64,000 nucleotides of DNA from Sulfolobales archaeon (GTDB taxonomy: Archaea; Thermoproteota; Thermoprotei_A; Sulfolobales; NBVN01): the NCBI GenBank assembly GCA_038844925.1, contig JAWBQY010000001.1, positions 224,361-288,360 on the forward strand. Direction: 5' to 3'. The notes under the pieces are model-generated. The model ran no database searches and was not told where the DNA came from. It saw nothing but the letters and a program-made list of their open reading frames with translations. Of this stretch, positions 1 to 64,000 are shown in pieces (the stretch's first letter is position 1; each line of letters opens with the position of its first letter). The position numbers and the translations under genes are program-made.

Positions 1-746
1 CCATCTTTAAACTGATTCCACCAAAGCGTGTGGTGCTTACTGATACCCCCACCAATTATCAACGCCCCCGACTTCTTAGACGTAAATACCCTATCGGATA
101 ATTCCTTCATATCCTTAAATATATCTAATTCGAACTTCGTAAATTGGGACTGTATGAAGAGTGCTGTACCAAATGCCCCATCAACTATGCCGGGGACGTA
201 AATAGGTATGTTGTTTTTAGATGCGTTATACAGTATTGAGTTAGAGTCGTTAATCCTCAGACCAGCCTCATGGAGTACTTCCCTAACCCCCCACCTAATC
301 TTTATATTAGCTAAATCGCTTACAAGTACCCTTACGAAGTCTTCTATAAGCTTCCCATAATCTGATTGATGTACAAGTATGTTACCTATCCTATGATATC
401 CTAATTTCCTTAAATTCATATCATCAACGTCGAAAGAACCCTTTAAGTACCTACCGCCCATAGCCTTAGCTATGTCATGATCTACAGCGCCGCAAGTGGT
501 TATAACTATGTTGAAAATCTTAGCCGATATTAACTGAGCTATCAGACCTCTTAAACCAGTAGCTACTAAGTTCCCCGTAAATGAGATGAACCTTAGATCT
601 GATTCGCGAACCATCTCCTCTAACACCTTAATAGCTTCGTATAAGTGCCCTGCCCCAAAGCCGTGGATATGTCCGTAGAGCTCTACAAGCTCTTCTAAAC
701 CCATGTTAGGCTTTACACGTACGTCCTTGACGGGATCTAACCGCAT
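1..746 (-). CDS. dys: Deoxyhypusine synthase (3' end runs off the window; absent from the ORF track)
   Basis: Manual translation from ATG at 746: MRLDPVKDVRVKPNMGLEELVELYGHIHGFGAGHL...FISFTGNLVATGLRGLIAQLI...IVITTCGAVDHDIAKA, which carries DHS NAD-binding motifs. Confidence 0.9.
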   Translation of the reverse strand, partial: MRLDPVKDVRVKPNMGLEELVELYGHIHGFGAGHLYEAIKVLEEMVRESDLRFISFTGNLVATGLRGLIAQLISAKIFNIVITTCGAVDHDIAKAMGGRYLKGSFDVDDMNLRKLGYHRIGNILVHQSDYGKLIEDFVRVLVSDLANIKIRWGVREVLHEAGLRINDSNSILYNASKNNIPIYVPGIVDGAFGTALFIQSQFTKFELDIFKDMKELSDRVFTSKKSGALIIGGGISKHHTLWWNQFKD

Positions 747-2027
747 TTAATGCTCACCTAGTCTAGACAGCTCAGATACGTCGAGCTCGCCTTGCCACTT
801 AGTAATTAAGTTCTTAACCGTTACTTTTGAGGACTTAAGTTCTTTCTCACCTATGAGTACTACATATTTATAACCTTTCTTACTTGCAAGTCCTAATACA
901 TCTCCTAACTTACCCTTACTTGTAAACCTTACGCTTGTAGCGTAACCAGCATTCCTCAGAGTACTCGCAATAATATCTACGTATACGTAGTCATCAATGA
1001 GTGATATAAGCATAACCTTATCAAAACTGCTTAACTTATCGGTAAGCCCTAAATTCTTTAATGCTAGGTAAGTTCTCTCAACACCTAATGCGAAACCTGT
1101 TGAAGGTGTTGGCGGTCCTCCATACAACTCAACCAAGTTGTCATACCTGCCCCCACCGCCAATACTTACGTTTAAGTTAGGCACTATGACCTCGAATATT
1201 AGTCCTGTGTAGTAGGCTAAACCCCTAGCAAAGCTTAAGTCTATAATGACATTACCAACATTTAACGCCTTCATCAGAGATGTAATTTCATATAACTTCT
1301 TAATCCTGCTAATAGCTTCTTCAGGCATGCCTAACGTCTTAGTAGTTTCAAGTAATTCCTCAGGGTTTTCAGTCCTCACCTTAGTCACCTCATCAAATAG
1401 TTTTAAGTCAGCACTGCTATATCCACGCAATATCTTAACTGCCTCATCATATAGTTTTTTATCCATGTAGTGAAGTATTAGGTCTTGAACCTCTTCACCT
1501 ACACCCCATAACGTAAATAAAGTCCTCAGTATGCCTACATCGTTGATCTTTATTGAGTACTCACTCAGACCTAACGATTTATAGTAATCCCTCAGTATTA
1601 AGAATAACTCTAAGTCCGAGTATAAGCTACTATCACCTATTAACTCCACCCCCATCTGATAGAACTCCCTATACCTCCCAAGTTGAGGTTCCTCATACCT
1701 AAACGCATTACCTACGTAGAACACTTTAACAGGCTTTGGCTCAGCCAGCATAGACCTAATATACATTCTTACAACACTTGCTGTTAACTCAGGCCTTAAG
1801 CATACCTCCCTACCAGCCTTATCGCGGAAGACGTACATAGACCTACTGATTTCAGGACCTGACTTAGTAGCAAATAACTCAAATAACTCCACGGTTGGTG
1901 GGATTACCTCACTATAGCCGTAAGACCTAACAACATCTACGAACTTCTTAGTTATAATCCTCATAAGCTCTGATTCTGGTGGCAGTATGTCTCGAAAACC
2001 CCTAACGGGCTCTACTTTAAATGTCAT
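747..2027 (-). CDS. hisS: Histidyl-tRNA synthetase
   Basis: RGFRD, LRPELTASV, FRYEEPQLGRYREFYQ, RGLAYYTG and GGGRYDNL motifs. Confidence 0.97.
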   Translation of the reverse strand: MTFKVEPVRGFRDILPPESELMRIITKKFVDVVRSYGYSEVIPPTVELFELFATKSGPEISRSMYVFRDKAGREVCLRPELTASVVRMYIRSMLAEPKPVKVFYVGNAFRYEEPQLGRYREFYQMGVELIGDSSLYSDLELFLILRDYYKSLGLSEYSIKINDVGILRTLFTLWGVGEEVQDLILHYMDKKLYDEAVKILRGYSSADLKLFDEVTKVRTENPEELLETTKTLGMPEEAISRIKKLYEITSLMKALNVGNVIIDLSFARGLAYYTGLIFEVIVPNLNVSIGGGGRYDNLVELYGGPPTPSTGFALGVERTYLALKNLGLTDKLSSFDKVMLISLIDDYVYVDIIASTLRNAGYATSVRFTSKGKLGDVLGLASKKGYKYVVLIGEKELKSSKVTVKNLITKWQGELDVSELSRLGEH

Positions 2028-2530
2028 ACTATTACCTCTTTTAGGTCGCGGGCTCTGACGCTGAGGAGTTCGTAGTAAGTTACGTCGCCATGCGCGTCCA
2101 CAACAGCTATTAGTGGTTCGTACTCCTTAGACAGCGCTGATGATAGCCAGCTAACTAATTCGTTAGGTGTTATTGGGGAGTTCTCCTCAGTTACGTATAC
2201 TAAGTACCTGCCATCACGTTCGAATATTAGGGAATTATCCGAGAAGCCTGCCTTAGCCTTCCTCCCCCTCTCCCTCAAATCGCATAATACAACAAATTTA
2301 ATCCAGTCGTTAGGACTTCTCGAATACTTAGTGAAGAGCTCATCAAGCGTTAACTCCTTACCGTCTACTAGTAACCTACCTAACTTCTTGTAGATTAGGT
2401 AGGCAACTTCAGAAATATCTAATACTATAGCATTTAGAGATTTTACGTAATTACCTAGGTTTAACTCTCTAACCTCGTCTAAGCCCTCAAGGACTACAAA
2501 CTTGCCGTCCCTGACGTATATCTCTAACAC
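2024..2530 (-). CDS. tRNA-splicing endonuclease, structural (non-catalytic) subunit
   Basis: EndA-like fold (DLRERG, LIAVVDAHGDVTYY) without the catalytic KFG..F..Y / His motifs, as in the crenarchaeal heteromeric enzyme. Confidence 0.75.
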   Translation of the reverse strand: MLEIYVRDGKFVVLEGLDEVRELNLGNYVKSLNAIVLDISEVAYLIYKKLGRLLVDGKELTLDELFTKYSRSPNDWIKFVVLCDLRERGRKAKAGFSDNSLIFERDGRYLVYVTEENSPITPNELVSWLSSALSKEYEPLIAVVDAHGDVTYYELLSVRARDLKEVIV

Positions 2531-2607
2531 TTACTGACCACCTAATCATATGATTAAGACTATTAAGTTTATAACTGTGTGCTAAGACCCAATAACTAGG
2601 TAATGAG

Positions 2608-3648
2608 ATGGAGGTTAGAACGATTGAGTGGGTTGACGGTAGAGTAAGATGGTTGAATACCATGTTACTCCCACATGAGGAGGTTTACGAGGAGACATCG
2701 GATTATGAGAGGGTTGCAGCAGCTATAGAGAGGATGGAGATAAGGGGTGCACCGGCAATAGGTGTTGCAGCAGCATTTGGTGTGGCTCTAGCAGCATATA
2801 ACTATAGCTATGCCGACTTAGGTGAGTTTAAATCGTTCTTACTTAAAGTAGTTGAGAGGTTTGCTAGGACGAGACCAACTGCTGTGAATCTTTTCTGGGC
2901 GTTAGATAGGGTTAAATCAATAATAACTAATTACTCAGGAAGTGTTGAGGGACTTAAAGACCTATTAGTTAGGGAAGCAATCAGAATTTACGAACATGAT
3001 ATAGAGGTTAATAGAAAGATAGGTATTAATGGTTTAAAGTATATAGACGATGGCGATACGATACTAACACACTGTAATGCAGGTGCTCTAGCTACAGCTG
3101 GTTACGGAACTGCTTTAGGTGTTATTAGAGCTGCTTGGCACTCGGGGAAGAAGGTTAAGGTAATAGCAACTGAGACTAGGCCGGTACTTCAAGGTGCTAG
3201 ACTAACTGTATGGGAGTTGAAGAAGGAGGGAATACCGGTGAAGTTAATAACGGATAATATGGTTGGATACGTAATGAGTAAAGGGTTAGTAGATAAGGTT
3301 ATAGTAGGTGCTGATAGGATATTGCTATCGGGACATGTTATTAATAAAATAGGTACGTATACGATTTCAGTAGTAGCTTCCAGGCATGAAATACCTTTTC
3401 TAGTCGCAGCTCCTAAATCAACGATAGATCTGAATACGAGGATTGATGAGGTAATTATTGAGGAGAGGAATCCTGATGAAGTTAGATACGTATTAGGTAA
3501 GACCTTAATCACTCTACCTGATGTGGAGGTATTAAACCCAGCATTCGATATAACACCGCCTGAACTAGTCTCAGCAATTATTACTGAGGATGGAGTTGCT
3601 GAGAAACCCCTAGATGTTAACATACCTAAACTCTTTAGCAGTAAGTAG
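2608..3648 (+). CDS. mtnA: Methylthioribose-1-phosphate isomerase (eIF2B-alpha-like family)
   Basis: [54 protein letters not shown]. Confidence 0.92.
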
Positions 3649-3662
3649 GTTTGGGTGGTTAT

Positions 3663-4466
3663 GTGAGTAATTCCGTAGTAGCTGTAGTAAGTGGTGGTAT
3701 TGATAGTACTTCCTACTTAGCTCAATGGCTGTCTAAGGGGTATGACGCATACGTACTTACCTACAATTACGGGCAGAAGGGTATTAAGGAAGTCGAAGTA
3801 GCTAAAAGCTTAGTAGGTAGGTTAGGTAAACTAGGTGTTAAAGGTAGGGTATTAGAGTTTAAACTTATTGATATATCGTTCATGAAGGACTTATGGAGGG
3901 GAACACAACTAACTGATACAGCTGTAGTGGTTAAATCTCAATATGAACCCACAGTAGTAGTGCCCATAAGGAACGTCATACTGTTATCAATAGCTACCGC
4001 ATATGCGTATACGGTTAACGCTGGGTATGTAATATATGGCGCACACTACGACGACGTCCTACCCAGACCCGATACGGGGGAGCCTAAATACCCTGACTGC
4101 TCTCCAGAGTGTATTGAATCTCTGCAGGCAGCCCTTAGAATATGTCACTTCAGGAGCTGTAGGAGTGTTGAAATCTGGAGCCCAAGCCGTGAAGGGTTGA
4201 GTAAGTCTGAAAACCTGCGGAGGGGTTATAAAGTACTTGGAGACTTAATATACGATACGTGGAGCTGCTACTTAAGCGGTAACCACCACTGCGGTAGGTG
4301 TGAGAGCTGCTTTAATAGGCATGAGGCCTTTCTCAAAGCAGGGATCCCGGACTGCACCATCTATGAGGTATACCCTAAACTATCACCTGATGATGAATGC
4401 TACGAAGTTGATGGTGGCTACGTAAGTAAGACATGCATGGAGTTAAAGCATTACAGTCAGGTTTAA
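3663..4466 (+). CDS. queC: 7-cyano-7-deazaguanine synthase (preQ0; archaeosine pathway)
   Basis: SGGIDS PP-loop, YNYGQK, VPIRN, YPDC and TWSCY...HCGRCESC zinc motif; GTG at 3663 follows a GGTGG SD. Confidence 0.9.
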
Positions 4467-4511
4467 TAGATGCTTTAATTTTAAGAGTGTCCATTAATTT
4501 GGGAGGTGTAG

Positions 4512-5159
4512 ATGTCAGAAGTAGTTAAGTATGTAAAATCCATAGAGGACTTACTTAAGTTGAAAGATTCTGTGAGGGAGTTCTTAATTAAGGCTGTGAG
4601 GGATATAACACGTGAGTCAAGCCTAGCCATTACTTACGTACATTTAGGTATGGTGGCTGAGGCAGAAGAACTTCTAAATAATTTGAAGATTAAAGTAGCT
4701 GAACTAGACGGTAAACTCACCCAGCATCCAGAACTTAAATACTCCAACCTATACCTCACAGCCATTACGGAATACGTAGAAGCTATCCAATTCTTCAACT
4801 TAGTAAAGTATAGGAAGTTGAAATCTTCGGAGGAGTTGGAAGTCCACTACATACCATACCTACAGGGAATGTTAGACTTAGTGGGTGAGCTTAAGAGATA
4901 CGCATTAGAGTTAGTTATATCTGGTAAGCTCGGCGATGCCTGGGAATACTTCAACATAGCTAATGAAATATACGAATCTATTAAAGTATTAGACTATCCT
5001 GAAGCCCTAATACCAGGAGTCAGACATAAGGTCGACGTAGCGAGGAGAGTTATTGAGGACTTAAGAGAGTTCTTAATAGACGTAGAACTACGTATCAAAC
5101 TTATAAACGCTTTAAATAAGGCGCTCTCCAATAAATCTGAAGAACCACCGCGAATTTAG
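4512..5159 (+). CDS. Translin/TRAX family RNA-binding protein
   Basis: EYVEA, YLQGMLDLVGELKR and RHKVDVAR translin motifs. Confidence 0.85.
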   Translation: MSEVVKYVKSIEDLLKLKDSVREFLIKAVRDITRESSLAITYVHLGMVAEAEELLNNLKIKVAELDGKLTQHPELKYSNLYLTAITEYVEAIQFFNLVKYRKLKSSEELEVHYIPYLQGMLDLVGELKRYALELVISGKLGDAWEYFNIANEIYESIKVLDYPEALIPGVRHKVDVARRVIEDLREFLIDVELRIKLINALNKALSNKSEEPPRI

Positions 5160-5165
5160 AGTAAG

Positions 5166-5252
5166 TCCCGCCGGGGGGATTCGAACCCCCGACCACCCGG
5201 TAACCGCGCCCCCACACTACAGCCGGGCGCTCTACCGCTGAGCTACGGCGGG
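5166..5252 (-). tRNA. tRNA-Tyr(GTA) with a 15-nt intron at 37/38 (5202-5216)
   Basis: CCCGCCG/CGGCGGG acceptor stem, A73, GTTCGAATC T-loop, CT-GTA-G anticodon loop; BHB central helix CUGU/GCGG. Confidence 0.95.
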
Positions 5253-5326
5253 CTGTAGAACCACTAGAATACTCAGACCCAAAACTTATAAATTTTCCAT
5301 AAATTCTAAATACCATTCGCAGTAGT

Positions 5327-5366
5327 GGAAAAACTCTCACTCTTTAGGATTGGAGGGAGTTTTCAG
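5327..5366 (+). mobile_element. Degenerate IS200/IS605-type end hairpin
   Basis: GAAAAACTCTCACTCTTTAGGATTGGAGGGAGTTTTCAG is a hairpin resembling crenarchaeal IS605 ends (recalled pattern CCCTCGCCCTTTAGGGCGGGGAGGAGGTCAG); no transposase nearby. Confidence 0.4.
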
Positions 5367-5424
5367 CCATTAGGGGTAAATTACTTAAATACTTATCAAG
5401 CTGAGATTTAATGAGGGTATCACC

Positions 5425-5964
5425 ATCTTTAGAAGGAAGTCTGATAGTAGGTATGACCTTGTTAAATTACTGCATTATCTTAAACTATGTTATGGTAGGG
5501 TAAATTTCCTACTATCTAAGGTTACATCAAAGATCGAGGTATTAAATTCTAGGTTAAGCCGCTCCGAAGGTCCTGAAAGTAGTAAAACCTTAGTTAAGGA
5601 ATTAGAAAGTCTTAGAATGCTAGCTCGTTCACTAGCTAAGATGTCAGCCATCCTTGAGGTCCTCATCATCAGGGTTGAAACCCTAACACTTCTTAACCTT
5701 ACAGCTAAGGACCTAGCAGTAATTAAAAACGTGGTTCAAGAGCTGAAGAGATACTCATTCAACATCCCCGAGCTCTCAATAATTATTGAGGATATAGATG
5801 ATAAGGTCAACGACTTAATACATGATACTAAGGGAGGCTTCAGCGAATCAAGCATGAATATCGTAGTAAGTGATGATGCTAGGAAGATAATTAATGAGGC
5901 AGAATTAATTGCTGAATCAAAACTTAAGGATTTAACCAAGAATTTAAATACTGTTAAGATTTGA
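5425..5964 (+). CDS. ESCRT-III/CdvB-paralog-like coiled-coil protein; probable ATC start
   Basis: Frame is open from 5389; C-terminal VSDDARKIINEAELIAESKLK and ILEVLIIRVETL resemble crenarchaeal Snf7/CdvB proteins; first ATG (5617) truncates the helical N-terminus. Confidence 0.6.
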   Translation: MFRRKSDSRYDLVKLLHYLKLCYGRVNFLLSKVTSKIEVLNSRLSRSEGPESSKTLVKELESLRMLARSLAKMSAILEVLIIRVETLTLLNLTAKDLAVIKNVVQELKRYSFNIPELSIIIEDIDDKVNDLIHDTKGGFSESSMNIVVSDDARKIINEAELIAESKLKDLTKNLNTVKI

Positions 5965-6625
5965 CTACGTACTTACCGTCTGATATTCCCAGAAAGCCAT
6001 TCTCAACCAATAAGTTAACAGCATCTTTAAAGTAATCTAATCCAACATCAATGCCGTAGAACTCTTTAAACTTCATAATTATCTCCTCTAAAGTCCATTC
6101 CTTCTTACTCGAACTCTCCTCTAAGAGCATTCTCCTAATGAATTGGTAGGTATCCTCAAGCCTGGTCCACGGATACTGGAACCAGTACCATTCCTTAACC
6201 TCAATTAAGTAGAAGTCAGGTTTTAACTTAGCTACTGGTGAAATCCATTGAAGGGCAGCTATTTTAACGTCGTCAGGCCTCCATTCATTCACTATGAAAT
6301 TCTTAGCAAGTATTAAGGACTCGCCAGTATCAACTATATCATCAACTAATAATACCTTCATACCGCTTAAATCCACAGTATATTTAAACTTAATTAATGC
6401 TTTTTCAGCAACCTTAGCTGCTTCAGTCCAATGCTGGCTTTGAATCGACAGTAAGTTCTCAACATTTAGGAAGTCGCATAGAAGTCTTGCAGGCACGTAG
6501 CCACCTCTAGCTACAGCAACTATGACATCTGGCTTAAAGCCAGATGCCTTAACGATCTTGGAGAGCTCTCTCGACCACTCAACTATTTCATCCCATGAAA
6601 CTAATTTCACAGGGACTTTAACCAG
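5954..6625 (-). CDS. Purine phosphoribosyltransferase (HGXPRT-like); probable CTG start at 6625
   Basis: AVARGG, VLLVDDIVDTGES PRPP-binding motif, WFQYPW; upstream in-frame CTG-GTT-AAA-GTC-CCT-GTG. Confidence 0.88.
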   Translation of the reverse strand: MVKVPVKLVSWDEIVEWSRELSKIVKASGFKPDVIVAVARGGYVPARLLCDFLNVENLLSIQSQHWTEAAKVAEKALIKFKYTVDLSGMKVLLVDDIVDTGESLILAKNFIVNEWRPDDVKIAALQWISPVAKLKPDFYLIEVKEWYWFQYPWTRLEDTYQFIRRMLLEESSSKKEWTLEEIIMKFKEFYGIDVGLDYFKDAVNLLVENGFLGISDGKYVVKS

Positions 6626-6738
6626 GACAACCCCTTACTATTTAAACCTTTGGAGAATTCATAAATTTTACGATTAGAGCTAAGGAGCTTAGCTACATCT
6701 AACTTAGTGTGAAAGCGCCCCTGCAGGGGGTTAGGAGG

Positions 6739-7539
6739 CTAACCTGATGTAATTACCCCTCCCCTACTAATAAAGCTTGACATCAACTCCCTAACTACTT
6801 CGTCAGCTATTCCCTCAGCCTCCTCCTTAAGCTTACTTGAAACGCATACATATACTGATAATATCGGCTTTCCTAGTTCAGTACCCTTAGGTTGAGTCTT
6901 AATGTATACGTTTGAATACTTTTTAAGTAGCTTGTTTACTGATTCTGCTGCCGATGATTCTGGGAGGTTCCTCACCTCAAACTCACGTTCGGCTAGGAAT
7001 ATTTTAGGACCTCTAGCCATGAGTAGAGGTACTACGTATTCCTCAAACATAACTTCCATCTCCTTAGGAACTCCAGGCAATGAAATTACCATCCTATCAT
7101 CTACATCTACATGTATTCCAGGCGCTGTACCAACCCTATTAGGTATGGGTTTAGCGCCTTTAGGTAGCATAGCCATCTTTACCCTCTCTTGAGTTAGAGG
7201 TAGATTTAATGCAGCATATTTACTCTTAACCATCTCGAAGGCTTCCTGATTTAAATCCAATGGAAGTCCTAAGGCCTTAGCTAAAGCTTCTGAAGTCCTA
7301 TCATCATATGTAGGGCCTAAACCACCAGTAGTTATAATTACCTTAGAAGTGGGTAGGACGTACTTAATGAACTGAGATATTAGGTCTACGTCATCGACTA
7401 AGGAAATATTACCCAATACATCATAGCCGAGTAGGACTAAGCGCCTTCCGAGAAATGCTGAGTTAGTATTAATCACCCTACCATGAACTACTTCATTGCC
7501 TATGGTGAATATCCAAGCAGTGTAGTTACCCCCACCCAC
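6739..7539 (-). CDS. CinA-like / molybdopterin-binding domain protein
   Basis: IGNEVVHGRVINTNS, TTGGLGPTYDDRT, GTAPG, LPGVPKEM. Confidence 0.88.
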   Translation of the reverse strand: MGGGNYTAWIFTIGNEVVHGRVINTNSAFLGRRLVLLGYDVLGNISLVDDVDLISQFIKYVLPTSKVIITTGGLGPTYDDRTSEALAKALGLPLDLNQEAFEMVKSKYAALNLPLTQERVKMAMLPKGAKPIPNRVGTAPGIHVDVDDRMVISLPGVPKEMEVMFEEYVVPLLMARGPKIFLAEREFEVRNLPESSAAESVNKLLKKYSNVYIKTQPKGTELGKPILSVYVCVSSKLKEEAEGIADEVVRELMSSFISRGGVITSG

Positions 7540-8113
7540 TGCCTAACACCTTAATAACATGTACTACCCTCTGTATTATAGTTAACGTATTCAGTAGGAC
7601 CATAAGCAATAATAGATAATTACCTACTAAGACCCAGCCAGCCGACGCCACCACAGCAACTAATATCATTATAATAACCCTCTCACCTCTCTCTAAAATT
7701 CCAATACCCTCAAGCCTGATACCTAAGGACTCAGCCCTACACCTAATATAACTAACTAGTAGTGAGGTTGGAATAGCTACTAGGATTAAGTAAGCATTAA
7801 TGCCTAAGTAGTTAAAAGAGATTAAGTAGGATGTGTCTGAAACCCTGTCGCAGAATGAATCTATAAAAGCTCCTAAGGTAGTAGTCTTCGAAGTAGCCCG
7901 AGCTACAGCACCATCCAACCAATCAAGTACTGCGGAAATTACCATGAGCGTAGGTATTAGCCAGTAAACCCCTACAATACCTGAGGGTATGGTAGTTAAC
8001 GCCGTTAAAACGCCGAGAAGTGTTAGTAGGTTAGGTGATATACCATATTTTCCTAAGGCAGTACCCACCTTCAGACTTATAGGTAGTAACGCATCTCTAA
8101 ACCTACCTAACAT
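7526..8113 (-). CDS. CDP-alcohol phosphatidyltransferase (archaetidylinositol phosphate synthase-like)
   Basis: DWLDGAVAR...GAFIDSFCDRVSD signature; hydrophobic. Confidence 0.9.
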   Translation of the reverse strand: MLGRFRDALLPISLKVGTALGKYGISPNLLTLLGVLTALTTIPSGIVGVYWLIPTLMVISAVLDWLDGAVARATSKTTTLGAFIDSFCDRVSDTSYLISFNYLGINAYLILVAIPTSLLVSYIRCRAESLGIRLEGIGILERGERVIIMILVAVVASAGWVLVGNYLLLLMVLLNTLTIIQRVVHVIKVLGSGWG

Positions 8114-8207
8114 CTCTTCAAACCAATAATACTCTACATTCAGTGTTAAAACTCCATAACCAACTAATAGTTAAGTATATTACGGTTAAGTATGATAGTT
8201 AATTGAG

Positions 8208-8262
8208 TTGAATGAGGAGGAATCCGGGAACTGATGAGTGATGTATTTATGCTCGCTGACAC
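8208..8262 (+). ncRNA. Box C/D 2'-O-methylation guide sRNA
   Basis: C ATGAGGA (8212), guide GGAATCCGGGAA, D' CTGA (8231), C' GTGATGT (8238), guide ATTTATGCTCG, D CTGA (8256); intergenic. Confidence 0.75.
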
Positions 8263-8302
8263 AAATACATATTAAAACTCCTTACTACCTAATTTAATCG
8301 GT

Positions 8303-8629
8303 GTGCTAATGAGTAAAGTTAGGAAGTTAATATTAGTAACGGCTGAGCACCACCCGCTCCATAAGTACTTCACTACGTTAGCTGAGAGGGTTGCTAAGGA
8401 GTTAGGAGTTAATGTCGATGTTAGGGAGGAAGACTACGTCTTCCTAATAGAACACGGCGATACTGATGAGTTAGGTATGGCTTGGCTTCCCCAACTCCTA
8501 GCCGAATTAGATGACGGTACTATCACACTACTACTCTCTAAAGCACCTTTCGACAGTGAGTTAAAACCTGACTTAGAGAAGGGTTATGAGGAAATAACAG
8601 CTAAGTTAAGAACTATTATGAGTGGTTGA
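8303..8629 (+). CDS. Conserved crenarchaeal hypothetical protein (thioredoxin-like fold possible)
   Basis: HHPLH and EDYVFL..HGDTDELGMAWLPQL motifs; first gene of a three-gene operon. Confidence 0.7.
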   Translation: MLMSKVRKLILVTAEHHPLHKYFTTLAERVAKELGVNVDVREEDYVFLIEHGDTDELGMAWLPQLLAELDDGTITLLLSKAPFDSELKPDLEKGYEEITAKLRTIMSG

Positions 8630-9122
8630 GACTACGGCTCAAAACTACTATAGTAGGAGGGTCTTAGTACCATACGTACCGACACCTGAGGTAGTAGTTG
8701 ATAAGATGCTTCAACTAGCTAACGTAAGTCCTGACGACGTTCTCTACGACCTTGGCAGCGGGGATGGTAGGATAGTAGTACAAGCGCTAACTAAGTACGG
8801 GGTTAAGAAGGCTGTAGGAGTTGAGATTAGGGATGACCTCGTTAAGATAGCACGGTCTAAAATTAATGAGTTAAACCTAGGTGATAGAGCTCAAATATAC
8901 CACGGAGATATGTTTGAGGTAGACATATCTGAAGCTACGGTAGTAACCCTCTTCCTACTAACCAGCGTTAATAACATGTTAAGACCTAAGCTTGAGAAGG
9001 AGTTAAGAAGTGGTTCTAGAGTAGTTTCACACGAATTTGAAATTCCTGGATGGATACCAGCTAAGATTGAAGTATGTAGTGATGGATATTTAAAGCATAA
9101 GATATACCTCTACAGAAGGTGA
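8622..9122 (+). CDS. SAM-dependent methyltransferase (protein lysine methyltransferase aKMT-like)
   Basis: VPYVPTPEVVV, YDLGSGDGRIV, ATVVTLFL, RVVSHEF. Confidence 0.85.
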   Translation: MVETTAQNYYSRRVLVPYVPTPEVVVDKMLQLANVSPDDVLYDLGSGDGRIVVQALTKYGVKKAVGVEIRDDLVKIARSKINELNLGDRAQIYHGDMFEVDISEATVVTLFLLTSVNNMLRPKLEKELRSGSRVVSHEFEIPGWIPAKIEVCSDGYLKHKIYLYRR

Positions 9123-9547
9123 TCTCCATAAGCACTAAGAAGACGTTAGTACTAAGTGTTGAAAGCGGTAACATAGTAAGTTCTAAGATAGTGGAGGATG
9201 AGTTAGAAGAAGTAGTTAAGAAAATCGTAGTGGAAGTCCTACCTAAGTGGTCTCCTAAAACTTCAGACCTAATCGCTATGAAATACGAACACGAAATAAC
9301 TCTAAGACTACCGCTAAGTAAGGAACTCTATGAGACCCTATCTAAGTACGGGTTGAGTAGGAAGTCATCATCGGAGGTCATAGCAAGACTACCAGTATAT
9401 GTCATTAGCTATGAGAACAGGTGGGTTGGAGAGGACTTAATAGATGAGAAGGTCTACGTAATCTCACCATATATAAATGATGAAATAAAAAATGATGTAG
9501 AACTACTTGCTATAGATTTAACATCTCCTGCTGAAGAGGAAGAATGA
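9119..9547 (+). CDS. Conserved archaeal protein (DUF2286-like); may start at ATA 9128
   Basis: W.P..SDLI and LPVYVISYEN motifs; operonic. Confidence 0.65.
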   Translation: MISISTKKTLVLSVESGNIVSSKIVEDELEEVVKKIVVEVLPKWSPKTSDLIAMKYEHEITLRLPLSKELYETLSKYGLSRKSSSEVIARLPVYVISYENRWVGEDLIDEKVYVISPYINDEIKNDVELLAIDLTSPAEEEE

Positions 9548-9593
9548 GATAATAATTTAAGCTTAATAAACGTTTAATAAGTAGAGAGCTGAA

Positions 9594-10229
9594 TTGAGTA
9601 GGACGCTTATAAAGTTAGATAAGGGGATATCACCCGTAATCAGTGCGACAATCCTAATAGCTACTGTCATAATTTTAGGTATAACATTCATGACATACGC
9701 AACCTCATTAAGCAATATGCAAAGTTCTGAAGCTAGGTTAAGAAATATGATATTAGATGAAACGGCTAAGGTTGTAATGTATTTTGAGAAAGTAAGCACT
9801 ACTGATAATATTATAGAGATATACTTAGGTTTAACTAAAGTAATCCCTGAAGCAAATACGTACTACTTAATACTATTTAAAACCTACGACTACGGATCTG
9901 TTTACGATCTAAGCCCTCTAAGCGTAAGTAACGTCTCACAAATACTGCCACAACCACCTCGCAATATACTCCCTGATACCCTTCCAGCAGCGAAGACCTA
10001 CGTTGTTGAAACCACAGGTAACTACGTACCATTAAATATTTTAGGTTACCCCTCAATTAATGCCTACCCATTAATGTACAAACCACAACCGTTAAACTCA
10101 TCATTAATTAAAATTGAAATAGGTAAGAGCGACCTAACCGGCTCTAGATACGTAGTACCAATAATTTTAATCAACTTTGGCGACGAATACTATGAAGTGG
10201 CTAGACTTTACTACTTTTATAAACCATAG
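9594..10229 (+). CDS. Type IV pilin-like protein (class III signal peptide)
   Basis: K-G/ISPVISATILIA cleavage motif followed by a hydrophobic helix. Confidence 0.75.
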   Translation: MSRTLIKLDKGISPVISATILIATVIILGITFMTYATSLSNMQSSEARLRNMILDETAKVVMYFEKVSTTDNIIEIYLGLTKVIPEANTYYLILFKTYDYGSVYDLSPLSVSNVSQILPQPPRNILPDTLPAAKTYVVETTGNYVPLNILGYPSINAYPLMYKPQPLNSSLIKIEIGKSDLTGSRYVVPIILINFGDEYYEVARLYYFYKP

Positions 10230-10241
10230 TAGGCGGTCAGA

Positions 10242-11348
10242 ATGAGTCACACATTAAGAAGTGGTCAGGCAGAAGTAATTGGAGGCTTAATAGTAGCCAG
10301 CGTCCTCCTAATAGTTATAGTACCACTAACACTTAACATCATAAGTTCTACAACAACTATAGGGACTAGGAGCTTCGTACTAAGATCTCAATTCGAAGTT
10401 GAGAGATGGTCTGAAAAACTAACACTAAGTAAAGATATGACCAAACTAGAAAATTCAGGCCCAGTAAAAGTAACAATAGTTAGGATATGGAGGAATGTGA
10501 ACGGAACATCAGTACCAATTGACGTACAACCAATAGAAATACCCTCAGGTGAGTACATCCCAATAACACAGCTAGTAAGCACACCCAAAGAATTAGAAGC
10601 TATAGTAACAGCTAGGGGAAGAGTATTCAAAATATCAGAGTTAATACCACCAACACCGCCGACTGGGGCTCCACTCGGATTAAGTGGCAATGAAATCAGC
10701 GGGGGCTCTACACTATTTGACTTAAACATTTCGGTAATGAGATGCATCATAAGTGGAAAAGAATGCAATAGACCCCTCCCAGCTATCTACTATAATAATA
10801 GTTGGTGGGCCTACGTAAATGGTAGTTGGAGATCCATCGACGTAAAATCTGATAAATCTGATAAGACATATTCAGACCTAGACGGTAATAATGCATCAGA
10901 ACTAGTTGTAATACATCTTGATAATAATAATAATTATAGAGTCCTGAGCGATGATAATTACCAATACGCTATCAGGATTAGCAACTACGTTAATATAGCG
11001 AGTGATACCAAACTAATCGCAGTATATATGAAGGCCTTGTTTGAAAGTGATAAGGATGCCAGCGTAGTTGTAGGTATTAATGTCTCCTTAGCTCATAGTA
11101 GAAATTTGAGCATAATGGTTTCCTCCTACGCTGTTCTGTCTTCAGCAAAGATCACTAGAGGGGACATCAATTTAATGATTTATGAGGGCTACGTCCTCTT
11201 CCCAGTAAAGCAGTTTAACTACTTTGATACGTTGTTATCTAATAATCCAGGACTTTACGATCTTATTATAGAGATTAATGTAACTGTTCAAGAAGGGGCT
11301 GGAGACGTTTACTCGAGTATTGAGTATATAGCTGTTAGTACTGCTTAA
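10242..11348 (+). CDS. Large pilin-like protein (class III signal peptide)
   Basis: RSG/QAEVIGGLIVA motif, hydrophobic helix, ENSGPVKVTIVRIW and VTARGRVF pilin-type motifs. Confidence 0.7.
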   Translation: MSHTLRSGQAEVIGGLIVASVLLIVIVPLTLNIISSTTTIGTRSFVLRSQFEVERWSEKLTLSKDMTKLENSGPVKVTIVRIWRNVNGTSVPIDVQPIEIPSGEYIPITQLVSTPKELEAIVTARGRVFKISELIPPTPPTGAPLGLSGNEISGGSTLFDLNISVMRCIISGKECNRPLPAIYYNNSWWAYVNGSWRSIDVKSDKSDKTYSDLDGNNASELVVIHLDNNNNYRVLSDDNYQYAIRISNYVNIASDTKLIAVYMKALFESDKDASVVVGINVSLAHSRNLSIMVSSYAVLSSAKITRGDINLMIYEGYVLFPVKQFNYFDTLLSNNPGLYDLIIEINVTVQEGAGDVYSSIEYIAVSTA

Positions 11349-12609
11349 TATATGTTCCCCTAAGGTCGTAGAACGTTGCATCTGTTAGTAACACAGGTGA
11401 TTCGTTAAATTCTACATCATTAATTACTACTAACTTATAATTGAATAACCTACCAAGCACGGTGTTCTTTTTAGTGTTTTTTGATATTATTAGCGGTTTA
11501 GCTATAGATCCTATGTACTCTTTATTTATCTTCATACCTATTTCCTCAACAATTTTTGTCAGTAACGTACTTCTCTTCTTCTTAATCTGTTCGCTTACCT
11601 GTGCCATCTTACTTGACTCAGTCCTAGGTCTTGGGGTGTATTGTGCGATGTGTACTTTATCTGGTTGGACTGTGTTGATTACGTTTAGAGTGTTTTCAAA
11701 TTCCTCATCTCCCTCTCCAGGATGTCCTACTATGATGTCTGTAGCTATGTTTATGCCGGGTATTTTCCTCCTCAGCTCTCTTACTATGTTAATGAAGTCT
11801 TCAGATGTATACCACCTCTTCATTATTTTAAGTACTTTGTCATCACCGCTTTGAAGCGGTATGTGTAGGTATTTAAAGACTTTAGGTTCTTTTAGAACTT
11901 CTATTAATTCATCAAGTATTGGTCTTAGGGTGTTGGGATTTGCCATGCCAATTCTTATCATGTAGTTTCCTTCAACCCTATCTACTACCTCCCTAACGAG
12001 TTTAGGTAGGTTCATACCCCCTAAATCTAATCCATACGCCGCTGTATCCTGAGCTGTTAGCTCTACTTCTACAGCTCCTTTAGATACTGCCTCCCTTACG
12101 GAGTTAATTATTAATTCAGGTTTATAGCTCGTTAGCCTTCTTCGGGCTAGTTTTACTATGCAGTATGAGCAATCACCAACGCAGCCTTCAGCGATTGGTA
12201 TTGATGCTACCCTCCCATCAATACTGCATAGGAGTTGTGAGGTATCTCTAATACCGACTATTAAGTTCTCAACATTCGGTGATTCAATAACCTCAACCAC
12301 CTTAGTTATATTTTGAGGTGAGATAAGTGATGCTGTTGGAGTAATTTGCTTTAAAGTGTATGGTTGCGTACTTACCATGCAGCCAGTAATCACTAACTTC
12401 CTCCCATTAAGTATTTTAACCAACTGCCTCAACCTCTTTAAGATCCTCTCCTCACTATCCATACGGACTGTACACGTATTGATTACCACTACATCCGCGT
12501 CGTTAAGATTTTCCAAGACCTCATGACCGCGGTTTAGTAGGAGGGCCTTCATTAATGATGAGTCAGCCTTATTTAAAGCACATCCGTAAGTCTCTATGTA
12601 AACCTTCAT
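11335..12609 (-). CDS. tRNA t6A37 methylthiotransferase (MiaB/MtaB-like radical SAM)
   Basis: ETYGCALN, INTCTV, CVGDCSYC, HIPLQSG, TDIIVGHPGE. Confidence 0.92.
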   Translation of the reverse strand: MKVYIETYGCALNKADSSLMKALLLNRGHEVLENLNDADVVVINTCTVRMDSEERILKRLRQLVKILNGRKLVITGCMVSTQPYTLKQITPTASLISPQNITKVVEVIESPNVENLIVGIRDTSQLLCSIDGRVASIPIAEGCVGDCSYCIVKLARRRLTSYKPELIINSVREAVSKGAVEVELTAQDTAAYGLDLGGMNLPKLVREVVDRVEGNYMIRIGMANPNTLRPILDELIEVLKEPKVFKYLHIPLQSGDDKVLKIMKRWYTSEDFINIVRELRRKIPGINIATDIIVGHPGEGDEEFENTLNVINTVQPDKVHIAQYTPRPRTESSKMAQVSEQIKKKRSTLLTKIVEEIGMKINKEYIGSIAKPLIISKNTKKNTVLGRLFNYKLVVINDVEFNESPVLLTDATFYDLRGTYIKQY

Positions 12610-12671
12610 CCCACTCTTAATAAATTACCGTATCTATGAATTTAAAAGTTTAAAAGACGTATTATCCTTAG

Positions 12672-13100
12672 GTGGTGGCTATCTCCTACGACGTATTAAG
12701 GTATGAAAACCTGCTTGAAAGACTGTACAGTAGGCTACCCTCTAAGACATCAAGTCAGCCTATAGAACTACCTCAGCTAGAAGTAGTACATGTAGGATTA
12801 CATACACATATTAAGAACTTCAAGGAAGTATGTGATAGGATTAGAAGGGAGCCGAGAATTGTTATGAGGTACTTACTTAAGGAGTTAGCTGCTAGAGGTT
12901 CGCTTGACGACTCAAACAACTTAATAATATTTGGCAGGATCTCATCGCAGACCCTTAACACTCTATTTAATAGGTTCTTAATGACCTACGTTAAATGCAG
13001 TACATGTAATGCCTTCGATACAGTCCTTAAGAAGCAGGGTAAGGTCTGGATCATTTCCTGCCTTGCCTGCGGTGCTGAAACACCAGTCAAACCAGTATAG
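12672..13100 (+). CDS. Translation initiation factor aIF2 beta
   Basis: YENLLERLY, KNFKEVC, CSTC...CLACGA zinc ribbon. Confidence 0.93.
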   Translation: MVAISYDVLRYENLLERLYSRLPSKTSSQPIELPQLEVVHVGLHTHIKNFKEVCDRIRREPRIVMRYLLKELAARGSLDDSNNLIIFGRISSQTLNTLFNRFLMTYVKCSTCNAFDTVLKKQGKVWIISCLACGAETPVKPV

Positions 13101-13108
13101 GTGCGGCT

Positions 13109-13408
13109 ATGTACGCATATGTTAAGAAGTATTATGAGGGTGGGGACGTAGTAGTATTAGCAGTATGTGATGAGGAAGTATTAGGTAAGGTGTTAAGGGA
13201 GGGTGAGGTAGTATTAGATATTAGTAAGGAGTTCTTCAACGGCTTTAAAACCCACGTAGATGACATTCCATACCTACTTGAGGGGGCTGTCTCAGCAGTA
13301 TTAGTAGGTGATAACGTTGTTAGGAAGGCTATTGAAGCCGGCTACATCCACCCAGAAGCCGTTTTAACAGTCTGTAACGTACCTTACGCATACTTCGTCA
13401 AGATTTAA
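13109..13408 (+). CDS. DUF424 family protein
   Basis: LAVCDEEVLGK, FFNG, GYIHPEAV; usual neighbour of aIF2beta and NMD3. Confidence 0.8.
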   Translation: MYAYVKKYYEGGDVVVLAVCDEEVLGKVLREGEVVLDISKEFFNGFKTHVDDIPYLLEGAVSAVLVGDNVVRKAIEAGYIHPEAVLTVCNVPYAYFVKI

Positions 13409-13419
13409 GGTGTTTTTAA

Positions 13420-14442
13420 TTGGGTAGGTTCTGTAGTAGATGCGGTGTTGAGGAACCAGCAGTAATTGTTGACGGTTTATGCGTTAAGTGCTTAGTTGAG
13501 GAGGGTAGGGCTGTAAGACCTCCAAGAAAGGTAGAAGTAGTCATATGCCCTTCATGCAGTTCCATCAAATTCGAAGGTAGATGGTTAGACGGTGTAGGTT
13601 TGGAGGAATTCTTAAAAGAATTAATATGGAGGGAGAGTAAGTTCCATAGGGAATTCAAACCTAAGTCATTAAGTATCAGTATTGATGGTAATAAAATTAT
13701 AGCACGGTTTGAAGGTGCCATAAAAACTTCTGAGGTGGTTAAGGAGTTCTTAATAGACCTCACTATGAGTAAGTCCTTATGCCCTCAGTGCTCTAAGGTT
13801 AAGAGCGGTTACTACGAGGCAATCATCCAAGTTAGGACTTACTCAGGAACCCTAAACGAATCTCTGAGGAGTAGGTTAGTCAACACCTTATTAAAATATG
13901 CTAATACCTCGAAAAACATTTCTGAGATTGAATTCGTTAAGAAGGGCCTAGATGTTAAGGTCTTAAGTATAAGTGCTGCTAGGAAATTAGCTAATGATTT
14001 GATATCTATGTATGGTGGGACTTTAGCAGAGTCCTGGAAGGTTGTAGGGATGTCTGCTGATGGTAGGAAGACCTCCAGGCTTACCATATCACTCAGATTG
14101 CTAGGCCTAACATACGGAGACCTAATAACGTTTAAGGGGATCCCCGCATTAGTTGAGGAAGTTTCCCATAATTCAGTTAGGGTTAGAGCCTTAGATTCAG
14201 GTAATTTAATAAGACTTCACATACATGATTTAAGTAGTGGGGATGTAGTAGTTCTAGGTCGGGATGAGTACGAATTAGTAGAAAGTTACGTAGTAGACGT
14301 CTCCAATGAGAAGGCCGTAGTGAAGGATGTACGTAGAGGTAGGACCTTCGAACTACCCGCCCATGAAGGACTGCTTCCAGGACTTAGAGTTAGGTTATTA
14401 ATTTATAAAGATAGAATTTACTTAGCACATGTTGAGAAGTGA
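13420..14442 (+). CDS. NMD3-family ribosome biogenesis protein
   Basis: CSRCG, CVKC, CPSC, CPQC and GYYEAIIQVR. Confidence 0.9.
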   Translation: MGRFCSRCGVEEPAVIVDGLCVKCLVEEGRAVRPPRKVEVVICPSCSSIKFEGRWLDGVGLEEFLKELIWRESKFHREFKPKSLSISIDGNKIIARFEGAIKTSEVVKEFLIDLTMSKSLCPQCSKVKSGYYEAIIQVRTYSGTLNESLRSRLVNTLLKYANTSKNISEIEFVKKGLDVKVLSISAARKLANDLISMYGGTLAESWKVVGMSADGRKTSRLTISLRLLGLTYGDLITFKGIPALVEEVSHNSVRVRALDSGNLIRLHIHDLSSGDVVVLGRDEYELVESYVVDVSNEKAVVKDVRRGRTFELPAHEGLLPGLRVRLLIYKDRIYLAHVEK

Positions 14443-14448
14443 TGCTAC

Positions 14449-14769
14449 ATGTCTAAGAAGGGTAAGGCAGGTACTAGTAAGGAGTTACTAACACCTGCCG
14501 AAGGTGAGGTCATATGCGTAGTAACTGACGTCATCGGAGCTAACTACGTTAAGACTGTCTGCATGGATGGGGTGAGTAGGGTGTGTAGAATTCCTGGTAA
14601 GTTGAGGAAGAAGGTCTGGATAAACGTTAAGGATGTCGTCTTAGTAGCAGTATGGGAATTCCAAAACGATAAAGGAGATATCGTACACCGTTACGAGAGG
14701 GATGAACGTAAGAAGCTCATAGAACTCGGCCTACTTAGCAAGGATTTAATCGAAGGTGGTTCTGCATAA
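14449..14769 (+). CDS. Translation initiation factor aIF1A
   Basis: CMDGVSRVCRIPGKLRKKVWI, WEFQNDKGDIVHRY. Confidence 0.95.
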   Translation: MSKKGKAGTSKELLTPAEGEVICVVTDVIGANYVKTVCMDGVSRVCRIPGKLRKKVWINVKDVVLVAVWEFQNDKGDIVHRYERDERKKLIELGLLSKDLIEGGSA

Positions 14770-15578
14770 GCCGTAAGGGCGATATAGATAAATTCCTAGA
14801 CATGTATTATAAGGCTACCGGTAAGGTCAGAAAGGAATTAGATAAGGACTTATTTGAAACTGTTGAAGAGGTCTTCGATTCAGCAACACTTCTAGCTATA
14901 ATTGAGTTAAGTAGGCGGAAGGTACTCTACGAGTTGAAAGGTGTGGTAAGTTCCGGTAAGGAATCCAGGATTTACTGGGGTAAGTCCTTCAGTAATGAGG
15001 ACCTAGCCGTTAAGATCTACCTAACATCGTCTGCTGAGTTTAGGAAGGGAATGCTTAAATATTTAGCTGGAGATCCGAGGTTTAAGAAGATCCCTAAGTC
15101 GACGAGGAAGCTAGTAAGTACGTGGGCTCGTAAGGAGTTTAAAAACTTAAAACTCATGTATGATGTAGGTGCTAGGGTCCCGAAACCAATAGCACAGTAT
15201 GAGAACGTATTGATAATGGAGTTCATAGGTGAGGAAGGCGTTAGAGCACCACTACTTAAGGAGGTTGAATTAGAACTACATGATTACGAGGTCATATTCT
15301 ATAAGATATTAGAGGATGTTAGGAAGATCTACAGGTATGCTGGGCTAGTACATGGGGACTTAAGCGAGTATAACGTAATGGTTTATAAGGGAGTTCCCTA
15401 CATAATCGACGTAAGTCAGTCTGTGAAGATAACCCATCCAAACGCGTACAACTTACTTGTACGTGATTTAAGTAATTTATTAAACTTCTTCAGAGGTCTT
15501 GGATTAAATACTCCAGACCTCGACGAACTAATAGATTACGTCTCAAGCGGTGGGAACGTAGATCTCGACGAGTTCTGA
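14766..15578 (+). CDS. rio1: RIO1 serine kinase; probable ATA start overlapping the aIF1A stop (ORF track starts at ATG 14802)
   Basis: SSGKES, AVKIY, WARKEFKNL, LVHGDLSEYN, IIDVSQ. Confidence 0.92.
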   Translation: MSRKGDIDKFLDMYYKATGKVRKELDKDLFETVEEVFDSATLLAIIELSRRKVLYELKGVVSSGKESRIYWGKSFSNEDLAVKIYLTSSAEFRKGMLKYLAGDPRFKKIPKSTRKLVSTWARKEFKNLKLMYDVGARVPKPIAQYENVLIMEFIGEEGVRAPLLKEVELELHDYEVIFYKILEDVRKIYRYAGLVHGDLSEYNVMVYKGVPYIIDVSQSVKITHPNAYNLLVRDLSNLLNFFRGLGLNTPDLDELIDYVSSGGNVDLDEF

Positions 15579-15639
15579 GATACTATGTACTAGAAGTTTA
15601 AATTTTACTTAGTAGTAAGTTATAATTGCGGTGTAATCA

Positions 15640-16242
15640 GTGGGTTTCGATGCTAAGAAGCCGCAGGTAATTCCAGGAGTTCTAAAACTCTACGTCAGAA
15701 TACCACTAGAGAGGATTAAAGTACTTACAAGTAATAATAGGCAGGTAATTAAGGAATTAGAGGATAGAACTCTCACTAAGATAAGCATAGATGAAGTTAA
15801 TAGTTACGCCATAGTTGAACCATCAACGCCTAATACCCCTGTTATAAACGTCATTAAGGCTAAGGAATTCATAAACGCAGTAGCAGTGGGCTTCCCACCG
15901 GAGAAGGCTTGGAGGTTGTTAAACGACGATCAGGTATTATTAATCATAGATTTAAAAGTAGCTGTAGGTGACGCTCAAAACCACCTAACGAGAATTAAGG
16001 GTAGGGTAATAGGTGAGGGGGGTAGGGTTAGAAAAAACATTGAGGAGATAACAGGTACTTACATCTCAGTCTACGATGATTACGTAGCAATCATAGGGGA
16101 CTACGAAAGTGCGAATCTTGCTAGAGAGGCTGTGGAAATGCTCATACAGGGAAGGCAACATACAACAGTATATAAGTACTTAGATAGAGTTGCACACGAG
16201 GTTAAGAAGAAGAGAATTACTACAATATGGAGTAAAGACTAA
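15640..16242 (+). CDS. KH-domain pre-rRNA processing protein (Dim2/Pno1)
   Basis: GFPPEKA, RIKGRVIGEGG, GRQHTTVYKYL; follows rio1. Confidence 0.9.
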   Translation: MGFDAKKPQVIPGVLKLYVRIPLERIKVLTSNNRQVIKELEDRTLTKISIDEVNSYAIVEPSTPNTPVINVIKAKEFINAVAVGFPPEKAWRLLNDDQVLLIIDLKVAVGDAQNHLTRIKGRVIGEGGRVRKNIEEITGTYISVYDDYVAIIGDYESANLAREAVEMLIQGRQHTTVYKYLDRVAHEVKKKRITTIWSKD

Positions 16243-16294
16243 TGAGCTAGATATTTAAGTATTGAAACATAGAACTTACCGTTAGTTCTACATA

Positions 16295-16348
16295 TCATAT
16301 GATGAGTTTTAAAGACTGATGAGTGATGTGGGGCCAAAGCTCTGATTA
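16295..16348 (+). ncRNA. Box C/D guide sRNA, predicted to methylate U34 of tRNA-Gln(UUG)
   Basis: C ATGATGA (16299), D' CTGA (16316), C' GTGATGT (16323), D CTGA (16342); D guide GGGGCCAAAGC complements GCUUUGGCCCC. Confidence 0.85.
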
Positions 16349-16432
16349 GCTAAAATCTAATTCGTAGTTGAGGATTCATGACCCTTTATATATGTTCTAA
16401 AGTCAAAACCCCTCAGCAGTTGTGATAACTAA

Positions 16433-16576
16433 TGGTGGGCCCGGGGGGATTTGAACCCCCGACCTACGGGTCTCTTCTCCAGTCCTATATCATCCCTCAC
16501 GGTCGTCAGACCCGTAGCTAGTGAACTGGAGCCTCGACTAAAGATCCGCCGCTCTGCCTGGCTGAGCTACGGGCCC
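16433..16576 (-). tRNA. tRNA-Trp(CCA) with two introns (13 nt at 30/31, 16533-16545; 54 nt at 37/38, 16472-16525); encoded CCA
   Basis: GGGCCCG acceptor stem; spliced arm GCGGG-CT-CCA-GA-CCCGT; intron 1 forms a BHB (CGGC/GUCG helix, GAG/CUC flank). Confidence 0.9.
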
Positions 16577-16644
16577 ACCACATTCCATCAACCAATAATT
16601 TAATTTAGAGTTTATATACGTTTAACATTGCTAGTAAAGTAGGT

Positions 16645-16833
16645 ATGAGTAGTTTGAGTAAGTATGTATTAAGGTGTGAGGAGTGTGGCACTCTATGGAG
16701 GCCTAAGGTTAGCTATAGCCTTAGTGATTTCCAGAAACTATATCATTACTGTAATGTCTGTAAGAAGAATACCTTTCATGAAATATTAAGTGAGGATTCA
16801 GCGGAGGTTCATACAATCACCGATCATAGCTAG
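16645..16833 (+). CDS. Small zinc-ribbon protein
   Basis: CEECG...YHYCNVCKKNTFH; TATA-like TTTATATA upstream. Confidence 0.65.
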   Translation: MSSLSKYVLRCEECGTLWRPKVSYSLSDFQKLYHYCNVCKKNTFHEILSEDSAEVHTITDHS

Positions 16834-16851
16834 TAGTCCTTCATCACCTGA
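16795..16851 (-). ncRNA. Box C/D guide sRNA; D guide predicted against tRNA T-stem G52
   Basis: C GTGATGA (16847-16841), D' ATGA, C' GTGATTG, guide TATGAACCTCCG, D CTGA (16801-16798). Confidence 0.7.
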
Positions 16852-16938
16852 TCTAAGCTCTTAAAGCTCACATATTAACTTTATAAGATTAGCCTACCGG
16901 GGGTTTGTTAATGATTTAAGCGGTACGTGCTAGCCGAT

Positions 16939-18789
16939 TTAGGATAGTTCTTTCAGGTAGTGTAGTGCCGGTCTTAGGGTTAGGTAGGGAGGTAGTGTTG
17001 AATCTACCTTCGGATAGCCTTCTAAGTCCTTATTAATTACTTCTACTAACTCATTTAAACTCATTGTTTTCTGTATGTTGGAAGCCCTTATCCTAACGTT
17101 AAGTGTCCTGGTCTTAAATTCCCTCCCGCCAATGACTACCACATAGGGTATCCACTCTATACCAGCTTCTCTGATCTTCTTAGCAAGCGTTAAGTCCCTA
17201 TCATCTACATCAACTCTAATACCGTTCTTCAGTAACGTGTCTAATACCTCATTCGCGAAGTCCATAAACTCGCTTGAGAGGGGTATTATCCTAACCTGAA
17301 TTGGTGCAAGCCATGTAGGTATGTTAGGAATCTTACCGCTCTCTTCGTCCTGAACCGCCTTATCTAATACGGTGTATATATATCTTTCAATAGAGCCTAT
17401 TATAGCTGTGTGTATTATGACTGGGTATCTCTCAGCGCCTGACTCATCTACGTATCTAATGTTAAACCTAGCGGAATTCCCTACATCTATTTGAAATGTT
17501 GCAACTTCCCTAGGTCTTTTAAGCTCGTCAATTACGTTGTACTCTACATTAATGACCCAGTAGTACACCCCAGGCGGGTAGAGGGTTACAAGTGCTGGCC
17601 TACCCATCCTCCTAATAAGCTCTATTACGTAGTCCTTATTAGACTTGAAGAAGTCTTCAGTAACGTTGTAGATTGCTACATACTCCCTCCCCAACTTCCT
17701 TATTTCATCAACGATCTTATCCTGAACCTTAAATGAAAACTTCTTACCTTCGTCTAAGTCTCTTAACAGTATATGTAGGTCTGGCATGTAAAACTTCCTC
17801 AACCTAAAGCATAGGACTAACTCACCCTTCTGCTCAAACCTATAGCTATCAGCTACCTCGAAAACCCCTAAGGGCAGTTCCTTGTAGCTAATTACCCAGT
17901 CTCTAATCATAGCAAATTGCTGGTGGCATGCAGCATACCTCATAACAAGTTTACTGCCCTCTGACTCAACCTCATAGAGCCTATCGCCAAACAAGTCAGC
18001 ATGTTCTTTAATTGGTTTAAACTTAAGGTTAAACATGTTAGTACCCATAACCCTAAGTACTGGAATACCTAATGACTTAGCGACCATCCAGGAATACTGT
18101 CTAACGGCCTCAACCATAACTGTTGCGTGAGGCTCGTACCTCATATGGCCACTATCAGACATAGGCTCCCATTCAAAACCGAATTTCCTGCAAACTTCAA
18201 GAAGTCTTGACTTACCCCCAGGTAATTCCTTCTTGAAGACCTCCTTCTCAACCAGTATTTTAAGGTCCTCTTCCCCGGGCTTGTAGGTATATTCCTCAGG
18301 GCTGTAGATACCGCCGTCAGGTGTGATTATTAGGTACTTCCTAGTGATGGTTACCTGCCTAACCCCCTCCTCAACCTTATACTCCCTGGACAGCTCAGAT
18401 AGTGGATGGCCGTAACATCTTATATCGAAGGCTTTATACCAACCGAAAGGCGCCCTATACGTCTTAATACCCTGCGCTGTAAATACCTCCTCTAAATGTT
18501 TTAATACGTTCATAGCTTCGTCAGGGCCTGCTAACCTCGACGATAGATGTGCGTATGGATATAACACTATAGCTGATGCCTTAACTTTAGAGTAAATATC
18601 TGAGATATCACTAACTACTTTAGCTGATAGGTTATTAACTACTCTTCCATCACCCTCTTCAACAGTTGTAAATACTACGAGTACGTTATTAAACTCCCCA
18701 CCCTTAGTAGGGGTTATCTCAGCACTATCTATGGCCTTCTCCCGTACTTCGTACTTAAAATACTCGGCATGAATTATAAGTACACGCAA
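16939..18789 (-). CDS. thrS: Threonyl-tRNA synthetase with archaeal N-terminal editing domain
   Basis: YPYAHLS and APFGWYKAF editing domain; RYAACHQQF, RLRKFYMPDLH, IHTAIIGSIER. Confidence 0.96.
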   Translation of the reverse strand: MRVLIIHAEYFKYEVREKAIDSAEITPTKGGEFNNVLVVFTTVEEGDGRVVNNLSAKVVSDISDIYSKVKASAIVLYPYAHLSSRLAGPDEAMNVLKHLEEVFTAQGIKTYRAPFGWYKAFDIRCYGHPLSELSREYKVEEGVRQVTITRKYLIITPDGGIYSPEEYTYKPGEEDLKILVEKEVFKKELPGGKSRLLEVCRKFGFEWEPMSDSGHMRYEPHATVMVEAVRQYSWMVAKSLGIPVLRVMGTNMFNLKFKPIKEHADLFGDRLYEVESEGSKLVMRYAACHQQFAMIRDWVISYKELPLGVFEVADSYRFEQKGELVLCFRLRKFYMPDLHILLRDLDEGKKFSFKVQDKIVDEIRKLGREYVAIYNVTEDFFKSNKDYVIELIRRMGRPALVTLYPPGVYYWVINVEYNVIDELKRPREVATFQIDVGNSARFNIRYVDESGAERYPVIIHTAIIGSIERYIYTVLDKAVQDEESGKIPNIPTWLAPIQVRIIPLSSEFMDFANEVLDTLLKNGIRVDVDDRDLTLAKKIREAGIEWIPYVVVIGGREFKTRTLNVRIRASNIQKTMSLNELVEVINKDLEGYPKVDSTLPPYLTLRPALHYLKELS

Positions 18790-18909
18790 TACCCATCACT
18801 AATATTGGAATTAACGTGAGAGGTTAATAAACTGAGGTGACTTAATACCGTATTAATCTTTAAAATAATAACACGGCATAATAGTCTGGAGGACTACCGG
18901 TGACTGTTA

Positions 18910-19905
18910 GTGCCTAAAATAACAATCAATGAGAGAGGGGCAATACTAATAAATAACTCACTATCTATCGATGGACATGGCAGTAGTTCCTTGAGAATCG
19001 TCACACACGCACATTCAGATCATGTGAGAGATTTAAGTAAAAGCCTAACTCAATGTAGGGGGGTTGCTGCAACAGCGTTAACCTTAGATTTACTAACTGA
19101 GTTAGGACATACGTTAAGTAGGGGTAATACCATCAGACTTGACTACGGCTCTAAGATTAGAGTTGATGGTTTAGAAGTAATGCTTGAGAGAACTCGTCAC
19201 ATACCAGGCTCGTCTCAAGTAGTAGCAGTAGATGAAGATGGGTTGAGGATAGTATACACCAGCGATTTTAAAAAACCTGGTAGGGAAACGCCTATAATCG
19301 AGTCTGATATTTTAATAATTGACGCAGTATACGGGAACCCCTCATACGTTAGGGAGTTTGATGACTATATAGAGAGCATACTAGCAGACCTAACCGTGCA
19401 GCTACTTAGTAAGGGACCTGTAATTATTCAAGGCTATCACGGAAAGCTTCAGGAAGTTATGCACATACTCAGAAATTACGGGATCGACGCACCATACCTA
19501 CTAACACCTAAAACTTACAAACTGACTAAAGCTGTTGAGAAGTACGGATTAAGTATAGGTAACTACTTCGTCTTAAACTCTAGGGAAGGGATGGAATTAA
19601 TGAGGAGTAATTGGTTCTTACTGCTGGATCATTTAAATTCAAACTACAGCTACAGCCTTAAAGAGCTTAAGGCTTCGAGAATAGTCTTAAGTGGTTGGGA
19701 ATTTAAGAAACCCTATAGATACTTAGGGGGTGGGAGGTGGTTAGTAGCCTTCAGCGATCATGCAGACTTCAATGGATTAATGAACTACGTAATTAACTCA
19801 AACCCTAAAACAGTAATTGTTAACTCTGTGAGGAGTACATATGCAGATGTCTTTGCTAACGAGGTAAGGAGGATTACTGGGAGGGAATGTATCGTAATGC
19901 CTTAA
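18910..19905 (+). CDS. MBL-fold (beta-CASP-like) nuclease/hydrolase
   Basis: THAHSDH, HIPGS, YTSDFK, FSDHAD. Confidence 0.85.
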   Translation: MPKITINERGAILINNSLSIDGHGSSSLRIVTHAHSDHVRDLSKSLTQCRGVAATALTLDLLTELGHTLSRGNTIRLDYGSKIRVDGLEVMLERTRHIPGSSQVVAVDEDGLRIVYTSDFKKPGRETPIIESDILIIDAVYGNPSYVREFDDYIESILADLTVQLLSKGPVIIQGYHGKLQEVMHILRNYGIDAPYLLTPKTYKLTKAVEKYGLSIGNYFVLNSREGMELMRSNWFLLLDHLNSNYSYSLKELKASRIVLSGWEFKKPYRYLGGGRWLVAFSDHADFNGLMNYVINSNPKTVIVNSVRSTYADVFANEVRRITGRECIVMP

Positions 19906-20008
19906 GCACTGTATTACCACCTACACAGCATCAGTACTAGAGCGTGGAGGCACAGTAAGTTTAATAGTTTCATTTTAAGAAGTTTATAATAGGTTTGGAA
20001 GTGGGATA

Positions 20009-21532
20009 TTGAGTGACGTTAAGATTAAAAGACTGGAGGACCTGAACATCAGCCCTACCATGGTTAGTAAGTTAAGAGAGGCTGGGTATAAGACCTTAGA
20101 AGCGTTAGCAGCTGCTAATATTAACGAGTTAGCGACAGTTGTTGGCATACCGCTACCAACTGCTCAAAGAATAGTTAATCAGGCTAGGGAGGCGTTAGGA
20201 CTTAAGTTTAAGACAGCCTTAGAAGTTAAGAAGGAGAGACTAGGTATTAAGAAGATTACAACAGGTTCTAAGAATTTAGACAGCTTGCTAGGTGGTGGTG
20301 TTGAAATTAAAACAATTACAGAGTTATTCGGCGAGTATGGAACCGGGAAATGCTTTACGAAGGATACTGAGGTAGCGTACTACGACGGTTACGAATTGCG
20401 TGTGGAGACCGTTGAGGAGATGTACACTAGATATAGTAACTTATTTGGTGAGGAAGCTTACGACGGAGGTTTCCTAGTACATATTAGCAACATATACGTA
20501 CCGACAGTTGTTGAAGATCGTTTAGTAATCGTTAGGAGTGATGGTCTGTATAAAGAGATGGTTAGGAAGGTCTTAGAAATAGAATTAGTTGATGGCACTA
20601 CCTTAAGAGCTACTGTTAATCATCCGATGTTAACGTCTATTAATGGATGCCTTAAGTGGTGTCCTGCTAAGTACTTAAGACCTGGAGACTTTGTTATAGG
20701 TATTAAGCACCCACTCAAGCTTGACACGCTAGAGAAGCTTAAACTCATAGATCCTTCAGGGAGAAGTAGTTTAAACATCATAGCATTAACTAAGGATCTA
20801 GGTCTAACCTACCACACAATTAAAGATGTAAGGACTGTTGAATACCGTGACTACGTATACGATTTAATCGTCCCAAAAATCCACTACTTCATAGATCCTA
20901 ATGGCCTAATACTCCACAACACCCAGCTATGCCACCAGCTTTCAGTTAACGTTCAACTACCGCCTGAGAAAGGAGGTCTAGCCGGTAAGGCTATGTACAT
21001 AGATAGTGAGGGTACTTTCAGATGGGAGAGGATTGAAGCTATGGCGAGGGGGTTAGGCTTAAACCCCGATGAAGTTATGGAGAACATCATATATATAAGG
21101 GCTGTTAACAGCGATCATCAAATAGCTATAGTTGATGAAATCATGGAGTTAATACCTAAGGAAAACATAAAACTACTTGTCATAGATTCAGTTACAGGTC
21201 ACTTTAGAGCTGAGTACCCAGGACGTGAGAACTTAGCGTTGAGGCAGCAGAAACTTAACAGACATCTACATCAACTTAATAGAATTGCTGATATGTACGA
21301 TATCGCTGTCGTAGTAACTAATCAAGTTATGGCGAGACCAGACGTCTTCTACGGAGATCCTACACAGGCTGTAGGAGGACATATACTAGCGCACGCCCCT
21401 GGAGTCAGAGTTCAGCTACGGCGGAGTAGGGGCAATAGGAGGATCGCTAGAGTTGTAGATGCACCACACCTTCCAGAGGGTGAGGCAGTTTTCGCAATAA
21501 CTGAAACCGGAATTAAGGATGTCGAAGAATGA
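20009..21532 (+). CDS. radA: DNA repair and recombination protein RadA, intein-containing
   Basis: [20 protein letters not shown]-loop split by an insert; [32 protein letters not shown]. Confidence 0.96.
20351..20920 (+). mobile_element. Mini-intein (190 aa) in the RadA P-loop
   Basis: Starts CFTKDT (block A); TVNHP (block B); YVYDL (block F); ends LILHN followed by Thr +1; no LAGLIDADG motifs seen. Confidence 0.92.
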
Positions 21533-22287
21533 TTCTATTAGACCTACAAACACGTTATGAATTAATCCCCATACTCGCTACTATAGCTACTTTGATCATT
21601 GCAACGTATTACGATATTAAAAGTAGGGAGATCGCCGAGTTTTTATGGGTACCTGCATTAGTAATATCAGTACTATCAGCTTACTTTGTCTCTAGACCTA
21701 ATTTATTAGTGCTTATCTTCTCACTCATGCCTGCACTAATAGTGCTAGTCCTCGTACTACTTAAATTAATCGGTGGGGCTGACTTCCTCGCAATCCTCCT
21801 AATAGGGCTCTCAACACCTTACTTAAACGTACTACCTATATCATTACTCACACTCTTCTACTCAGCACTAATACCCTCAACTACAATAATATATAACTTC
21901 ATCATAAATACCGTAAAGTACAGAGGCATTTACTTAAAATTGAAGTGTGACCCAACACCTAAGTGGTTGTTATTATTTCTTGGCAGACCTATTAAGGTTT
22001 CAGCCTTTATTAGGAGTAAGTTCTTATACCCCCTAACTGTATTTGAGTGTAACTCTAAAACCTATGACGTTATGTGCAGAACTTCCTTCGATATAAGTGA
22101 GGACTTCAAGGAACACATTAACCAAGTAGAGAAATGCTTAAGTAAGGGTTATTTAAGACCTGAGGACCACATCTGGGTGACTCCTGCATTACCCCACATT
22201 CTCTTTATAACCGTTGGCTACCTACTATCATTAATGACTCCTAAAGAACTTATTTACGGTATATTTAAGTTGTTTCTAGGCACTTGA
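21529..22287 (+). CDS. Prepilin/prearchaellin peptidase (A24, PibD/FlaK-like)
   Basis: [15 protein letters not shown] aspartate motifs, WVTPALP; membrane protein. Confidence 0.85.
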
Positions 22288-22288
22288 G

Positions 22289-22798
22289 GTGATATTACTG
22301 AGTTATAAAGTCCTCTGGGCTCCGTGGAGGATGAAGTACATAGCTAAGCATCATGAGAAAACCTGCATATTCTGCGATGCTAGGAATAAGCCTGACGATG
22401 AGTCGTATGTGATCTTCAGAAGCTCAACTTCCTTTGCAATACTTAACTTATATCCTTATAATACGGCGCATGTGATGGTAGCACCGTACAGACATGTCAA
22501 TAGTTTTGAACTACTAAGTGATGAGGAGTTATTAGACTTTATGAGACTTGTAAAGCTAGTACTTAAAGCTATAGATAATGAGTACAGACCGCATGGCTAT
22601 AACGTTGGGGCGAACTTAGGGCAGGTTGCCGGCGCTGGTGTTGAAGGACATTTACACCTACATATAGTGCCTCGATGGTTGGGTGATACCAACTTCATGC
22701 CCTTAATAGCTAATGTAAAGGTAATACCTGAGGATATAAGGGATACGTACTCTAGGTTAAAAAAAGCAGTTAACGTCGTCTTTAAACAGTTACAGTAA
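22289..22798 (+). CDS. HIT-family nucleotide hydrolase; may start at CTG 22298
   Basis: LWAPWRMKYI, CIFC, NLYPYN, HLHLHIVPRW. Confidence 0.92.
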   Translation: MILLSYKVLWAPWRMKYIAKHHEKTCIFCDARNKPDDESYVIFRSSTSFAILNLYPYNTAHVMVAPYRHVNSFELLSDEELLDFMRLVKLVLKAIDNEYRPHGYNVGANLGQVAGAGVEGHLHLHIVPRWLGDTNFMPLIANVKVIPEDIRDTYSRLKKAVNVVFKQLQ

Positions 22799-22804
22799 AC
22801 AATA

Positions 22805-24259
22805 CTATTTCTTCATGAATCCTGCGTACCTGGCCCACTGATACAGAGCTCCGAGAACCTTTACAGCCCTCTCAGGCTGGCAGAAGAACGTAGGAACTTG
22901 TGCATGCGTCTCTATGTACTCAACAGCCTGTAGCGTCTCAGGTATGTCACCACTCATAGACACAACTACTGGTTTATCCATTCCGTTAGCCCTAGCTTCA
23001 TTAACACCTTCAACAACTGCTTTAGCAAACTCCATTGGCGGTGTGATTACTGTATGCCAGTGACCTATGATTACTGCGTCAGTCTTAGGATGCATTAACG
23101 CTAACTTAATACCCTTTTGAACCATGTCTGGTGTGCATGATCCTGTTATGTCCATAGGATTACCGAAAGCACCGAAAGGCGGTACGAACTTCTTAAACTC
23201 ATCTACAAGATCTTGAGGTGCCTCCATCAAGTATAAGTTGTTATCAGCTGCTGCATCGCATAATAGTACGCCTAAACCGCCTGCCATAGTGATTATGAAC
23301 ACGTTCTCACCCCTAGGACGTGGAAGCATTGCTAATGATCTACCTATATCGAATAATTCGTCAAGAGCGTAGACCCTAATAATGCCTGCCTTCTTAAACG
23401 CTGCATTAATAACTTCATCGGAAGCCGTAAGTGCTGCTGTATGTGATTTAGCTGCTTTCTCACCGTAACCAGTTCTCCCAGCCTTTAAAACCACTATAGG
23501 CTTCTTCTTCGAAACTATTCTAGCAGTTTCTATGAACTTCTTACCATCCTTTATAGACTCCATGTGAAGTGATATTGCCTTAGTATTCTCATCAGCGTAG
23601 AAGTACCAGAGTAGGTCTGCGTGATCTATATCGGACATATTGCCTAAACCAACGTTTATGGAGATCCCTATTCTCTTCCATCTAGCATAGCCGAAAGCAG
23701 CCATACCCACACCACCACTCTGCGCTACAGTAGCTAAACCTCCTTTGAACTCGTAGGGTATCGTAAATGACAGGCTTAGATTATACCAGGGACTGTAGAT
23801 GCCGTAGGTGTTAGGACCGATGATCCTAACACCATGCTCTCTTGCAGTTCTAACTAATTTCTCCTGTAGTTCTACGTTACCGGTCTCAGCAAAACCTGAA
23901 GACACTACAACAGCTACTGGTACTTTCTTCTCAGCTAGTGATGGAATGACGTCGGGTACCATAGCAGCAGGTATGGATATTAAAGCGGCATCGACTTCAG
24001 GCTCTGGTACTGCCCTAACATCTGGGTAGCATTTAAGCCCTAATATCTCTGTAGCCCTAGGGTTTATCGGGTATATATTCCCTTTAAACCCACCATCTAT
24101 TAAGTTCTTTATTACTGCATAACCAACTCTACCAGGCTCTCTTGAAGCACCTACGACGGCAACGTTCCTAGGTCTGAAGAACCTCATAAACCTATTTATT
24201 AGGTCTTTCCCATACTCTGGTATGCCCTCCACATTATACGAATTCATAATCCACACCAA
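22805..24259 (-). CDS. Acyl-CoA synthetase (NDP-forming), alpha subunit
   Basis: VAVVGAS, SSGFAETG, IIGPNTYG, AQSGG, AAKSHTAAL, NPMDITG. Confidence 0.9.
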   Translation of the reverse strand: MVWIMNSYNVEGIPEYGKDLINRFMRFFRPRNVAVVGASREPGRVGYAVIKNLIDGGFKGNIYPINPRATEILGLKCYPDVRAVPEPEVDAALISIPAAMVPDVIPSLAEKKVPVAVVVSSGFAETGNVELQEKLVRTAREHGVRIIGPNTYGIYSPWYNLSLSFTIPYEFKGGLATVAQSGGVGMAAFGYARWKRIGISINVGLGNMSDIDHADLLWYFYADENTKAISLHMESIKDGKKFIETARIVSKKKPIVVLKAGRTGYGEKAAKSHTAALTASDEVINAAFKKAGIIRVYALDELFDIGRSLAMLPRPRGENVFIITMAGGLGVLLCDAAADNNLYLMEAPQDLVDEFKKFVPPFGAFGNPMDITGSCTPDMVQKGIKLALMHPKTDAVIIGHWHTVITPPMEFAKAVVEGVNEARANGMDKPVVVSMSGDIPETLQAVEYIETHAQVPTFFCQPERAVKVLGALYQWARYAGFMKK

Positions 24260-24342
24260 CTTAAATTTAAAGGAAGTCTATTTAAACATTTACGTTAATT
24301 ATGTTTTAAGATTTTTAAGCGTATAGAGATATTTTCGTAACG

Positions 24343-27315
24343 GTGTCAGTTATTGATTTGGCTAGCTTGAAGGTTAAGGACGTTGAAGAATATGTTAGGA
24401 AGTTCTGGATTAGAAATAACGTACCCTCAAAGTGGAGGGAGTGGAGGGATAATGCACCAACATTTACATTCCTCGAAGGACCTCCTACAGCTAATGGCTA
24501 TCCACACGTAGGACACATCAGGGGTAGGACGTATAAGGACTTCGTCTTAAGGTACTATAGGATTAAAGGGTATAACGTGTGGGCTCAGGGTGGTTGGGAT
24601 GAGCAAGGACTACCTGTTGAGGTCGAAGTTGAAAAGAAATTAGGTTTGAAGAATAAGAAGGACGTAGAGTTACTAGGCTTTGAGAGATTCGTAGACGAAT
24701 GTAATAAGTTAGTTGACCACTACCTAAAGGTTTGGTCAGACGTAGGTACTTTTAGACTGGGTTTATGGCTTGATTTAACAAACGCTTATGAGACCCGTAA
24801 AGCCTACTACATAGAGCATGTATGGCATTTCATTAAGAAAATGTATGAGAAAGGACTACTCTTCGAAGGTTTTAGAGTCCTCCCATACTGCCCTAGATGT
24901 GAAACAGCGTTAAGCGATGCTGAAGTTGACCAAGGATATGAGGAGAAGGTATCCCCATCAATCTACGTTAAATTTAAACTCACCAACCACGAGAAGACCT
25001 ACCTATTAATTTGGACTACCACGCCGTGGACTTTAATAGATAATGAGGCTGTCGCAGTTAGAAGTGATGGAGACTACTGTAAGGCATTAATAGGTGATGA
25101 GTACGTCTTCATCGCTAAGGACTTAATAACTAATATTTCAAAACTCTTAGGTGTTGAGGTAGTCTGCGTTGAAGAGCTTAAAGGTGATGCACTAAGCGGT
25201 CTGAAATATGAACACCCGCTAATTACTGAGGTCCCCATACATAGAGAACATATTGATTCGCATAAGGTACTCACAGCTGACTTCGTATCATTAACTGAGG
25301 GTTCAGGACTAGTTCACATAGCACCAGCACACGGCCCTGAAGACTACGAATTAGGTGTTAAGCACAACCTACCGATAAGTAATAGCGTTAACATTAATGG
25401 AGTTTTCAACGAGTTCGGCGGGGTCTTCAAGAACCTAAGCATTGAGGAAGCATCACGTAAGGTTATTGAGATCCTGAAGTCCAAAGGTCTACTAGTGTAT
25501 GAGGGAACAATAACACATATGTACCCGCACTGCTGGAGATGTGGTACACCGCTAATCTACAGAACAGATAAGCAGTGGTTTTTAAAGATATCCTCAACTA
25601 AGGACAGATTAATCGCCAGTTTAGATATGGTTAGAATATATCCGGAGAAGCTCCGTGATAGGTTTTATAATTGGTTAATTAACGCTAAGGACTGGACTAT
25701 ATCGAGATCACGTATTTGGGGAACTCCACTACCTATATGGAGATGTAAGGAGGATCCGGAGAAGATATTAGTCGTAGGCTCTATTGAAGAGCTCACTAAG
25801 CTAGCTGTTGAACTACCAGACGTAGATAAGGATAAATTAGTGCATAGACCTTGGATAGATAACGTAAAATTATCGACTGAGGATTGCCGGGAGTGGGTTC
25901 GCGAACCATATGTAATAGATGTATGGATAGATAGTGGTGTAGCATGGATGGCTAGTATTGACGGATTAAGGAATTTAGAACTATTTAAGAAGTTATATCC
26001 CTATGACTTTGTAACTGAAGCTATAGATCAGACTAGAGGTTGGTTCTACTCACTACTCGCGACTTCAGTCTTGATGAACGACAAACCACCCTATAAGAGC
26101 ATATTGATTCAAGGACATGTGGTTGATAAGTACGGTCAGAAGATGAGTAAATCTAAAGGTAATGTTATATGGGCTCAAGACATTTTCGAAAAGTATGGCG
26201 TTGACCCGGTCAGAGCCTACATACTAACAAAGTTCGCGCCAGGTGAGGTATTCTCATTCGACCCCGATGAGGTTAAGGAAATGATTAATAAGTTAAACAT
26301 CATATGGAACGTCTACAGATTCGCACATATGTATATGTCATTAGATAAGTTTGACCCGAGGACCTACAGGTTAGATGAGCTCATAACTTCAGCTAGGGTT
26401 GAAGATATATGGATACTATCGAAGTTTTACAGTACTTTAAAGGCTTATGAATCGTCTATGGAGAAATACGAATTGCATCAGGCAAGTAGGGCTATCTTCG
26501 AATACTTAATTGAGTACTTAAGTCATAGGTACATAAGGCTTGTACGACCGAGAGTTTGGAAGGAGGAAGGAGATGATAAATTCATCGCATATGCAGTACT
26601 TTATAAAGTATTAAAAGAATCGCTCAAACTACTAGCCCCTATAATACCCCATATAAGTGAGTATCTTTGGCTACACTTCGTTAAGTACTACGAACCTGAT
26701 GAAGCTGAGAGCCTACATCTAACTAAGCTTCCTCAAGTTAATGAGGACCGTATAAGGAGTGATTTAGAGATGGATTTCGAGCTAATCTTCGAGTTATACA
26801 CCTCAGTAAACTCTATGAGGAATGCCCTTGGAATTAAGCTAAGATGGCCTGTTAAGGAAGTATTCGTCGAGTTAGGTAGTGAGTTACTAACTAGGATTTC
26901 AAAATATTCAAACATAATTAAGTTCTTAGCAAATGCTAAAGACATCTACATAACAGCTGAACTACCCAGTAAGTGCTTTAGTGAGGAATTCCTAACTAAG
27001 GACTTCAATAAGTTTAAGGTATGTGTGAGTAAGGCTATAGATAAGGAATTATACTACGAAGGAATTGCTAGAGAGTTAATTAGGCGGATTCAGGTAATGA
27101 GGAATAAGGCTAACCTAGCAGTAGATGAATTCATAGAACTCGCAATATTTACAGATGATGAGGATGTGAAGGACTCCATCAAAACGTTCTACGATTTCAT
27201 ACTCAGTGAGACTAGGTCTACCTCAATTATTAATGAGAAGGAAGGCATGTACCTAGCTGAGTGGGACCTTGAAGGTAGGAAGGTAACCATAGGTATAAGA
27301 AGAGCTAAGCATTAA
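24343..27315 (+). CDS. ileS: Isoleucyl-tRNA synthetase
   Basis: EGPPTANGYPHVGH, WTTTPWTL, WTISRSRIWGTPLP, DQTRGWFYSL, KMSKS. Confidence 0.97.
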   Translation: MSVIDLASLKVKDVEEYVRKFWIRNNVPSKWREWRDNAPTFTFLEGPPTANGYPHVGHIRGRTYKDFVLRYYRIKGYNVWAQGGWDEQGLPVEVEVEKKLGLKNKKDVELLGFERFVDECNKLVDHYLKVWSDVGTFRLGLWLDLTNAYETRKAYYIEHVWHFIKKMYEKGLLFEGFRVLPYCPRCETALSDAEVDQGYEEKVSPSIYVKFKLTNHEKTYLLIWTTTPWTLIDNEAVAVRSDGDYCKALIGDEYVFIAKDLITNISKLLGVEVVCVEELKGDALSGLKYEHPLITEVPIHREHIDSHKVLTADFVSLTEGSGLVHIAPAHGPEDYELGVKHNLPISNSVNINGVFNEFGGVFKNLSIEEASRKVIEILKSKGLLVYEGTITHMYPHCWRCGTPLIYRTDKQWFLKISSTKDRLIASLDMVRIYPEKLRDRFYNWLINAKDWTISRSRIWGTPLPIWRCKEDPEKILVVGSIEELTKLAVELPDVDKDKLVHRPWIDNVKLSTEDCREWVREPYVIDVWIDSGVAWMASIDGLRNLELFKKLYPYDFVTEAIDQTRGWFYSLLATSVLMNDKPPYKSILIQGHVVDKYGQKMSKSKGNVIWAQDIFEKYGVDPVRAYILTKFAPGEVFSFDPDEVKEMINKLNIIWNVYRFAHMYMSLDKFDPRTYRLDELITSARVEDIWILSKFYSTLKAYESSMEKYELHQASRAIFEYLIEYLSHRYIRLVRPRVWKEEGDDKFIAYAVLYKVLKESLKLLAPIIPHISEYLWLHFVKYYEPDEAESLHLTKLPQVNEDRIRSDLEMDFELIFELYTSVNSMRNALGIKLRWPVKEVFVELGSELLTRISKYSNIIKFLANAKDIYITAELPSKCFSEEFLTKDFNKFKVCVSKAIDKELYYEGIARELIRRIQVMRNKANLAVDEFIELAIFTDDEDVKDSIKTFYDFILSETRSTSIINEKEGMYLAEWDLEGRKVTIGIRRAKH

Positions 27316-27328
27316 GATCCTAAAATCC

Positions 27329-28708
27329 TTACTTAACGACCTTCCTAGCTGGGTGTATGTAATCCTTAGGCGCTTTACTATACTGTTCTAAGTACTTACG
27401 CAATGCCTTAGGTATTTCAACAACACCGTCAGGTTTCTGATGGTTTTCAAGTATTGCCGTAATAGTTCTAGTACTAGCAATGGCTGTCGAATTCAGAGTA
27501 TGGAGGTAGTCTCTAACACTTCCCTTACGTCTAAAATACCTGATACGGAGTCTATATGATTGCCAGTCAGTACAATTACTACAGCTAACTAATTCTCTGA
27601 ACTTACCTTGAGCTGGGTACCACACTTCTAGGTCATACTTCTTAGCTGCTGGCGCCCCCAACTCACCAGAAGCCACGTTGACAACCCTGTAAGGCAGTTC
27701 TAGACCGCGGTACAATTCCTCAGCATTACTAATTAACTGTTCGAAAACGTCCCAACTCTGCTCAGGTAACGTATATGCGAATTGCTCCACTTTATGGAAT
27801 TGGTGGACCCTGAAGATACCCTTAATATCCCTACTACCTGCTCCTGCCTCCCTCCTAAAGCAGGGGCTAACACCTACGTAGAGTAGTGGTAGGTAATCCT
27901 CAGGTATTTCATCCCCTGCATGTAGTGCAGCTAATGAATGCTCAGCAGTAGCTATTAGGTATAGGTCCTCGCCCTCTATCTTATAGATCGCATCCTTAAA
28001 CGTACTTAAATCTATGACCCCGGACATATATCGATGTCTAAGCATGTAGGGAGGTAATACTAACTTGAACCCCTTGCTAGTTAGGTAATCAATCGCGTAG
28101 GTCAGTAATGCAATATCAAGCCAGACCATATCATCAAATAAATAGTAAAATCTCGATGAAGCTACCTCAGCTGCTTTTAAGGTATCCCCTAAATTGAGAA
28201 CGTGTTCCAACATGTCTGCATGACCTATAGGTCTCCAGTCAATCACTTCGTAGTCCATGCTCACACCAAGCCCTGCTGTGGATTTGATGAAATCGTTTAG
28301 GAATTCCTTGTATACCTTAGCCTTACCCCAAGCCCTTACAGGAACGTTATAGCTATCGTCAGGACCTACAGGAACTGACGGATGTACGATGTTAGGCATT
28401 GAGGAAAGTAAGCTATCCCTAATCTCCTCAACCTCTGCTAACCTCTTCTCAAGTACTTCAATAGTTTTCAGAAGTTCTTTAGCCTCATCTATCTTGACCT
28501 TACGTTCATCCTCACTTAATTTAGGTATCTGCTGGCTTATCTGGTTATGCTTATGCCTCAAATTATTAACCTCAGTTAACAGCTTCCTCCACTCACCATC
28601 GTATTTTATAGCCTCCTCAACTAATGATACGTCCATGAACCTCTTCCTTAAGGAGTCTCGAAGTACTTCAGGATCCTTTCTCAGGTACTCTAATAGGCTC
28701 CACGGCAT
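27329..28708 (-). CDS. serS: Seryl-tRNA synthetase
   Basis: N-terminal coiled coil, [37 protein letters not shown]. Confidence 0.97.
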
Positions 28709-28772
28709 TAGATTCCCACACACATTTCATGGGTTTAGAAGTTAAATAAGCTTAACACAACCGCGAAGTACA

Positions 28773-31577
28773 TCAATCCCAGAACCTCCTCGTGGAGACG
28801 TACCTTCTCTCAAACTCATATATAGTATAGTAAAAGTCTTCATCATCCTTAACACTTAAAACCTTCTTAGCTGTTTCAGGACCTACCCCATAGGCAGCTA
28901 AAGCGATTACAGCCCTCCTACCGTAATTTAAGACTAGATACGCTGACTCCTTAAGTCTGAGGAATTCTTCCTTCTCCTCATCACTTAAGGTGAATTTATA
29001 ATTCTTACCGGACTTCAAACCCTTAAGCACTAACTTAACGATATCATCACTTAAATCCTTACTAACACCTACGTACCTTACATTACATTTGGGACATGAG
29101 ATACTATCAGGAAGGTCCTTAACAAAGCTGATATAGCTATAACCGCATATCATACATATCAACCTCACCTTCTTACTTAGAAGCCTCCTCTTCACCATCT
29201 CCGATATTATGTTCTTAGGTATGTATCTAGCTAGGACTCTCCCGCTAAAGCCAGGTATTTTAAGACCTTCAAGTGCTAGTGGTGAGAGCTCGCTGACCTC
29301 TATAAACTTAATTATGGTTTTACCCTCAGCCAACCTTCTAACAAACTTCTTAAGTGTTGGTAAGTCTACATACCTACATGTAAGTTCGTTAAGTACCTCC
29401 CTACATATTAGTTCATTGTCTTCAAATCTCTTGGCAAGTGCGTTAATTATATTTAGAGGGGCGTTCTCAGGTATAATTCCCATCCGCTTAAGCACGTTAA
29501 CTAAAACAAGCCTATATATGGAGGACCTCCTTAAAGATTCCTTAAACAACTCCTCTAAACCGTCTTCGAGTAGTGTCGACCTTACTATAGACTCCACACT
29601 ACTTAATTGGATACGTGTAGGTAGTTGAATAACCACCCTATAGGGGTCTGACTTAATTAATGGGTTCAACCCTAAATACCTACTAAATGCATAGCCGAGT
29701 AAGTAGCTTAAACCTCTATTACCCCTACTTCCTAGACATGAGTGTAAAACGATGACTGTCGGGGTTGACTTCTTAACCTCTACTACGAGTAAGTCCTCAC
29801 TAGGTAGTGGGTACCCACTATTTACGTGTTTTGATATAATGTCCTTTAAGTATTTTAAAATCTCTTCAGAGATTAACCCAGCATACTGTTTTGGTAGGTG
29901 ATTAAGAGCTAATAACTTCCTCAAAGCGCAGACCTCCCTAGCCACTCTATACTCAACAGGTATTGTCTCACCAACCCAAGATGGTATTAAGTATTCCCCA
30001 CTGCCTGCCTCCTCTACGTAGACCTTCCTCTCCTCCTCATCAATACCGACCACCCTCCACAACCTACCGCTGAGAACTAACGAAGACCCTTCATTAACTT
30101 CTAAAGCTACGAACTCCTCATCTAATTGACCTATCGGGGTCATAGACGCTAAATCGATGACTAAGTAGTGGGGTGAGTCAACAATCATAGTGGTAGTTAA
30201 GTAGTAAATCCTACCCTTCCCAGTAGCTTCAATTAAGGAGCCATTCGACTTAATTAAGGAAAGATCTGAAAGCAATTCTAACACCTTATTGAATTCCTCA
30301 AACGTCAGGTCCCTAAAAACGTATGAATTCCTCAATACTTCATAGGCAGTAGTGGGTTCCATCCTACCTTCCTGGAGGAGTAGGCCGACTATCTGATGGG
30401 TTAGTACGTCAAGCGGGTTCTCATGAATTGAGAAGTATTCTAACTCATTATTTAGACTCCTACGTATGATGACTAAAGACTCTAGAATATCATCTAATGA
30501 AATGTCCGTAACTACGTATCCTTTAGCCTTAAGCCCCGCCCTATGCATGCTCCTACCAACCCTCTGAACAAGCTTTACAACCTGCTTAGGTGATGATACC
30601 TGAATGACAGCATCAACACTACCGACATCAATACCTAATTCAAGACTTGAAGTTGCCACTACTCCCTTAATCTCCCCATCCTTCAACTTCTTCTCAACAG
30701 CTTCTCTTTCATCCCTGGACAGGCTACCGTGATGTACATATACGTTAACTCCTAACTCCCTTAGTTTTAGTCCTAAGAGCTCTGCATCATTACGTGTATT
30801 AGTAAATACTATCACTTCATTGTGCTTACTCATTATATCCTTAATTAGGGAAGCCGTGTCAATCGAGCCTCCGGAAGTGTAGGGAGTTACTAACTCGATA
30901 TCCATATCTCTAGCATTAAGTATGACTACATCATCTACTATCCTACCGTAGGAGAGGAACTTCTTAGCTAGTTGAATATCTCCTATACTAGCAGATAGGC
31001 CTATCCTTTGCGGTTTCTTAGCGATTAGCTCAAACCTACTGAGAGATGCTATTAACTCAGAACCCCTCTTACTGTTAACTAGTTCGTGAAGTTCATCAAT
31101 AACTACGTATTTAGTATTAGCGAGGTAATTCCTTAAAGAATTACTTATTAGGAGGTATTGGAAGGTTTCAGGAGTGGTTATAATTATATGTGGTGGATTT
31201 CTCTCTAAAGACCTCCTCAGACTCTGAGGTGTGTCACCGTGACGTGCCTGAATCCTTAGACCGAGGTCGGAGCATATGCTCGATAACCTCCTCATCAAGT
31301 CTCTGTTTAATGCCCTCAAAGGGGTTATGTATATTAAGCTAATTGGTTGGTGCTTACTTACATCATCTACCATCTTAGATATTAAAGGGAATACTGCTGC
31401 CTCAGTCTTCCCACTTCCCGTAGGAGCTACTATTAATACGTCACGCCCCCTAATAATTAAGGGTATAGACTTCTTCTGAACTTCTGTTAATTCGTTATAA
31501 CCGTATTTAAGCATGACCTTAACTAAATTCTGGTTAAGCATGCTCAGTACGTCTTTAACATTACCCACTTCCAGCAC
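28773..31577 (-). CDS. lhr: Lhr-like ATP-dependent SF2 helicase (start approximate)
   Basis: APTGSGKT, PLRALNRD, DELH, HHGSLS, ATSSLELGID, QRVGRS, C-terminal zinc finger. Confidence 0.9.
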   Translation of the reverse strand: MLEVGNVKDVLSMLNQNLVKVMLKYGYNELTEVQKKSIPLIIRGRDVLIVAPTGSGKTEAAVFPLISKMVDDVSKHQPISLIYITPLRALNRDLMRRLSSICSDLGLRIQARHGDTPQSLRRSLERNPPHIIITTPETFQYLLISNSLRNYLANTKYVVIDELHELVNSKRGSELIASLSRFELIAKKPQRIGLSASIGDIQLAKKFLSYGRIVDDVVILNARDMDIELVTPYTSGGSIDTASLIKDIMSKHNEVIVFTNTRNDAELLGLKLRELGVNVYVHHGSLSRDEREAVEKKLKDGEIKGVVATSSLELGIDVGSVDAVIQVSSPKQVVKLVQRVGRSMHRAGLKAKGYVVTDISLDDILESLVIIRRSLNNELEYFSIHENPLDVLTHQIVGLLLQEGRMEPTTAYEVLRNSYVFRDLTFEEFNKVLELLSDLSLIKSNGSLIEATGKGRIYYLTTTMIVDSPHYLVIDLASMTPIGQLDEEFVALEVNEGSSLVLSGRLWRVVGIDEEERKVYVEEAGSGEYLIPSWVGETIPVEYRVAREVCALRKLLALNHLPKQYAGLISEEILKYLKDIISKHVNSGYPLPSEDLLVVEVKKSTPTVIVLHSCLGSRGNRGLSYLLGYAFSRYLGLNPLIKSDPYRVVIQLPTRIQLSSVESIVRSTLLEDGLEELFKESLRRSSIYRLVLVNVLKRMGIIPENAPLNIINALAKRFEDNELICREVLNELTCRYVDLPTLKKFVRRLAEGKTIIKFIEVSELSPLALEGLKIPGFSGRVLARYIPKNIISEMVKRRLLSKKVRLICMICGYSYISFVKDLPDSISCPKCNVRYVGVSKDLSDDIVKLVLKGLKSGKNYKFTLSDEEKEEFLRLKESAYLVLNYGRRAVIALAAYGVGPETAKKVLSVKDDEDFYYTIYEFERRYVSTRRFWD

Positions 31578-31623
31578 ATCTAATACTACAGTAGCAAAAA
31601 ACTTATACGTTTGATGCGGAAAT

Positions 31624-33342
31624 ATGAGTAGTATGGAGATCTTGAGATTTAAGAGATTAGTAGGTGCATTACTCATAATTCTGCTGAACTTAATGCTTGG
31701 TGGGTTGTTAAGGCTACCTACCTCACTAATCTCATTAATGTTAACTGTAAATTCGTCGTATATTATAGCCTCTGTAGCTGGTATCGTGGTAGGTTTCTTA
31801 GGTAATGTCCTAGTAGTGATTGTAGAGGCTGCTACTTTAATTATTATCTACTTTATAATGCTTAATATTAACTTAAGCATTTCTCTAATCTACGTAGTAT
31901 TTCCATACTTGTTAGGCGTTATTATCGGTTCATCATTTCTTAGGAGATTAAATTTAACACTACCTAAGATATATGCAGGTGTGGGAATACACTCACTAAG
32001 TAATTTCCTTATGATTACTGGGGCATCACTTATTACTATGTACTTTATTTCAACACTACCTGTCAGTAGTGAGTTAGTACTTAGTAGTAAGGCTCTAGCG
32101 GGCTTTAAGTACTACATAATGCTTTGCGGTCTCATATGCAATTCCTTCGTAGTGTCAGTATCAACTCAATTCGAACAAATTAATTTGAAGTCCGTTCCTA
32201 CTTATATACTGCTAATACTTACTGTTTCACTATCCTGGATATCAACACCGTCGATAATTCTTACGAGTTATGAGTACTTAAGAGGTACGGAAAGTTACTT
32301 CATCTTAGGTAAGATCGTTAGGAAGTTAAGTGGGGGTACGCCTAAGTACGTGTTCGGAGGTTACGTTAAAATACCTATTAACGTTAAGGATAATAGGCAC
32401 GTAGTCATAGTTGGTATGAGTGGTAGTGGTAAGTCGTACCTTGCGATGAAGATAGTTAAACAGTTAGCCGGTAAGCACCCCATACTGATTATAGACCCCC
32501 ATGGTGAGTACGTCGAATTAGTTAGGAGTTTAAAAGGTAGGGTCTTAACACCGCTTGGAAATCCTGTAAACCCATTAGATACTTTAGGTAAGCCTAAGAA
32601 CGTGAGAGCTGAAGAAGTTAGTGATATGATTAAGAGGGTATTCAGACTAGGCAACCTTCAGAAGTACTCACTATATAATCTAATATTAAGTACTTATGAG
32701 AGATTAGGCGATGGTGTAATACCTACATTTAATGATGTATATTCAACGTTGATTTACTACTTAGACAATGCCTCCAATCCTTCTAGTGAGGTATACCTTA
32801 GTAGGGAGATGCTTAGTGCGTTAATCCCCTATCTAGACCTGCTCAGAGGTCCTTACTTAACGTCAACTGCTCTACGGCCTGAGGACCTAGTCAACGGGTT
32901 AACGGTTATCGATTTAAGTGTGGTTGAAAGTGAGTCTTTAATAGGTATTTACGTTGAAAGCCTGCTCTACCTACTGGAGACATATATAAAAACATCATCT
33001 AGTAGTGAATTACTCATAATTGTTGATGAAGCCCATAAGTTCATGGGCGGTAAAATCGCCCCACTACTAAGTAAGTTAATTATGGAGGGAAGGAAGTTCG
33101 GACTAGGTCTAATAATAATTACTCAACAACCACTTGACCTTGAGCCGAGCATTATAGCTAACTCAGCATATATAATCTCATTTGCTATTCAAGAAGTCAA
33201 CAACTTAAACTACATATCTAAGGTCTTATGCGGTAGTAATATCAAATATGAAGTGGTTAGAAATCTGGTAGCAAATCTTAAGAAACATGAAGCCTTAGTA
33301 AGAATAAGAGATGAGGGAGGTCTATACCTCATTAAAGCTTAA
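31624..33342 (+). CDS. Membrane-anchored HerA/VirB4-like ATPase (CedB-like)
   Basis: About 6 N-terminal TM segments; HVVIVGMSGSGKS, IDPHGEY, IVDEAH, EGRKFG, ITQQP. Confidence 0.8.
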   Translation: MSSMEILRFKRLVGALLIILLNLMLGGLLRLPTSLISLMLTVNSSYIIASVAGIVVGFLGNVLVVIVEAATLIIIYFIMLNINLSISLIYVVFPYLLGVIIGSSFLRRLNLTLPKIYAGVGIHSLSNFLMITGASLITMYFISTLPVSSELVLSSKALAGFKYYIMLCGLICNSFVVSVSTQFEQINLKSVPTYILLILTVSLSWISTPSIILTSYEYLRGTESYFILGKIVRKLSGGTPKYVFGGYVKIPINVKDNRHVVIVGMSGSGKSYLAMKIVKQLAGKHPILIIDPHGEYVELVRSLKGRVLTPLGNPVNPLDTLGKPKNVRAEEVSDMIKRVFRLGNLQKYSLYNLILSTYERLGDGVIPTFNDVYSTLIYYLDNASNPSSEVYLSREMLSALIPYLDLLRGPYLTSTALRPEDLVNGLTVIDLSVVESESLIGIYVESLLYLLETYIKTSSSSELLIIVDEAHKFMGGKIAPLLSKLIMEGRKFGLGLIIITQQPLDLEPSIIANSAYIISFAIQEVNNLNYISKVLCGSNIKYEVVRNLVANLKKHEALVRIRDEGGLYLIKA

Positions 33343-33378
33343 ATGTATTTAGGAATTTAATGTGTGAGGGTTTATCTA

Positions 33379-33645
33379 GTGAGTGAGGAAGAGGAAATTC
33401 CTGTAGAGGAGGTATCAGAGGAGAAAGGTGAGGAAGTTGAGGAGGAAGGTGAGGAAGTTTTAAGAGGCTTTACAATAGAGGGTTTAGAACTAATGTTAGC
33501 TAGGGTTGAGGAAATCGAAAAATTGGTTAAAGGACTACCCCCATCCTCTAAAGCTGAATTAAAAGAGAAAACGTCGAGGAAGGAAAAGCGCCAAGAAGAA
33601 GTCAAACCCAAACGTTCTAAGAAGTCAAAGCATAAGACTGAGTAA
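33379..33645 (+). CDS. rpo13: RNA polymerase subunit Rpo13-like
   Basis: Acidic N-tail, helical core FTIEGLELMLARVEEIEKLVKG and Lys-rich C-tail match the Rpo13 layout. Confidence 0.6.
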   Translation: MSEEEEIPVEEVSEEKGEEVEEEGEEVLRGFTIEGLELMLARVEEIEKLVKGLPPSSKAELKEKTSRKEKRQEEVKPKRSKKSKHKTE

Positions 33646-33703
33646 GACCTTCTAAAGCATACCTCATAAGCGATTAACCTTAGTTAACTTACTATTCATA
33701 GCT

Positions 33704-33763
33704 CCAGGTTTCTGGAACGTGTAGTAGTTCGCTGGCAGGTTTGAAAAGGTAGTGATGAACTAC
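33704..33763 (+). repeat. Dispersed ~60-bp repeat, copy 1
   Basis: Aligns by eye with 47937-47995 (39 of the first 50 columns identical, shared AACTAC end). Confidence 0.7.
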
Positions 33764-33839
33764 CCTAGATTGCATAGCCATTTCAGATGCATTAAGGTTT
33801 TGAGGAAGTCTGAGGGATTAAATGTGTGTATGGGCTCAG

Positions 33840-34020
33840 GTTTCATGTTGGTTGATTTGGTTTGCTGCCAACCCCTAGCCCCACAGACCTCAGAGCACCA
33901 TTTCATCGGCGCCCACGTCATTAGCTTCCCCATTCAGGGTAACCCCAACCCACAGCTCACCCTCATCGGGCTCACAGTTATGGGAAACCCCACATCCTTG
34001 GCTTTGAATGCCTAACCCGC
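33840..34020 (-). mobile_element. Remnant of an IS200/IS605 tnpB 3' end / omegaRNA-like structured region
   Basis: GC-rich island reading DVGFP...EPDEGELWVGVTL (recalled crenarchaeal TnpB tail) with stems and K-turn-like ATGA...CTGA; no intact tnpB. Confidence 0.5.
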
Positions 34021-34351
34021 TTAGGTCTTCACTACTTACCTACATTATGGGTAGGTTCAGGAGATGTTATGTGGGGAAACCTTAACCACTAATGCCTTCT
34101 CTAAGAGCTTCCTATGTATTGTCTCCTTCGGTATTTTAAAACAATCCATGAAAGTTTACAAGAGAAGTAACTGGCTGTTTCCCTTTTCAACATTTTAGTT
34201 GGGTGGTTTTTACATACTTGTAGATTTAAGGTCTTCCACCCTTCGGTGAGGTTTTTATAAACTTCGAAATACGTATCAATACATCTTTGATGTGTGAGGA
34301 CTAAACATTAGAGAAAGTAAAACCTGTGAAGAACTACTTACTATGAAACTA

Positions 34352-34729
34352 CTACCCCTCTACTAACTCGAAATCGAGCTGTAATTCCTTTAATATCTTA
34401 GATATGAAGTCTAATCCTATTCTCTTATCAAAAACTAGCTGTACGGATTCCACGCCATCTTTCTTAAAGAGCTTTATCTTATCAACAACTACTAGGCCTT
34501 TGAGCAGGTCCCCTTCATCCTTCGTAGGCGATATAAAGTCCTTAAACTTCCTCTTCATCATATCGTAAAACAGGTTAAAGTTATTTAATATCCTTAGAGC
34601 ATCGTTAATGTCTGAGGTGTTCCTACCATATACTTCCTTCAAGTAGGTAAGTATTTTAGTAATGCTTACACGGTCACCTTCAATATATGTATAGCCGGTA
34701 AAACTCCTTACTAATTTTATTTTAGACAT
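34352..34729 (-). CDS. Conserved hypothetical protein
   Basis: 125-aa ORF with typical codon usage, divergent from PCNA. Confidence 0.7.
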   Translation of the reverse strand: MSKIKLVRSFTGYTYIEGDRVSITKILTYLKEVYGRNTSDINDALRILNNFNLFYDMMKRKFKDFISPTKDEGDLLKGLVVVDKIKLFKKDGVESVQLVFDKRIGLDFISKILKELQLDFELVEG

Positions 34730-34812
34730 CGTAATTAGGCCCTTCTATAATAGCTTAAAAACATAATAAGTATTAAATTAACTATAGAACCTAGTAATTA
34801 TGTGGGAGTTTC

Positions 34813-35565
34813 ATGTTTAAAATTAAGTATCCTGTAGGGGCTAGGATTAAGAGGATTTTCCAAGATAGTTTAAAACCAATAGATGAAGTGCCGATAAGTG
34901 TTGATGCTGACGGACTCTTAATACGTGCATTAAGTCCGGATAAGAACTTATTAGTCGAGGTGGTAATGCCTCAAACAGCTTTCGAATTATTTGACGTTAA
35001 TAGGAGGACTACCCTAACTGTCGATAAATCCCAGTTCTTAAGAAGTTTTAGGAAGGTTGGTAAGAAGGATAGCGTCTTAATAGAATTTGAGGAGGGTAAT
35101 AGGGCGCTTAAGTTAACTTTAATCAACATGAGGACAGGTGTTGAGAGGAATTACGTCGTAAACGTTAGGGAAGTCGGTAATGAATTAGTAAGTTCTATCA
35201 ATATAGACTTGCCAGTAAGATTCCAAATACCTTCAGAGGATTTAAGAAAGATCATAGCTGATGCTAAACTAATTGATGAGGATTTAGAGCTAAGGTATGA
35301 GGGAAACCGTATAGAAGTTGTAAGCACTTCAGAGAATAAGATGTTTAAACAAATACTAGCTCTAGACAGACCGTTATACTTCCTAGAGGCTAAAGAAACG
35401 CAAGTATCTAGTAAGTACGATTTAGACCTACTTAAAGCTCTTGCTAAATCATTCACCCTAGCTGATGTTACAACCGTTGAGTTCGGCCCCTCACTACCTA
35501 TTAAGATCTCTGTAGAAATAGGTGATGGTTCAAGAATAACGTATTGGATTGCATCTAAGATTTAA
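34813..35565 (+). CDS. pcn: DNA polymerase sliding clamp (PCNA paralog)
   Basis: RALSPDK, SSKYDL, EFGPSLPIKI, ITYWIA; 250 aa. Confidence 0.9.
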   Translation: MFKIKYPVGARIKRIFQDSLKPIDEVPISVDADGLLIRALSPDKNLLVEVVMPQTAFELFDVNRRTTLTVDKSQFLRSFRKVGKKDSVLIEFEEGNRALKLTLINMRTGVERNYVVNVREVGNELVSSINIDLPVRFQIPSEDLRKIIADAKLIDEDLELRYEGNRIEVVSTSENKMFKQILALDRPLYFLEAKETQVSSKYDLDLLKALAKSFTLADVTTVEFGPSLPIKISVEIGDGSRITYWIASKI

Positions 35566-35778
35566 CGGTTTAAATAAGAATTTCTTAGAGTTAGTGCTCA
35601 CCTCCTTCTTTAGCAGTCCTTCTCTCACCATATCAGCTATAATACTCCTTAACGTCAGGGGATCTAAAGTAATACCTGAAGCTTCTAACACAGTTTTCAG
35701 CTCGTAGAATGTCTTAACCTCACGCTGTAAAATAAGCTTAATTATTAAGTCCTTAATATCTGAATCGTTTAAACTCAT
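35530..35778 (-). CDS. Small winged-helix protein
   Basis: LRSIIADMVREGLLKK wHTH pattern; overlaps the upstream aminotransferase stop. Confidence 0.55.
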   Translation of the reverse strand: MSLNDSDIKDLIIKLILQREVKTFYELKTVLEASGITLDPLTLRSIIADMVREGLLKKEVSTNSKKFLFKPLNLRCNPIRYS

Positions 35779-37132
35779 TGTTAACTACCTTAATCACATC
35801 CTCTAAGATATCTAAACCCTTATGGGCCAATTCCTCTGATATCGTAAGCGGAGGTGCGATCCTAATCGTAGAGTAGCCAGCACCTATGACTGCTAAGCCT
35901 TTCTTAAACGATTCCATTAGGACTTTACTTAACTCCTTATACGCATATCCCTTCGACCTCTTATCATTAACTAACTCTACACCTATCATTAACCCCTTAC
36001 CGCGGACATGACCTACCAACTCATACTTACTGACCCACTCTGAAATTCTCTTCATGATGGATTCCCCAACCCTTAACGCGTTGTCAAGTACTTTCTCACT
36101 CTTTATGACTTCTATTACAGCCCTACTAGCAGCTAATGCTACAGGGTTTCCCCCAAACGTTGATGCGTGAGTCCCTTTAGGTAATGACATAACTTCAGCC
36201 CTACCAGCTATAGCTCCTAATGGAAGTCCTGAGGCCAGGGCTTTAGAGGAGACTATAATATCAGGCTTCACACCCCAGTGTTCAGCAGCAAACCACTTAC
36301 CAGTCCTCCCCATACCTGATTGAACTTCATCAAATACTAATAGTATTCCGTAGTTATCACATAACTTCCTCAGCTTTGGTAAGAAGTCGTCGGGGGGAAC
36401 TACGTAACCACCCTCACCTAAGATAGGCTCTATAAATACGCCAGCTACGTCATCTCCATCAACCAACCTCCTAAATATGTAATCCTCAATATACGATATA
36501 ACTGCCTCCCCACATTCGCTACCCTCCACTCTTAAAGGACATCTGTAAGGATCTGGATAAGGTACGTTAATCACTCCAGGCAATAGGGGTTGAAAGTACT
36601 TCCTATGGATTGGCTTACTCCCAGATAGTGATAAACTTCCTAAAGTCCTGCCGTGAAAAGAACCTATGAATGCGATCACATACTGCCTAGTATTCCTGAA
36701 GTACCCTTTAACAATTTTTAAAGCTCCTTCAATTCCTTCCGTACCACTATTACAGTAGAATACCTTCTTCCTACCATCTATAGGTACTACCTCTAAGAAC
36801 TCCTTAGCATGTAGTACAGCTTCCTCATAGAGGAAGTCGGTAAGTGAGTAATGGATTAACTTACTGGCCTGTTTTTGAATAGCTTCTACTACTTTAGGAT
36901 GGTTATGACCGACATTCATAACACCTATACCTGAGTTGAAGTCTATGTATAGATTCCCATCTAAATCCTCTACTACGGACCCACAACCACTCTTAACTAC
37001 TAGAGGGTACCACCTACTGAAAGACTGCATGATAAGTTCTTCATCACTTTCTATGACGGCTTTAGACTTAGGGCCGGGAGGCGTTACTACGATCTTAGGT
37101 ACCTCGTCGAAGCACTCACTACTACAGCTCAT
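35753..37132 (-). CDS. Class III PLP aminotransferase (4-aminobutyrate/ornithine aminotransferase-like)
   Basis: [45 protein letters not shown]. Confidence 0.92.
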
Positions 37133-37234
37133 CACCACTACCCAACTAATCGGTCTGTTAAGATTAAAAATACTTTCGAATTTCACAGAAAATATTTTTA
37201 AGTTAAGTAGCGTGGTTGACTCCTCAGTCCTCTC

Positions 37235-38488
37235 TCACCTAATAGTTGATGAGATCGATGAAGCTATTCTTAACAATTTAGAATCATCGCCTACTCTACA
37301 TACGAGTTGAATACCTACCGGCAACCCCCTAACTTTAAGTGCTGGTACTGAAATAGCTGGAGCTCCTATGTAGGAGGCATACACGGTTTCATATGTAAGT
37401 AGACTCCTTATACTTCCATCCTCCCTACCTAAGACATCCTCTATTTTAGGGGCTGGTATAGGTGTAGTTGGTGTTATTAATGCATCAACCCTCTTTAAAA
37501 TGCTGTTAAGCTCATCCCTAACTTCATCTCGATGAGCCATAGCTTCAAGATATTCTACCGCCTTATACTCAAGTCCTTTCTCAACTAACCTCCTAACGTC
37601 CGGTCTATAATCATCCCACCTATCCCTATGTCTCATATGGATTGCAGTAGCTTCGCTGTACCTAATTACCGGGAAGAACCTCCAAACATACTTTTCAGCA
37701 TTAACCATATTAACTTCCTCATACTCACAGCCTAACTCAGCAACATAGTTAAGGAAACTATTTTCTACCTCCTCTACCAAGTCTGGAGCCAGCGTTCTCA
37801 ACCACTCCGGCACTCTAAACCATGTTGGTACCCCCAATCTCAGCCTCCTAACATCAACATGCTCAACCTCAAGTCTGATGAAGGCTTCTGAAACCCTGTA
37901 AATCCAGTCTAAATCACTTGCTAGAAAACCTATAGTATCTAATGAAGGTGATAGAGGGTATACGCCGTAGGTATTGATTAATCCGTAAGTAGGTTTATAT
38001 CCATACACACCGCATAATGAGGCCGGCACCCTAACAGAACCAGCCGTATCAGTTCCTAAAGCAACCGGTATTAACGACGCAGCAACTGCTGCCGCGGAAC
38101 CACCACTACTACCACCTGCTATTCTACTAGTATCTAACGGATTTTTAGTAGGACCGAAAACACTTGAAGTGGTAGTGGCCCCGGATGCAAACTCATGCGT
38201 GTTAGTCTTACCGACTACTACCCATCCACCCTCCTTAAGGACCTTAACTACGTATGCATCGTACTCAGGTATGAAGTTCATATATAGCTTAGATCCCATT
38301 GTAGTGCGAAGACCTTTAGTATATATTACATCCTTAACACCTAGTGGTAAGGGCTCTAAACCCCTTCTTAAAATACGTTCTGCCTCATTTAATGCCTCAT
38401 CATTATACAATACAAAGGCGTTGATGTTAGAGTTAATCCTCCTAGAATTCTCACTTAATGCGTGTTCTATGAGTTCATAACCACTCAC
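37235..38488 (-). CDS. Amidase-signature family enzyme
   Basis: GVKD, GKTNTHEF, GGSSGGSA, GTDTAGSVRVPA. Confidence 0.9.
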   Translation of the reverse strand: MSGYELIEHALSENSRRINSNINAFVLYNDEALNEAERILRRGLEPLPLGVKDVIYTKGLRTTMGSKLYMNFIPEYDAYVVKVLKEGGWVVVGKTNTHEFASGATTTSSVFGPTKNPLDTSRIAGGSSGGSAAAVAASLIPVALGTDTAGSVRVPASLCGVYGYKPTYGLINTYGVYPLSPSLDTIGFLASDLDWIYRVSEAFIRLEVEHVDVRRLRLGVPTWFRVPEWLRTLAPDLVEEVENSFLNYVAELGCEYEEVNMVNAEKYVWRFFPVIRYSEATAIHMRHRDRWDDYRPDVRRLVEKGLEYKAVEYLEAMAHRDEVRDELNSILKRVDALITPTTPIPAPKIEDVLGREDGSIRSLLTYETVYASYIGAPAISVPALKVRGLPVGIQLVCRVGDDSKLLRIASSISSTIR

Positions 38489-38529
38489 TCAGAATCCCTT
38501 ATAAAAGATAAAACCACATTTAAAAATAA

Positions 38530-38583
38530 CTAACTCCACCCTGAAGGGTTTTGAAGCCGTAAGAGGTCTTCAGGGCAGTAGTT
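38530..38583. repeat. Intergenic inverted repeat, possibly IS605-derived
   Basis: CCCTGAAG...CTTCAGGG arms within AACTCCACCCTGAAG...CTTCAGGGCAGTAGTT. Confidence 0.4.
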
Positions 38584-38716
38584 TTAGAGCTGTATCTGCT
38601 TTCCGTAATGAGTAGCTCATCCATCAAGAACCCTGAGGCCGACGTCGCACTTAAAATCATCGTCAAAAATAAAAGAGTACTGTAATACTACTTCCTCTGG
38701 CTCAGTATGCTTAAGT

Positions 38717-40162
38717 TTAATACTTTTTAGCCAGCCTCATGAAAGTATGTGCCTTAGCTCCGCATACAACGCATCTGTGGTCTCCAACATCAGCGTCTAA
38801 TGGGCTGCCCAAGGCGTCACACTCTAATAACTCACTTAATTTTAACCCGCATTCATGCCTACCACACCAAGGTAGTTCTACGATACCCCTACTACTGCTT
38901 AAGAATTCTTTAGCACTTTCAATATCTGGAAATCTCTTAATTCTTGACTTAAACGCCTGCCAAGCCCTACTACTTAAATTTTCGTTATAGTTAATGCTGA
39001 TCTCCTCAATTTTACTTATAAGTTCTTCAAACCCTACCTTAACCCTCTCTAATGTATCCCTCCTGAATACCGTTACGTAGTTACCTTCAACTTCCTTCAT
39101 CCCTACCTCAATCCTTAGAGGAACTCCTTTAAACTCCCAGTAGTAGAACTTCTCACCAGGTCTTAAATCATCACGTAGATCTTCGTGTACCCTATAACCC
39201 TTACTCTTAAGTAACTCGTATATGGTGTGCGAGTACTTAAACACTTTGTCACGAGTCTCAGCGGTTATTAAAGGTATTATAACTATCTGTATGGGGGCTA
39301 CGTGGAATGGGAGTACTAAACCTCTCCGATCTCCATGTACTGCGAACATCGATGCTAGAGCACGTTCAGAGATCCCGTAACTTGTCTGCCAAGCATAATC
39401 TATACTTCCATCACTTTTCTGTATCCTCACCTCAAATACCTTAGTGAAGTTTTGACCGAGGTTATGCACGGTTCCGATCTGTAAAGCCCTACCATCAGGC
39501 AGTAAGGTATCAAAAGCTATGGTGTAGATAGCCCCCGCAAATTTATCCCACTCAGGCCTCTTAGATATTACGTAGGGAACCCCTAAGGAATCGAAGAACT
39601 TACTGTAAATTCCTATAGCTTCAATAACTTGCCTCTCACAATCAGTGAAGTCTTCGTGAAGTGTGTGGGCCTCCTTGAAAGTACTTACTTCTCTAACCCT
39701 AATCATAGCCCTAGTAGCTTTAGTCTCATACCTAAATATACTTACAACTTGATAGTACTTCTTAGGCAGTTGTTTATAGCTCTTAACCCAGAAGCTCTCT
39801 AAATACGTTAAGGATGTCTCACTAGTAGGTCTTAAAGCTAACTTAACGTCTAAAGGCTCTAAACCACCGTGGGTAACCCAGTAGACCTGATCTTCAAAAC
39901 CTCTGATGTGTTCAGACTCCTTTCTAATTATGTTCTCAGGTATTAGTAATGGTAGTAGTATCTCCTCATGCCCTGTCTCATCAAGCAATTTCCTTAAGAT
40001 GTTGATGACGTTCTCCCTAATTTTAAACCCGTAGGGCAGCCAAACACCCATACCCTTAGCTGGATACCTACCGTAATCATAAACCTCAGCTACTTCTAAA
40101 ACGTAGTCAAACCACTCGGAGAAGGACCTCCCAAGATCTCTGTATATGTTGCCCTCACTCAA
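38717..40162 (-). CDS. proS: Prolyl-tRNA synthetase (archaeal type)
   Basis: [35 protein letters not shown]-terminal AKKY. Confidence 0.97.
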
Positions 40163-40379
40163 CCGTTAACACCAACAAGTAGTGATAATAGATGGTTTTA
40201 AAGTTAGCACTTAAACACGTATTTAGAAGTTATTAGTTATAAGGTATATCACATCTGAAGTGGGAAGTAATTACTATTAGAGAATACGGCTTATGAGGCT
40301 GGAGGCGGCTGCATAAAAATCATCAGATACTAAAGATTAAAAATACCGAAGTAAAAAACATAAGGAGAGGTGTGTAGCT

Positions 40380-40658
40380 ACGCCTAAGAAGAGGGAGAGT
40401 AGGGGCAGACATAAAGGTGGGAAAGGATCTGTTGGTGCTATACATTGCGATCAGTGTGGGAGGTTAACCCCTGAGGATAAAGCAGTATGCGTTACTAGGA
40501 CTTACTCACCAGTAGACCCACAACTAGCTAATGAGTTAGAGAAGAAAGGTGCTATAATTGCTAAATACCCCATCACTAAATGCTATTGTATTAGTTGTGC
40601 AATATTTTTAGGTATAATTAAAGTTAGATCTGAGGATGAAAGGAAGGTCGTCAGGTAA
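40380..40658 (+). CDS. rps26e: Ribosomal protein S26e, starting at ACG (missed by the ORF track)
   Basis: (M)PKKRESRGRHKGGKG...CDQCGR.TPEDKA...YCISCAIFLGIIKVRS; SD GAGGTG 7 nt upstream. Confidence 0.93.
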   Translation, partial: TPKKRESRGRHKGGKGSVGAIHCDQCGRLTPEDKAVCVTRTYSPVDPQLANELEKKGAIIAKYPITKCYCISCAIFLGIIKVRSEDERKVVR

Positions 40659-40673
40659 TTAGGTGGGGGTATA

Positions 40674-40961
40674 ATGCGCATACCAAAGAAGTTAAATAGC
40701 TACTGCCCTAGATGTAAGACCCACACAGAACACAGTGTTACTATATACAAGCACGGTAAGCGTAGGTCCTTAGCTGAAGGTGAGAGAAGGTATGCACGTA
40801 AGCAGAAAGGCTATGGTAGTAAGAGGAAGCCCGAGCAGAAGAGATTTGCAAAAGTTACTAAGAAAGTAGTTCTTAAGCTTAAGTGTTCGAAGTGTGGCTA
40901 TATAATTCATAGGAAGGGTATTAGGATTAAGAAGGCTGAGTTAGTTGAGGTGGTGAAGTAG
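40674..40961 (+). CDS. rpl44e: Ribosomal protein L44e
   Basis: [37 protein letters not shown]. Confidence 0.96.
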
Positions 40962-41159
40962 GTGAAGAAGAAGAAAGTACTAATACCTATGCCTAGGTCT
41001 AAGTTTGTGAAGATTAGATGTCCGTCATGCGGTAATGAGCAAGTAGTATTCGACCACGCAACATTTCCCTCAAGATGTTTAGTATGTGGGGTGGTTCTCG
41101 TAGTACCTTCAGGCGGTAAGGCTAAGGTATTGGGTGAGTTAATAAAGATTATGAGTTGA
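40962..41159 (+). CDS. rps27e: Ribosomal protein S27e
   Basis: [20 protein letters not shown]...CLVCG...PSGGKA. Confidence 0.96.
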
Positions 41160-41160
41160 T

Positions 41161-41967
41161 GTGATGGTAAGGAAGCGTACTGAACTACCTGAGGTAGGGG
41201 ATTTAGTAATAGGAACGGTTACTAAAACATTTGAATATGGTGCCTACGTCCGTTTAGAAGAATTCGGAGGTCATGAGGCTTACCTACCTTGGAGTGAGGT
41301 AAGTAGTAAGTGGGTTAGAGATGTTAAGGAGTTCGTTAAGGAGGGTCAGAAGGTGGTAGCTAAGGTCATCCGAGTTGATAGGAAGAAGAAACATGTTGAT
41401 ATATCGCTTAAGAGGGTTAGTGATAGCGAGCAAAGGCGAAAACTACTTGAGTGGAAGAGGGCTCAGAGAGCTGAGAAAATACTTGAAGTTGTTGCATCAA
41501 GGTTAGGTAAAACATTAGACGATGCTTACAGGGAGGTTGGGTGGAAGTTAGAAGATAAGTATGGGGAAATATTCGGGGGCTTAGAACTTACTGCATATCA
41601 AGGTGAGGAGGTACTCAGGGAGGCTGGGGTTCCTGAGGAGTGGGTAGGCCCCATAATGGATGAGTTGAAGAAGCATATAGAGGTGAAGAAAGTTAAAATA
41701 CATGGGCTGCTGACATTAACTTCAACAGACCCTGACGGGGTGGAGAGGATTAGAGAGGTACTTCTAAAACCACTTAATGCATTAAGCAGTGAATTAGATA
41801 GAAATACATCAATTAAGGTCTATACTATAGGCGCTCCTAGATATAGGGTTGAGGTTATATCAGCTGATTATAAACAAGCTGAGAAAATCTTAAACACTTA
41901 CATATCTATAGCACAGGATATAGCTAAAACGCTTAACGTTAACTACAGCTTTGAGAGAGAACGTTAA
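41161..41967 (+). CDS. Translation initiation factor aIF2 alpha
   Basis: LPEVGDLVIGTV S1 domain, IDISLKRV-like motif, IGAPRYR. Confidence 0.95.
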   Translation: MMVRKRTELPEVGDLVIGTVTKTFEYGAYVRLEEFGGHEAYLPWSEVSSKWVRDVKEFVKEGQKVVAKVIRVDRKKKHVDISLKRVSDSEQRRKLLEWKRAQRAEKILEVVASRLGKTLDDAYREVGWKLEDKYGEIFGGLELTAYQGEEVLREAGVPEEWVGPIMDELKKHIEVKKVKIHGLLTLTSTDPDGVERIREVLLKPLNALSSELDRNTSIKVYTIGAPRYRVEVISADYKQAEKILNTYISIAQDIAKTLNVNYSFERER

Positions 41968-42125
41968 TGCGTTGGCTACTACGTAAGTGCCCTAAATGCG
42001 GGCTTTACACTTTTCAGGAATTCTGCCCTAAATGCAATGGAAAGACCCACGTTGCACACCCACCTAGATTCTCACCAACAGATAGATACGTAAGGTATAG
42101 ACTAATACTTAAAAACGAATTTTAA
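41967..42125 (+). CDS. nop10: H/ACA RNP protein Nop10 (below the ORF-track cutoff)
   Basis: MRWLLRKCPKCGLYTFQEFCPKCNGKTHVAHPPRFSPTDRYVRYR. Confidence 0.93.
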   Translation: MRWLLRKCPKCGLYTFQEFCPKCNGKTHVAHPPRFSPTDRYVRYRLILKNEF

Positions 42126-42126
42126 A

Positions 42127-42690
42127 TCACCAAGGCACGTCCTTAATCCCGAAAAGATATGCTATAAAATTAGTTAATGGATGGAGTATTAAAGATACTA
42201 CCATAGCTATAAGTAGGGACTGCAGGTCTAACGAAGTACTTAGCAGTAAATCCACACCAGACAACCTTATAATGAGGAACGAACCAAGTAGGTAGTCTAT
42301 CTGGTCGAAGGGTGGGAACGGTGCCCCTCCCCGCATCCCCAACCTTCGTTTAACGAACGCGTTAATTAGATCGCCTAGTAAAGCCCCTAAACTCATGAAG
42401 AAGGCGTATAAGACCCATAAACCATTCCCGAAAATATAGACGTATCCAAGACCTAATAGTAAACTCCCTGATAGGCCTAGTACGAACCCCTCCCAAGTCT
42501 TCCCATCACCTAAAACCCTCCTACCATCGATGAAGTTTTTATTAAAGTCTATAGGATGTCTATTTCGGAAGAACACTCTTACAAGCACCGGCAACGCGTT
42601 AGCAACCATTGCAGGCAGGAAGAGGATCAATGCCCGCACCACCATTACTACAGCTCCATCAAGATTCATACGCCAACCACTCAACACCAT
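42127..42690 (-). CDS. carS: CDP-archaeol synthase (DUF46)
   Basis: PAMVANALP, HPIDF, DGRRVLGDGKTWEG, GDLINAFVKRR, DQID. Confidence 0.9.
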   Translation of the reverse strand: MVLSGWRMNLDGAVVMVVRALILFLPAMVANALPVLVRVFFRNRHPIDFNKNFIDGRRVLGDGKTWEGFVLGLSGSLLLGLGYVYIFGNGLWVLYAFFMSLGALLGDLINAFVKRRLGMRGGAPFPPFDQIDYLLGSFLIIRLSGVDLLLSTSLDLQSLLIAMVVSLILHPLTNFIAYLFGIKDVPW

Positions 42691-43288
42691 TACTAGTAAT
42701 TACATATCTCATCTCTAAATTAGCTTCTTTAGGAAATTCAGTAAGTAGCCTTCTCACGTTCCTCCCAACTTTCTCAAGCTTGAATACGTAATCACACCAG
42801 TACCTAAGTATTTGAAAACCACTCATTCTGACGTCATCGTCGAAACCGCTTACCTGAGCTGCAAGCAAACACGTAGTACCGTTATTAACACTCATATCGT
42901 TCAGTAAGGCCAATATCGTGTTGAAGACCCTGTTTGAGTGAGGCTCGTAGCTAACCTCAACTCTATAGAAATTATTCACGGTATCTATAGCTATTGCCTT
43001 TAAATCCTTCCTCAAATTCTTATAGACGTCAAGTACTAGTTGAAGTAAGCTATTGCTGTCGTATACGTCTATAAATAGAGCATTTTCTGAAAATCCGTAT
43101 CTGTCTAGAATGGCTGAGTATAAAGGTCCTTCAGTACTCACATATACGACCTTCCCACACGAAGTAATTGAAATAAGACTTAAGAATTGCAGTATTATGT
43201 TTGTTTTACCAGCTCCTGCCTCACCGTATATTAGTGAGACCTTACCTTCAACCAGCTTAAGAAGTTCGTCAACCTTAATACCCACCAC
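42659..43288 (-). CDS. RadB-like RecA-family ATPase
   Basis: YGEAGAGKT, YVSTEG, IAIDTV. Confidence 0.75.
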   Translation of the reverse strand: MVGIKVDELLKLVEGKVSLIYGEAGAGKTNIILQFLSLISITSCGKVVYVSTEGPLYSAILDRYGFSENALFIDVYDSNSLLQLVLDVYKNLRKDLKAIAIDTVNNFYRVEVSYEPHSNRVFNTILALLNDMSVNNGTTCLLAAQVSGFDDDVRMSGFQILRYWCDYVFKLEKVGRNVRRLLTEFPKEANLEMRYVITSNGVEWLAYES

Positions 43289-43365
43289 CTTATATAGGGA
43301 GGACCGTGCTGGAGACTCAATAAAACTTTATTATTAAACGCTTAAATAACTATCATGGTGGTTGC

Positions 43366-44055
43366 ATAGTCAGACGTCGCGGGAAGGAAGTAGAAGTAGC
43401 TGCATTCATATACAATCCTAGACTACTCATAAGTGTGTTGAATGCTGTGAAAAATTATGGTATAAAGATTTTCGTACCTGAAGATATTAACTCCCTTAAG
43501 AACTACCGAGATGTGCTACTAGTAGATGATGAAGGTTTAGACATACTGAGAACTCGCTTAGGTATTAACCCAGTAAATCACTACTTAATTCATGATGACG
43601 CTTCAATATACAGATTTATAGTTAAGGTCTTCGGCATTAAAGATGTTAGAGTTCTTCAGGTCGGGATGGACGTTGGTAGAAGGCTTGCCTACGTAATCCT
43701 CTGCGATAATATACTCCTCAAGGCAGGGTATATATCAAGACTTAAAGACCTAATAGAAACTGTCGAAGAGTTTAGGAAAATCTTAACGCCAAGTAAGGTC
43801 GTCATAAAGTTGGGTAGTTCAGCAGGCACTAATAATCAGAAGATCAACATGTTTGTGAGGGAGTTAATCCTATCAGGATTTGAGGTCGTAGTAGCAGATG
43901 AGAGTAACTCATCATCTAAGACATGGAATAAATTAGACGGTTATAAAATTAAGTTTACGACAGACATACATGCAGCTTTAAACATAGCATTTAGGGAGGG
44001 GGTTAAATTCAGTAAAGCGCAACAGAATTTAACACGTGATTCGGCGGACTATTGA
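43366..44055 (+). CDS. Hypothetical protein with an RNase H-like (YqgF-like) C-terminal domain; probable ATA start
   Basis: VGMDVG, VADESNSS, DIHAALNIA; frame open upstream of GTG 43435 to ATA 43366 after GGTGG. Confidence 0.6.
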   Translation: MVRRRGKEVEVAAFIYNPRLLISVLNAVKNYGIKIFVPEDINSLKNYRDVLLVDDEGLDILRTRLGINPVNHYLIHDDASIYRFIVKVFGIKDVRVLQVGMDVGRRLAYVILCDNILLKAGYISRLKDLIETVEEFRKILTPSKVVIKLGSSAGTNNQKINMFVRELILSGFEVVVADESNSSSKTWNKLDGYKIKFTTDIHAALNIAFREGVKFSKAQQNLTRDSADY

Positions 44056-44871
44056 ATATATGTTTAATAGTGTTTCAACATCTAATTGGTAGACCCTCTT
44101 ACCTTCGGTTAAACTCTCTAACTTTAAGACGTCCTCACCACTTAAGCTACCTCTTAAGCAATTCCTCAATACCTTTCTAGCTAGCTTTCTCTTCTGATTA
44201 AACAAACACCTAATTAAGTCTTCATACACTCTCCACTCATCACTCCACTCTCTAATCCTCATTAAAACTACTACCCTGGAATACACTTTAGGACGTGGTG
44301 TGAAGGATGAAGGAGGGTAAAGTCCCCCTAATTCTACATTCATAAATGTATTGACCATAGCCGTCAGCCTACTGTAGCCCTTACTACCAGGTAGTGCTGT
44401 AAGGCGTTCAGCAACCTCGTTCTGAAGTGTGAGTACCGCCGCCCTACAATTAGACTTAACGATAGAGTTAATTAACGGACCAGTAATACTATACGGTACG
44501 TTAGATACTATTATGTCCGCCTCCCTCAACCCGGAATGAAGTAGGAGAAGTCCGTCGCCGACTAAGACATCAACTACTCTAAAACCTACCTCCCTATTTA
44601 AGAAATCCACAGCTACACCGGCCAACTTACTGTCCAACTCTACTGATACTACGTAATTAGCTACATCGCTTAAGCAAGCAGTAAGTAATCCCAAACCTGT
44701 ACCGATCTCTACCACCCTAGACGGTCTTAACTTAGAGACATGTTCTAAGACCTCGTAGAGCAGCTTCCTATCCACTATAAAATGCTGACTTAACTTCCTC
44801 CTCGCTCTAACACCGTGTAGGCGTAGTAAGTACTTCGTAATCTTATCTAAATCTAGATAACGTAATTCCAT
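44029..44871 (-). CDS. ksgA: 16S rRNA m6,2A dimethyltransferase
   Basis: LSQHF, EIGTGLGLLT, VSNVPYSIT, QNEVAERL, FTPRPKVYS. Confidence 0.93.
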   Translation of the reverse strand: MELRYLDLDKITKYLLRLHGVRARRKLSQHFIVDRKLLYEVLEHVSKLRPSRVVEIGTGLGLLTACLSDVANYVVSVELDSKLAGVAVDFLNREVGFRVVDVLVGDGLLLLHSGLREADIIVSNVPYSITGPLINSIVKSNCRAAVLTLQNEVAERLTALPGSKGYSRLTAMVNTFMNVELGGLYPPSSFTPRPKVYSRVVVLMRIREWSDEWRVYEDLIRCLFNQKRKLARKVLRNCLRGSLSGEDVLKLESLTEGKRVYQLDVETLLNIYSIVRRITC

Positions 44872-44959
44872 AGACGGTGACCACTTTACCCATATCTTAA
44901 ATTGTAAAAAGTAATCAAGGTTTATTAGTTCTTTAGGTATTTATATCATTGATCAAGGA

Positions 44960-45622
44960 TTGAGTGCTGAGGAAAGAGTTTTAAGTTATTTGAGAGTCAA
45001 TCCCGGAGCAACTCCTAGGGAGATAGCTGATGCGTTAGGTATGAGTCTAACATCGGTTAGAATAGCTATAAATAGGCTTAGAGAGTTGGGACAGGTTATT
45101 AGGAGTAGTAGGGGTGGTTACGTTGTTAGGGTATCCCAAGACGCTGTGTTTAATGACTACGTTCATAGTACTACTCAACATCCGGTCAGCAAAGATTTAC
45201 TGAAAATTATAGATGAATTAGTCAGTAAGGTTAGTAGTTTAGAGAGTAGGATTGAGAGGTTAGAAAGTGAGGTCAGACTTATTAAGAAGTCATTACCTAA
45301 GATGCCTACGAAGCGCTCAGCTAGTGGGGATGTGGATAAGTTTCTCTCAACGCTGAGGTTAAGAGGAGTTATGAGTGTTGATGAAGTCAGAGGGTTATCA
45401 CTTGAGAGACCTTTAGATGACTACGTAAGTAGTGGGAAGGTCGTCATTGTAGGGGATCTGGTAGTATGTCCTGACTTCCTAAACTCATTTAAGTCTAAAT
45501 TCCCCATTAAGGTATCTGATATTAATAGCCTGAGTAGTGAGGAGGTAAAGCTTTTAGAAGCTTTAGTTAGGACTAATCAAGTATATCTATTCTCAGGTGT
45601 TGAGTATAGGATCTTAGATTAA
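44960..45622 (+). CDS. HTH DNA-binding protein with coiled coil
   Basis: NPGATPREIADALG HTH followed by the LESRIERLESEV heptads. Confidence 0.75.
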   Translation: MSAEERVLSYLRVNPGATPREIADALGMSLTSVRIAINRLRELGQVIRSSRGGYVVRVSQDAVFNDYVHSTTQHPVSKDLLKIIDELVSKVSSLESRIERLESEVRLIKKSLPKMPTKRSASGDVDKFLSTLRLRGVMSVDEVRGLSLERPLDDYVSSGKVVIVGDLVVCPDFLNSFKSKFPIKVSDINSLSSEEVKLLEALVRTNQVYLFSGVEYRILD

Positions 45623-46401
45623 ATCCTCCCGGAAAGTACATCTACGATTAATTTAGTCAGTCTATCCATAATAGAATTAACAAGTCTAACCCCCTTCTCA
45701 TAATTAGCCTTATCTGGATTTCCATAACTTCCTGGAAGTCTCTTAAAGCCTTCAAACCTATAAACATATGCCTTAGGTCTTTTAGTAAGGTCTAGACTAT
45801 GCCAGAAATCATCATATCTTCTATCAACTTCAGAACCTACAGCCCTCTCACTAACTACTCTAATGTTTAAAGCTATTGCAATACTCGTTTCAATCTCATC
45901 TGCGTGGAAGAACTTACTCTCAAATACTTCATTAATCACATCACCTACTAACTCCCACCAAGAGGTTACTATCACAAGAGAGTCCCCACCTACATCGTTA
46001 ACAACTCTTCTAGCAACTACCTTTAACGCGTCGGAGTTGCCGGCATGTCCGTTGAGTATTAAAACCTTCTTAATACCACACCTCATGATAGACTTAATTA
46101 AGTCATATAGATAATTCATGAAGGAAGCCTCACTAACTTCTAACGTCCCGGGATTACCTGACCACATGCTACTTAATCCGTAGGGTATTGGAGGAAGCTT
46201 AATTACCTTAATCCCTGAGCTACGCACTCTTTCCACGAACCTCTTAGCTAACTCATCAACTATTAAGTAATCAAGACCTAATGGTAAGTGCAAACCATGT
46301 TGTTCGATACTACCAACTGGTAGTAATGCTATGGTAGAATCGTCAACAGTTTCCTCAAACTCAACCCACGTGATTAAGTCCCAGAAAGACATTAAACCCA
46401 C
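45619..46401 (-). CDS. Creatininase-family amidohydrolase
   Basis: PVGSIEQHGLHLP, NGHAGN, HADEIETS. Confidence 0.9.
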   Translation of the reverse strand: MGLMSFWDLITWVEFEETVDDSTIALLPVGSIEQHGLHLPLGLDYLIVDELAKRFVERVRSSGIKVIKLPPIPYGLSSMWSGNPGTLEVSEASFMNYLYDLIKSIMRCGIKKVLILNGHAGNSDALKVVARRVVNDVGGDSLVIVTSWWELVGDVINEVFESKFFHADEIETSIAIALNIRVVSERAVGSEVDRRYDDFWHSLDLTKRPKAYVYRFEGFKRLPGSYGNPDKANYEKGVRLVNSIMDRLTKLIVDVLSGRI

Positions 46402-46413
46402 TACGTTGGAGGC

Positions 46414-47727
46414 TTATTCTAACGCTTTTAATATGTCGGGAGGTACTTTAAAAGTATATTTAACCTCGGTGAACTCCTTCCTAAACTCTATGACCTTCCT
46501 CTTAACCTCGGTAGGGTCTTTACGGTTGATGAGTAAGTCTCTCATAATGATTGCGATTTCCTTGAAATCCGATTCCACAGCCCCATATCTAGTCATTTCC
46601 TGAGTGCCTAATCTTATACCGCTTGGATTCTTAACAGCTTCAGGAGGGTCCCACGGAAGTAAGTTCTTATTAACTATTATGTTAGCTGATTCAAGTTCTT
46701 GAGCCACTTTAGAGCCACCACCTAAGTCCGTAACATCAACTACTAACATGTGTGATTTAGTAAACCCTAAGTTCTCTGCAAGTACTTTAAAGCCTTCAGA
46801 ACATAAGGCCTCTGCGAAAGCTCTAGCATTTCTAACTACTTGATCTGCGTACGACTCACCAAAGTACTTCATCTCAATTGCTGTTACAGCTGTAGCTGGC
46901 AGTCTATGTAAGTGATGATTGCTTACAAACCACGGAAATATGACCCTAGACACCGCCTTATACAACTCACCATCATTAGTGAAGATTAAACCTCCCTGAG
47001 GTCCTGGAAACGTCTTATGAGTCGATGATGTAGCTATATCAGCTCCCTCATGGATTGGGTTAGGCCACTTCTTACCGACTATTAATCCAAGAACATGGGC
47101 TACGTCGTGAACTACGTATGCGCCAACCTCATGTGCTGCCTCAGCAATTTCCTTATTCGGATGTGGAAATAAGTAAACGCTAGCACCTAATGTTACGAAC
47201 TTAGGCCTTAAATCACTAATCATCTTAATAGCTTTATCAACATCTATATTCCACGAGTCTGTATCGAAAGGCATCTCAACATGCTCTATGCCTAAAGCAC
47301 CTAAAGTACCGAACTTAGTATGCGATACGTGGGCGCCTGCCTGAACAGGTGCTATTAAAGCCTTATCCCCAGGATTACCGAGAACTCTAAACACAGTAGC
47401 ATTAGCTATAGTACCACTTATAGCTCTAGGCTCTACGTAATTAACATTAAGTAGCTCGCCAAACAACTTAGAAACCATCTCCTCAACAATGTCCACATAC
47501 TTAGTCCCCTGGTAATATCTCTTACCGGGTCTCCCCTCAGCATATCTATGCATCATATCACTAAGGTAGACAGACTCCGCCAACGGAGACATAACGTTCT
47601 CAGATGCAATTAAGTTAATACACTCAAACTTCCTCCATCTGTTATGACTTCCAACAACATTAATTAGATACACCAACTCATTAGGTACGTTAATACCCAC
47701 CACCCAACCCTTCAAACTAACTCTCAA
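46414..47727 (-). CDS. glyA: Serine hydroxymethyltransferase
   Basis: [38 protein letters not shown]. Confidence 0.96.
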
Positions 47728-47936
47728 AACAATTTATATTTTACCTCTACCTACTATCCAAGCCGACATTGAGAAATGCTTACCGTGTTAGAATGTATTC
47801 ATAGTTGGAAATCAGTATTGATGTGTTAGCAACTACTTCTTAGCCTCAAGTTTTTTAGGTTATCTTAGATTCCTTAACTCTTATAAAGTAATTAAGCAGT
47901 TTCCAAAACCCTTGAATGTGGTGTGTCGGTCGGTAA

Positions 47937-47995
47937 CCAGGGTTCTGAAAACCTGCAGTAGTCCGCGGGAAGGTTCGGAGAGGTAGGTAAACTAC
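47937..47995 (+). repeat. Dispersed ~60-bp repeat, copy 2
   Basis: CCAGGGTTCTGAAAACCTGCAGTAGTCCGCGGGAAGGTTCGGAGAGGTAG...AACTAC, homologous to 33704-33763. Confidence 0.7.
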
Positions 47996-48037
47996 ATTAA
48001 GAAGAACGAAAACCTAAGTGGAGAACGTTACTCCAAC

Positions 48038-49792
48038 CTAGATAAATCCTATCATAGACATTGTGATCATTAATACGGTCAGTGTTAGCAGTACCGCTAT
48101 TATTGAATGTGTAAACCCTGCAGCTAATACCATCCTCGATAACTTACCAGCTACTATTCCAGTAATATATGAATTAATTAAAGCTCCGATAGATAGAGTT
48201 GCGATAATCCCTGTAAGCATTTCTGGTTGCGTTCTTAAGCCGGCAGACATAGTTAACTGCCACACAATTATTAGAGGAGCGGATGAGATCATTATGATGC
48301 CGAAATATGGTAAGAGTACGTAAGCCCTTAAACTACGTCTTAACTCTATTTCGGAGTCTGACAACCCTTGAGCGAAGATAGCTAATGCCTCAATGATTTC
48401 AGGACTTCCACCACCATATAGTACAGAATCTACTAAAAACCTGAATACTATTGCGATAAACCAGTCTCTTAACCTCCTCATACTCCTAGCTAATGCCTTA
48501 TCTAAGGTGATACCCATTGATATTGCAGTAGCCGCCCTCTTCACAATAGTTGTTAAATTGCCATAACTCCTTTGAGATAGAGTTACGATGCACTTCTCAG
48601 GACTTAACCCAGTCTTCCTAACCTCACTTAAATCTCTTAAAAATTCAGCCAAAGACTTAGACACACCCCTAGTCCCTCTAGACTCTAATGTGTAAACTAA
48701 TGAGGGAGGAATTGAGACTGTTAGAAGACCCACACCTAAGGAAATCACTAGAACGACGACATCCCAAGGCCTAAGAACTCCTTTAAAAATGTGTAGCGAG
48801 CCACCTATCACTATTACCGACGCCATGGCAAGTACTGCAAAGGGTATGGAAATCAATAACGTGTAATACGGCGACCTAATTGGTAACTCAGTTTTGGGAA
48901 GAGTAACATGTACTAAAATCAATATTATAGCACTTAAAGCTGGTAATACAATATTAACATATAGTATGGGCATCGAGAGGTCCGCTATAGAACTAAATCT
49001 GGGACCACCGGTAATTGACATTGCACCACCTGCTGCGTAAAAGGTAAATACTGTTATTAAAACCACAACTCCAAGTATGATGTATAATTCCATAAATGCT
49101 GTTAATCTCTCAATCACTGCCTTCACATCAGCAGATCGACTGTCTAAGAGCTCTTTTGTCTTAACCTCGAGGTAGTGGGATACGTCACCACCACTCCTTA
49201 ACGTAGTTACGTAGCCTAACATTAAGTCTCTAAACTTAGTGCTTGGATGATCGTAAGCAACCTTCTCAATAGCAGATAACGGATCTGCTCCAAACATTTT
49301 CACAAGTCTTAGGATTTCACTAGCTTCCCTCCTCATGTATTTGAAGAGTTTTAACCTAGAGACCCTTTCCAAGCATTTCTCAACAGTGAGGCCTCCTTTA
49401 ACCATAGTTGTTACGTATACGGAGAAGAAAGGTAATTCAGACTCTACGTACAACTTTCTGAAGAAAGCACTTAACGAAGGGTAGATAAGTCCTATAGCAA
49501 ATGCTATAATACATGATATTACCGGTGTTAGTAAAAGTAAGAGTTTAACAAGTAGAGCGAATTGTAATACCATTACTAATATACCGACAACTATTAAGGA
49601 AATAATACCGCTTAATAAAGTGATGAGGAGTACCCTACATGCATAAACCTTCGGATGTATGTAGAGTCCAGCTATTTTAAGACTTTTATCTAATTCGAAC
49701 GTCTTAGCTATAGTTGGGGATACCCTCTCAAATAGTGTTAACGCAATGGCATCAAAATATACTATTAATGCTGAAGTGAGTTTTTTACTCAC
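48038..49792 (-). CDS. Type IV pilus platform membrane protein (TadC/AapF/UpsF-like)
   Basis: Two T2SSF-like domains (ELPFFSVYV; FLRDLSEVRKTGLSPEK) and many TM helices. Confidence 0.85.
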   Translation of the reverse strand: MSKKLTSALIVYFDAIALTLFERVSPTIAKTFELDKSLKIAGLYIHPKVYACRVLLITLLSGIISLIVVGILVMVLQFALLVKLLLLLTPVISCIIAFAIGLIYPSLSAFFRKLYVESELPFFSVYVTTMVKGGLTVEKCLERVSRLKLFKYMRREASEILRLVKMFGADPLSAIEKVAYDHPSTKFRDLMLGYVTTLRSGGDVSHYLEVKTKELLDSRSADVKAVIERLTAFMELYIILGVVVLITVFTFYAAGGAMSITGGPRFSSIADLSMPILYVNIVLPALSAIILILVHVTLPKTELPIRSPYYTLLISIPFAVLAMASVIVIGGSLHIFKGVLRPWDVVVLVISLGVGLLTVSIPPSLVYTLESRGTRGVSKSLAEFLRDLSEVRKTGLSPEKCIVTLSQRSYGNLTTIVKRAATAISMGITLDKALARSMRRLRDWFIAIVFRFLVDSVLYGGGSPEIIEALAIFAQGLSDSEIELRRSLRAYVLLPYFGIIMISSAPLIIVWQLTMSAGLRTQPEMLTGIIATLSIGALINSYITGIVAGKLSRMVLAAGFTHSIIAVLLTLTVLMITMSMIGFI

Positions 49793-51393
49793 TTCATAAC
49801 AACTCCGAGAGCGTTTAATGCCTCCTTAGGATTCACATAGTACTTATAAACGTACTTTGCTATGTCCTTATACGATCTTATCTTATTGATTACTAGCTGT
49901 TCTAGGATTAACTTCTTAATATCTAAATCACTTAGTACTTCTGGGAATGACCTACTAGTAATTTCGGAAATCCTTCTGAGAAGGTAGCTTTTACTGAAGT
50001 CTACCTTAAATAAATCTTTAGCAGGATCCCACCTACATATTTCAATATGATTACCCTCCTCATCTAATTCCCAGACATTAGTTACCCTCCTAGCAGGTCT
50101 CGGCCTACCTTCCTCACTGACCTTTGTAACCCTCTTTATCACTAATATTGAATTAATCAAAGGTATATAGGCTTGAGGTATGTTCATAGGCGGTGATGTA
50201 AGCCTTTTAATAGCGGCTTCCAAACTCTCAGCATGTAAAGTCGTAATACCTGAATGCCCGGTAGCTACTGCTTGGAAAAGCACGTATGCCTCCTCACCCC
50301 TAACCTCACCAACTATTAGTACATCAGGCCTATATCTTAAGGCAACTTTTACTAATTGGAATAAATCTATTTCCTTAGCTCCACCAACAACGTACGAAGA
50401 CCTCGCAACTAATTGAACCCAGTTCTCCTGAGGTAACCTTATCTCAGGTATATCCTCTACAGTAACTATCTTGTAGGTTGGTTTTAGAAGGTTGGCTAAG
50501 GCATTTAAAGTACTGGTCTTACCTGCACCTGTAGACCCTAAGATTAAGGTAGTCATCTTATGCTCCATTAACGTCCAAAAATAAGCTGCTAGCTCTGAAG
50601 ATATGGTACCGAAGTTTATCATATCTATTATTGTTATCGGATCTTCTCTAAACTTCCTTATGGTGAAGGTAGACCCCTTAGCTGATACCTCGCTTTGAAA
50701 TGTTGCAGCAACTCTATGACCTCCTGGTAGCACAGCATCTAAGACTGGGTATGCAACTGATACGTGCTTCCCAGCAATATGCGCTAATTTAAGTATGTAC
50801 TCATTTAATTCTGCCTCACTCTGGAAGTAGAGGTTAGTTGGTATTGATTCGTACTTCCTATGCCATACGAAAATCGGTTTTCCATAACCACTACATGAGA
50901 TATCCTCTATATTAGGGTCTTTGAATAGAGGATCTAAGAAACCGTATCCGAGGACTTCACGCTCAACGTAATACATGATCTTAGCCCAAGACAGTGCTGG
51001 AGTCTTACCCAACCTTATTTGAAACATCCTAATAACTCTCTTAGCATTCTCCTGGAAGTACTCACGGATGTCAACGTCATCCTTAGGCGGTTCTAACTCC
51101 CATGCGAGGTAATCCATAATCTCTCTAAACACTTTAAGTTCATGCTTATCCAACGGTATGACGTCAACGTTGTATACTATCTCCCCACTACGTAGGTCTT
51201 CTACTATTACTGCCTCAGCCCAAGGAGCTGTGAGAGGGTATTTTTCTAAGACCTTAATGTTCTGATCTAAGAGGTATTTAGACTTAGTAGTAGTCTGAGC
51301 TAACGCCACGTTAGGATTATTAATAGCCTCTCTAACACTCTCTCGCTCTTCCTCCTTCTTTTTCTTCAGAGCATCTCTAATAAAGCTGAACAT
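49789..51393 (-). CDS. Type IV pilus assembly ATPase (AapE/UpsE/FlaI-like)
   Basis: DPNIEDISC, FTIRKF, GSTGAGKTS, LRYRPD..IVGEVRG, TGHSGITTLHA. Confidence 0.92.
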   Translation of the reverse strand: MFSFIRDALKKKKEEERESVREAINNPNVALAQTTTKSKYLLDQNIKVLEKYPLTAPWAEAVIVEDLRSGEIVYNVDVIPLDKHELKVFREIMDYLAWELEPPKDDVDIREYFQENAKRVIRMFQIRLGKTPALSWAKIMYYVEREVLGYGFLDPLFKDPNIEDISCSGYGKPIFVWHRKYESIPTNLYFQSEAELNEYILKLAHIAGKHVSVAYPVLDAVLPGGHRVAATFQSEVSAKGSTFTIRKFREDPITIIDMINFGTISSELAAYFWTLMEHKMTTLILGSTGAGKTSTLNALANLLKPTYKIVTVEDIPEIRLPQENWVQLVARSSYVVGGAKEIDLFQLVKVALRYRPDVLIVGEVRGEEAYVLFQAVATGHSGITTLHAESLEAAIKRLTSPPMNIPQAYIPLINSILVIKRVTKVSEEGRPRPARRVTNVWELDEEGNHIEICRWDPAKDLFKVDFSKSYLLRRISEITSRSFPEVLSDLDIKKLILEQLVINKIRSYKDIAKYVYKYYVNPKEALNALGVVMK

Positions 51394-51528
51394 CCCATTA
51401 CTACCGCAATTTAATACTGCACAACGAACCTAATAATGTTTTAGCAATTTTTAAGTAATTCTAACATGCTTTCCACTCTACTACCTACTCCACGATAAGT
51501 TTATTATTTTGTACGAGCATCTATCACG

Positions 51529-54500
51529 ATGGGCATGGGCTTGAAATTACATCAGATGATAACGCAGTACTGGCTGATGTTCTTAATATTAGTAGTTTCC
51601 GCCGTAGCGAATACTACGTCAGCTCAAGAAGTCTACTATATAACATATTCATATGAATTAGACTTAGATATGAGTATTGATTACGTGCTCGTACTGTCAA
51701 ATGAGTTGATAGCAGTACTAGGCTCAGTAAATGATACCTCAGTAATCCGGATAATTAACGTCTCAGAGACGTTCTCCCCGAAAACTCTCTTCACATACCC
51801 TATAAGTGGGCGTATAACTTCGTACTCCGTCGATGAATTCCCAGTAAGGTACTTAGCCATAGGCACCGACCTAGGTGAGACCATAGTCTTCTCAGTAGAG
51901 AGGGGTAGATTATATGAGAAACTACATAGCGTTCAAGGCGTCGACTTCTTCGTAGACAGCGTTTACTTACTTAAAACTCCTACAACGGTTAAATTAGCAG
52001 CTCTAAGCATTAACAAAAAACTGCCGTCGGAGAGGTATGTATACGTTTTTGATATTAATACTAGAGGTTTTCTAAGGATTGGGCCAACCGTCGGTAATTT
52101 AAGTAATGCCTTAGAAAACATCACACCACACCTACTAGTCCCACTCAAGGTAGTACGTAATGGTAGTTACTACTACGATGCGTCAAAAGTGTTTATAACC
52201 TATACAGGCTTGTCAGCAACATTAAATATAAGTGCTACATATATTTACAATAATACGAATTACCCAGCCAGCTATGCCTATGTAGAGATAGAATTATATG
52301 ACGTTAAAACACTTTCTAAGGTTTTTTCCTACGATATTAACCTAGATGAAAACGGTTTAGGAACTGCATTAGTTCCCCTTGGATATATTGCTGAGGTAAG
52401 ACTTTACGATATTTACGGAAACACCTATAAACGCATTCTAAACTTATCAGACATAAAGGGAGTTAGGTCTATATCCATAGATTTTCAATTAATGTATAGA
52501 CCTGATACTAAGATTGCTACCAAGGCTATACCAACACTTATTAAAGTATTTAACTTTAGTAGGGTGCCTGTGGAATATGAGATCGTTACAGACTTAGAAC
52601 TTAAGAACTATGTAGGTACTCCATTTAACATATTTAGCATACCAGAATCGGGGAGGAACATGTATATACTAACCACCGAGCATAATAATTACTTAAACAT
52701 AACATACGTGTATGAGAACTTCACCTCAACTGATGTCTTACTCTACGATTATTTAGGGTTTGATGGGTTGAAAGTTAAGTACGTAGATGTTGATGTGATG
52801 GGTAAGTATTTAATAGCTGCCTTAAGAGATGGTAGGATTAAGACCTACGCATATGATGGGTTGACTAAACTCTATAGGCTTGAGCAAGAATATATAGCTA
52901 TTGGTGAGCCATTAAACACTAAGTTAGTTCATGTTGATGGGAAAACGTATTACTTAGTGTACACTTCTAGAGGGCTTCAAATACTGTTACTAGAACCTCT
53001 CCAACTACCTCTATTAAGATTTAATACATCACTCACCTACAACATCCCAGGAGCTAGATTTGCTGATTCATCTTCAGATCTTTCTTTAATAGTTATTGGC
53101 GGTGGTAGTAAGCTGTTAATAATTAGGGATTTCGATAAATACTTAAAGACGTACGGTCCCCTACCCTTGGATATAGACTCTATTAGACTCCCAGCATTAA
53201 CGCTAAGGGTAGTATCACCTAATTATACTGGAGTCCCCAATGCTAGAGTAGTACTTACATATGGAGAAATGAGTAGGGAGTTTATATGTGATGAGAATGG
53301 TGTGTTAGAACTTAGTAGTATATTCCCAGGTAAGTACATAATATCCATATACCCTCAAACACCTCACCTACAACCTACGAACATAACTGTTGAGGTCTTA
53401 AGAGAACCCCATATTAAGCATACGGTAATGCTTAACTACACAACATACTCTCTTAATATAATTACTTCCGACGAGTTTGGCGGTGGTCCTCAAGCACCAA
53501 TCGATATATACTTAAATGATAAGTTAGTAGTAAACGAATCGGTAAGTGAAAGACACTTAATTGAAATTCCCTATGGGTCGTATAACATAACGGTAAAACC
53601 GTCACGCAACTACGCATACCTTTACAAGGAAGCATCATTGCAAGTATCAGTAGAGAAGGACATCACGCTAAATATAGTATTAGAGAGAAAAGCATATAAC
53701 GTTACTTTAAACATCATAGATGAATTGACTAGAGAAATAATTACTGATGAGGTTATAGTATCTATTAGCGATATCGGACTGGTTGAAACGGTTAGGGGTT
53801 CACTATCAACACTTCTTAAGGCTGGACACCAGAAGATCGATATCCTAATACCAGCTCAACTTAGCCATAAATACTTAAGCGTGAGGAAGGACATCAACGT
53901 CATGGCTGGTCAGACATTTAGTATTAGCGTTCCGAGAAGATCCTACAATGTGGAATTTAAATTATTAGACCCGTTAACAGGTGAACACACTAAGGGTTTA
54001 TACAACGTCTACGCTAACGGCATGGAAGTAGCACGTAGCGTTGGAGACATATTTAACCTCTCACTCCCATACGGGGATTACGTAATCAGTATTTACCCAC
54101 TACCTCCTTATAACATGATGTATATGGAAACTAACCTATCGTTAGTTGTTGATAAGGACTTGGTAAATACTGTTAACATTAACAGGGTGAAATACTCGCT
54201 ACTTATTAGAATCATCGATCCTATATCCAGAGCTCCGATAGTCCCACTCAAGATAGTCATTAATAATACGTCGGTAAACATACCTGCCGGAACTCAGTCC
54301 TATAGCCTTTCCCTACATTATGGTACGTACCATGTTACGGTATTACCGGACTTAGGCTTCGAAAATGTTTATGAAGAATACTCAACTACTGTAAACCTAA
54401 TGACAGACCACACGATCGATGTACTCCTTAATAGAAGGAAGTACAACTTAACGCTAAACTTCTACGACGTATCCGCAGGACCTCTTCTAGGCCTATTTGA

Positions 54501-55068
54501 CATATTTGTAAACGATACCTTAATATTCAGCGGAGCTAGTGATAAAGCCTACATGACCCTACCATACGATACGTACGTGATAGTGGTGAAGCCCCAACCA
54601 CAATTCATAACACTTTATAGTGATTATAAGGTTACTGTTAAGCTCTTCAACCATACTCAAATGAACATCCCATTGAGTAGGAAGTACTATACCCTAACAC
54701 TACTTGTAAGGGATGATGCGGACAACCCAGCCTTAGGCGCACTCGTTACCTTAATAGATACTGCTACTGGGACCACGGTTGCTAGAGGTGTAGTTGGAGG
54801 GGATGGTAAGTACTCAACATCAGTTTACTATGGATCATTTCAACTCATCGTAAGTTATGAGGGGTTTAGCGACTTCGTGAAGTCTATAGACCTAACCACG
54901 GATATTACAGAACGAATAGTACTTAAGCCATTACCGATAACCCTAGTAATTAGGAATTTACCGATAATAGTCATAGCGACGTTAATTATTATAAGCATGA
55001 TTGTCATAGTAAAATTAAGGGGTAAGATAGCTGAGAGAATATATAAGAGTGAGGAGTTTGAATTCTAA
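51529..55068 (+). CDS. Large membrane-anchored surface protein with repeated Ig/PEGA-like domains
   Basis: Signal peptide, beta-rich N-domain, repeated L(P/H)YG.Y...(R/K)..Y.(L/V) units, C-terminal TM helix, many N-x-S/T sites. Confidence 0.8.
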   Translation: MGMGLKLHQMITQYWLMFLILVVSAVANTTSAQEVYYITYSYELDLDMSIDYVLVLSNELIAVLGSVNDTSVIRIINVSETFSPKTLFTYPISGRITSYSVDEFPVRYLAIGTDLGETIVFSVERGRLYEKLHSVQGVDFFVDSVYLLKTPTTVKLAALSINKKLPSERYVYVFDINTRGFLRIGPTVGNLSNALENITPHLLVPLKVVRNGSYYYDASKVFITYTGLSATLNISATYIYNNTNYPASYAYVEIELYDVKTLSKVFSYDINLDENGLGTALVPLGYIAEVRLYDIYGNTYKRILNLSDIKGVRSISIDFQLMYRPDTKIATKAIPTLIKVFNFSRVPVEYEIVTDLELKNYVGTPFNIFSIPESGRNMYILTTEHNNYLNITYVYENFTSTDVLLYDYLGFDGLKVKYVDVDVMGKYLIAALRDGRIKTYAYDGLTKLYRLEQEYIAIGEPLNTKLVHVDGKTYYLVYTSRGLQILLLEPLQLPLLRFNTSLTYNIPGARFADSSSDLSLIVIGGGSKLLIIRDFDKYLKTYGPLPLDIDSIRLPALTLRVVSPNYTGVPNARVVLTYGEMSREFICDENGVLELSSIFPGKYIISIYPQTPHLQPTNITVEVLREPHIKHTVMLNYTTYSLNIITSDEFGGGPQAPIDIYLNDKLVVNESVSERHLIEIPYGSYNITVKPSRNYAYLYKEASLQVSVEKDITLNIVLERKAYNVTLNIIDELTREIITDEVIVSISDIGLVETVRGSLSTLLKAGHQKIDILIPAQLSHKYLSVRKDINVMAGQTFSISVPRRSYNVEFKLLDPLTGEHTKGLYNVYANGMEVARSVGDIFNLSLPYGDYVISIYPLPPYNMMYMETNLSLVVDKDLVNTVNINRVKYSLLIRIIDPISRAPIVPLKIVINNTSVNIPAGTQSYSLSLHYGTYHVTVLPDLGFENVYEEYSTTVNLMTDHTIDVLLNRRKYNLTLNFYDVSAGPLLGLFDIFVNDTLIFSGASDKAYMTLPYDTYVIVVKPQPQFITLYSDYKVTVKLFNHTQMNIPLSRKYYTLTLLVRDDADNPALGALVTLIDTATGTTVARGVVGGDGKYSTSVYYGSFQLIVSYEGFSDFVKSIDLTTDITERIVLKPLPITLVIRNLPIIVIATLIIISMIVIVKLRGKIAERIYKSEEFEF

Positions 55069-55101
55069 TTCTCATATAATTTGACATGTTCCTAAGGACT
55101 A

Positions 55102-55509
55102 TTACCTGATATAGATTTCCCTAGGAAGTCCATCAATATAAATTACCTCAATCCTAGCCTCAACACCCGCACTTGCAAATAAGCTTAACTCTTTTTTAAT
55201 ACTCTCTAAGATAACCATCCTACTACTCAAATACTCTATAAACGATTCTAGTGAAGTTAACTCCTGCTCTGCCGTAGGCTTTATATATATCCTCACTCTC
55301 TTCAAATTAACTACGTTACTAACTTGCCGTTGATCCTCGCTAACACCAATCTTAGATAGCACATCCCTCAGAGCTTTCTCGCTCTCAACCTTAATTTTTA
55401 AGGTCTCCACCCTCCTTAAAAGCTCGCCTAAAACTACTTTAATACTATTTATATCCTCATCTACAGAAGCTAACATCTCCTTAAAGTTATTGAACTCCCT
55501 AATATACAC
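55102..55509 (-). CDS. Hypothetical coiled-coil protein
   Basis: 135-aa ORF with SD, downstream of cdc48. Confidence 0.7.
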   Translation of the reverse strand: MYIREFNNFKEMLASVDEDINSIKVVLGELLRRVETLKIKVESEKALRDVLSKIGVSEDQRQVSNVVNLKRVRIYIKPTAEQELTSLESFIEYLSSRMVILESIKKELSLFASAGVEARIEVIYIDGLPREIYIR

Positions 55510-55565
55510 GTGAAAGTACCTCTCTTACTAAGATAGGTGCTAAGATAATTTTAAGCTTAACTACA

Positions 55566-55808
55566 TTACGATTGCTTTAGGTGAGGTGCTAGGGAGATTA
55601 TCTTAATGTCCTCTCTAGCCGTTGATACTACTATAAACCCCCTAATCTCTAAGATCATTAAGTATTTAAGGAAATCTGAATATGTAATTTCATACCTCTT
55701 CCTAAGCACATCATATAAGTCCTTATCCTTTATAGTCCCACCACCATTACTTATAGCTTCAAGTATCTCAGACATAATACTATATGGGGACTGACCTACT
55801 TGACGCAT
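55566..55808 (-). CDS. Small winged-helix protein
   Basis: DKDLY...FLKYLMILEIRGFIVV. Confidence 0.65.
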   Translation of the reverse strand: MRQVGQSPYSIMSEILEAISNGGGTIKDKDLYDVLRKRYEITYSDFLKYLMILEIRGFIVVSTAREDIKIISLAPHLKQS

Positions 55809-56047
55809 ACCTTACCACACCTTCTAATGTTTTTAACCAGCTTAACCTGCTTAACAACCTTCACGACCTACGTCATTAATCCCAACATGCATTATAATCT
55901 AATAAAACCTTGACAAATTAAATTAAAAACATTTCCATCATCAAAAGCTCAAGCTGTAAAATTGAAGGAGCTAGTATAATCAGTAATAATCAGTAATAGT
56001 AATATGCAGTAATAATGCTGTTTTAGGCCTAAGGGACGATGGTTAAC

Positions 56048-58324
<2,277 letters not shown>

Positions 58325-58412
58325 TTAAACCTCTAGGGTCATTAAATAACGTCTAAATCCGTTTAAAATAATGTAGTAAAAATCCTCTAAAGACTGAAGA
58401 CCTAGATAATAC

Positions 58413-58691
58413 TTACTTGATATCAGTTCTAGTAACTAATTCAGATTCAACACTTTCAACACCGTCTAAACCTCTTATAATGTTTTCAATCTCCTCAGTA
58501 CCACCCTCAACATCCTCAGGCATTAGTAGGTAAAGCCTGAGGACATGTAATCCGAACGCTACGTATACCTTCTCACTCTTAACTAATTCGTACTTAGCAG
58601 GCAACACCTTCCTCAAATCGCTAAGCACGCCATCTAAGTTTACATCAATATCCTTAGGGTATACCTTAAGAACAGCTAATATCTTAGCCAT
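58413..58691 (-). CDS. Elongation factor 1-beta
   Basis: KVYP, VAFGL, GGTEEIE. Confidence 0.92.
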   Translation of the reverse strand: MAKILAVLKVYPKDIDVNLDGVLSDLRKVLPAKYELVKSEKVYVAFGLHVLRLYLLMPEDVEGGTEEIENIIRGLDGVESVESELVTRTDIK

Positions 58692-58702
58692 AGTGCATCA
58701 CC

Positions 58703-58924
58703 TTAAGGACCTTCAAAACCGCACTTCGGACATACGTACTTAACGTTAAACTCCCTACACATCCTACAACGCCATATAGTTACCGAACCGCAATTAGGGC
58801 ATAAAAACCTAATCCCCTTTTCAAAAGGCGATACTAACTTACCACAACTACTACATACTGGCGGTGTTGACGACTCCACCACCACAGGCCCTTTACTGCT
58901 TGTACGTCCTCCCAACTCCATCAT
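58703..58924 (-). CDS. Zinc-ribbon RNA-binding protein (DUF1610-like)
   Basis: CSSCG, FLCPNCG, IWRC..CR, YVCPKCGFEGP; conserved neighbour of EF-1beta. Confidence 0.88.
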   Translation of the reverse strand: MMELGGRTSSKGPVVVESSTPPVCSSCGKLVSPFEKGIRFLCPNCGSVTIWRCRMCREFNVKYVCPKCGFEGP

Positions 58925-59042
58925 TGTTAACCAGTACTACTATACAGTAGTTGAGTTTAAAAATATGATATCCTAATCCTACAGTAAAGTATGTTTTAAG
59001 ATGTTTATAAGCTCTTAAACAATATCACCGACGGAATCTGCA

Positions 59043-60095
59043 GTGGGGGTTGATTTAAGAGAGCTAATACCTGATAAGGCTGTTAGAACTATTAACGATT
59101 TAAGAGAGCTTTATGGAAAGGTCATAGCCATAGACGCTTATAACGCGCTCTACCAATTCCTAACAGCTATTAGGCAGCCTGATGGAACCCCGTTAATGGA
59201 TTTAAAGGGTAGGGTGACAAGCCATTTAAGCGGCCTCTTCTACAGAACCGTAAATCTCATGGAGGCGTGCATAAAGCCTATATACGTATTTGACGGTAAA
59301 CCACCCGAGTTAAAGTCTAGGGAAATAGCTCAGAGGTCTTTAATAAAGAATGAAGCATTAATTAAGTATAAGGACGCATTAGAACGTGGTGATATTGAAA
59401 CCGCCCGTAGGTATGCTCAAATTTCCTCTAAGCTGACCAATGAAATGGTGGAGGAAGCAAAGGAATTACTAAGCGCTATGGGTGTTCCATGGGTTCAAGC
59501 ACCTTCGGAGGGTGAGGCACAAGCTGCCTACATGACTTTAAAGAATGTGTCATGGTCTACAGCAAGTCAGGACTACGACTCAATACTCTTCGGGTCTCCT
59601 AGACTTATAAGGAATCTAACAATTTCAGGCAAACGTAAGTTACCCAAGAAGGATATTTACGTAGAGGTTAAACCAGAGCTCATAGAGCTTAACACGTTAT
59701 TGAGTTCCTTAGCCATAACCAGGGAGCAGTTAATAGACATAGCCATACTGCTGGGTACTGACTACAATCCCGATGGGGTTAAGGGTATCGGCCCTAAAAC
59801 AGCTTTAAAACTTATTAAGACTTACGGCTCCTTAGAGAAAGTACTTAAAATCCTGCCTGAAGCTCAATTCCCAGTAGATCCGCTTAAGATTAGGGAGTTC
59901 TTCCTAAACCCTCCAGTAAGTAATGAATATAAGGTTGAGTGGGTTGAACCCGATGAGAAGCGGGTTAAGGAGTTACTAGTAGTACAACATGATTTCTCGG
60001 ACGAGAGGGTATTACCAGCATTAGAGAGGTTGAGGAAGGCGTTTAGAGAGTGTATTAAGTCTAAGGTTAGGGGTCTCGACGCATGGATTAAGTAA
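59043..60095 (+). CDS. fen: Flap endonuclease 1
   Basis: DAYNALYQFL, TSHLSG, EGEAQ, SQDYD, GTDYN, GIGPKTA, C-terminal LDAW. Confidence 0.97.
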   Translation: MGVDLRELIPDKAVRTINDLRELYGKVIAIDAYNALYQFLTAIRQPDGTPLMDLKGRVTSHLSGLFYRTVNLMEACIKPIYVFDGKPPELKSREIAQRSLIKNEALIKYKDALERGDIETARRYAQISSKLTNEMVEEAKELLSAMGVPWVQAPSEGEAQAAYMTLKNVSWSTASQDYDSILFGSPRLIRNLTISGKRKLPKKDIYVEVKPELIELNTLLSSLAITREQLIDIAILLGTDYNPDGVKGIGPKTALKLIKTYGSLEKVLKILPEAQFPVDPLKIREFFLNPPVSNEYKVEWVEPDEKRVKELLVVQHDFSDERVLPALERLRKAFRECIKSKVRGLDAWIK

Positions 60096-60098
60096 GCT

Positions 60099-60785
60099 TC
60101 AACATATCTCAGCCTCCTCTATTATTAGATAGCCCGTCCAGTAGTTAGGATACCATACCTTCCTACTAGACTTTATGCATATCCTCCTCCCTTGGAAGAG
60201 TGGTGATGAAGTAACAAATGTTTCGAACTCACCTCCCTCACCAACTAAGTTTACATTATACTTCCTACACATAGCTATGAAGTCCTCCACATTACTTAAG
60301 TCTATCTTACTGCCTAACCACTTAACATCTAATCCGTAAGCCTGCAAGGCGGTGATTACAAACTCTGTAGTTCTTAATTCCTCAAACAGTAAGGTATAGG
60401 GGTCGTAACCCCAAAGAGGTGTTATGTGCGTTAGACCTAACTCACTACATAGCCTATCCACTACTGATTTCTGATAGTTAGATGCTACAACACCGCTGAC
60501 TACATACTTAAATCCGTACCGTCGTAGTTCCTCAAGCTTTCCCCTCAACTCACCTACTTCAACATCTCTAATACCACTACAACTCATTAAATCATAGTCA
60601 ATACCTAATAACTTGCCGTGTAGGGCACTCCAACTAATATTCACAGTGTGGAATAACCAAGAATCAGTTCTTGATGGAATAGCTATGAGTAATTTTTCCA
60701 CGTTATAACCTTGACTCAGAGCTTTAACTAATGCGTAGTGTGAGTCCTTCCCCCCGCTGTATAAGACTAGGGTTTTCTCACCTAT
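60099..60785 (-). CDS. Diphthine--ammonia ligase (Dph6-like PP-loop ATPase); non-canonical ATA/ACG start
   Basis: VLYSGGKDSHYAL lies upstream of the ORF-track GTG (60701); SNYQK, PLW, GEGGEFETFV. Confidence 0.88.
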   Translation of the reverse strand: MGEKTLVLYSGGKDSHYALVKALSQGYNVEKLLIAIPSRTDSWLFHTVNISWSALHGKLLGIDYDLMSCSGIRDVEVGELRGKLEELRRYGFKYVVSGVVASNYQKSVVDRLCSELGLTHITPLWGYDPYTLLFEELRTTEFVITALQAYGLDVKWLGSKIDLSNVEDFIAMCRKYNVNLVGEGGEFETFVTSSPLFQGRRICIKSSRKVWYPNYWTGYLIIEEAEIC

Positions 60786-61438
60786 CGTAAAGCACCTCTT
60801 AACACGTCTAGAGCAGCCTCAACTACATACATTAAGCAATTCATATCCCCCCTCCTACAAATAGAAGCTAGAATGCAATCACCATCAACGACCTTAAAAC
60901 TGCTTAGCATATTCTTCCAGAACTCTTGATTAGTAATTTCATATAGGCCGTAGGAATCAGGTAGTTTAAAGCTTCCCTCAATATAGTACAATATCAAGCC
61001 GCCGACACCACCTTTCTTAACTATTAAATCCCTAACGTATAGTACACCGCCAACCTCCTCAACTAATTTGACCCCATTCTTAAGAAGGACTACTGATATC
61101 CTACAGTCCCTACATAATTCTATATCGCTGAAATCGAAGCTACCAACCATAAGAACGTTGTTTTTCAACAACTCAAGTACTTCAAAGCCCTTCTCGGTTA
61201 GTAAGACCCCTGCTACTGGATCAACAGCTATTAACCCAACATTGTAGAGCCTCCGAACTAAAGTCCTCACACTACCTTCACCTATGCCTAAGATATTAGA
61301 AAGGGTTTTCCTCCCCAAAGGGGTTTTAGCACACTCATTTAAGGTCAGATATACGTGGTAGCTAGTAAAACCGGGTCTGACGTTACCCTTAGGTAAGACT
61401 ACCTCATCAACGATGTTGAAGACTTCCTTAATATTCAT
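60782..61438 (-). CDS. wHTH-domain protein (DUF4443/DUF2111-like)
   Basis: PLGRKTLSNILGIGEGSVRTL, RDLIVKKGG. Confidence 0.75.
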   Translation of the reverse strand: MNIKEVFNIVDEVVLPKGNVRPGFTSYHVYLTLNECAKTPLGRKTLSNILGIGEGSVRTLVRRLYNVGLIAVDPVAGVLLTEKGFEVLELLKNNVLMVGSFDFSDIELCRDCRISVVLLKNGVKLVEEVGGVLYVRDLIVKKGGVGGLILYYIEGSFKLPDSYGLYEITNQEFWKNMLSSFKVVDGDCILASICRRGDMNCLMYVVEAALDVLRGALR

Positions 61439-61511
61439 AAGCTTCCGTAATATTAAGTACTAGTTTAGCTAAAATTTATTTGGGTCTGCAATAAATACAT
61501 CAACGGTGTAG

Positions 61512-62450
61512 TTGTTGAGGAGGCTTAGATGTAAAGACCTGCTTTCTATTTCAGACCTTAGTAGAGAAGAACTAATTCAATTATTAGAGATGTCTAAACT
61601 GTTTAAGAGTAGGTACTATGCCGGTGAGAGAGTGGTTAATGTTCTAGCAGGTAAGTCTTTAGCGATGATATTCCAGAAGCCTAGCACTAGGACTAGGGTC
61701 AGTTTTGAAGTTGCAATGCACCAACTAGGTGGTTATGCACTCTACTTAGGCTGGAATGACTTACAGTTGGGGAGAGGTGAGACGATAGCGGATACTGCCA
61801 GAGTTCTAAGTAGGTATGTTGACGGAGTTGCTGCTAGGGTTTTAAGACATTCCGACCTACTCGAGCTAGCCAAGCATTCGTCAATACCAGTAATCAATGC
61901 TTTAAGCGATTTAGAACACCCGTGTCAAGCATTAGCTGATTTACTAACAATTTGGGAGAAGAAGGGGAGGTTGGAGGGCATTAAAGTGGCATTCGTCGGG
62001 GATGGTACTGACAACGTCTTAAACTCATTACTACTAGCTAGTGCTAAATTAGGTATAGATGTCTCAATAGCGACGCCGGCAGGCTACGACCCTAAGGAGG
62101 AGATACTGAAGGTGGCTGAAAGTGATGCCCGGAGGTATAACTCTACAATTGAGATTGTAAGAGAGCCTGAAACAGCTGTTAAAGGGGCTGACGTCATATA
62201 TACGGATGTTTGGGTGAGTATGGGTCAGGAGGCTGAGAGAGCTAAAAGAGTTGCAGACTTAAGTAAGTATAGAGTTACTGTAGACTTAGTTAGACTGGCT
62301 AAAGAAGACGTAATCTTCATGCACTGCCTGCCAGCAAGGAGGGGTGAGGAGGTAGTCGATGACGTAATAGATGGTAAGTGGTCTGTTGTTTGGGACCAGG
62401 CTGAGAATAGACTCCACACGCAGAAGGCTGTATTAGCGCTTCTTCTTTGA
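61512..62450 (+). CDS. argF: Ornithine carbamoyltransferase
   Basis: KPSTRTRVSFE, HPCQ, TDVWVSMG, HCLP, QAENRLH. Confidence 0.96.
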   Translation: MLRRLRCKDLLSISDLSREELIQLLEMSKLFKSRYYAGERVVNVLAGKSLAMIFQKPSTRTRVSFEVAMHQLGGYALYLGWNDLQLGRGETIADTARVLSRYVDGVAARVLRHSDLLELAKHSSIPVINALSDLEHPCQALADLLTIWEKKGRLEGIKVAFVGDGTDNVLNSLLLASAKLGIDVSIATPAGYDPKEEILKVAESDARRYNSTIEIVREPETAVKGADVIYTDVWVSMGQEAERAKRVADLSKYRVTVDLVRLAKEDVIFMHCLPARRGEEVVDDVIDGKWSVVWDQAENRLHTQKAVLALLL

Positions 62451-62993
62451 CTTCTTCTTAACTCTTCTTTTCCTCTTACGTCTAACTAGGTTTTTAGGCT
62501 TCCTAGAAGCTACTCCCTCATCGATTAGTAGCATCCTAACACCTGACTCAGTCCTCAGTAGAACTCCTAGGCAATCACTACATCCGTCAAAGTTTAGAAC
62601 GCCTTCAAAGACGTATACCCCATCAGGTACTTCAAGTTGTTTGGCATTGATCTGAGACCCGTAGAATACGTCAACCTCCTTACTATTAGTATATTTTGTC
62701 AGGACCGACATAGCGATAAGTTTCTCAGGTTTAGGTGATATGAGATTTTTGGGGTGTTTAAACTTCTTTAAATATTCGAATAGTTCCACACACTGAGAGT
62801 TACTACAATCACTTACTAATACGCAATCACATTCTGAGAGCTCTGAAGACTTCATTAAGTCGTTCAGACTTAACTGACCTATACTACTATTACCATCAAG
62901 TGTTAATTCCTTAACCAACTTCAATACGGTAAGTTTTACCTCACCAAAACTTGCATCAACTATTTTAAAGCATTTAACTCTCATGTGATGCAT
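62433..62993 (-). CDS. Hypothetical protein with a basic C-terminal tail
   Basis: 186-aa ORF co-oriented with the upstream kinase gene; RRKRKRRVKKKSKKKR tail. Confidence 0.6.
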   Translation of the reverse strand: MHHMRVKCFKIVDASFGEVKLTVLKLVKELTLDGNSSIGQLSLNDLMKSSELSECDCVLVSDCSNSQCVELFEYLKKFKHPKNLISPKPEKLIAMSVLTKYTNSKEVDVFYGSQINAKQLEVPDGVYVFEGVLNFDGCSDCLGVLLRTESGVRMLLIDEGVASRKPKNLVRRKRKRRVKKKSKKKR

Positions 62994-63010
62994 TTTCCTA
63001 CGAACACTTC

Positions 63011-63499
63011 CTATCTCTTATATCCTATTCTCCTAAGGAACTCCCTCCTCTCCCTCTTATCTTCTTCCCCCTCAATCCCCAAAGACTTAAACCCATCAAC
63101 AACTCCTAGCACAGATCTACCCTGCTCTGTCTCAGCAACTATTACCTGCAGCGGGTTAGATGTTGCAGCATATATCGTGGTAACTTCTTGAACGTGTTTT
63201 AAGGCGTTTAAGACGTTAATAGGCCAGGCACCACTTATATACACTATGAACGTGTGTCCAGCCCCGACCTTTAATGCATTTTCTTCAGCAAGTTTGATTA
63301 ACTGTGCATCATTGCCATCACTCCTCACCAACCTCTTACCACTAGCTTCGCAGAACGCCACGCCAAATTTAATGGAAGGCGTTGAAGTGACTAACGCCTC
63401 GTAGATATCCTCAACAGTTTTAATGAAGTGCGAGTGTCCTACTATTACACTAGTACCCTCAGGTACTGGAATGTTGATAACCTCAAACTTCAAACTCAT
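63011..63499 (-). CDS. Adenosine-specific kinase / AMP-binding protein (DUF355)
   Basis: [37 protein letters not shown]. Confidence 0.9.
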
Positions 63500-63569
63500 T
63501 AAGACCCCCTAAAGAAATCTACGCCAAGCTTATTAAGGTTTTCAATACTTTTGCTACTCCTAGCAATTC

Positions 63570-63735
63570 GTTTTTATTTTTTATTATTTATTTGTATCGA
63601 GGGACTTCCACCTTCCACGCAGACTTAGGTATCCGCATGGGTTCACGGGTGCTGTCGAATCAAACGACATGTAACTCCCATCTAATTCTGCCCCCAGGCA
63701 GCTTGGAGTACTACCCCACCACCGCCTAAGTTCAT
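63570..63735 (-). ncRNA. Putative structured ncRNA (pseudoknot; TnpB omegaRNA-like)
   Basis: Nested stems plus a 5'-to-3'-loop pseudoknot; TATA TTTATAAG at 63765-63758. Confidence 0.55.
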
Positions 63736-63757
63736 ACGAAAATAAAGAGAAACAACG

Positions 63758-63765
63758 CTTATAAA
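63758..63765 (-). promoter_or_regulatory. TATA box for the putative ncRNA
   Basis: TTTATAAG with a purine-rich BRE-like flank, about 24 nt from the first structured base. Confidence 0.5.
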
Positions 63766-63839
63766 TACCTTCCTCAAAAGCCAAGAAGAAAAACCCAAAT
63801 TTATATACCTTAATAGCACCTGTAATATCAGGTGGTAAA

Positions 63840-64000
63840 GTGGCTGAGGCGGTGAGGGTTTATGAACATTCAACTTATAAGGGTGTGTACGTAGTTGAAC
63901 TGGAAGACGGCTCTACTAGACTGGCAACTAAGAATTTAGTTCCCGGTAAGAAAGTCTACGATGAGTGGTTATTTAAGTTAGGCGATATTGAATACAGAGA
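63840..64000 (+). CDS. flpA: Fibrillarin (box C/D RNP methyltransferase), 5' part
   Basis: GTG start; VYVVELEDGSTRLATKNLVPGKKVYDE...EYR is the fibrillarin N-terminus. Confidence 0.9.
   Translation, partial: MAEAVRVYEHSTYKGVYVVELEDGSTRLATKNLVPGKKVYDEWLFKLGDIEYR

Follow-up and report, generated by a model that had tools for sequence, protein, structure and literature searches.

The hot-spring archaeon studied here, a member of the Sulfolobales, appears to begin the translation of some of its genes at ACG, AUA, CUG and AUC/AUU, codons that each differ from AUG by a single base. Judging from the sequence and its conservation, we put the probability that these are genuine translation starts at roughly 0.8, and Shine-Dalgarno (SD)-directed initiation at such near-cognate codons is supported by both comparative and statistical evidence. 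Near-cognate starts are probably a habit found across the order Sulfolobales, serving about 2-8% of genes, rather than a defect of one genome. The analysis began with a stretch of 64,000 nucleotides (the window), for which a preliminary description had proposed near-cognate starts in nine genes, and was extended to the whole genome (G000) and its relatives: the sister species G001, G002 and G004, a further sister genome (G003), a genome of another genus (G010) and a single-contig genome from another family of the same order (G034). Sister species keep the near-cognate codon or have ATG, GTG or TTG in its place, often with a stop codon just upstream.

Candidate near-cognate start codons in the window

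All nine codons and their upstream motifs were found in the sequence as described. Taken as starts, six are firm (rps26e, the ATA of dph6, rio1, ORF 43366, the phosphoribosyltransferase (PRTase) gene and the HIT-family gene), the ATC at 5425 is well supported, the DUF2286 codon is ambiguous and the cdc48 codon encodes threonine (Table 1). The SD motifs at these sites are GAGGTG, AGGTG or GGTGG, placed 4-7 nt upstream; those of the PRTase and ATC genes (AAGGGGT and GAGGGT) are imperfect.

Table 1. Candidate start codons and associated features of the window
Feature	Position	Strand	Basis or remark
rps26e ACG start codon	40380..40382	+	Start column, Pfam alignment, no canonical alternative; gene 40380-40658
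GAGGTG Shine-Dalgarno motif of rps26e	40367..40372	+	7 nt before ACG
dph6 (diphthamide synthase) ATA start	60783..60785	-	Overlaps TAG stop of the upstream gene (ATAG)
rio1 ATA start	14766..14768	+	Overlaps TAA stop of aIF1A (ATAA)
Conserved 229-aa ORF (ORF 43366), ATA start	43366..43368	+	ATA in 6/6 genomes; no Pfam family
Phosphoribosyltransferase CTG start	6623..6625	-	Column swaps and upstream stops
HIT-family gene CTG start	22298..22300	+	Column swaps and stops in relatives
179-aa protein (putative ESCRT-III-like label), ATC start	5425..5427	+	ATC/ATT column
DUF2286 ATA, possible start	9128..9130	+	Competes with GTG 9119
cdc48 GTG, likely true start	58292..58294	-	GTG kept in 4/4 genomes

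The gene for ribosomal protein eS26, rps26e, lies in a 105-codon frame (40341-40658) with no in-frame ATG, GTG or TTG, which bears out the earlier statement that no canonical codon could produce its conserved N-terminus. With ACG 40380 at the Met1 position, position 2 of the Pfam S26e profile falls on residue 2, and the spacing of 6-7 nt to GAGGTG is kept in 6/6 genomes. Among 29 parsed loci, the start column reads ACG five times (in G000, three other genomes of its genus and G010), ATA once (G003) and ATG, TTG or GTG 23 times. In a separate set of 29 loci drawn from across the phylum, 27 were parsed and all 27 are canonical at this column. The expectation that gene callers would miss or truncate such genes was also borne out here. 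ACG is missing from the start codons of translation table 11, with which the longest ORF listed in the rps26e frame begins at ATA 40440 and spans 72 aa as against 92. A collection of 5.8 billion proteins contains no eS26 from this genus, and the best match there is only 90% identical, whereas the sister genomes encode copies that are 95-98% identical.

In dph6, for which the preliminary description had offered either ATA 60785 or ACG 60788, the ATA was upheld. It is present in G000, G001, G002 and G004, is directly preceded by TAA in G004, and lies 7 nt from a GAGGTG at 60793-60798, while the first canonical codon is found 28 codons downstream, past the SGGKDS motif, in agreement with the claim that no canonical start can give the conserved N-terminus. 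The ACG was rejected, as its column reads TCG, GAC or a TAA stop in sister genomes. The gene upstream of rio1 is a Pfam match to eIF-1a. In 18/24 readable loci of the family (assessed by eye), the ATA of rio1 is at the start column or no more than one codon away from it; it directly follows a TGA stop in genus g5 and has AGGTG 7 nt upstream in 4/4 genomes. The column of the downstream ATG 14802 is variable (M/T/I/E/K/R/Q), whereas the 12 codons before it are conserved. A weak start at rio1 recurs across families, with CTG in two other families and GTA in one species, and ATG is seen in only two loci of one family. In G003, GTA, which is two bases off AUG, occupies the start columns of both dph6 and rio1, a finding that a strict one-mismatch model does not predict; as a general start, GTA shows no enrichment behind SD sites in G001 (9/249) or G034 (2/103).

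ORF 43366 keeps its ATA in all genomes read while the residues that follow vary; GGTGG lies 4 nt upstream, TAA directly precedes the ATA in G010, and no canonical codon occurs until 23 codons downstream. The stops found 5' of the proposed codons in relatives (dph6, rio1, ORF 43366 and, at a distance of 2-3 codons, HIT) thus indicate that the start is fixed there. In the PRTase gene, the column comprises, among 30 loci, six CTG (four in genus g1 and two in g5), five TTG, 13 ATG and six GTG, with stops 3-4 codons upstream in g1 and g5. The HIT column reads CTG, CTG, ATG, TTG and ACG across five species, with TGA two codons upstream in G001 and three in G002 and G004. In G000 the HIT gene also has an in-frame GTG (22289) inside the SD motif, 9 nt upstream of the CTG; in relatives, this codon is ruled out by stops or by a different frame. 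Near-cognate and canonical codons thus interchange between species in a single alignment column (rps26e, PRTase and HIT), which suggests that ACG, ATA, CTG and canonical starts are used through one mechanism.

The column of ATC 5425 reads ATC in 5/8 and ATT in 3/8 close loci, with TAA four codons upstream in G010 and the next canonical codon 64 codons downstream; more distant orthologues start at a GTG one codon upstream, and five codons upstream an in-frame ATG or TTG is present in genus g5 and in G002. The encoded protein matched 0 Pfam families. The DUF2286 column (ATA, ACG, GTG, ATG and ACG in five species of the genus) has a competitor in the in-frame GTG 9119, which lies within an SD-like motif, overlaps the upstream TGA and is kept in 8/8 genomes read. 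In cdc48, the proposed ACG 58282 is ACA in 3/3 sister genomes, a synonymous threonine change, and was rejected as a start.

The sites differ in their upstream context. The starts of rio1 and dph6 overlap the preceding stop codon by four bases, and at HIT and DUF2286 the SD motif contains the stop of the preceding gene, whereas rps26e, ORF 43366, PRTase and the ATC gene are preceded by 100-200 nt of intergenic DNA, with no gene immediately upstream.

Genome-wide association of near-cognate codons with SD motifs

For the genome-wide counts, a strict GGTG site at -13..-8 was required, and any position two codons or less from a canonical start was dropped; in the case of first-ATG starts, the first base of GGTG falls between -15 and -8, most often at -11 and -9. 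Under these settings, 11/80 ACG (p=3e-7) and 10/76 CTG codons (p=1e-6) of G000 are SD-led in frame, compared to 120/6805 for other codons, and in shifted frames the counts for ACG drop to 0/98 and 0/63. These two are the non-canonical codons most linked to GGTG, and they are so in frame only. The enrichment that had been anticipated for near-cognate codons therefore holds for ACG and CTG, is weak for ATA (11/283, p=0.02) and ATT (10/269, p=0.03), and fails for ATC (2/109). The codons used are single-base neighbours of AUG and not random ones, as expected for pairing with a CAU anticodon. G001 gives a similar count for ACG (13/94, p=3e-8). The trait had been thought special to this lineage, a view contradicted by G034, in which ACG (7/27, p=3e-10) and CTG (6/72, p=6e-6) stand against 26/4808 for other codons, and by the weak start of rio1 in several families. 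Shifted frames yield 0-2 for ACG and 0-5 for CTG per ~60-110 codons.

Evolutionary retention points the same way for ACG. In 1034 G000-G001 gene pairs, seven of the eight non-trivial SD-led ACG codons are ACG or canonical in G001 and none has changed to a synonymous threonine codon, whereas interior ACG codons (n=1953) are the same or canonical in 27% and synonymous in 45% of cases (p=6e-4 for the contrast). Retention of the same or a canonical codon in G001 was not significant for CTG, ATA or ATT, although the lack of synonymous changes was for CTG (p=0.012); the case for ATA therefore rests on the single-gene evidence given above.

A test that makes no use of SD motifs gave a concordant picture. 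In 18/372 gene pairs, protein homology between G000 and G034 extends eight or more codons beyond the first canonical codon on its upstream side; in eight of these pairs an SD-led near-cognate codon is suitably placed, compared to 0/28 among genes with an SD motif before the first canonical codon itself. The number of genes with homology upstream of that codon is 18-31/372, and we estimate the share with near-cognate starts at 8/372 to 31/372, so that the word 'pervasive', used in the preliminary description, overstates their frequency. Several of the 31 genes with upstream homology have no start-like codon at all (e.g., a_595 and a_970). Within the genus, the onset of tblastn homology failed to place starts, as non-coding and overlapping DNA is too similar.

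Initiation factors and a possible mechanism

Altered initiation factors or an altered initiator tRNA had been suggested as the cause, whereas the initiator tRNA, aIF1 and aIF1A looked ordinary. The initiator tRNA has a usual anticodon loop (CTCATA, anticodon CAU), and one initiator-like gene was found per genome. The gene is 196 nt long with apparent introns and was recovered by a pattern derived from the G034 gene; aragorn and Rfam tRNA scans reported no initiator tRNA. aIF1 aligns to the solved archaeal aIF1 structure 4mo0 (E=4.5e-22) with its conserved blocks present, and aIF1A gives a normal Pfam match.

In SD-led archaeal initiation, the SD interaction is described as prepositioning the complex while the triplets that enter the P site are probed by the initiator tRNA, and aIF1 as destabilising complexes on non-AUG mRNA (PMC6237735, PMC8211752). 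We propose that a GGUG-type SD motif would pair with the 3' end of 16S rRNA, assuming an anti-SD sequence there (a search for the 16S 3' end in the G000 assembly found no rRNA context), and that this pairing would set the near-cognate codon, 4-7 nt downstream, into the P site. There, ordinary Met-tRNA with anticodon CAU, presumably the tRNA used, would be accepted with two of three base pairs. At rio1, dph6, HIT and DUF2286, a ribosome terminating on the upstream gene may assist. Weakness and sensitivity to aIF1, which rejects non-AUG complexes, would be expected of such starts. If the proposal is correct, SD-led archaeal initiation tolerates mismatches that aIF1 is thought to reject, which is testable in cultured relatives and in the existing cell-free systems of Sulfolobus or Pyrococcus.

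Alternative explanations

Errors of sequencing or assembly, or decay into pseudogenes, might be suspected in a 33-contig assembly that is about 90% complete, yet we regard this explanation as negligible. The comparison with sister genomes that the preliminary description had called for returned the same codons or canonical swaps in the column; the codons recur in another genus as well as in four to five species genomes that were assembled separately. Contigs from other studies' runs carry the same DNA. In two further runs, X8 from another study and X3 (which may be the source of this DNA), DNA contigs span 40300-48087 and differ at 8 and 2 positions; among the differences listed, no change falls at 40380-40382. 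Moreover, changes at downstream codons are synonymous and preserve the protein, and eS26 is a core ribosomal protein. A very small probability is also left for the view that the true starts are nearby canonical codons, either a GTG in an SD-like motif or an ATG, GTG or TTG downstream, and that the upstream similarity is non-coding. This holds for cdc48 (GTG 58294), may hold for DUF2286 and for HIT in G000, and could draw on the ATG or TTG that g5 and G002 have in frame before the ATC site. It is countered by the rps26e frame, which has no canonical codon to offer, by the loss of SGGKDS that a downstream start would inflict on dph6, by the unconserved ATG of rio1, and by stops in relatives that rule out upstream starts in HIT, dph6, rio1, ORF 43366 and PRTase; the upstream extension of homology to a genome of another family argues against it as well.

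Editing of the transcript could restore AUG through a C-to-U change at ACG or an A-to-I change at the third base of AUA. ACG-to-AUG editing of start codons is known in plant organelles, which present the same picture of a genomic ACG at the expected Met1. Neither change, however, can make AUG from the CUG or AUC found at equivalent sites, CTG is as strongly enriched as ACG, and ACG, ATA, CTG and canonical codons replace one another in one column. No C>T at 40381 appears among the differences listed, and the RNA run X15, a metatranscriptome with a relative ~95% identical, has no piece over 40380 among those listed. We consider editing very unlikely. Somewhat less remote, though still improbable, is initiation that bypasses the usual use of the initiator tRNA, with a terminating 70S ribosome restarting at an overlapping codon or an elongator tRNA giving an N-terminal Thr, Ile or Leu. 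The four-base overlaps of rio1 and dph6 and the stops within the SD motifs of HIT and DUF2286 are compatible with this, and GTA in G003 occurs at just the two overlapping sites (GTAA and GTAG), which fits a stop-constrained start tolerated in coupling. Against this, rps26e, ORF 43366, PRTase and the ATC gene have nothing upstream to couple to, and the restriction to single-base neighbours of AUG is not what a random choice of codons would give. SD-directed initiation by the ordinary initiator tRNA remains the reading that we prefer.

Relation to known systems and implications

The start codons listed in reviews of archaeal initiation, in the sections relevant here, are only AUG, GUG and UUG (PMC7531240), and a full-text literature search for ACG start codons together with archaea returned only an unrelated match. 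In the archaeon Haloferax volcanii, ribosome profiling placed ~30% of putative alternative initiation sites at near-cognate codons (Gelsinger et al. 2020, PMC7261190). Those candidates are alternative sites, which the authors are described as leaving out to guard against false positives, whereas in the SD-using thermophile studied here the near-cognate codons are conserved and are the only starts of the main ORFs concerned. Eukaryotic initiation at CUG, ACG and other near-cognate codons is restrained by eIF1 (PMC4705826, PMC6237735), and the codon classes and factors (aIF1/eIF1, aIF1A, aIF2 and Met-tRNAi with A1:U72) correspond to those considered here; eukaryotes, however, rely on scanning and Kozak context, while in our genomes an SD motif 4-7 nt upstream would fix the site.

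Deinococcus provides a bacterial parallel, with dnaA starting at ATC, rpsL at CTG and infC at ATA (Baudet et al. 2009, PMC2830850). There, as here, core genes including a ribosomal protein gene have conserved near-cognate starts that were found by aligning the loci of related species and that required annotation to be corrected. The Deinococcus report, as far as its account of start codons extends, concerns four genes with mass-spectrometric proof and does not include ACG among the codons searched, whereas our results concern an archaeal order in which each genome has tens of such genes, ACG is prominent and the starts are known from sequence alone. Should ACG, CUG or AUA start a few percent of the genes across an entire order of the Thermoproteota, automated annotation would lose or shorten them, and this loss could distort inferred gene content and protein families.

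It is possible, though we hold this only tentatively and think it more probably wrong, that weak starts are selected rather than merely tolerated, in a conserved set of 'stringency-sensing' genes whose output follows aIF1 activity, with the translation machinery at its core (eS26, Dph6, and Rio1, which is encoded directly after aIF1A). If so, and if the same is true of other archaeal phyla, a few percent of archaeal proteomes would be mis-called and a regulatory layer missed. In E. coli, IF3 autoregulates the expression of its own gene, infC. Both infC and pcnB of E. coli start at AUU (PMC2830850), and a weak SD-led start on a translation-related gene could likewise tie expression to the stringency of initiation, with aIF1, and not IF3, as the discriminating factor in archaea.

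Near-cognate starts in conserved genes

Our comparisons argue that near-cognate starts, at codons one base from ATG, are real, conserved and led by Shine-Dalgarno (SD) motifs in the source genome (G000; 1.40 Mb in 33 contigs, ~90% complete), and that the trait is order-wide rather than lineage-specific. All nine codons named as starts in the preliminary description, together with their upstream motifs, are present on inspection of the window sequence, which spans C1:224361-288360 of that genome, and most of the gene labels agree with Pfam matches (Ribosomal_S26e, Diphthami_syn_2, Pribosyltran, DUF2286, RIO1, HIT and CDC48/AAA); no Pfam family was found for the 'ESCRT-III-like' protein of the ATC 5425 gene or for ORF 43366. 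The phenomenon itself is borne out, although one of the nine sites (cdc48) proved wrong and another (DUF2286) is ambiguous.

Positions of the features discussed (window coordinates, unless a contig of the source genome is named)
Feature	Codon or motif	Position	Strand
rps26e, start	ACG	40380-40382	
rps26e frame, longest ORF listed with table 11 starts	ATA	40440	
dph6, start	ATA	60785	
dph6, rejected start	ACG	60788	
rio1, start	ATA	14766	
rio1, canonical codon	ATG	14802	
ATC 5425 gene, start	ATC	5425	
ATC 5425 gene, conserved motif	ATGAGGGT	5411-5418	+
DUF2286, candidate start	ATA	9128	
DUF2286, rival start	GTG	9119	
cdc48, rejected start	ACG	58282	
cdc48, conserved codon	GTG	58294	
ORF 42659-43288, possible start	ATT	43277-43279	-
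92-aa ORF, start column	ATG	58691	-
a_1225 (outside the window)	CTG	C1:19956	+
a_595		C2:127280	+
a_970		C2:125405	-
Initiator tRNA gene		C14:10913	-
aIF1		C4:532-867	

The ribosomal protein gene rps26e (eS26) was said to have no canonical start that could give the conserved N-terminus, and its 105-codon frame indeed contains no in-frame ATG, GTG or TTG. The Met1 column reads ACG in the source genome, in three sister species of its genus (G001, G002 and G004) and in a member of another genus (G010), ATA in the remaining sister species (G003), and a canonical codon in the other 23 of the 29 loci parsed from 30 (ATG 13, TTG 7, GTG 3); across the phylum, all 27 parsed loci have a canonical codon at this position. 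GAGGTG lies 6-7 nt 5' of the start codon in 6/6 genomes. The expectation that gene callers miss or shorten such genes holds for eS26: the closest match to the window's protein in a collection of 5.8 billion proteins has 90% identity, no entry for that protein itself was seen among the matches, and the copies encoded by the sister genomes are 95-98% identical to it. Apparently, the gene has not been called in this genus. ACG is missing from the start list of translation table 11, with whose starts the longest ORF listed in the frame is 72 aa; eS26 begun there would lose 20 residues.

At dph6 and rio1 the start overlaps the upstream stop, as ATAG and ATAA, respectively; at HIT and DUF2286 the upstream stop lies inside the SD, and at four further sites the start is not coupled to an upstream stop. 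The dph6 ATA is kept in four of the five species of the genus, with a stop codon directly 5' of it in G004. Since the column before it reads ACG, TCG, GAC or TAA among these species, the ACG offered as an alternative dph6 start is not the start and was dropped. Other genera have ATT (g5) or CTG (g3) after a stop. For rio1, whose immediate upstream neighbour is aIF1A (Pfam eIF-1a), ATA lies, by our reading, at most one codon from the start column in 18 of 24 readable family loci, the others having TTG (3), GTG (1), ATT (1) and GTA (1). The rio1 ATA directly follows TGA in g5, CTG follows a stop in two genomes of family f4 and in G034 (family f11), and the column of the canonical ATG is variable among relatives.

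In G003, GTA replaces the ATA of the genus in both dph6 (locus L050) and rio1 (locus L083), the two genes with a start overlapping the upstream stop (GTAG and GTAA, respectively). From the stop to its SGGKDS motif, G003 dph6 has no start-like codon besides GTA, which, though two bases from AUG, may act as the start.

ORF 43366 has ATA in 6/6 genomes, while the residues after it differ, and TAA immediately precedes the ATA in G010. The PRTase start column reads CTG 6, TTG 5, ATG 13 and GTG 6 over 30 loci, and that of HIT reads CTG, CTG, ATG, TTG and ACG; in G001, G002 and G004 a stop precedes the HIT column by two or three codons, and an extra in-frame GTG within the SD is found in the source genome only. 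The DUF2286 column reads ATA, ACG, GTG, ATG and ACG within the genus, but all eight genomes read retain a rival in-frame GTG that overlaps the upstream TGA, so that either codon may be the start. The cdc48 ACG was rejected as a start, being ACA in three of three sister genomes, with a GTG conserved nearby.

The ATC 5425 column reads ATC in five and ATT in three of eight close loci, with a stop four codons upstream in G010; g5 and G002 carry ATG or TTG in frame, five codons 5' of the column. In G000, G001, G003 and G004 the conserved motif 5' of the ATC lies outside the reading frame, and its site has ATG in frame in g5 and TTG in frame in G002; among these relatives (with loci L211, L213 and L214), a one-base difference in the spacer decides whether the start is ATG or ATC/ATT.

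Shine-Dalgarno association and codon evolution

GGTG begins at -15 to -8 before first-ATG starts in 177 of 660 genes. Codons read in frame from the upstream stop to the first canonical codon were scored for a strict GGTG site at -13 to -8, leaving out those at most two codons from a canonical one. Among all non-canonical codons of the source genome, ACG ranks first and CTG second in SD association, and both signals are also found in G034, which, together with the rio1 CTG in f4 and f11, speaks against a lineage-specific trait. In the two shifted frames of G000 the counts are 0/98 and 0/63 for ACG, and 5/110 and 0/61 for CTG.

In-frame codons with a strict GGTG site (G001, same genus, 86% of the genome; G034, a single-contig genome from another family of the same order, represented by its first 800 kb)
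Codon	G000	G001	G034
ACG	11/80	13/94 (p=3e-8)	7/27 (p=3e-10)
CTG	10/76	5/119 (p=0.07)	6/72 (p=6e-6)
ATA	11/283		
ATT	10/269		
ATC	2/109		
Other codons	120/6805		26/4808

In the G034 sample, only 4/162 GTG codons are SD-associated, versus 72/386 ATG, 38/218 TTG and 7/34 ACG, and ACG seems commoner there than GTG as an SD-led start.

Across 1034 reciprocal-best gene pairs of G000 and G001 (median identity 76%), G000 has 172 SD-led canonical starts, of which 147 are also canonical in G001, the rest being mostly one-codon shifts, and clean swaps from a canonical codon in G000 to CTG (after TAA) or ACG in G001 occur. Among the 41 SD-led near-cognate candidates in G000, ten ACG codons could be aligned, two of which were dropped because a canonical codon follows at once. 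The eight kept correspond in G001 to ACG (4), ATG or GTG (3) and TCG (1, the rejected dph6 ACG) and never to a synonymous threonine codon, compared with 27% same or canonical and 45% synonymous at 1953 interior ACG codons (p=6e-4). The sole notable CTG result is the lack of synonymous codons at seven candidates (0/7, p=0.012); ATA and ATT candidates gave no significance in this test.

Share of genes

An SD-independent estimate was obtained from 372 usable G000-G034 gene pairs. Protein homology extends upstream of the first canonical codon by at least four codons in 31 genes of G000 and by at least eight in 18 (17 genes of G034 at the four-codon threshold); for genes whose first canonical codon carries its own SD, the figures are 1/28 and 0/28, respectively. 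A suitably placed SD-led near-cognate codon is present in 8 of the 18, and the 31 include chance extensions or unexplained cases. From these counts, near-cognate starts would make up roughly 2-8% of genes, a few percent, for which 'pervasive' is too strong a word; the window, with 6-8 of ~60 genes, lies above average.

In two G000 genes, a_595 and a_970, homology to G034 starts immediately 3' of an in-frame stop, where neither a canonical nor a near-cognate codon is available; a split gene, a break in the assembly or a start of some other type could be behind this. In a_1225, a 124-codon gene, CTG directly follows TAA behind TAGGGT, and the G034 orthologue has ATT behind GAGGTGG in the same column.

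Alternative explanations and the initiation machinery

Consensus errors are ruled out by the conservation of the codons across separately assembled species. The window DNA is also present in hot-spring metagenome runs, and contigs from two DNA runs (X8, from another study, and X3) span 40300-48087 with 8 and 2 differences, and none of the differences listed falls at the rps26e start codon. Editing of the transcripts is another, unlikely account; the sole RNA run gave contigs from a related strain, with no piece over position 40380 among those listed. RNA editing could not account for CTG or ATC. Initiation at the near-cognate codons had itself been tentatively ascribed to altered machinery in this lineage, a genus-specific change that is unnecessary given the same signal in another family. 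One initiator tRNA gene was found per genome; that of G000 (196 nt, A1..U72) has an ordinary CTCATA anticodon loop, is interrupted by apparently three introns, as in G001 and G034, and was overlooked by both aragorn and the Rfam tRNA model. The aIF1 protein aligns with a solved archaeal aIF1 (4mo0, E=4.5e-22), conserved blocks included. The archaeal SD is described as prepositioning the initiation complex while the initiator tRNA probes P-site triplets, and aIF1 as destabilising non-AUG complexes (PMC6237735; PMC8211752).

Near-cognate starts are known in bacteria, such as ATC in Deinococcus dnaA, CTG in rpsL and ATA/ATT in infC (PMC2830850). In Haloferax volcanii, near-cognate codons made up ~30% of the putative alternative initiation sites, and the authors set these aside (PMC7261190); a 2020 review names only AUG, GUG and UUG as archaeal start codons (PMC7531240). 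Outside paywalled papers and supplements, our literature search turned up no archaeal main ORF described as starting at ACG, AUA or CUG.

Further start columns in the window

ORF 42659-43288, divergent from ORF 43366, has a possible ATT start; in G002 and G003 a stop is followed by GGT GGT and then by ACT ATC (G002) or ATT ATT (G003), a region with no canonical codon where G000 has GTG GTG. For a 92-aa ORF, the codon in the start column is ATG in G000 and G002, TTG in G004 and ACG in G001, every one lying behind AGGTGA, GAGGTG or GGTGA.
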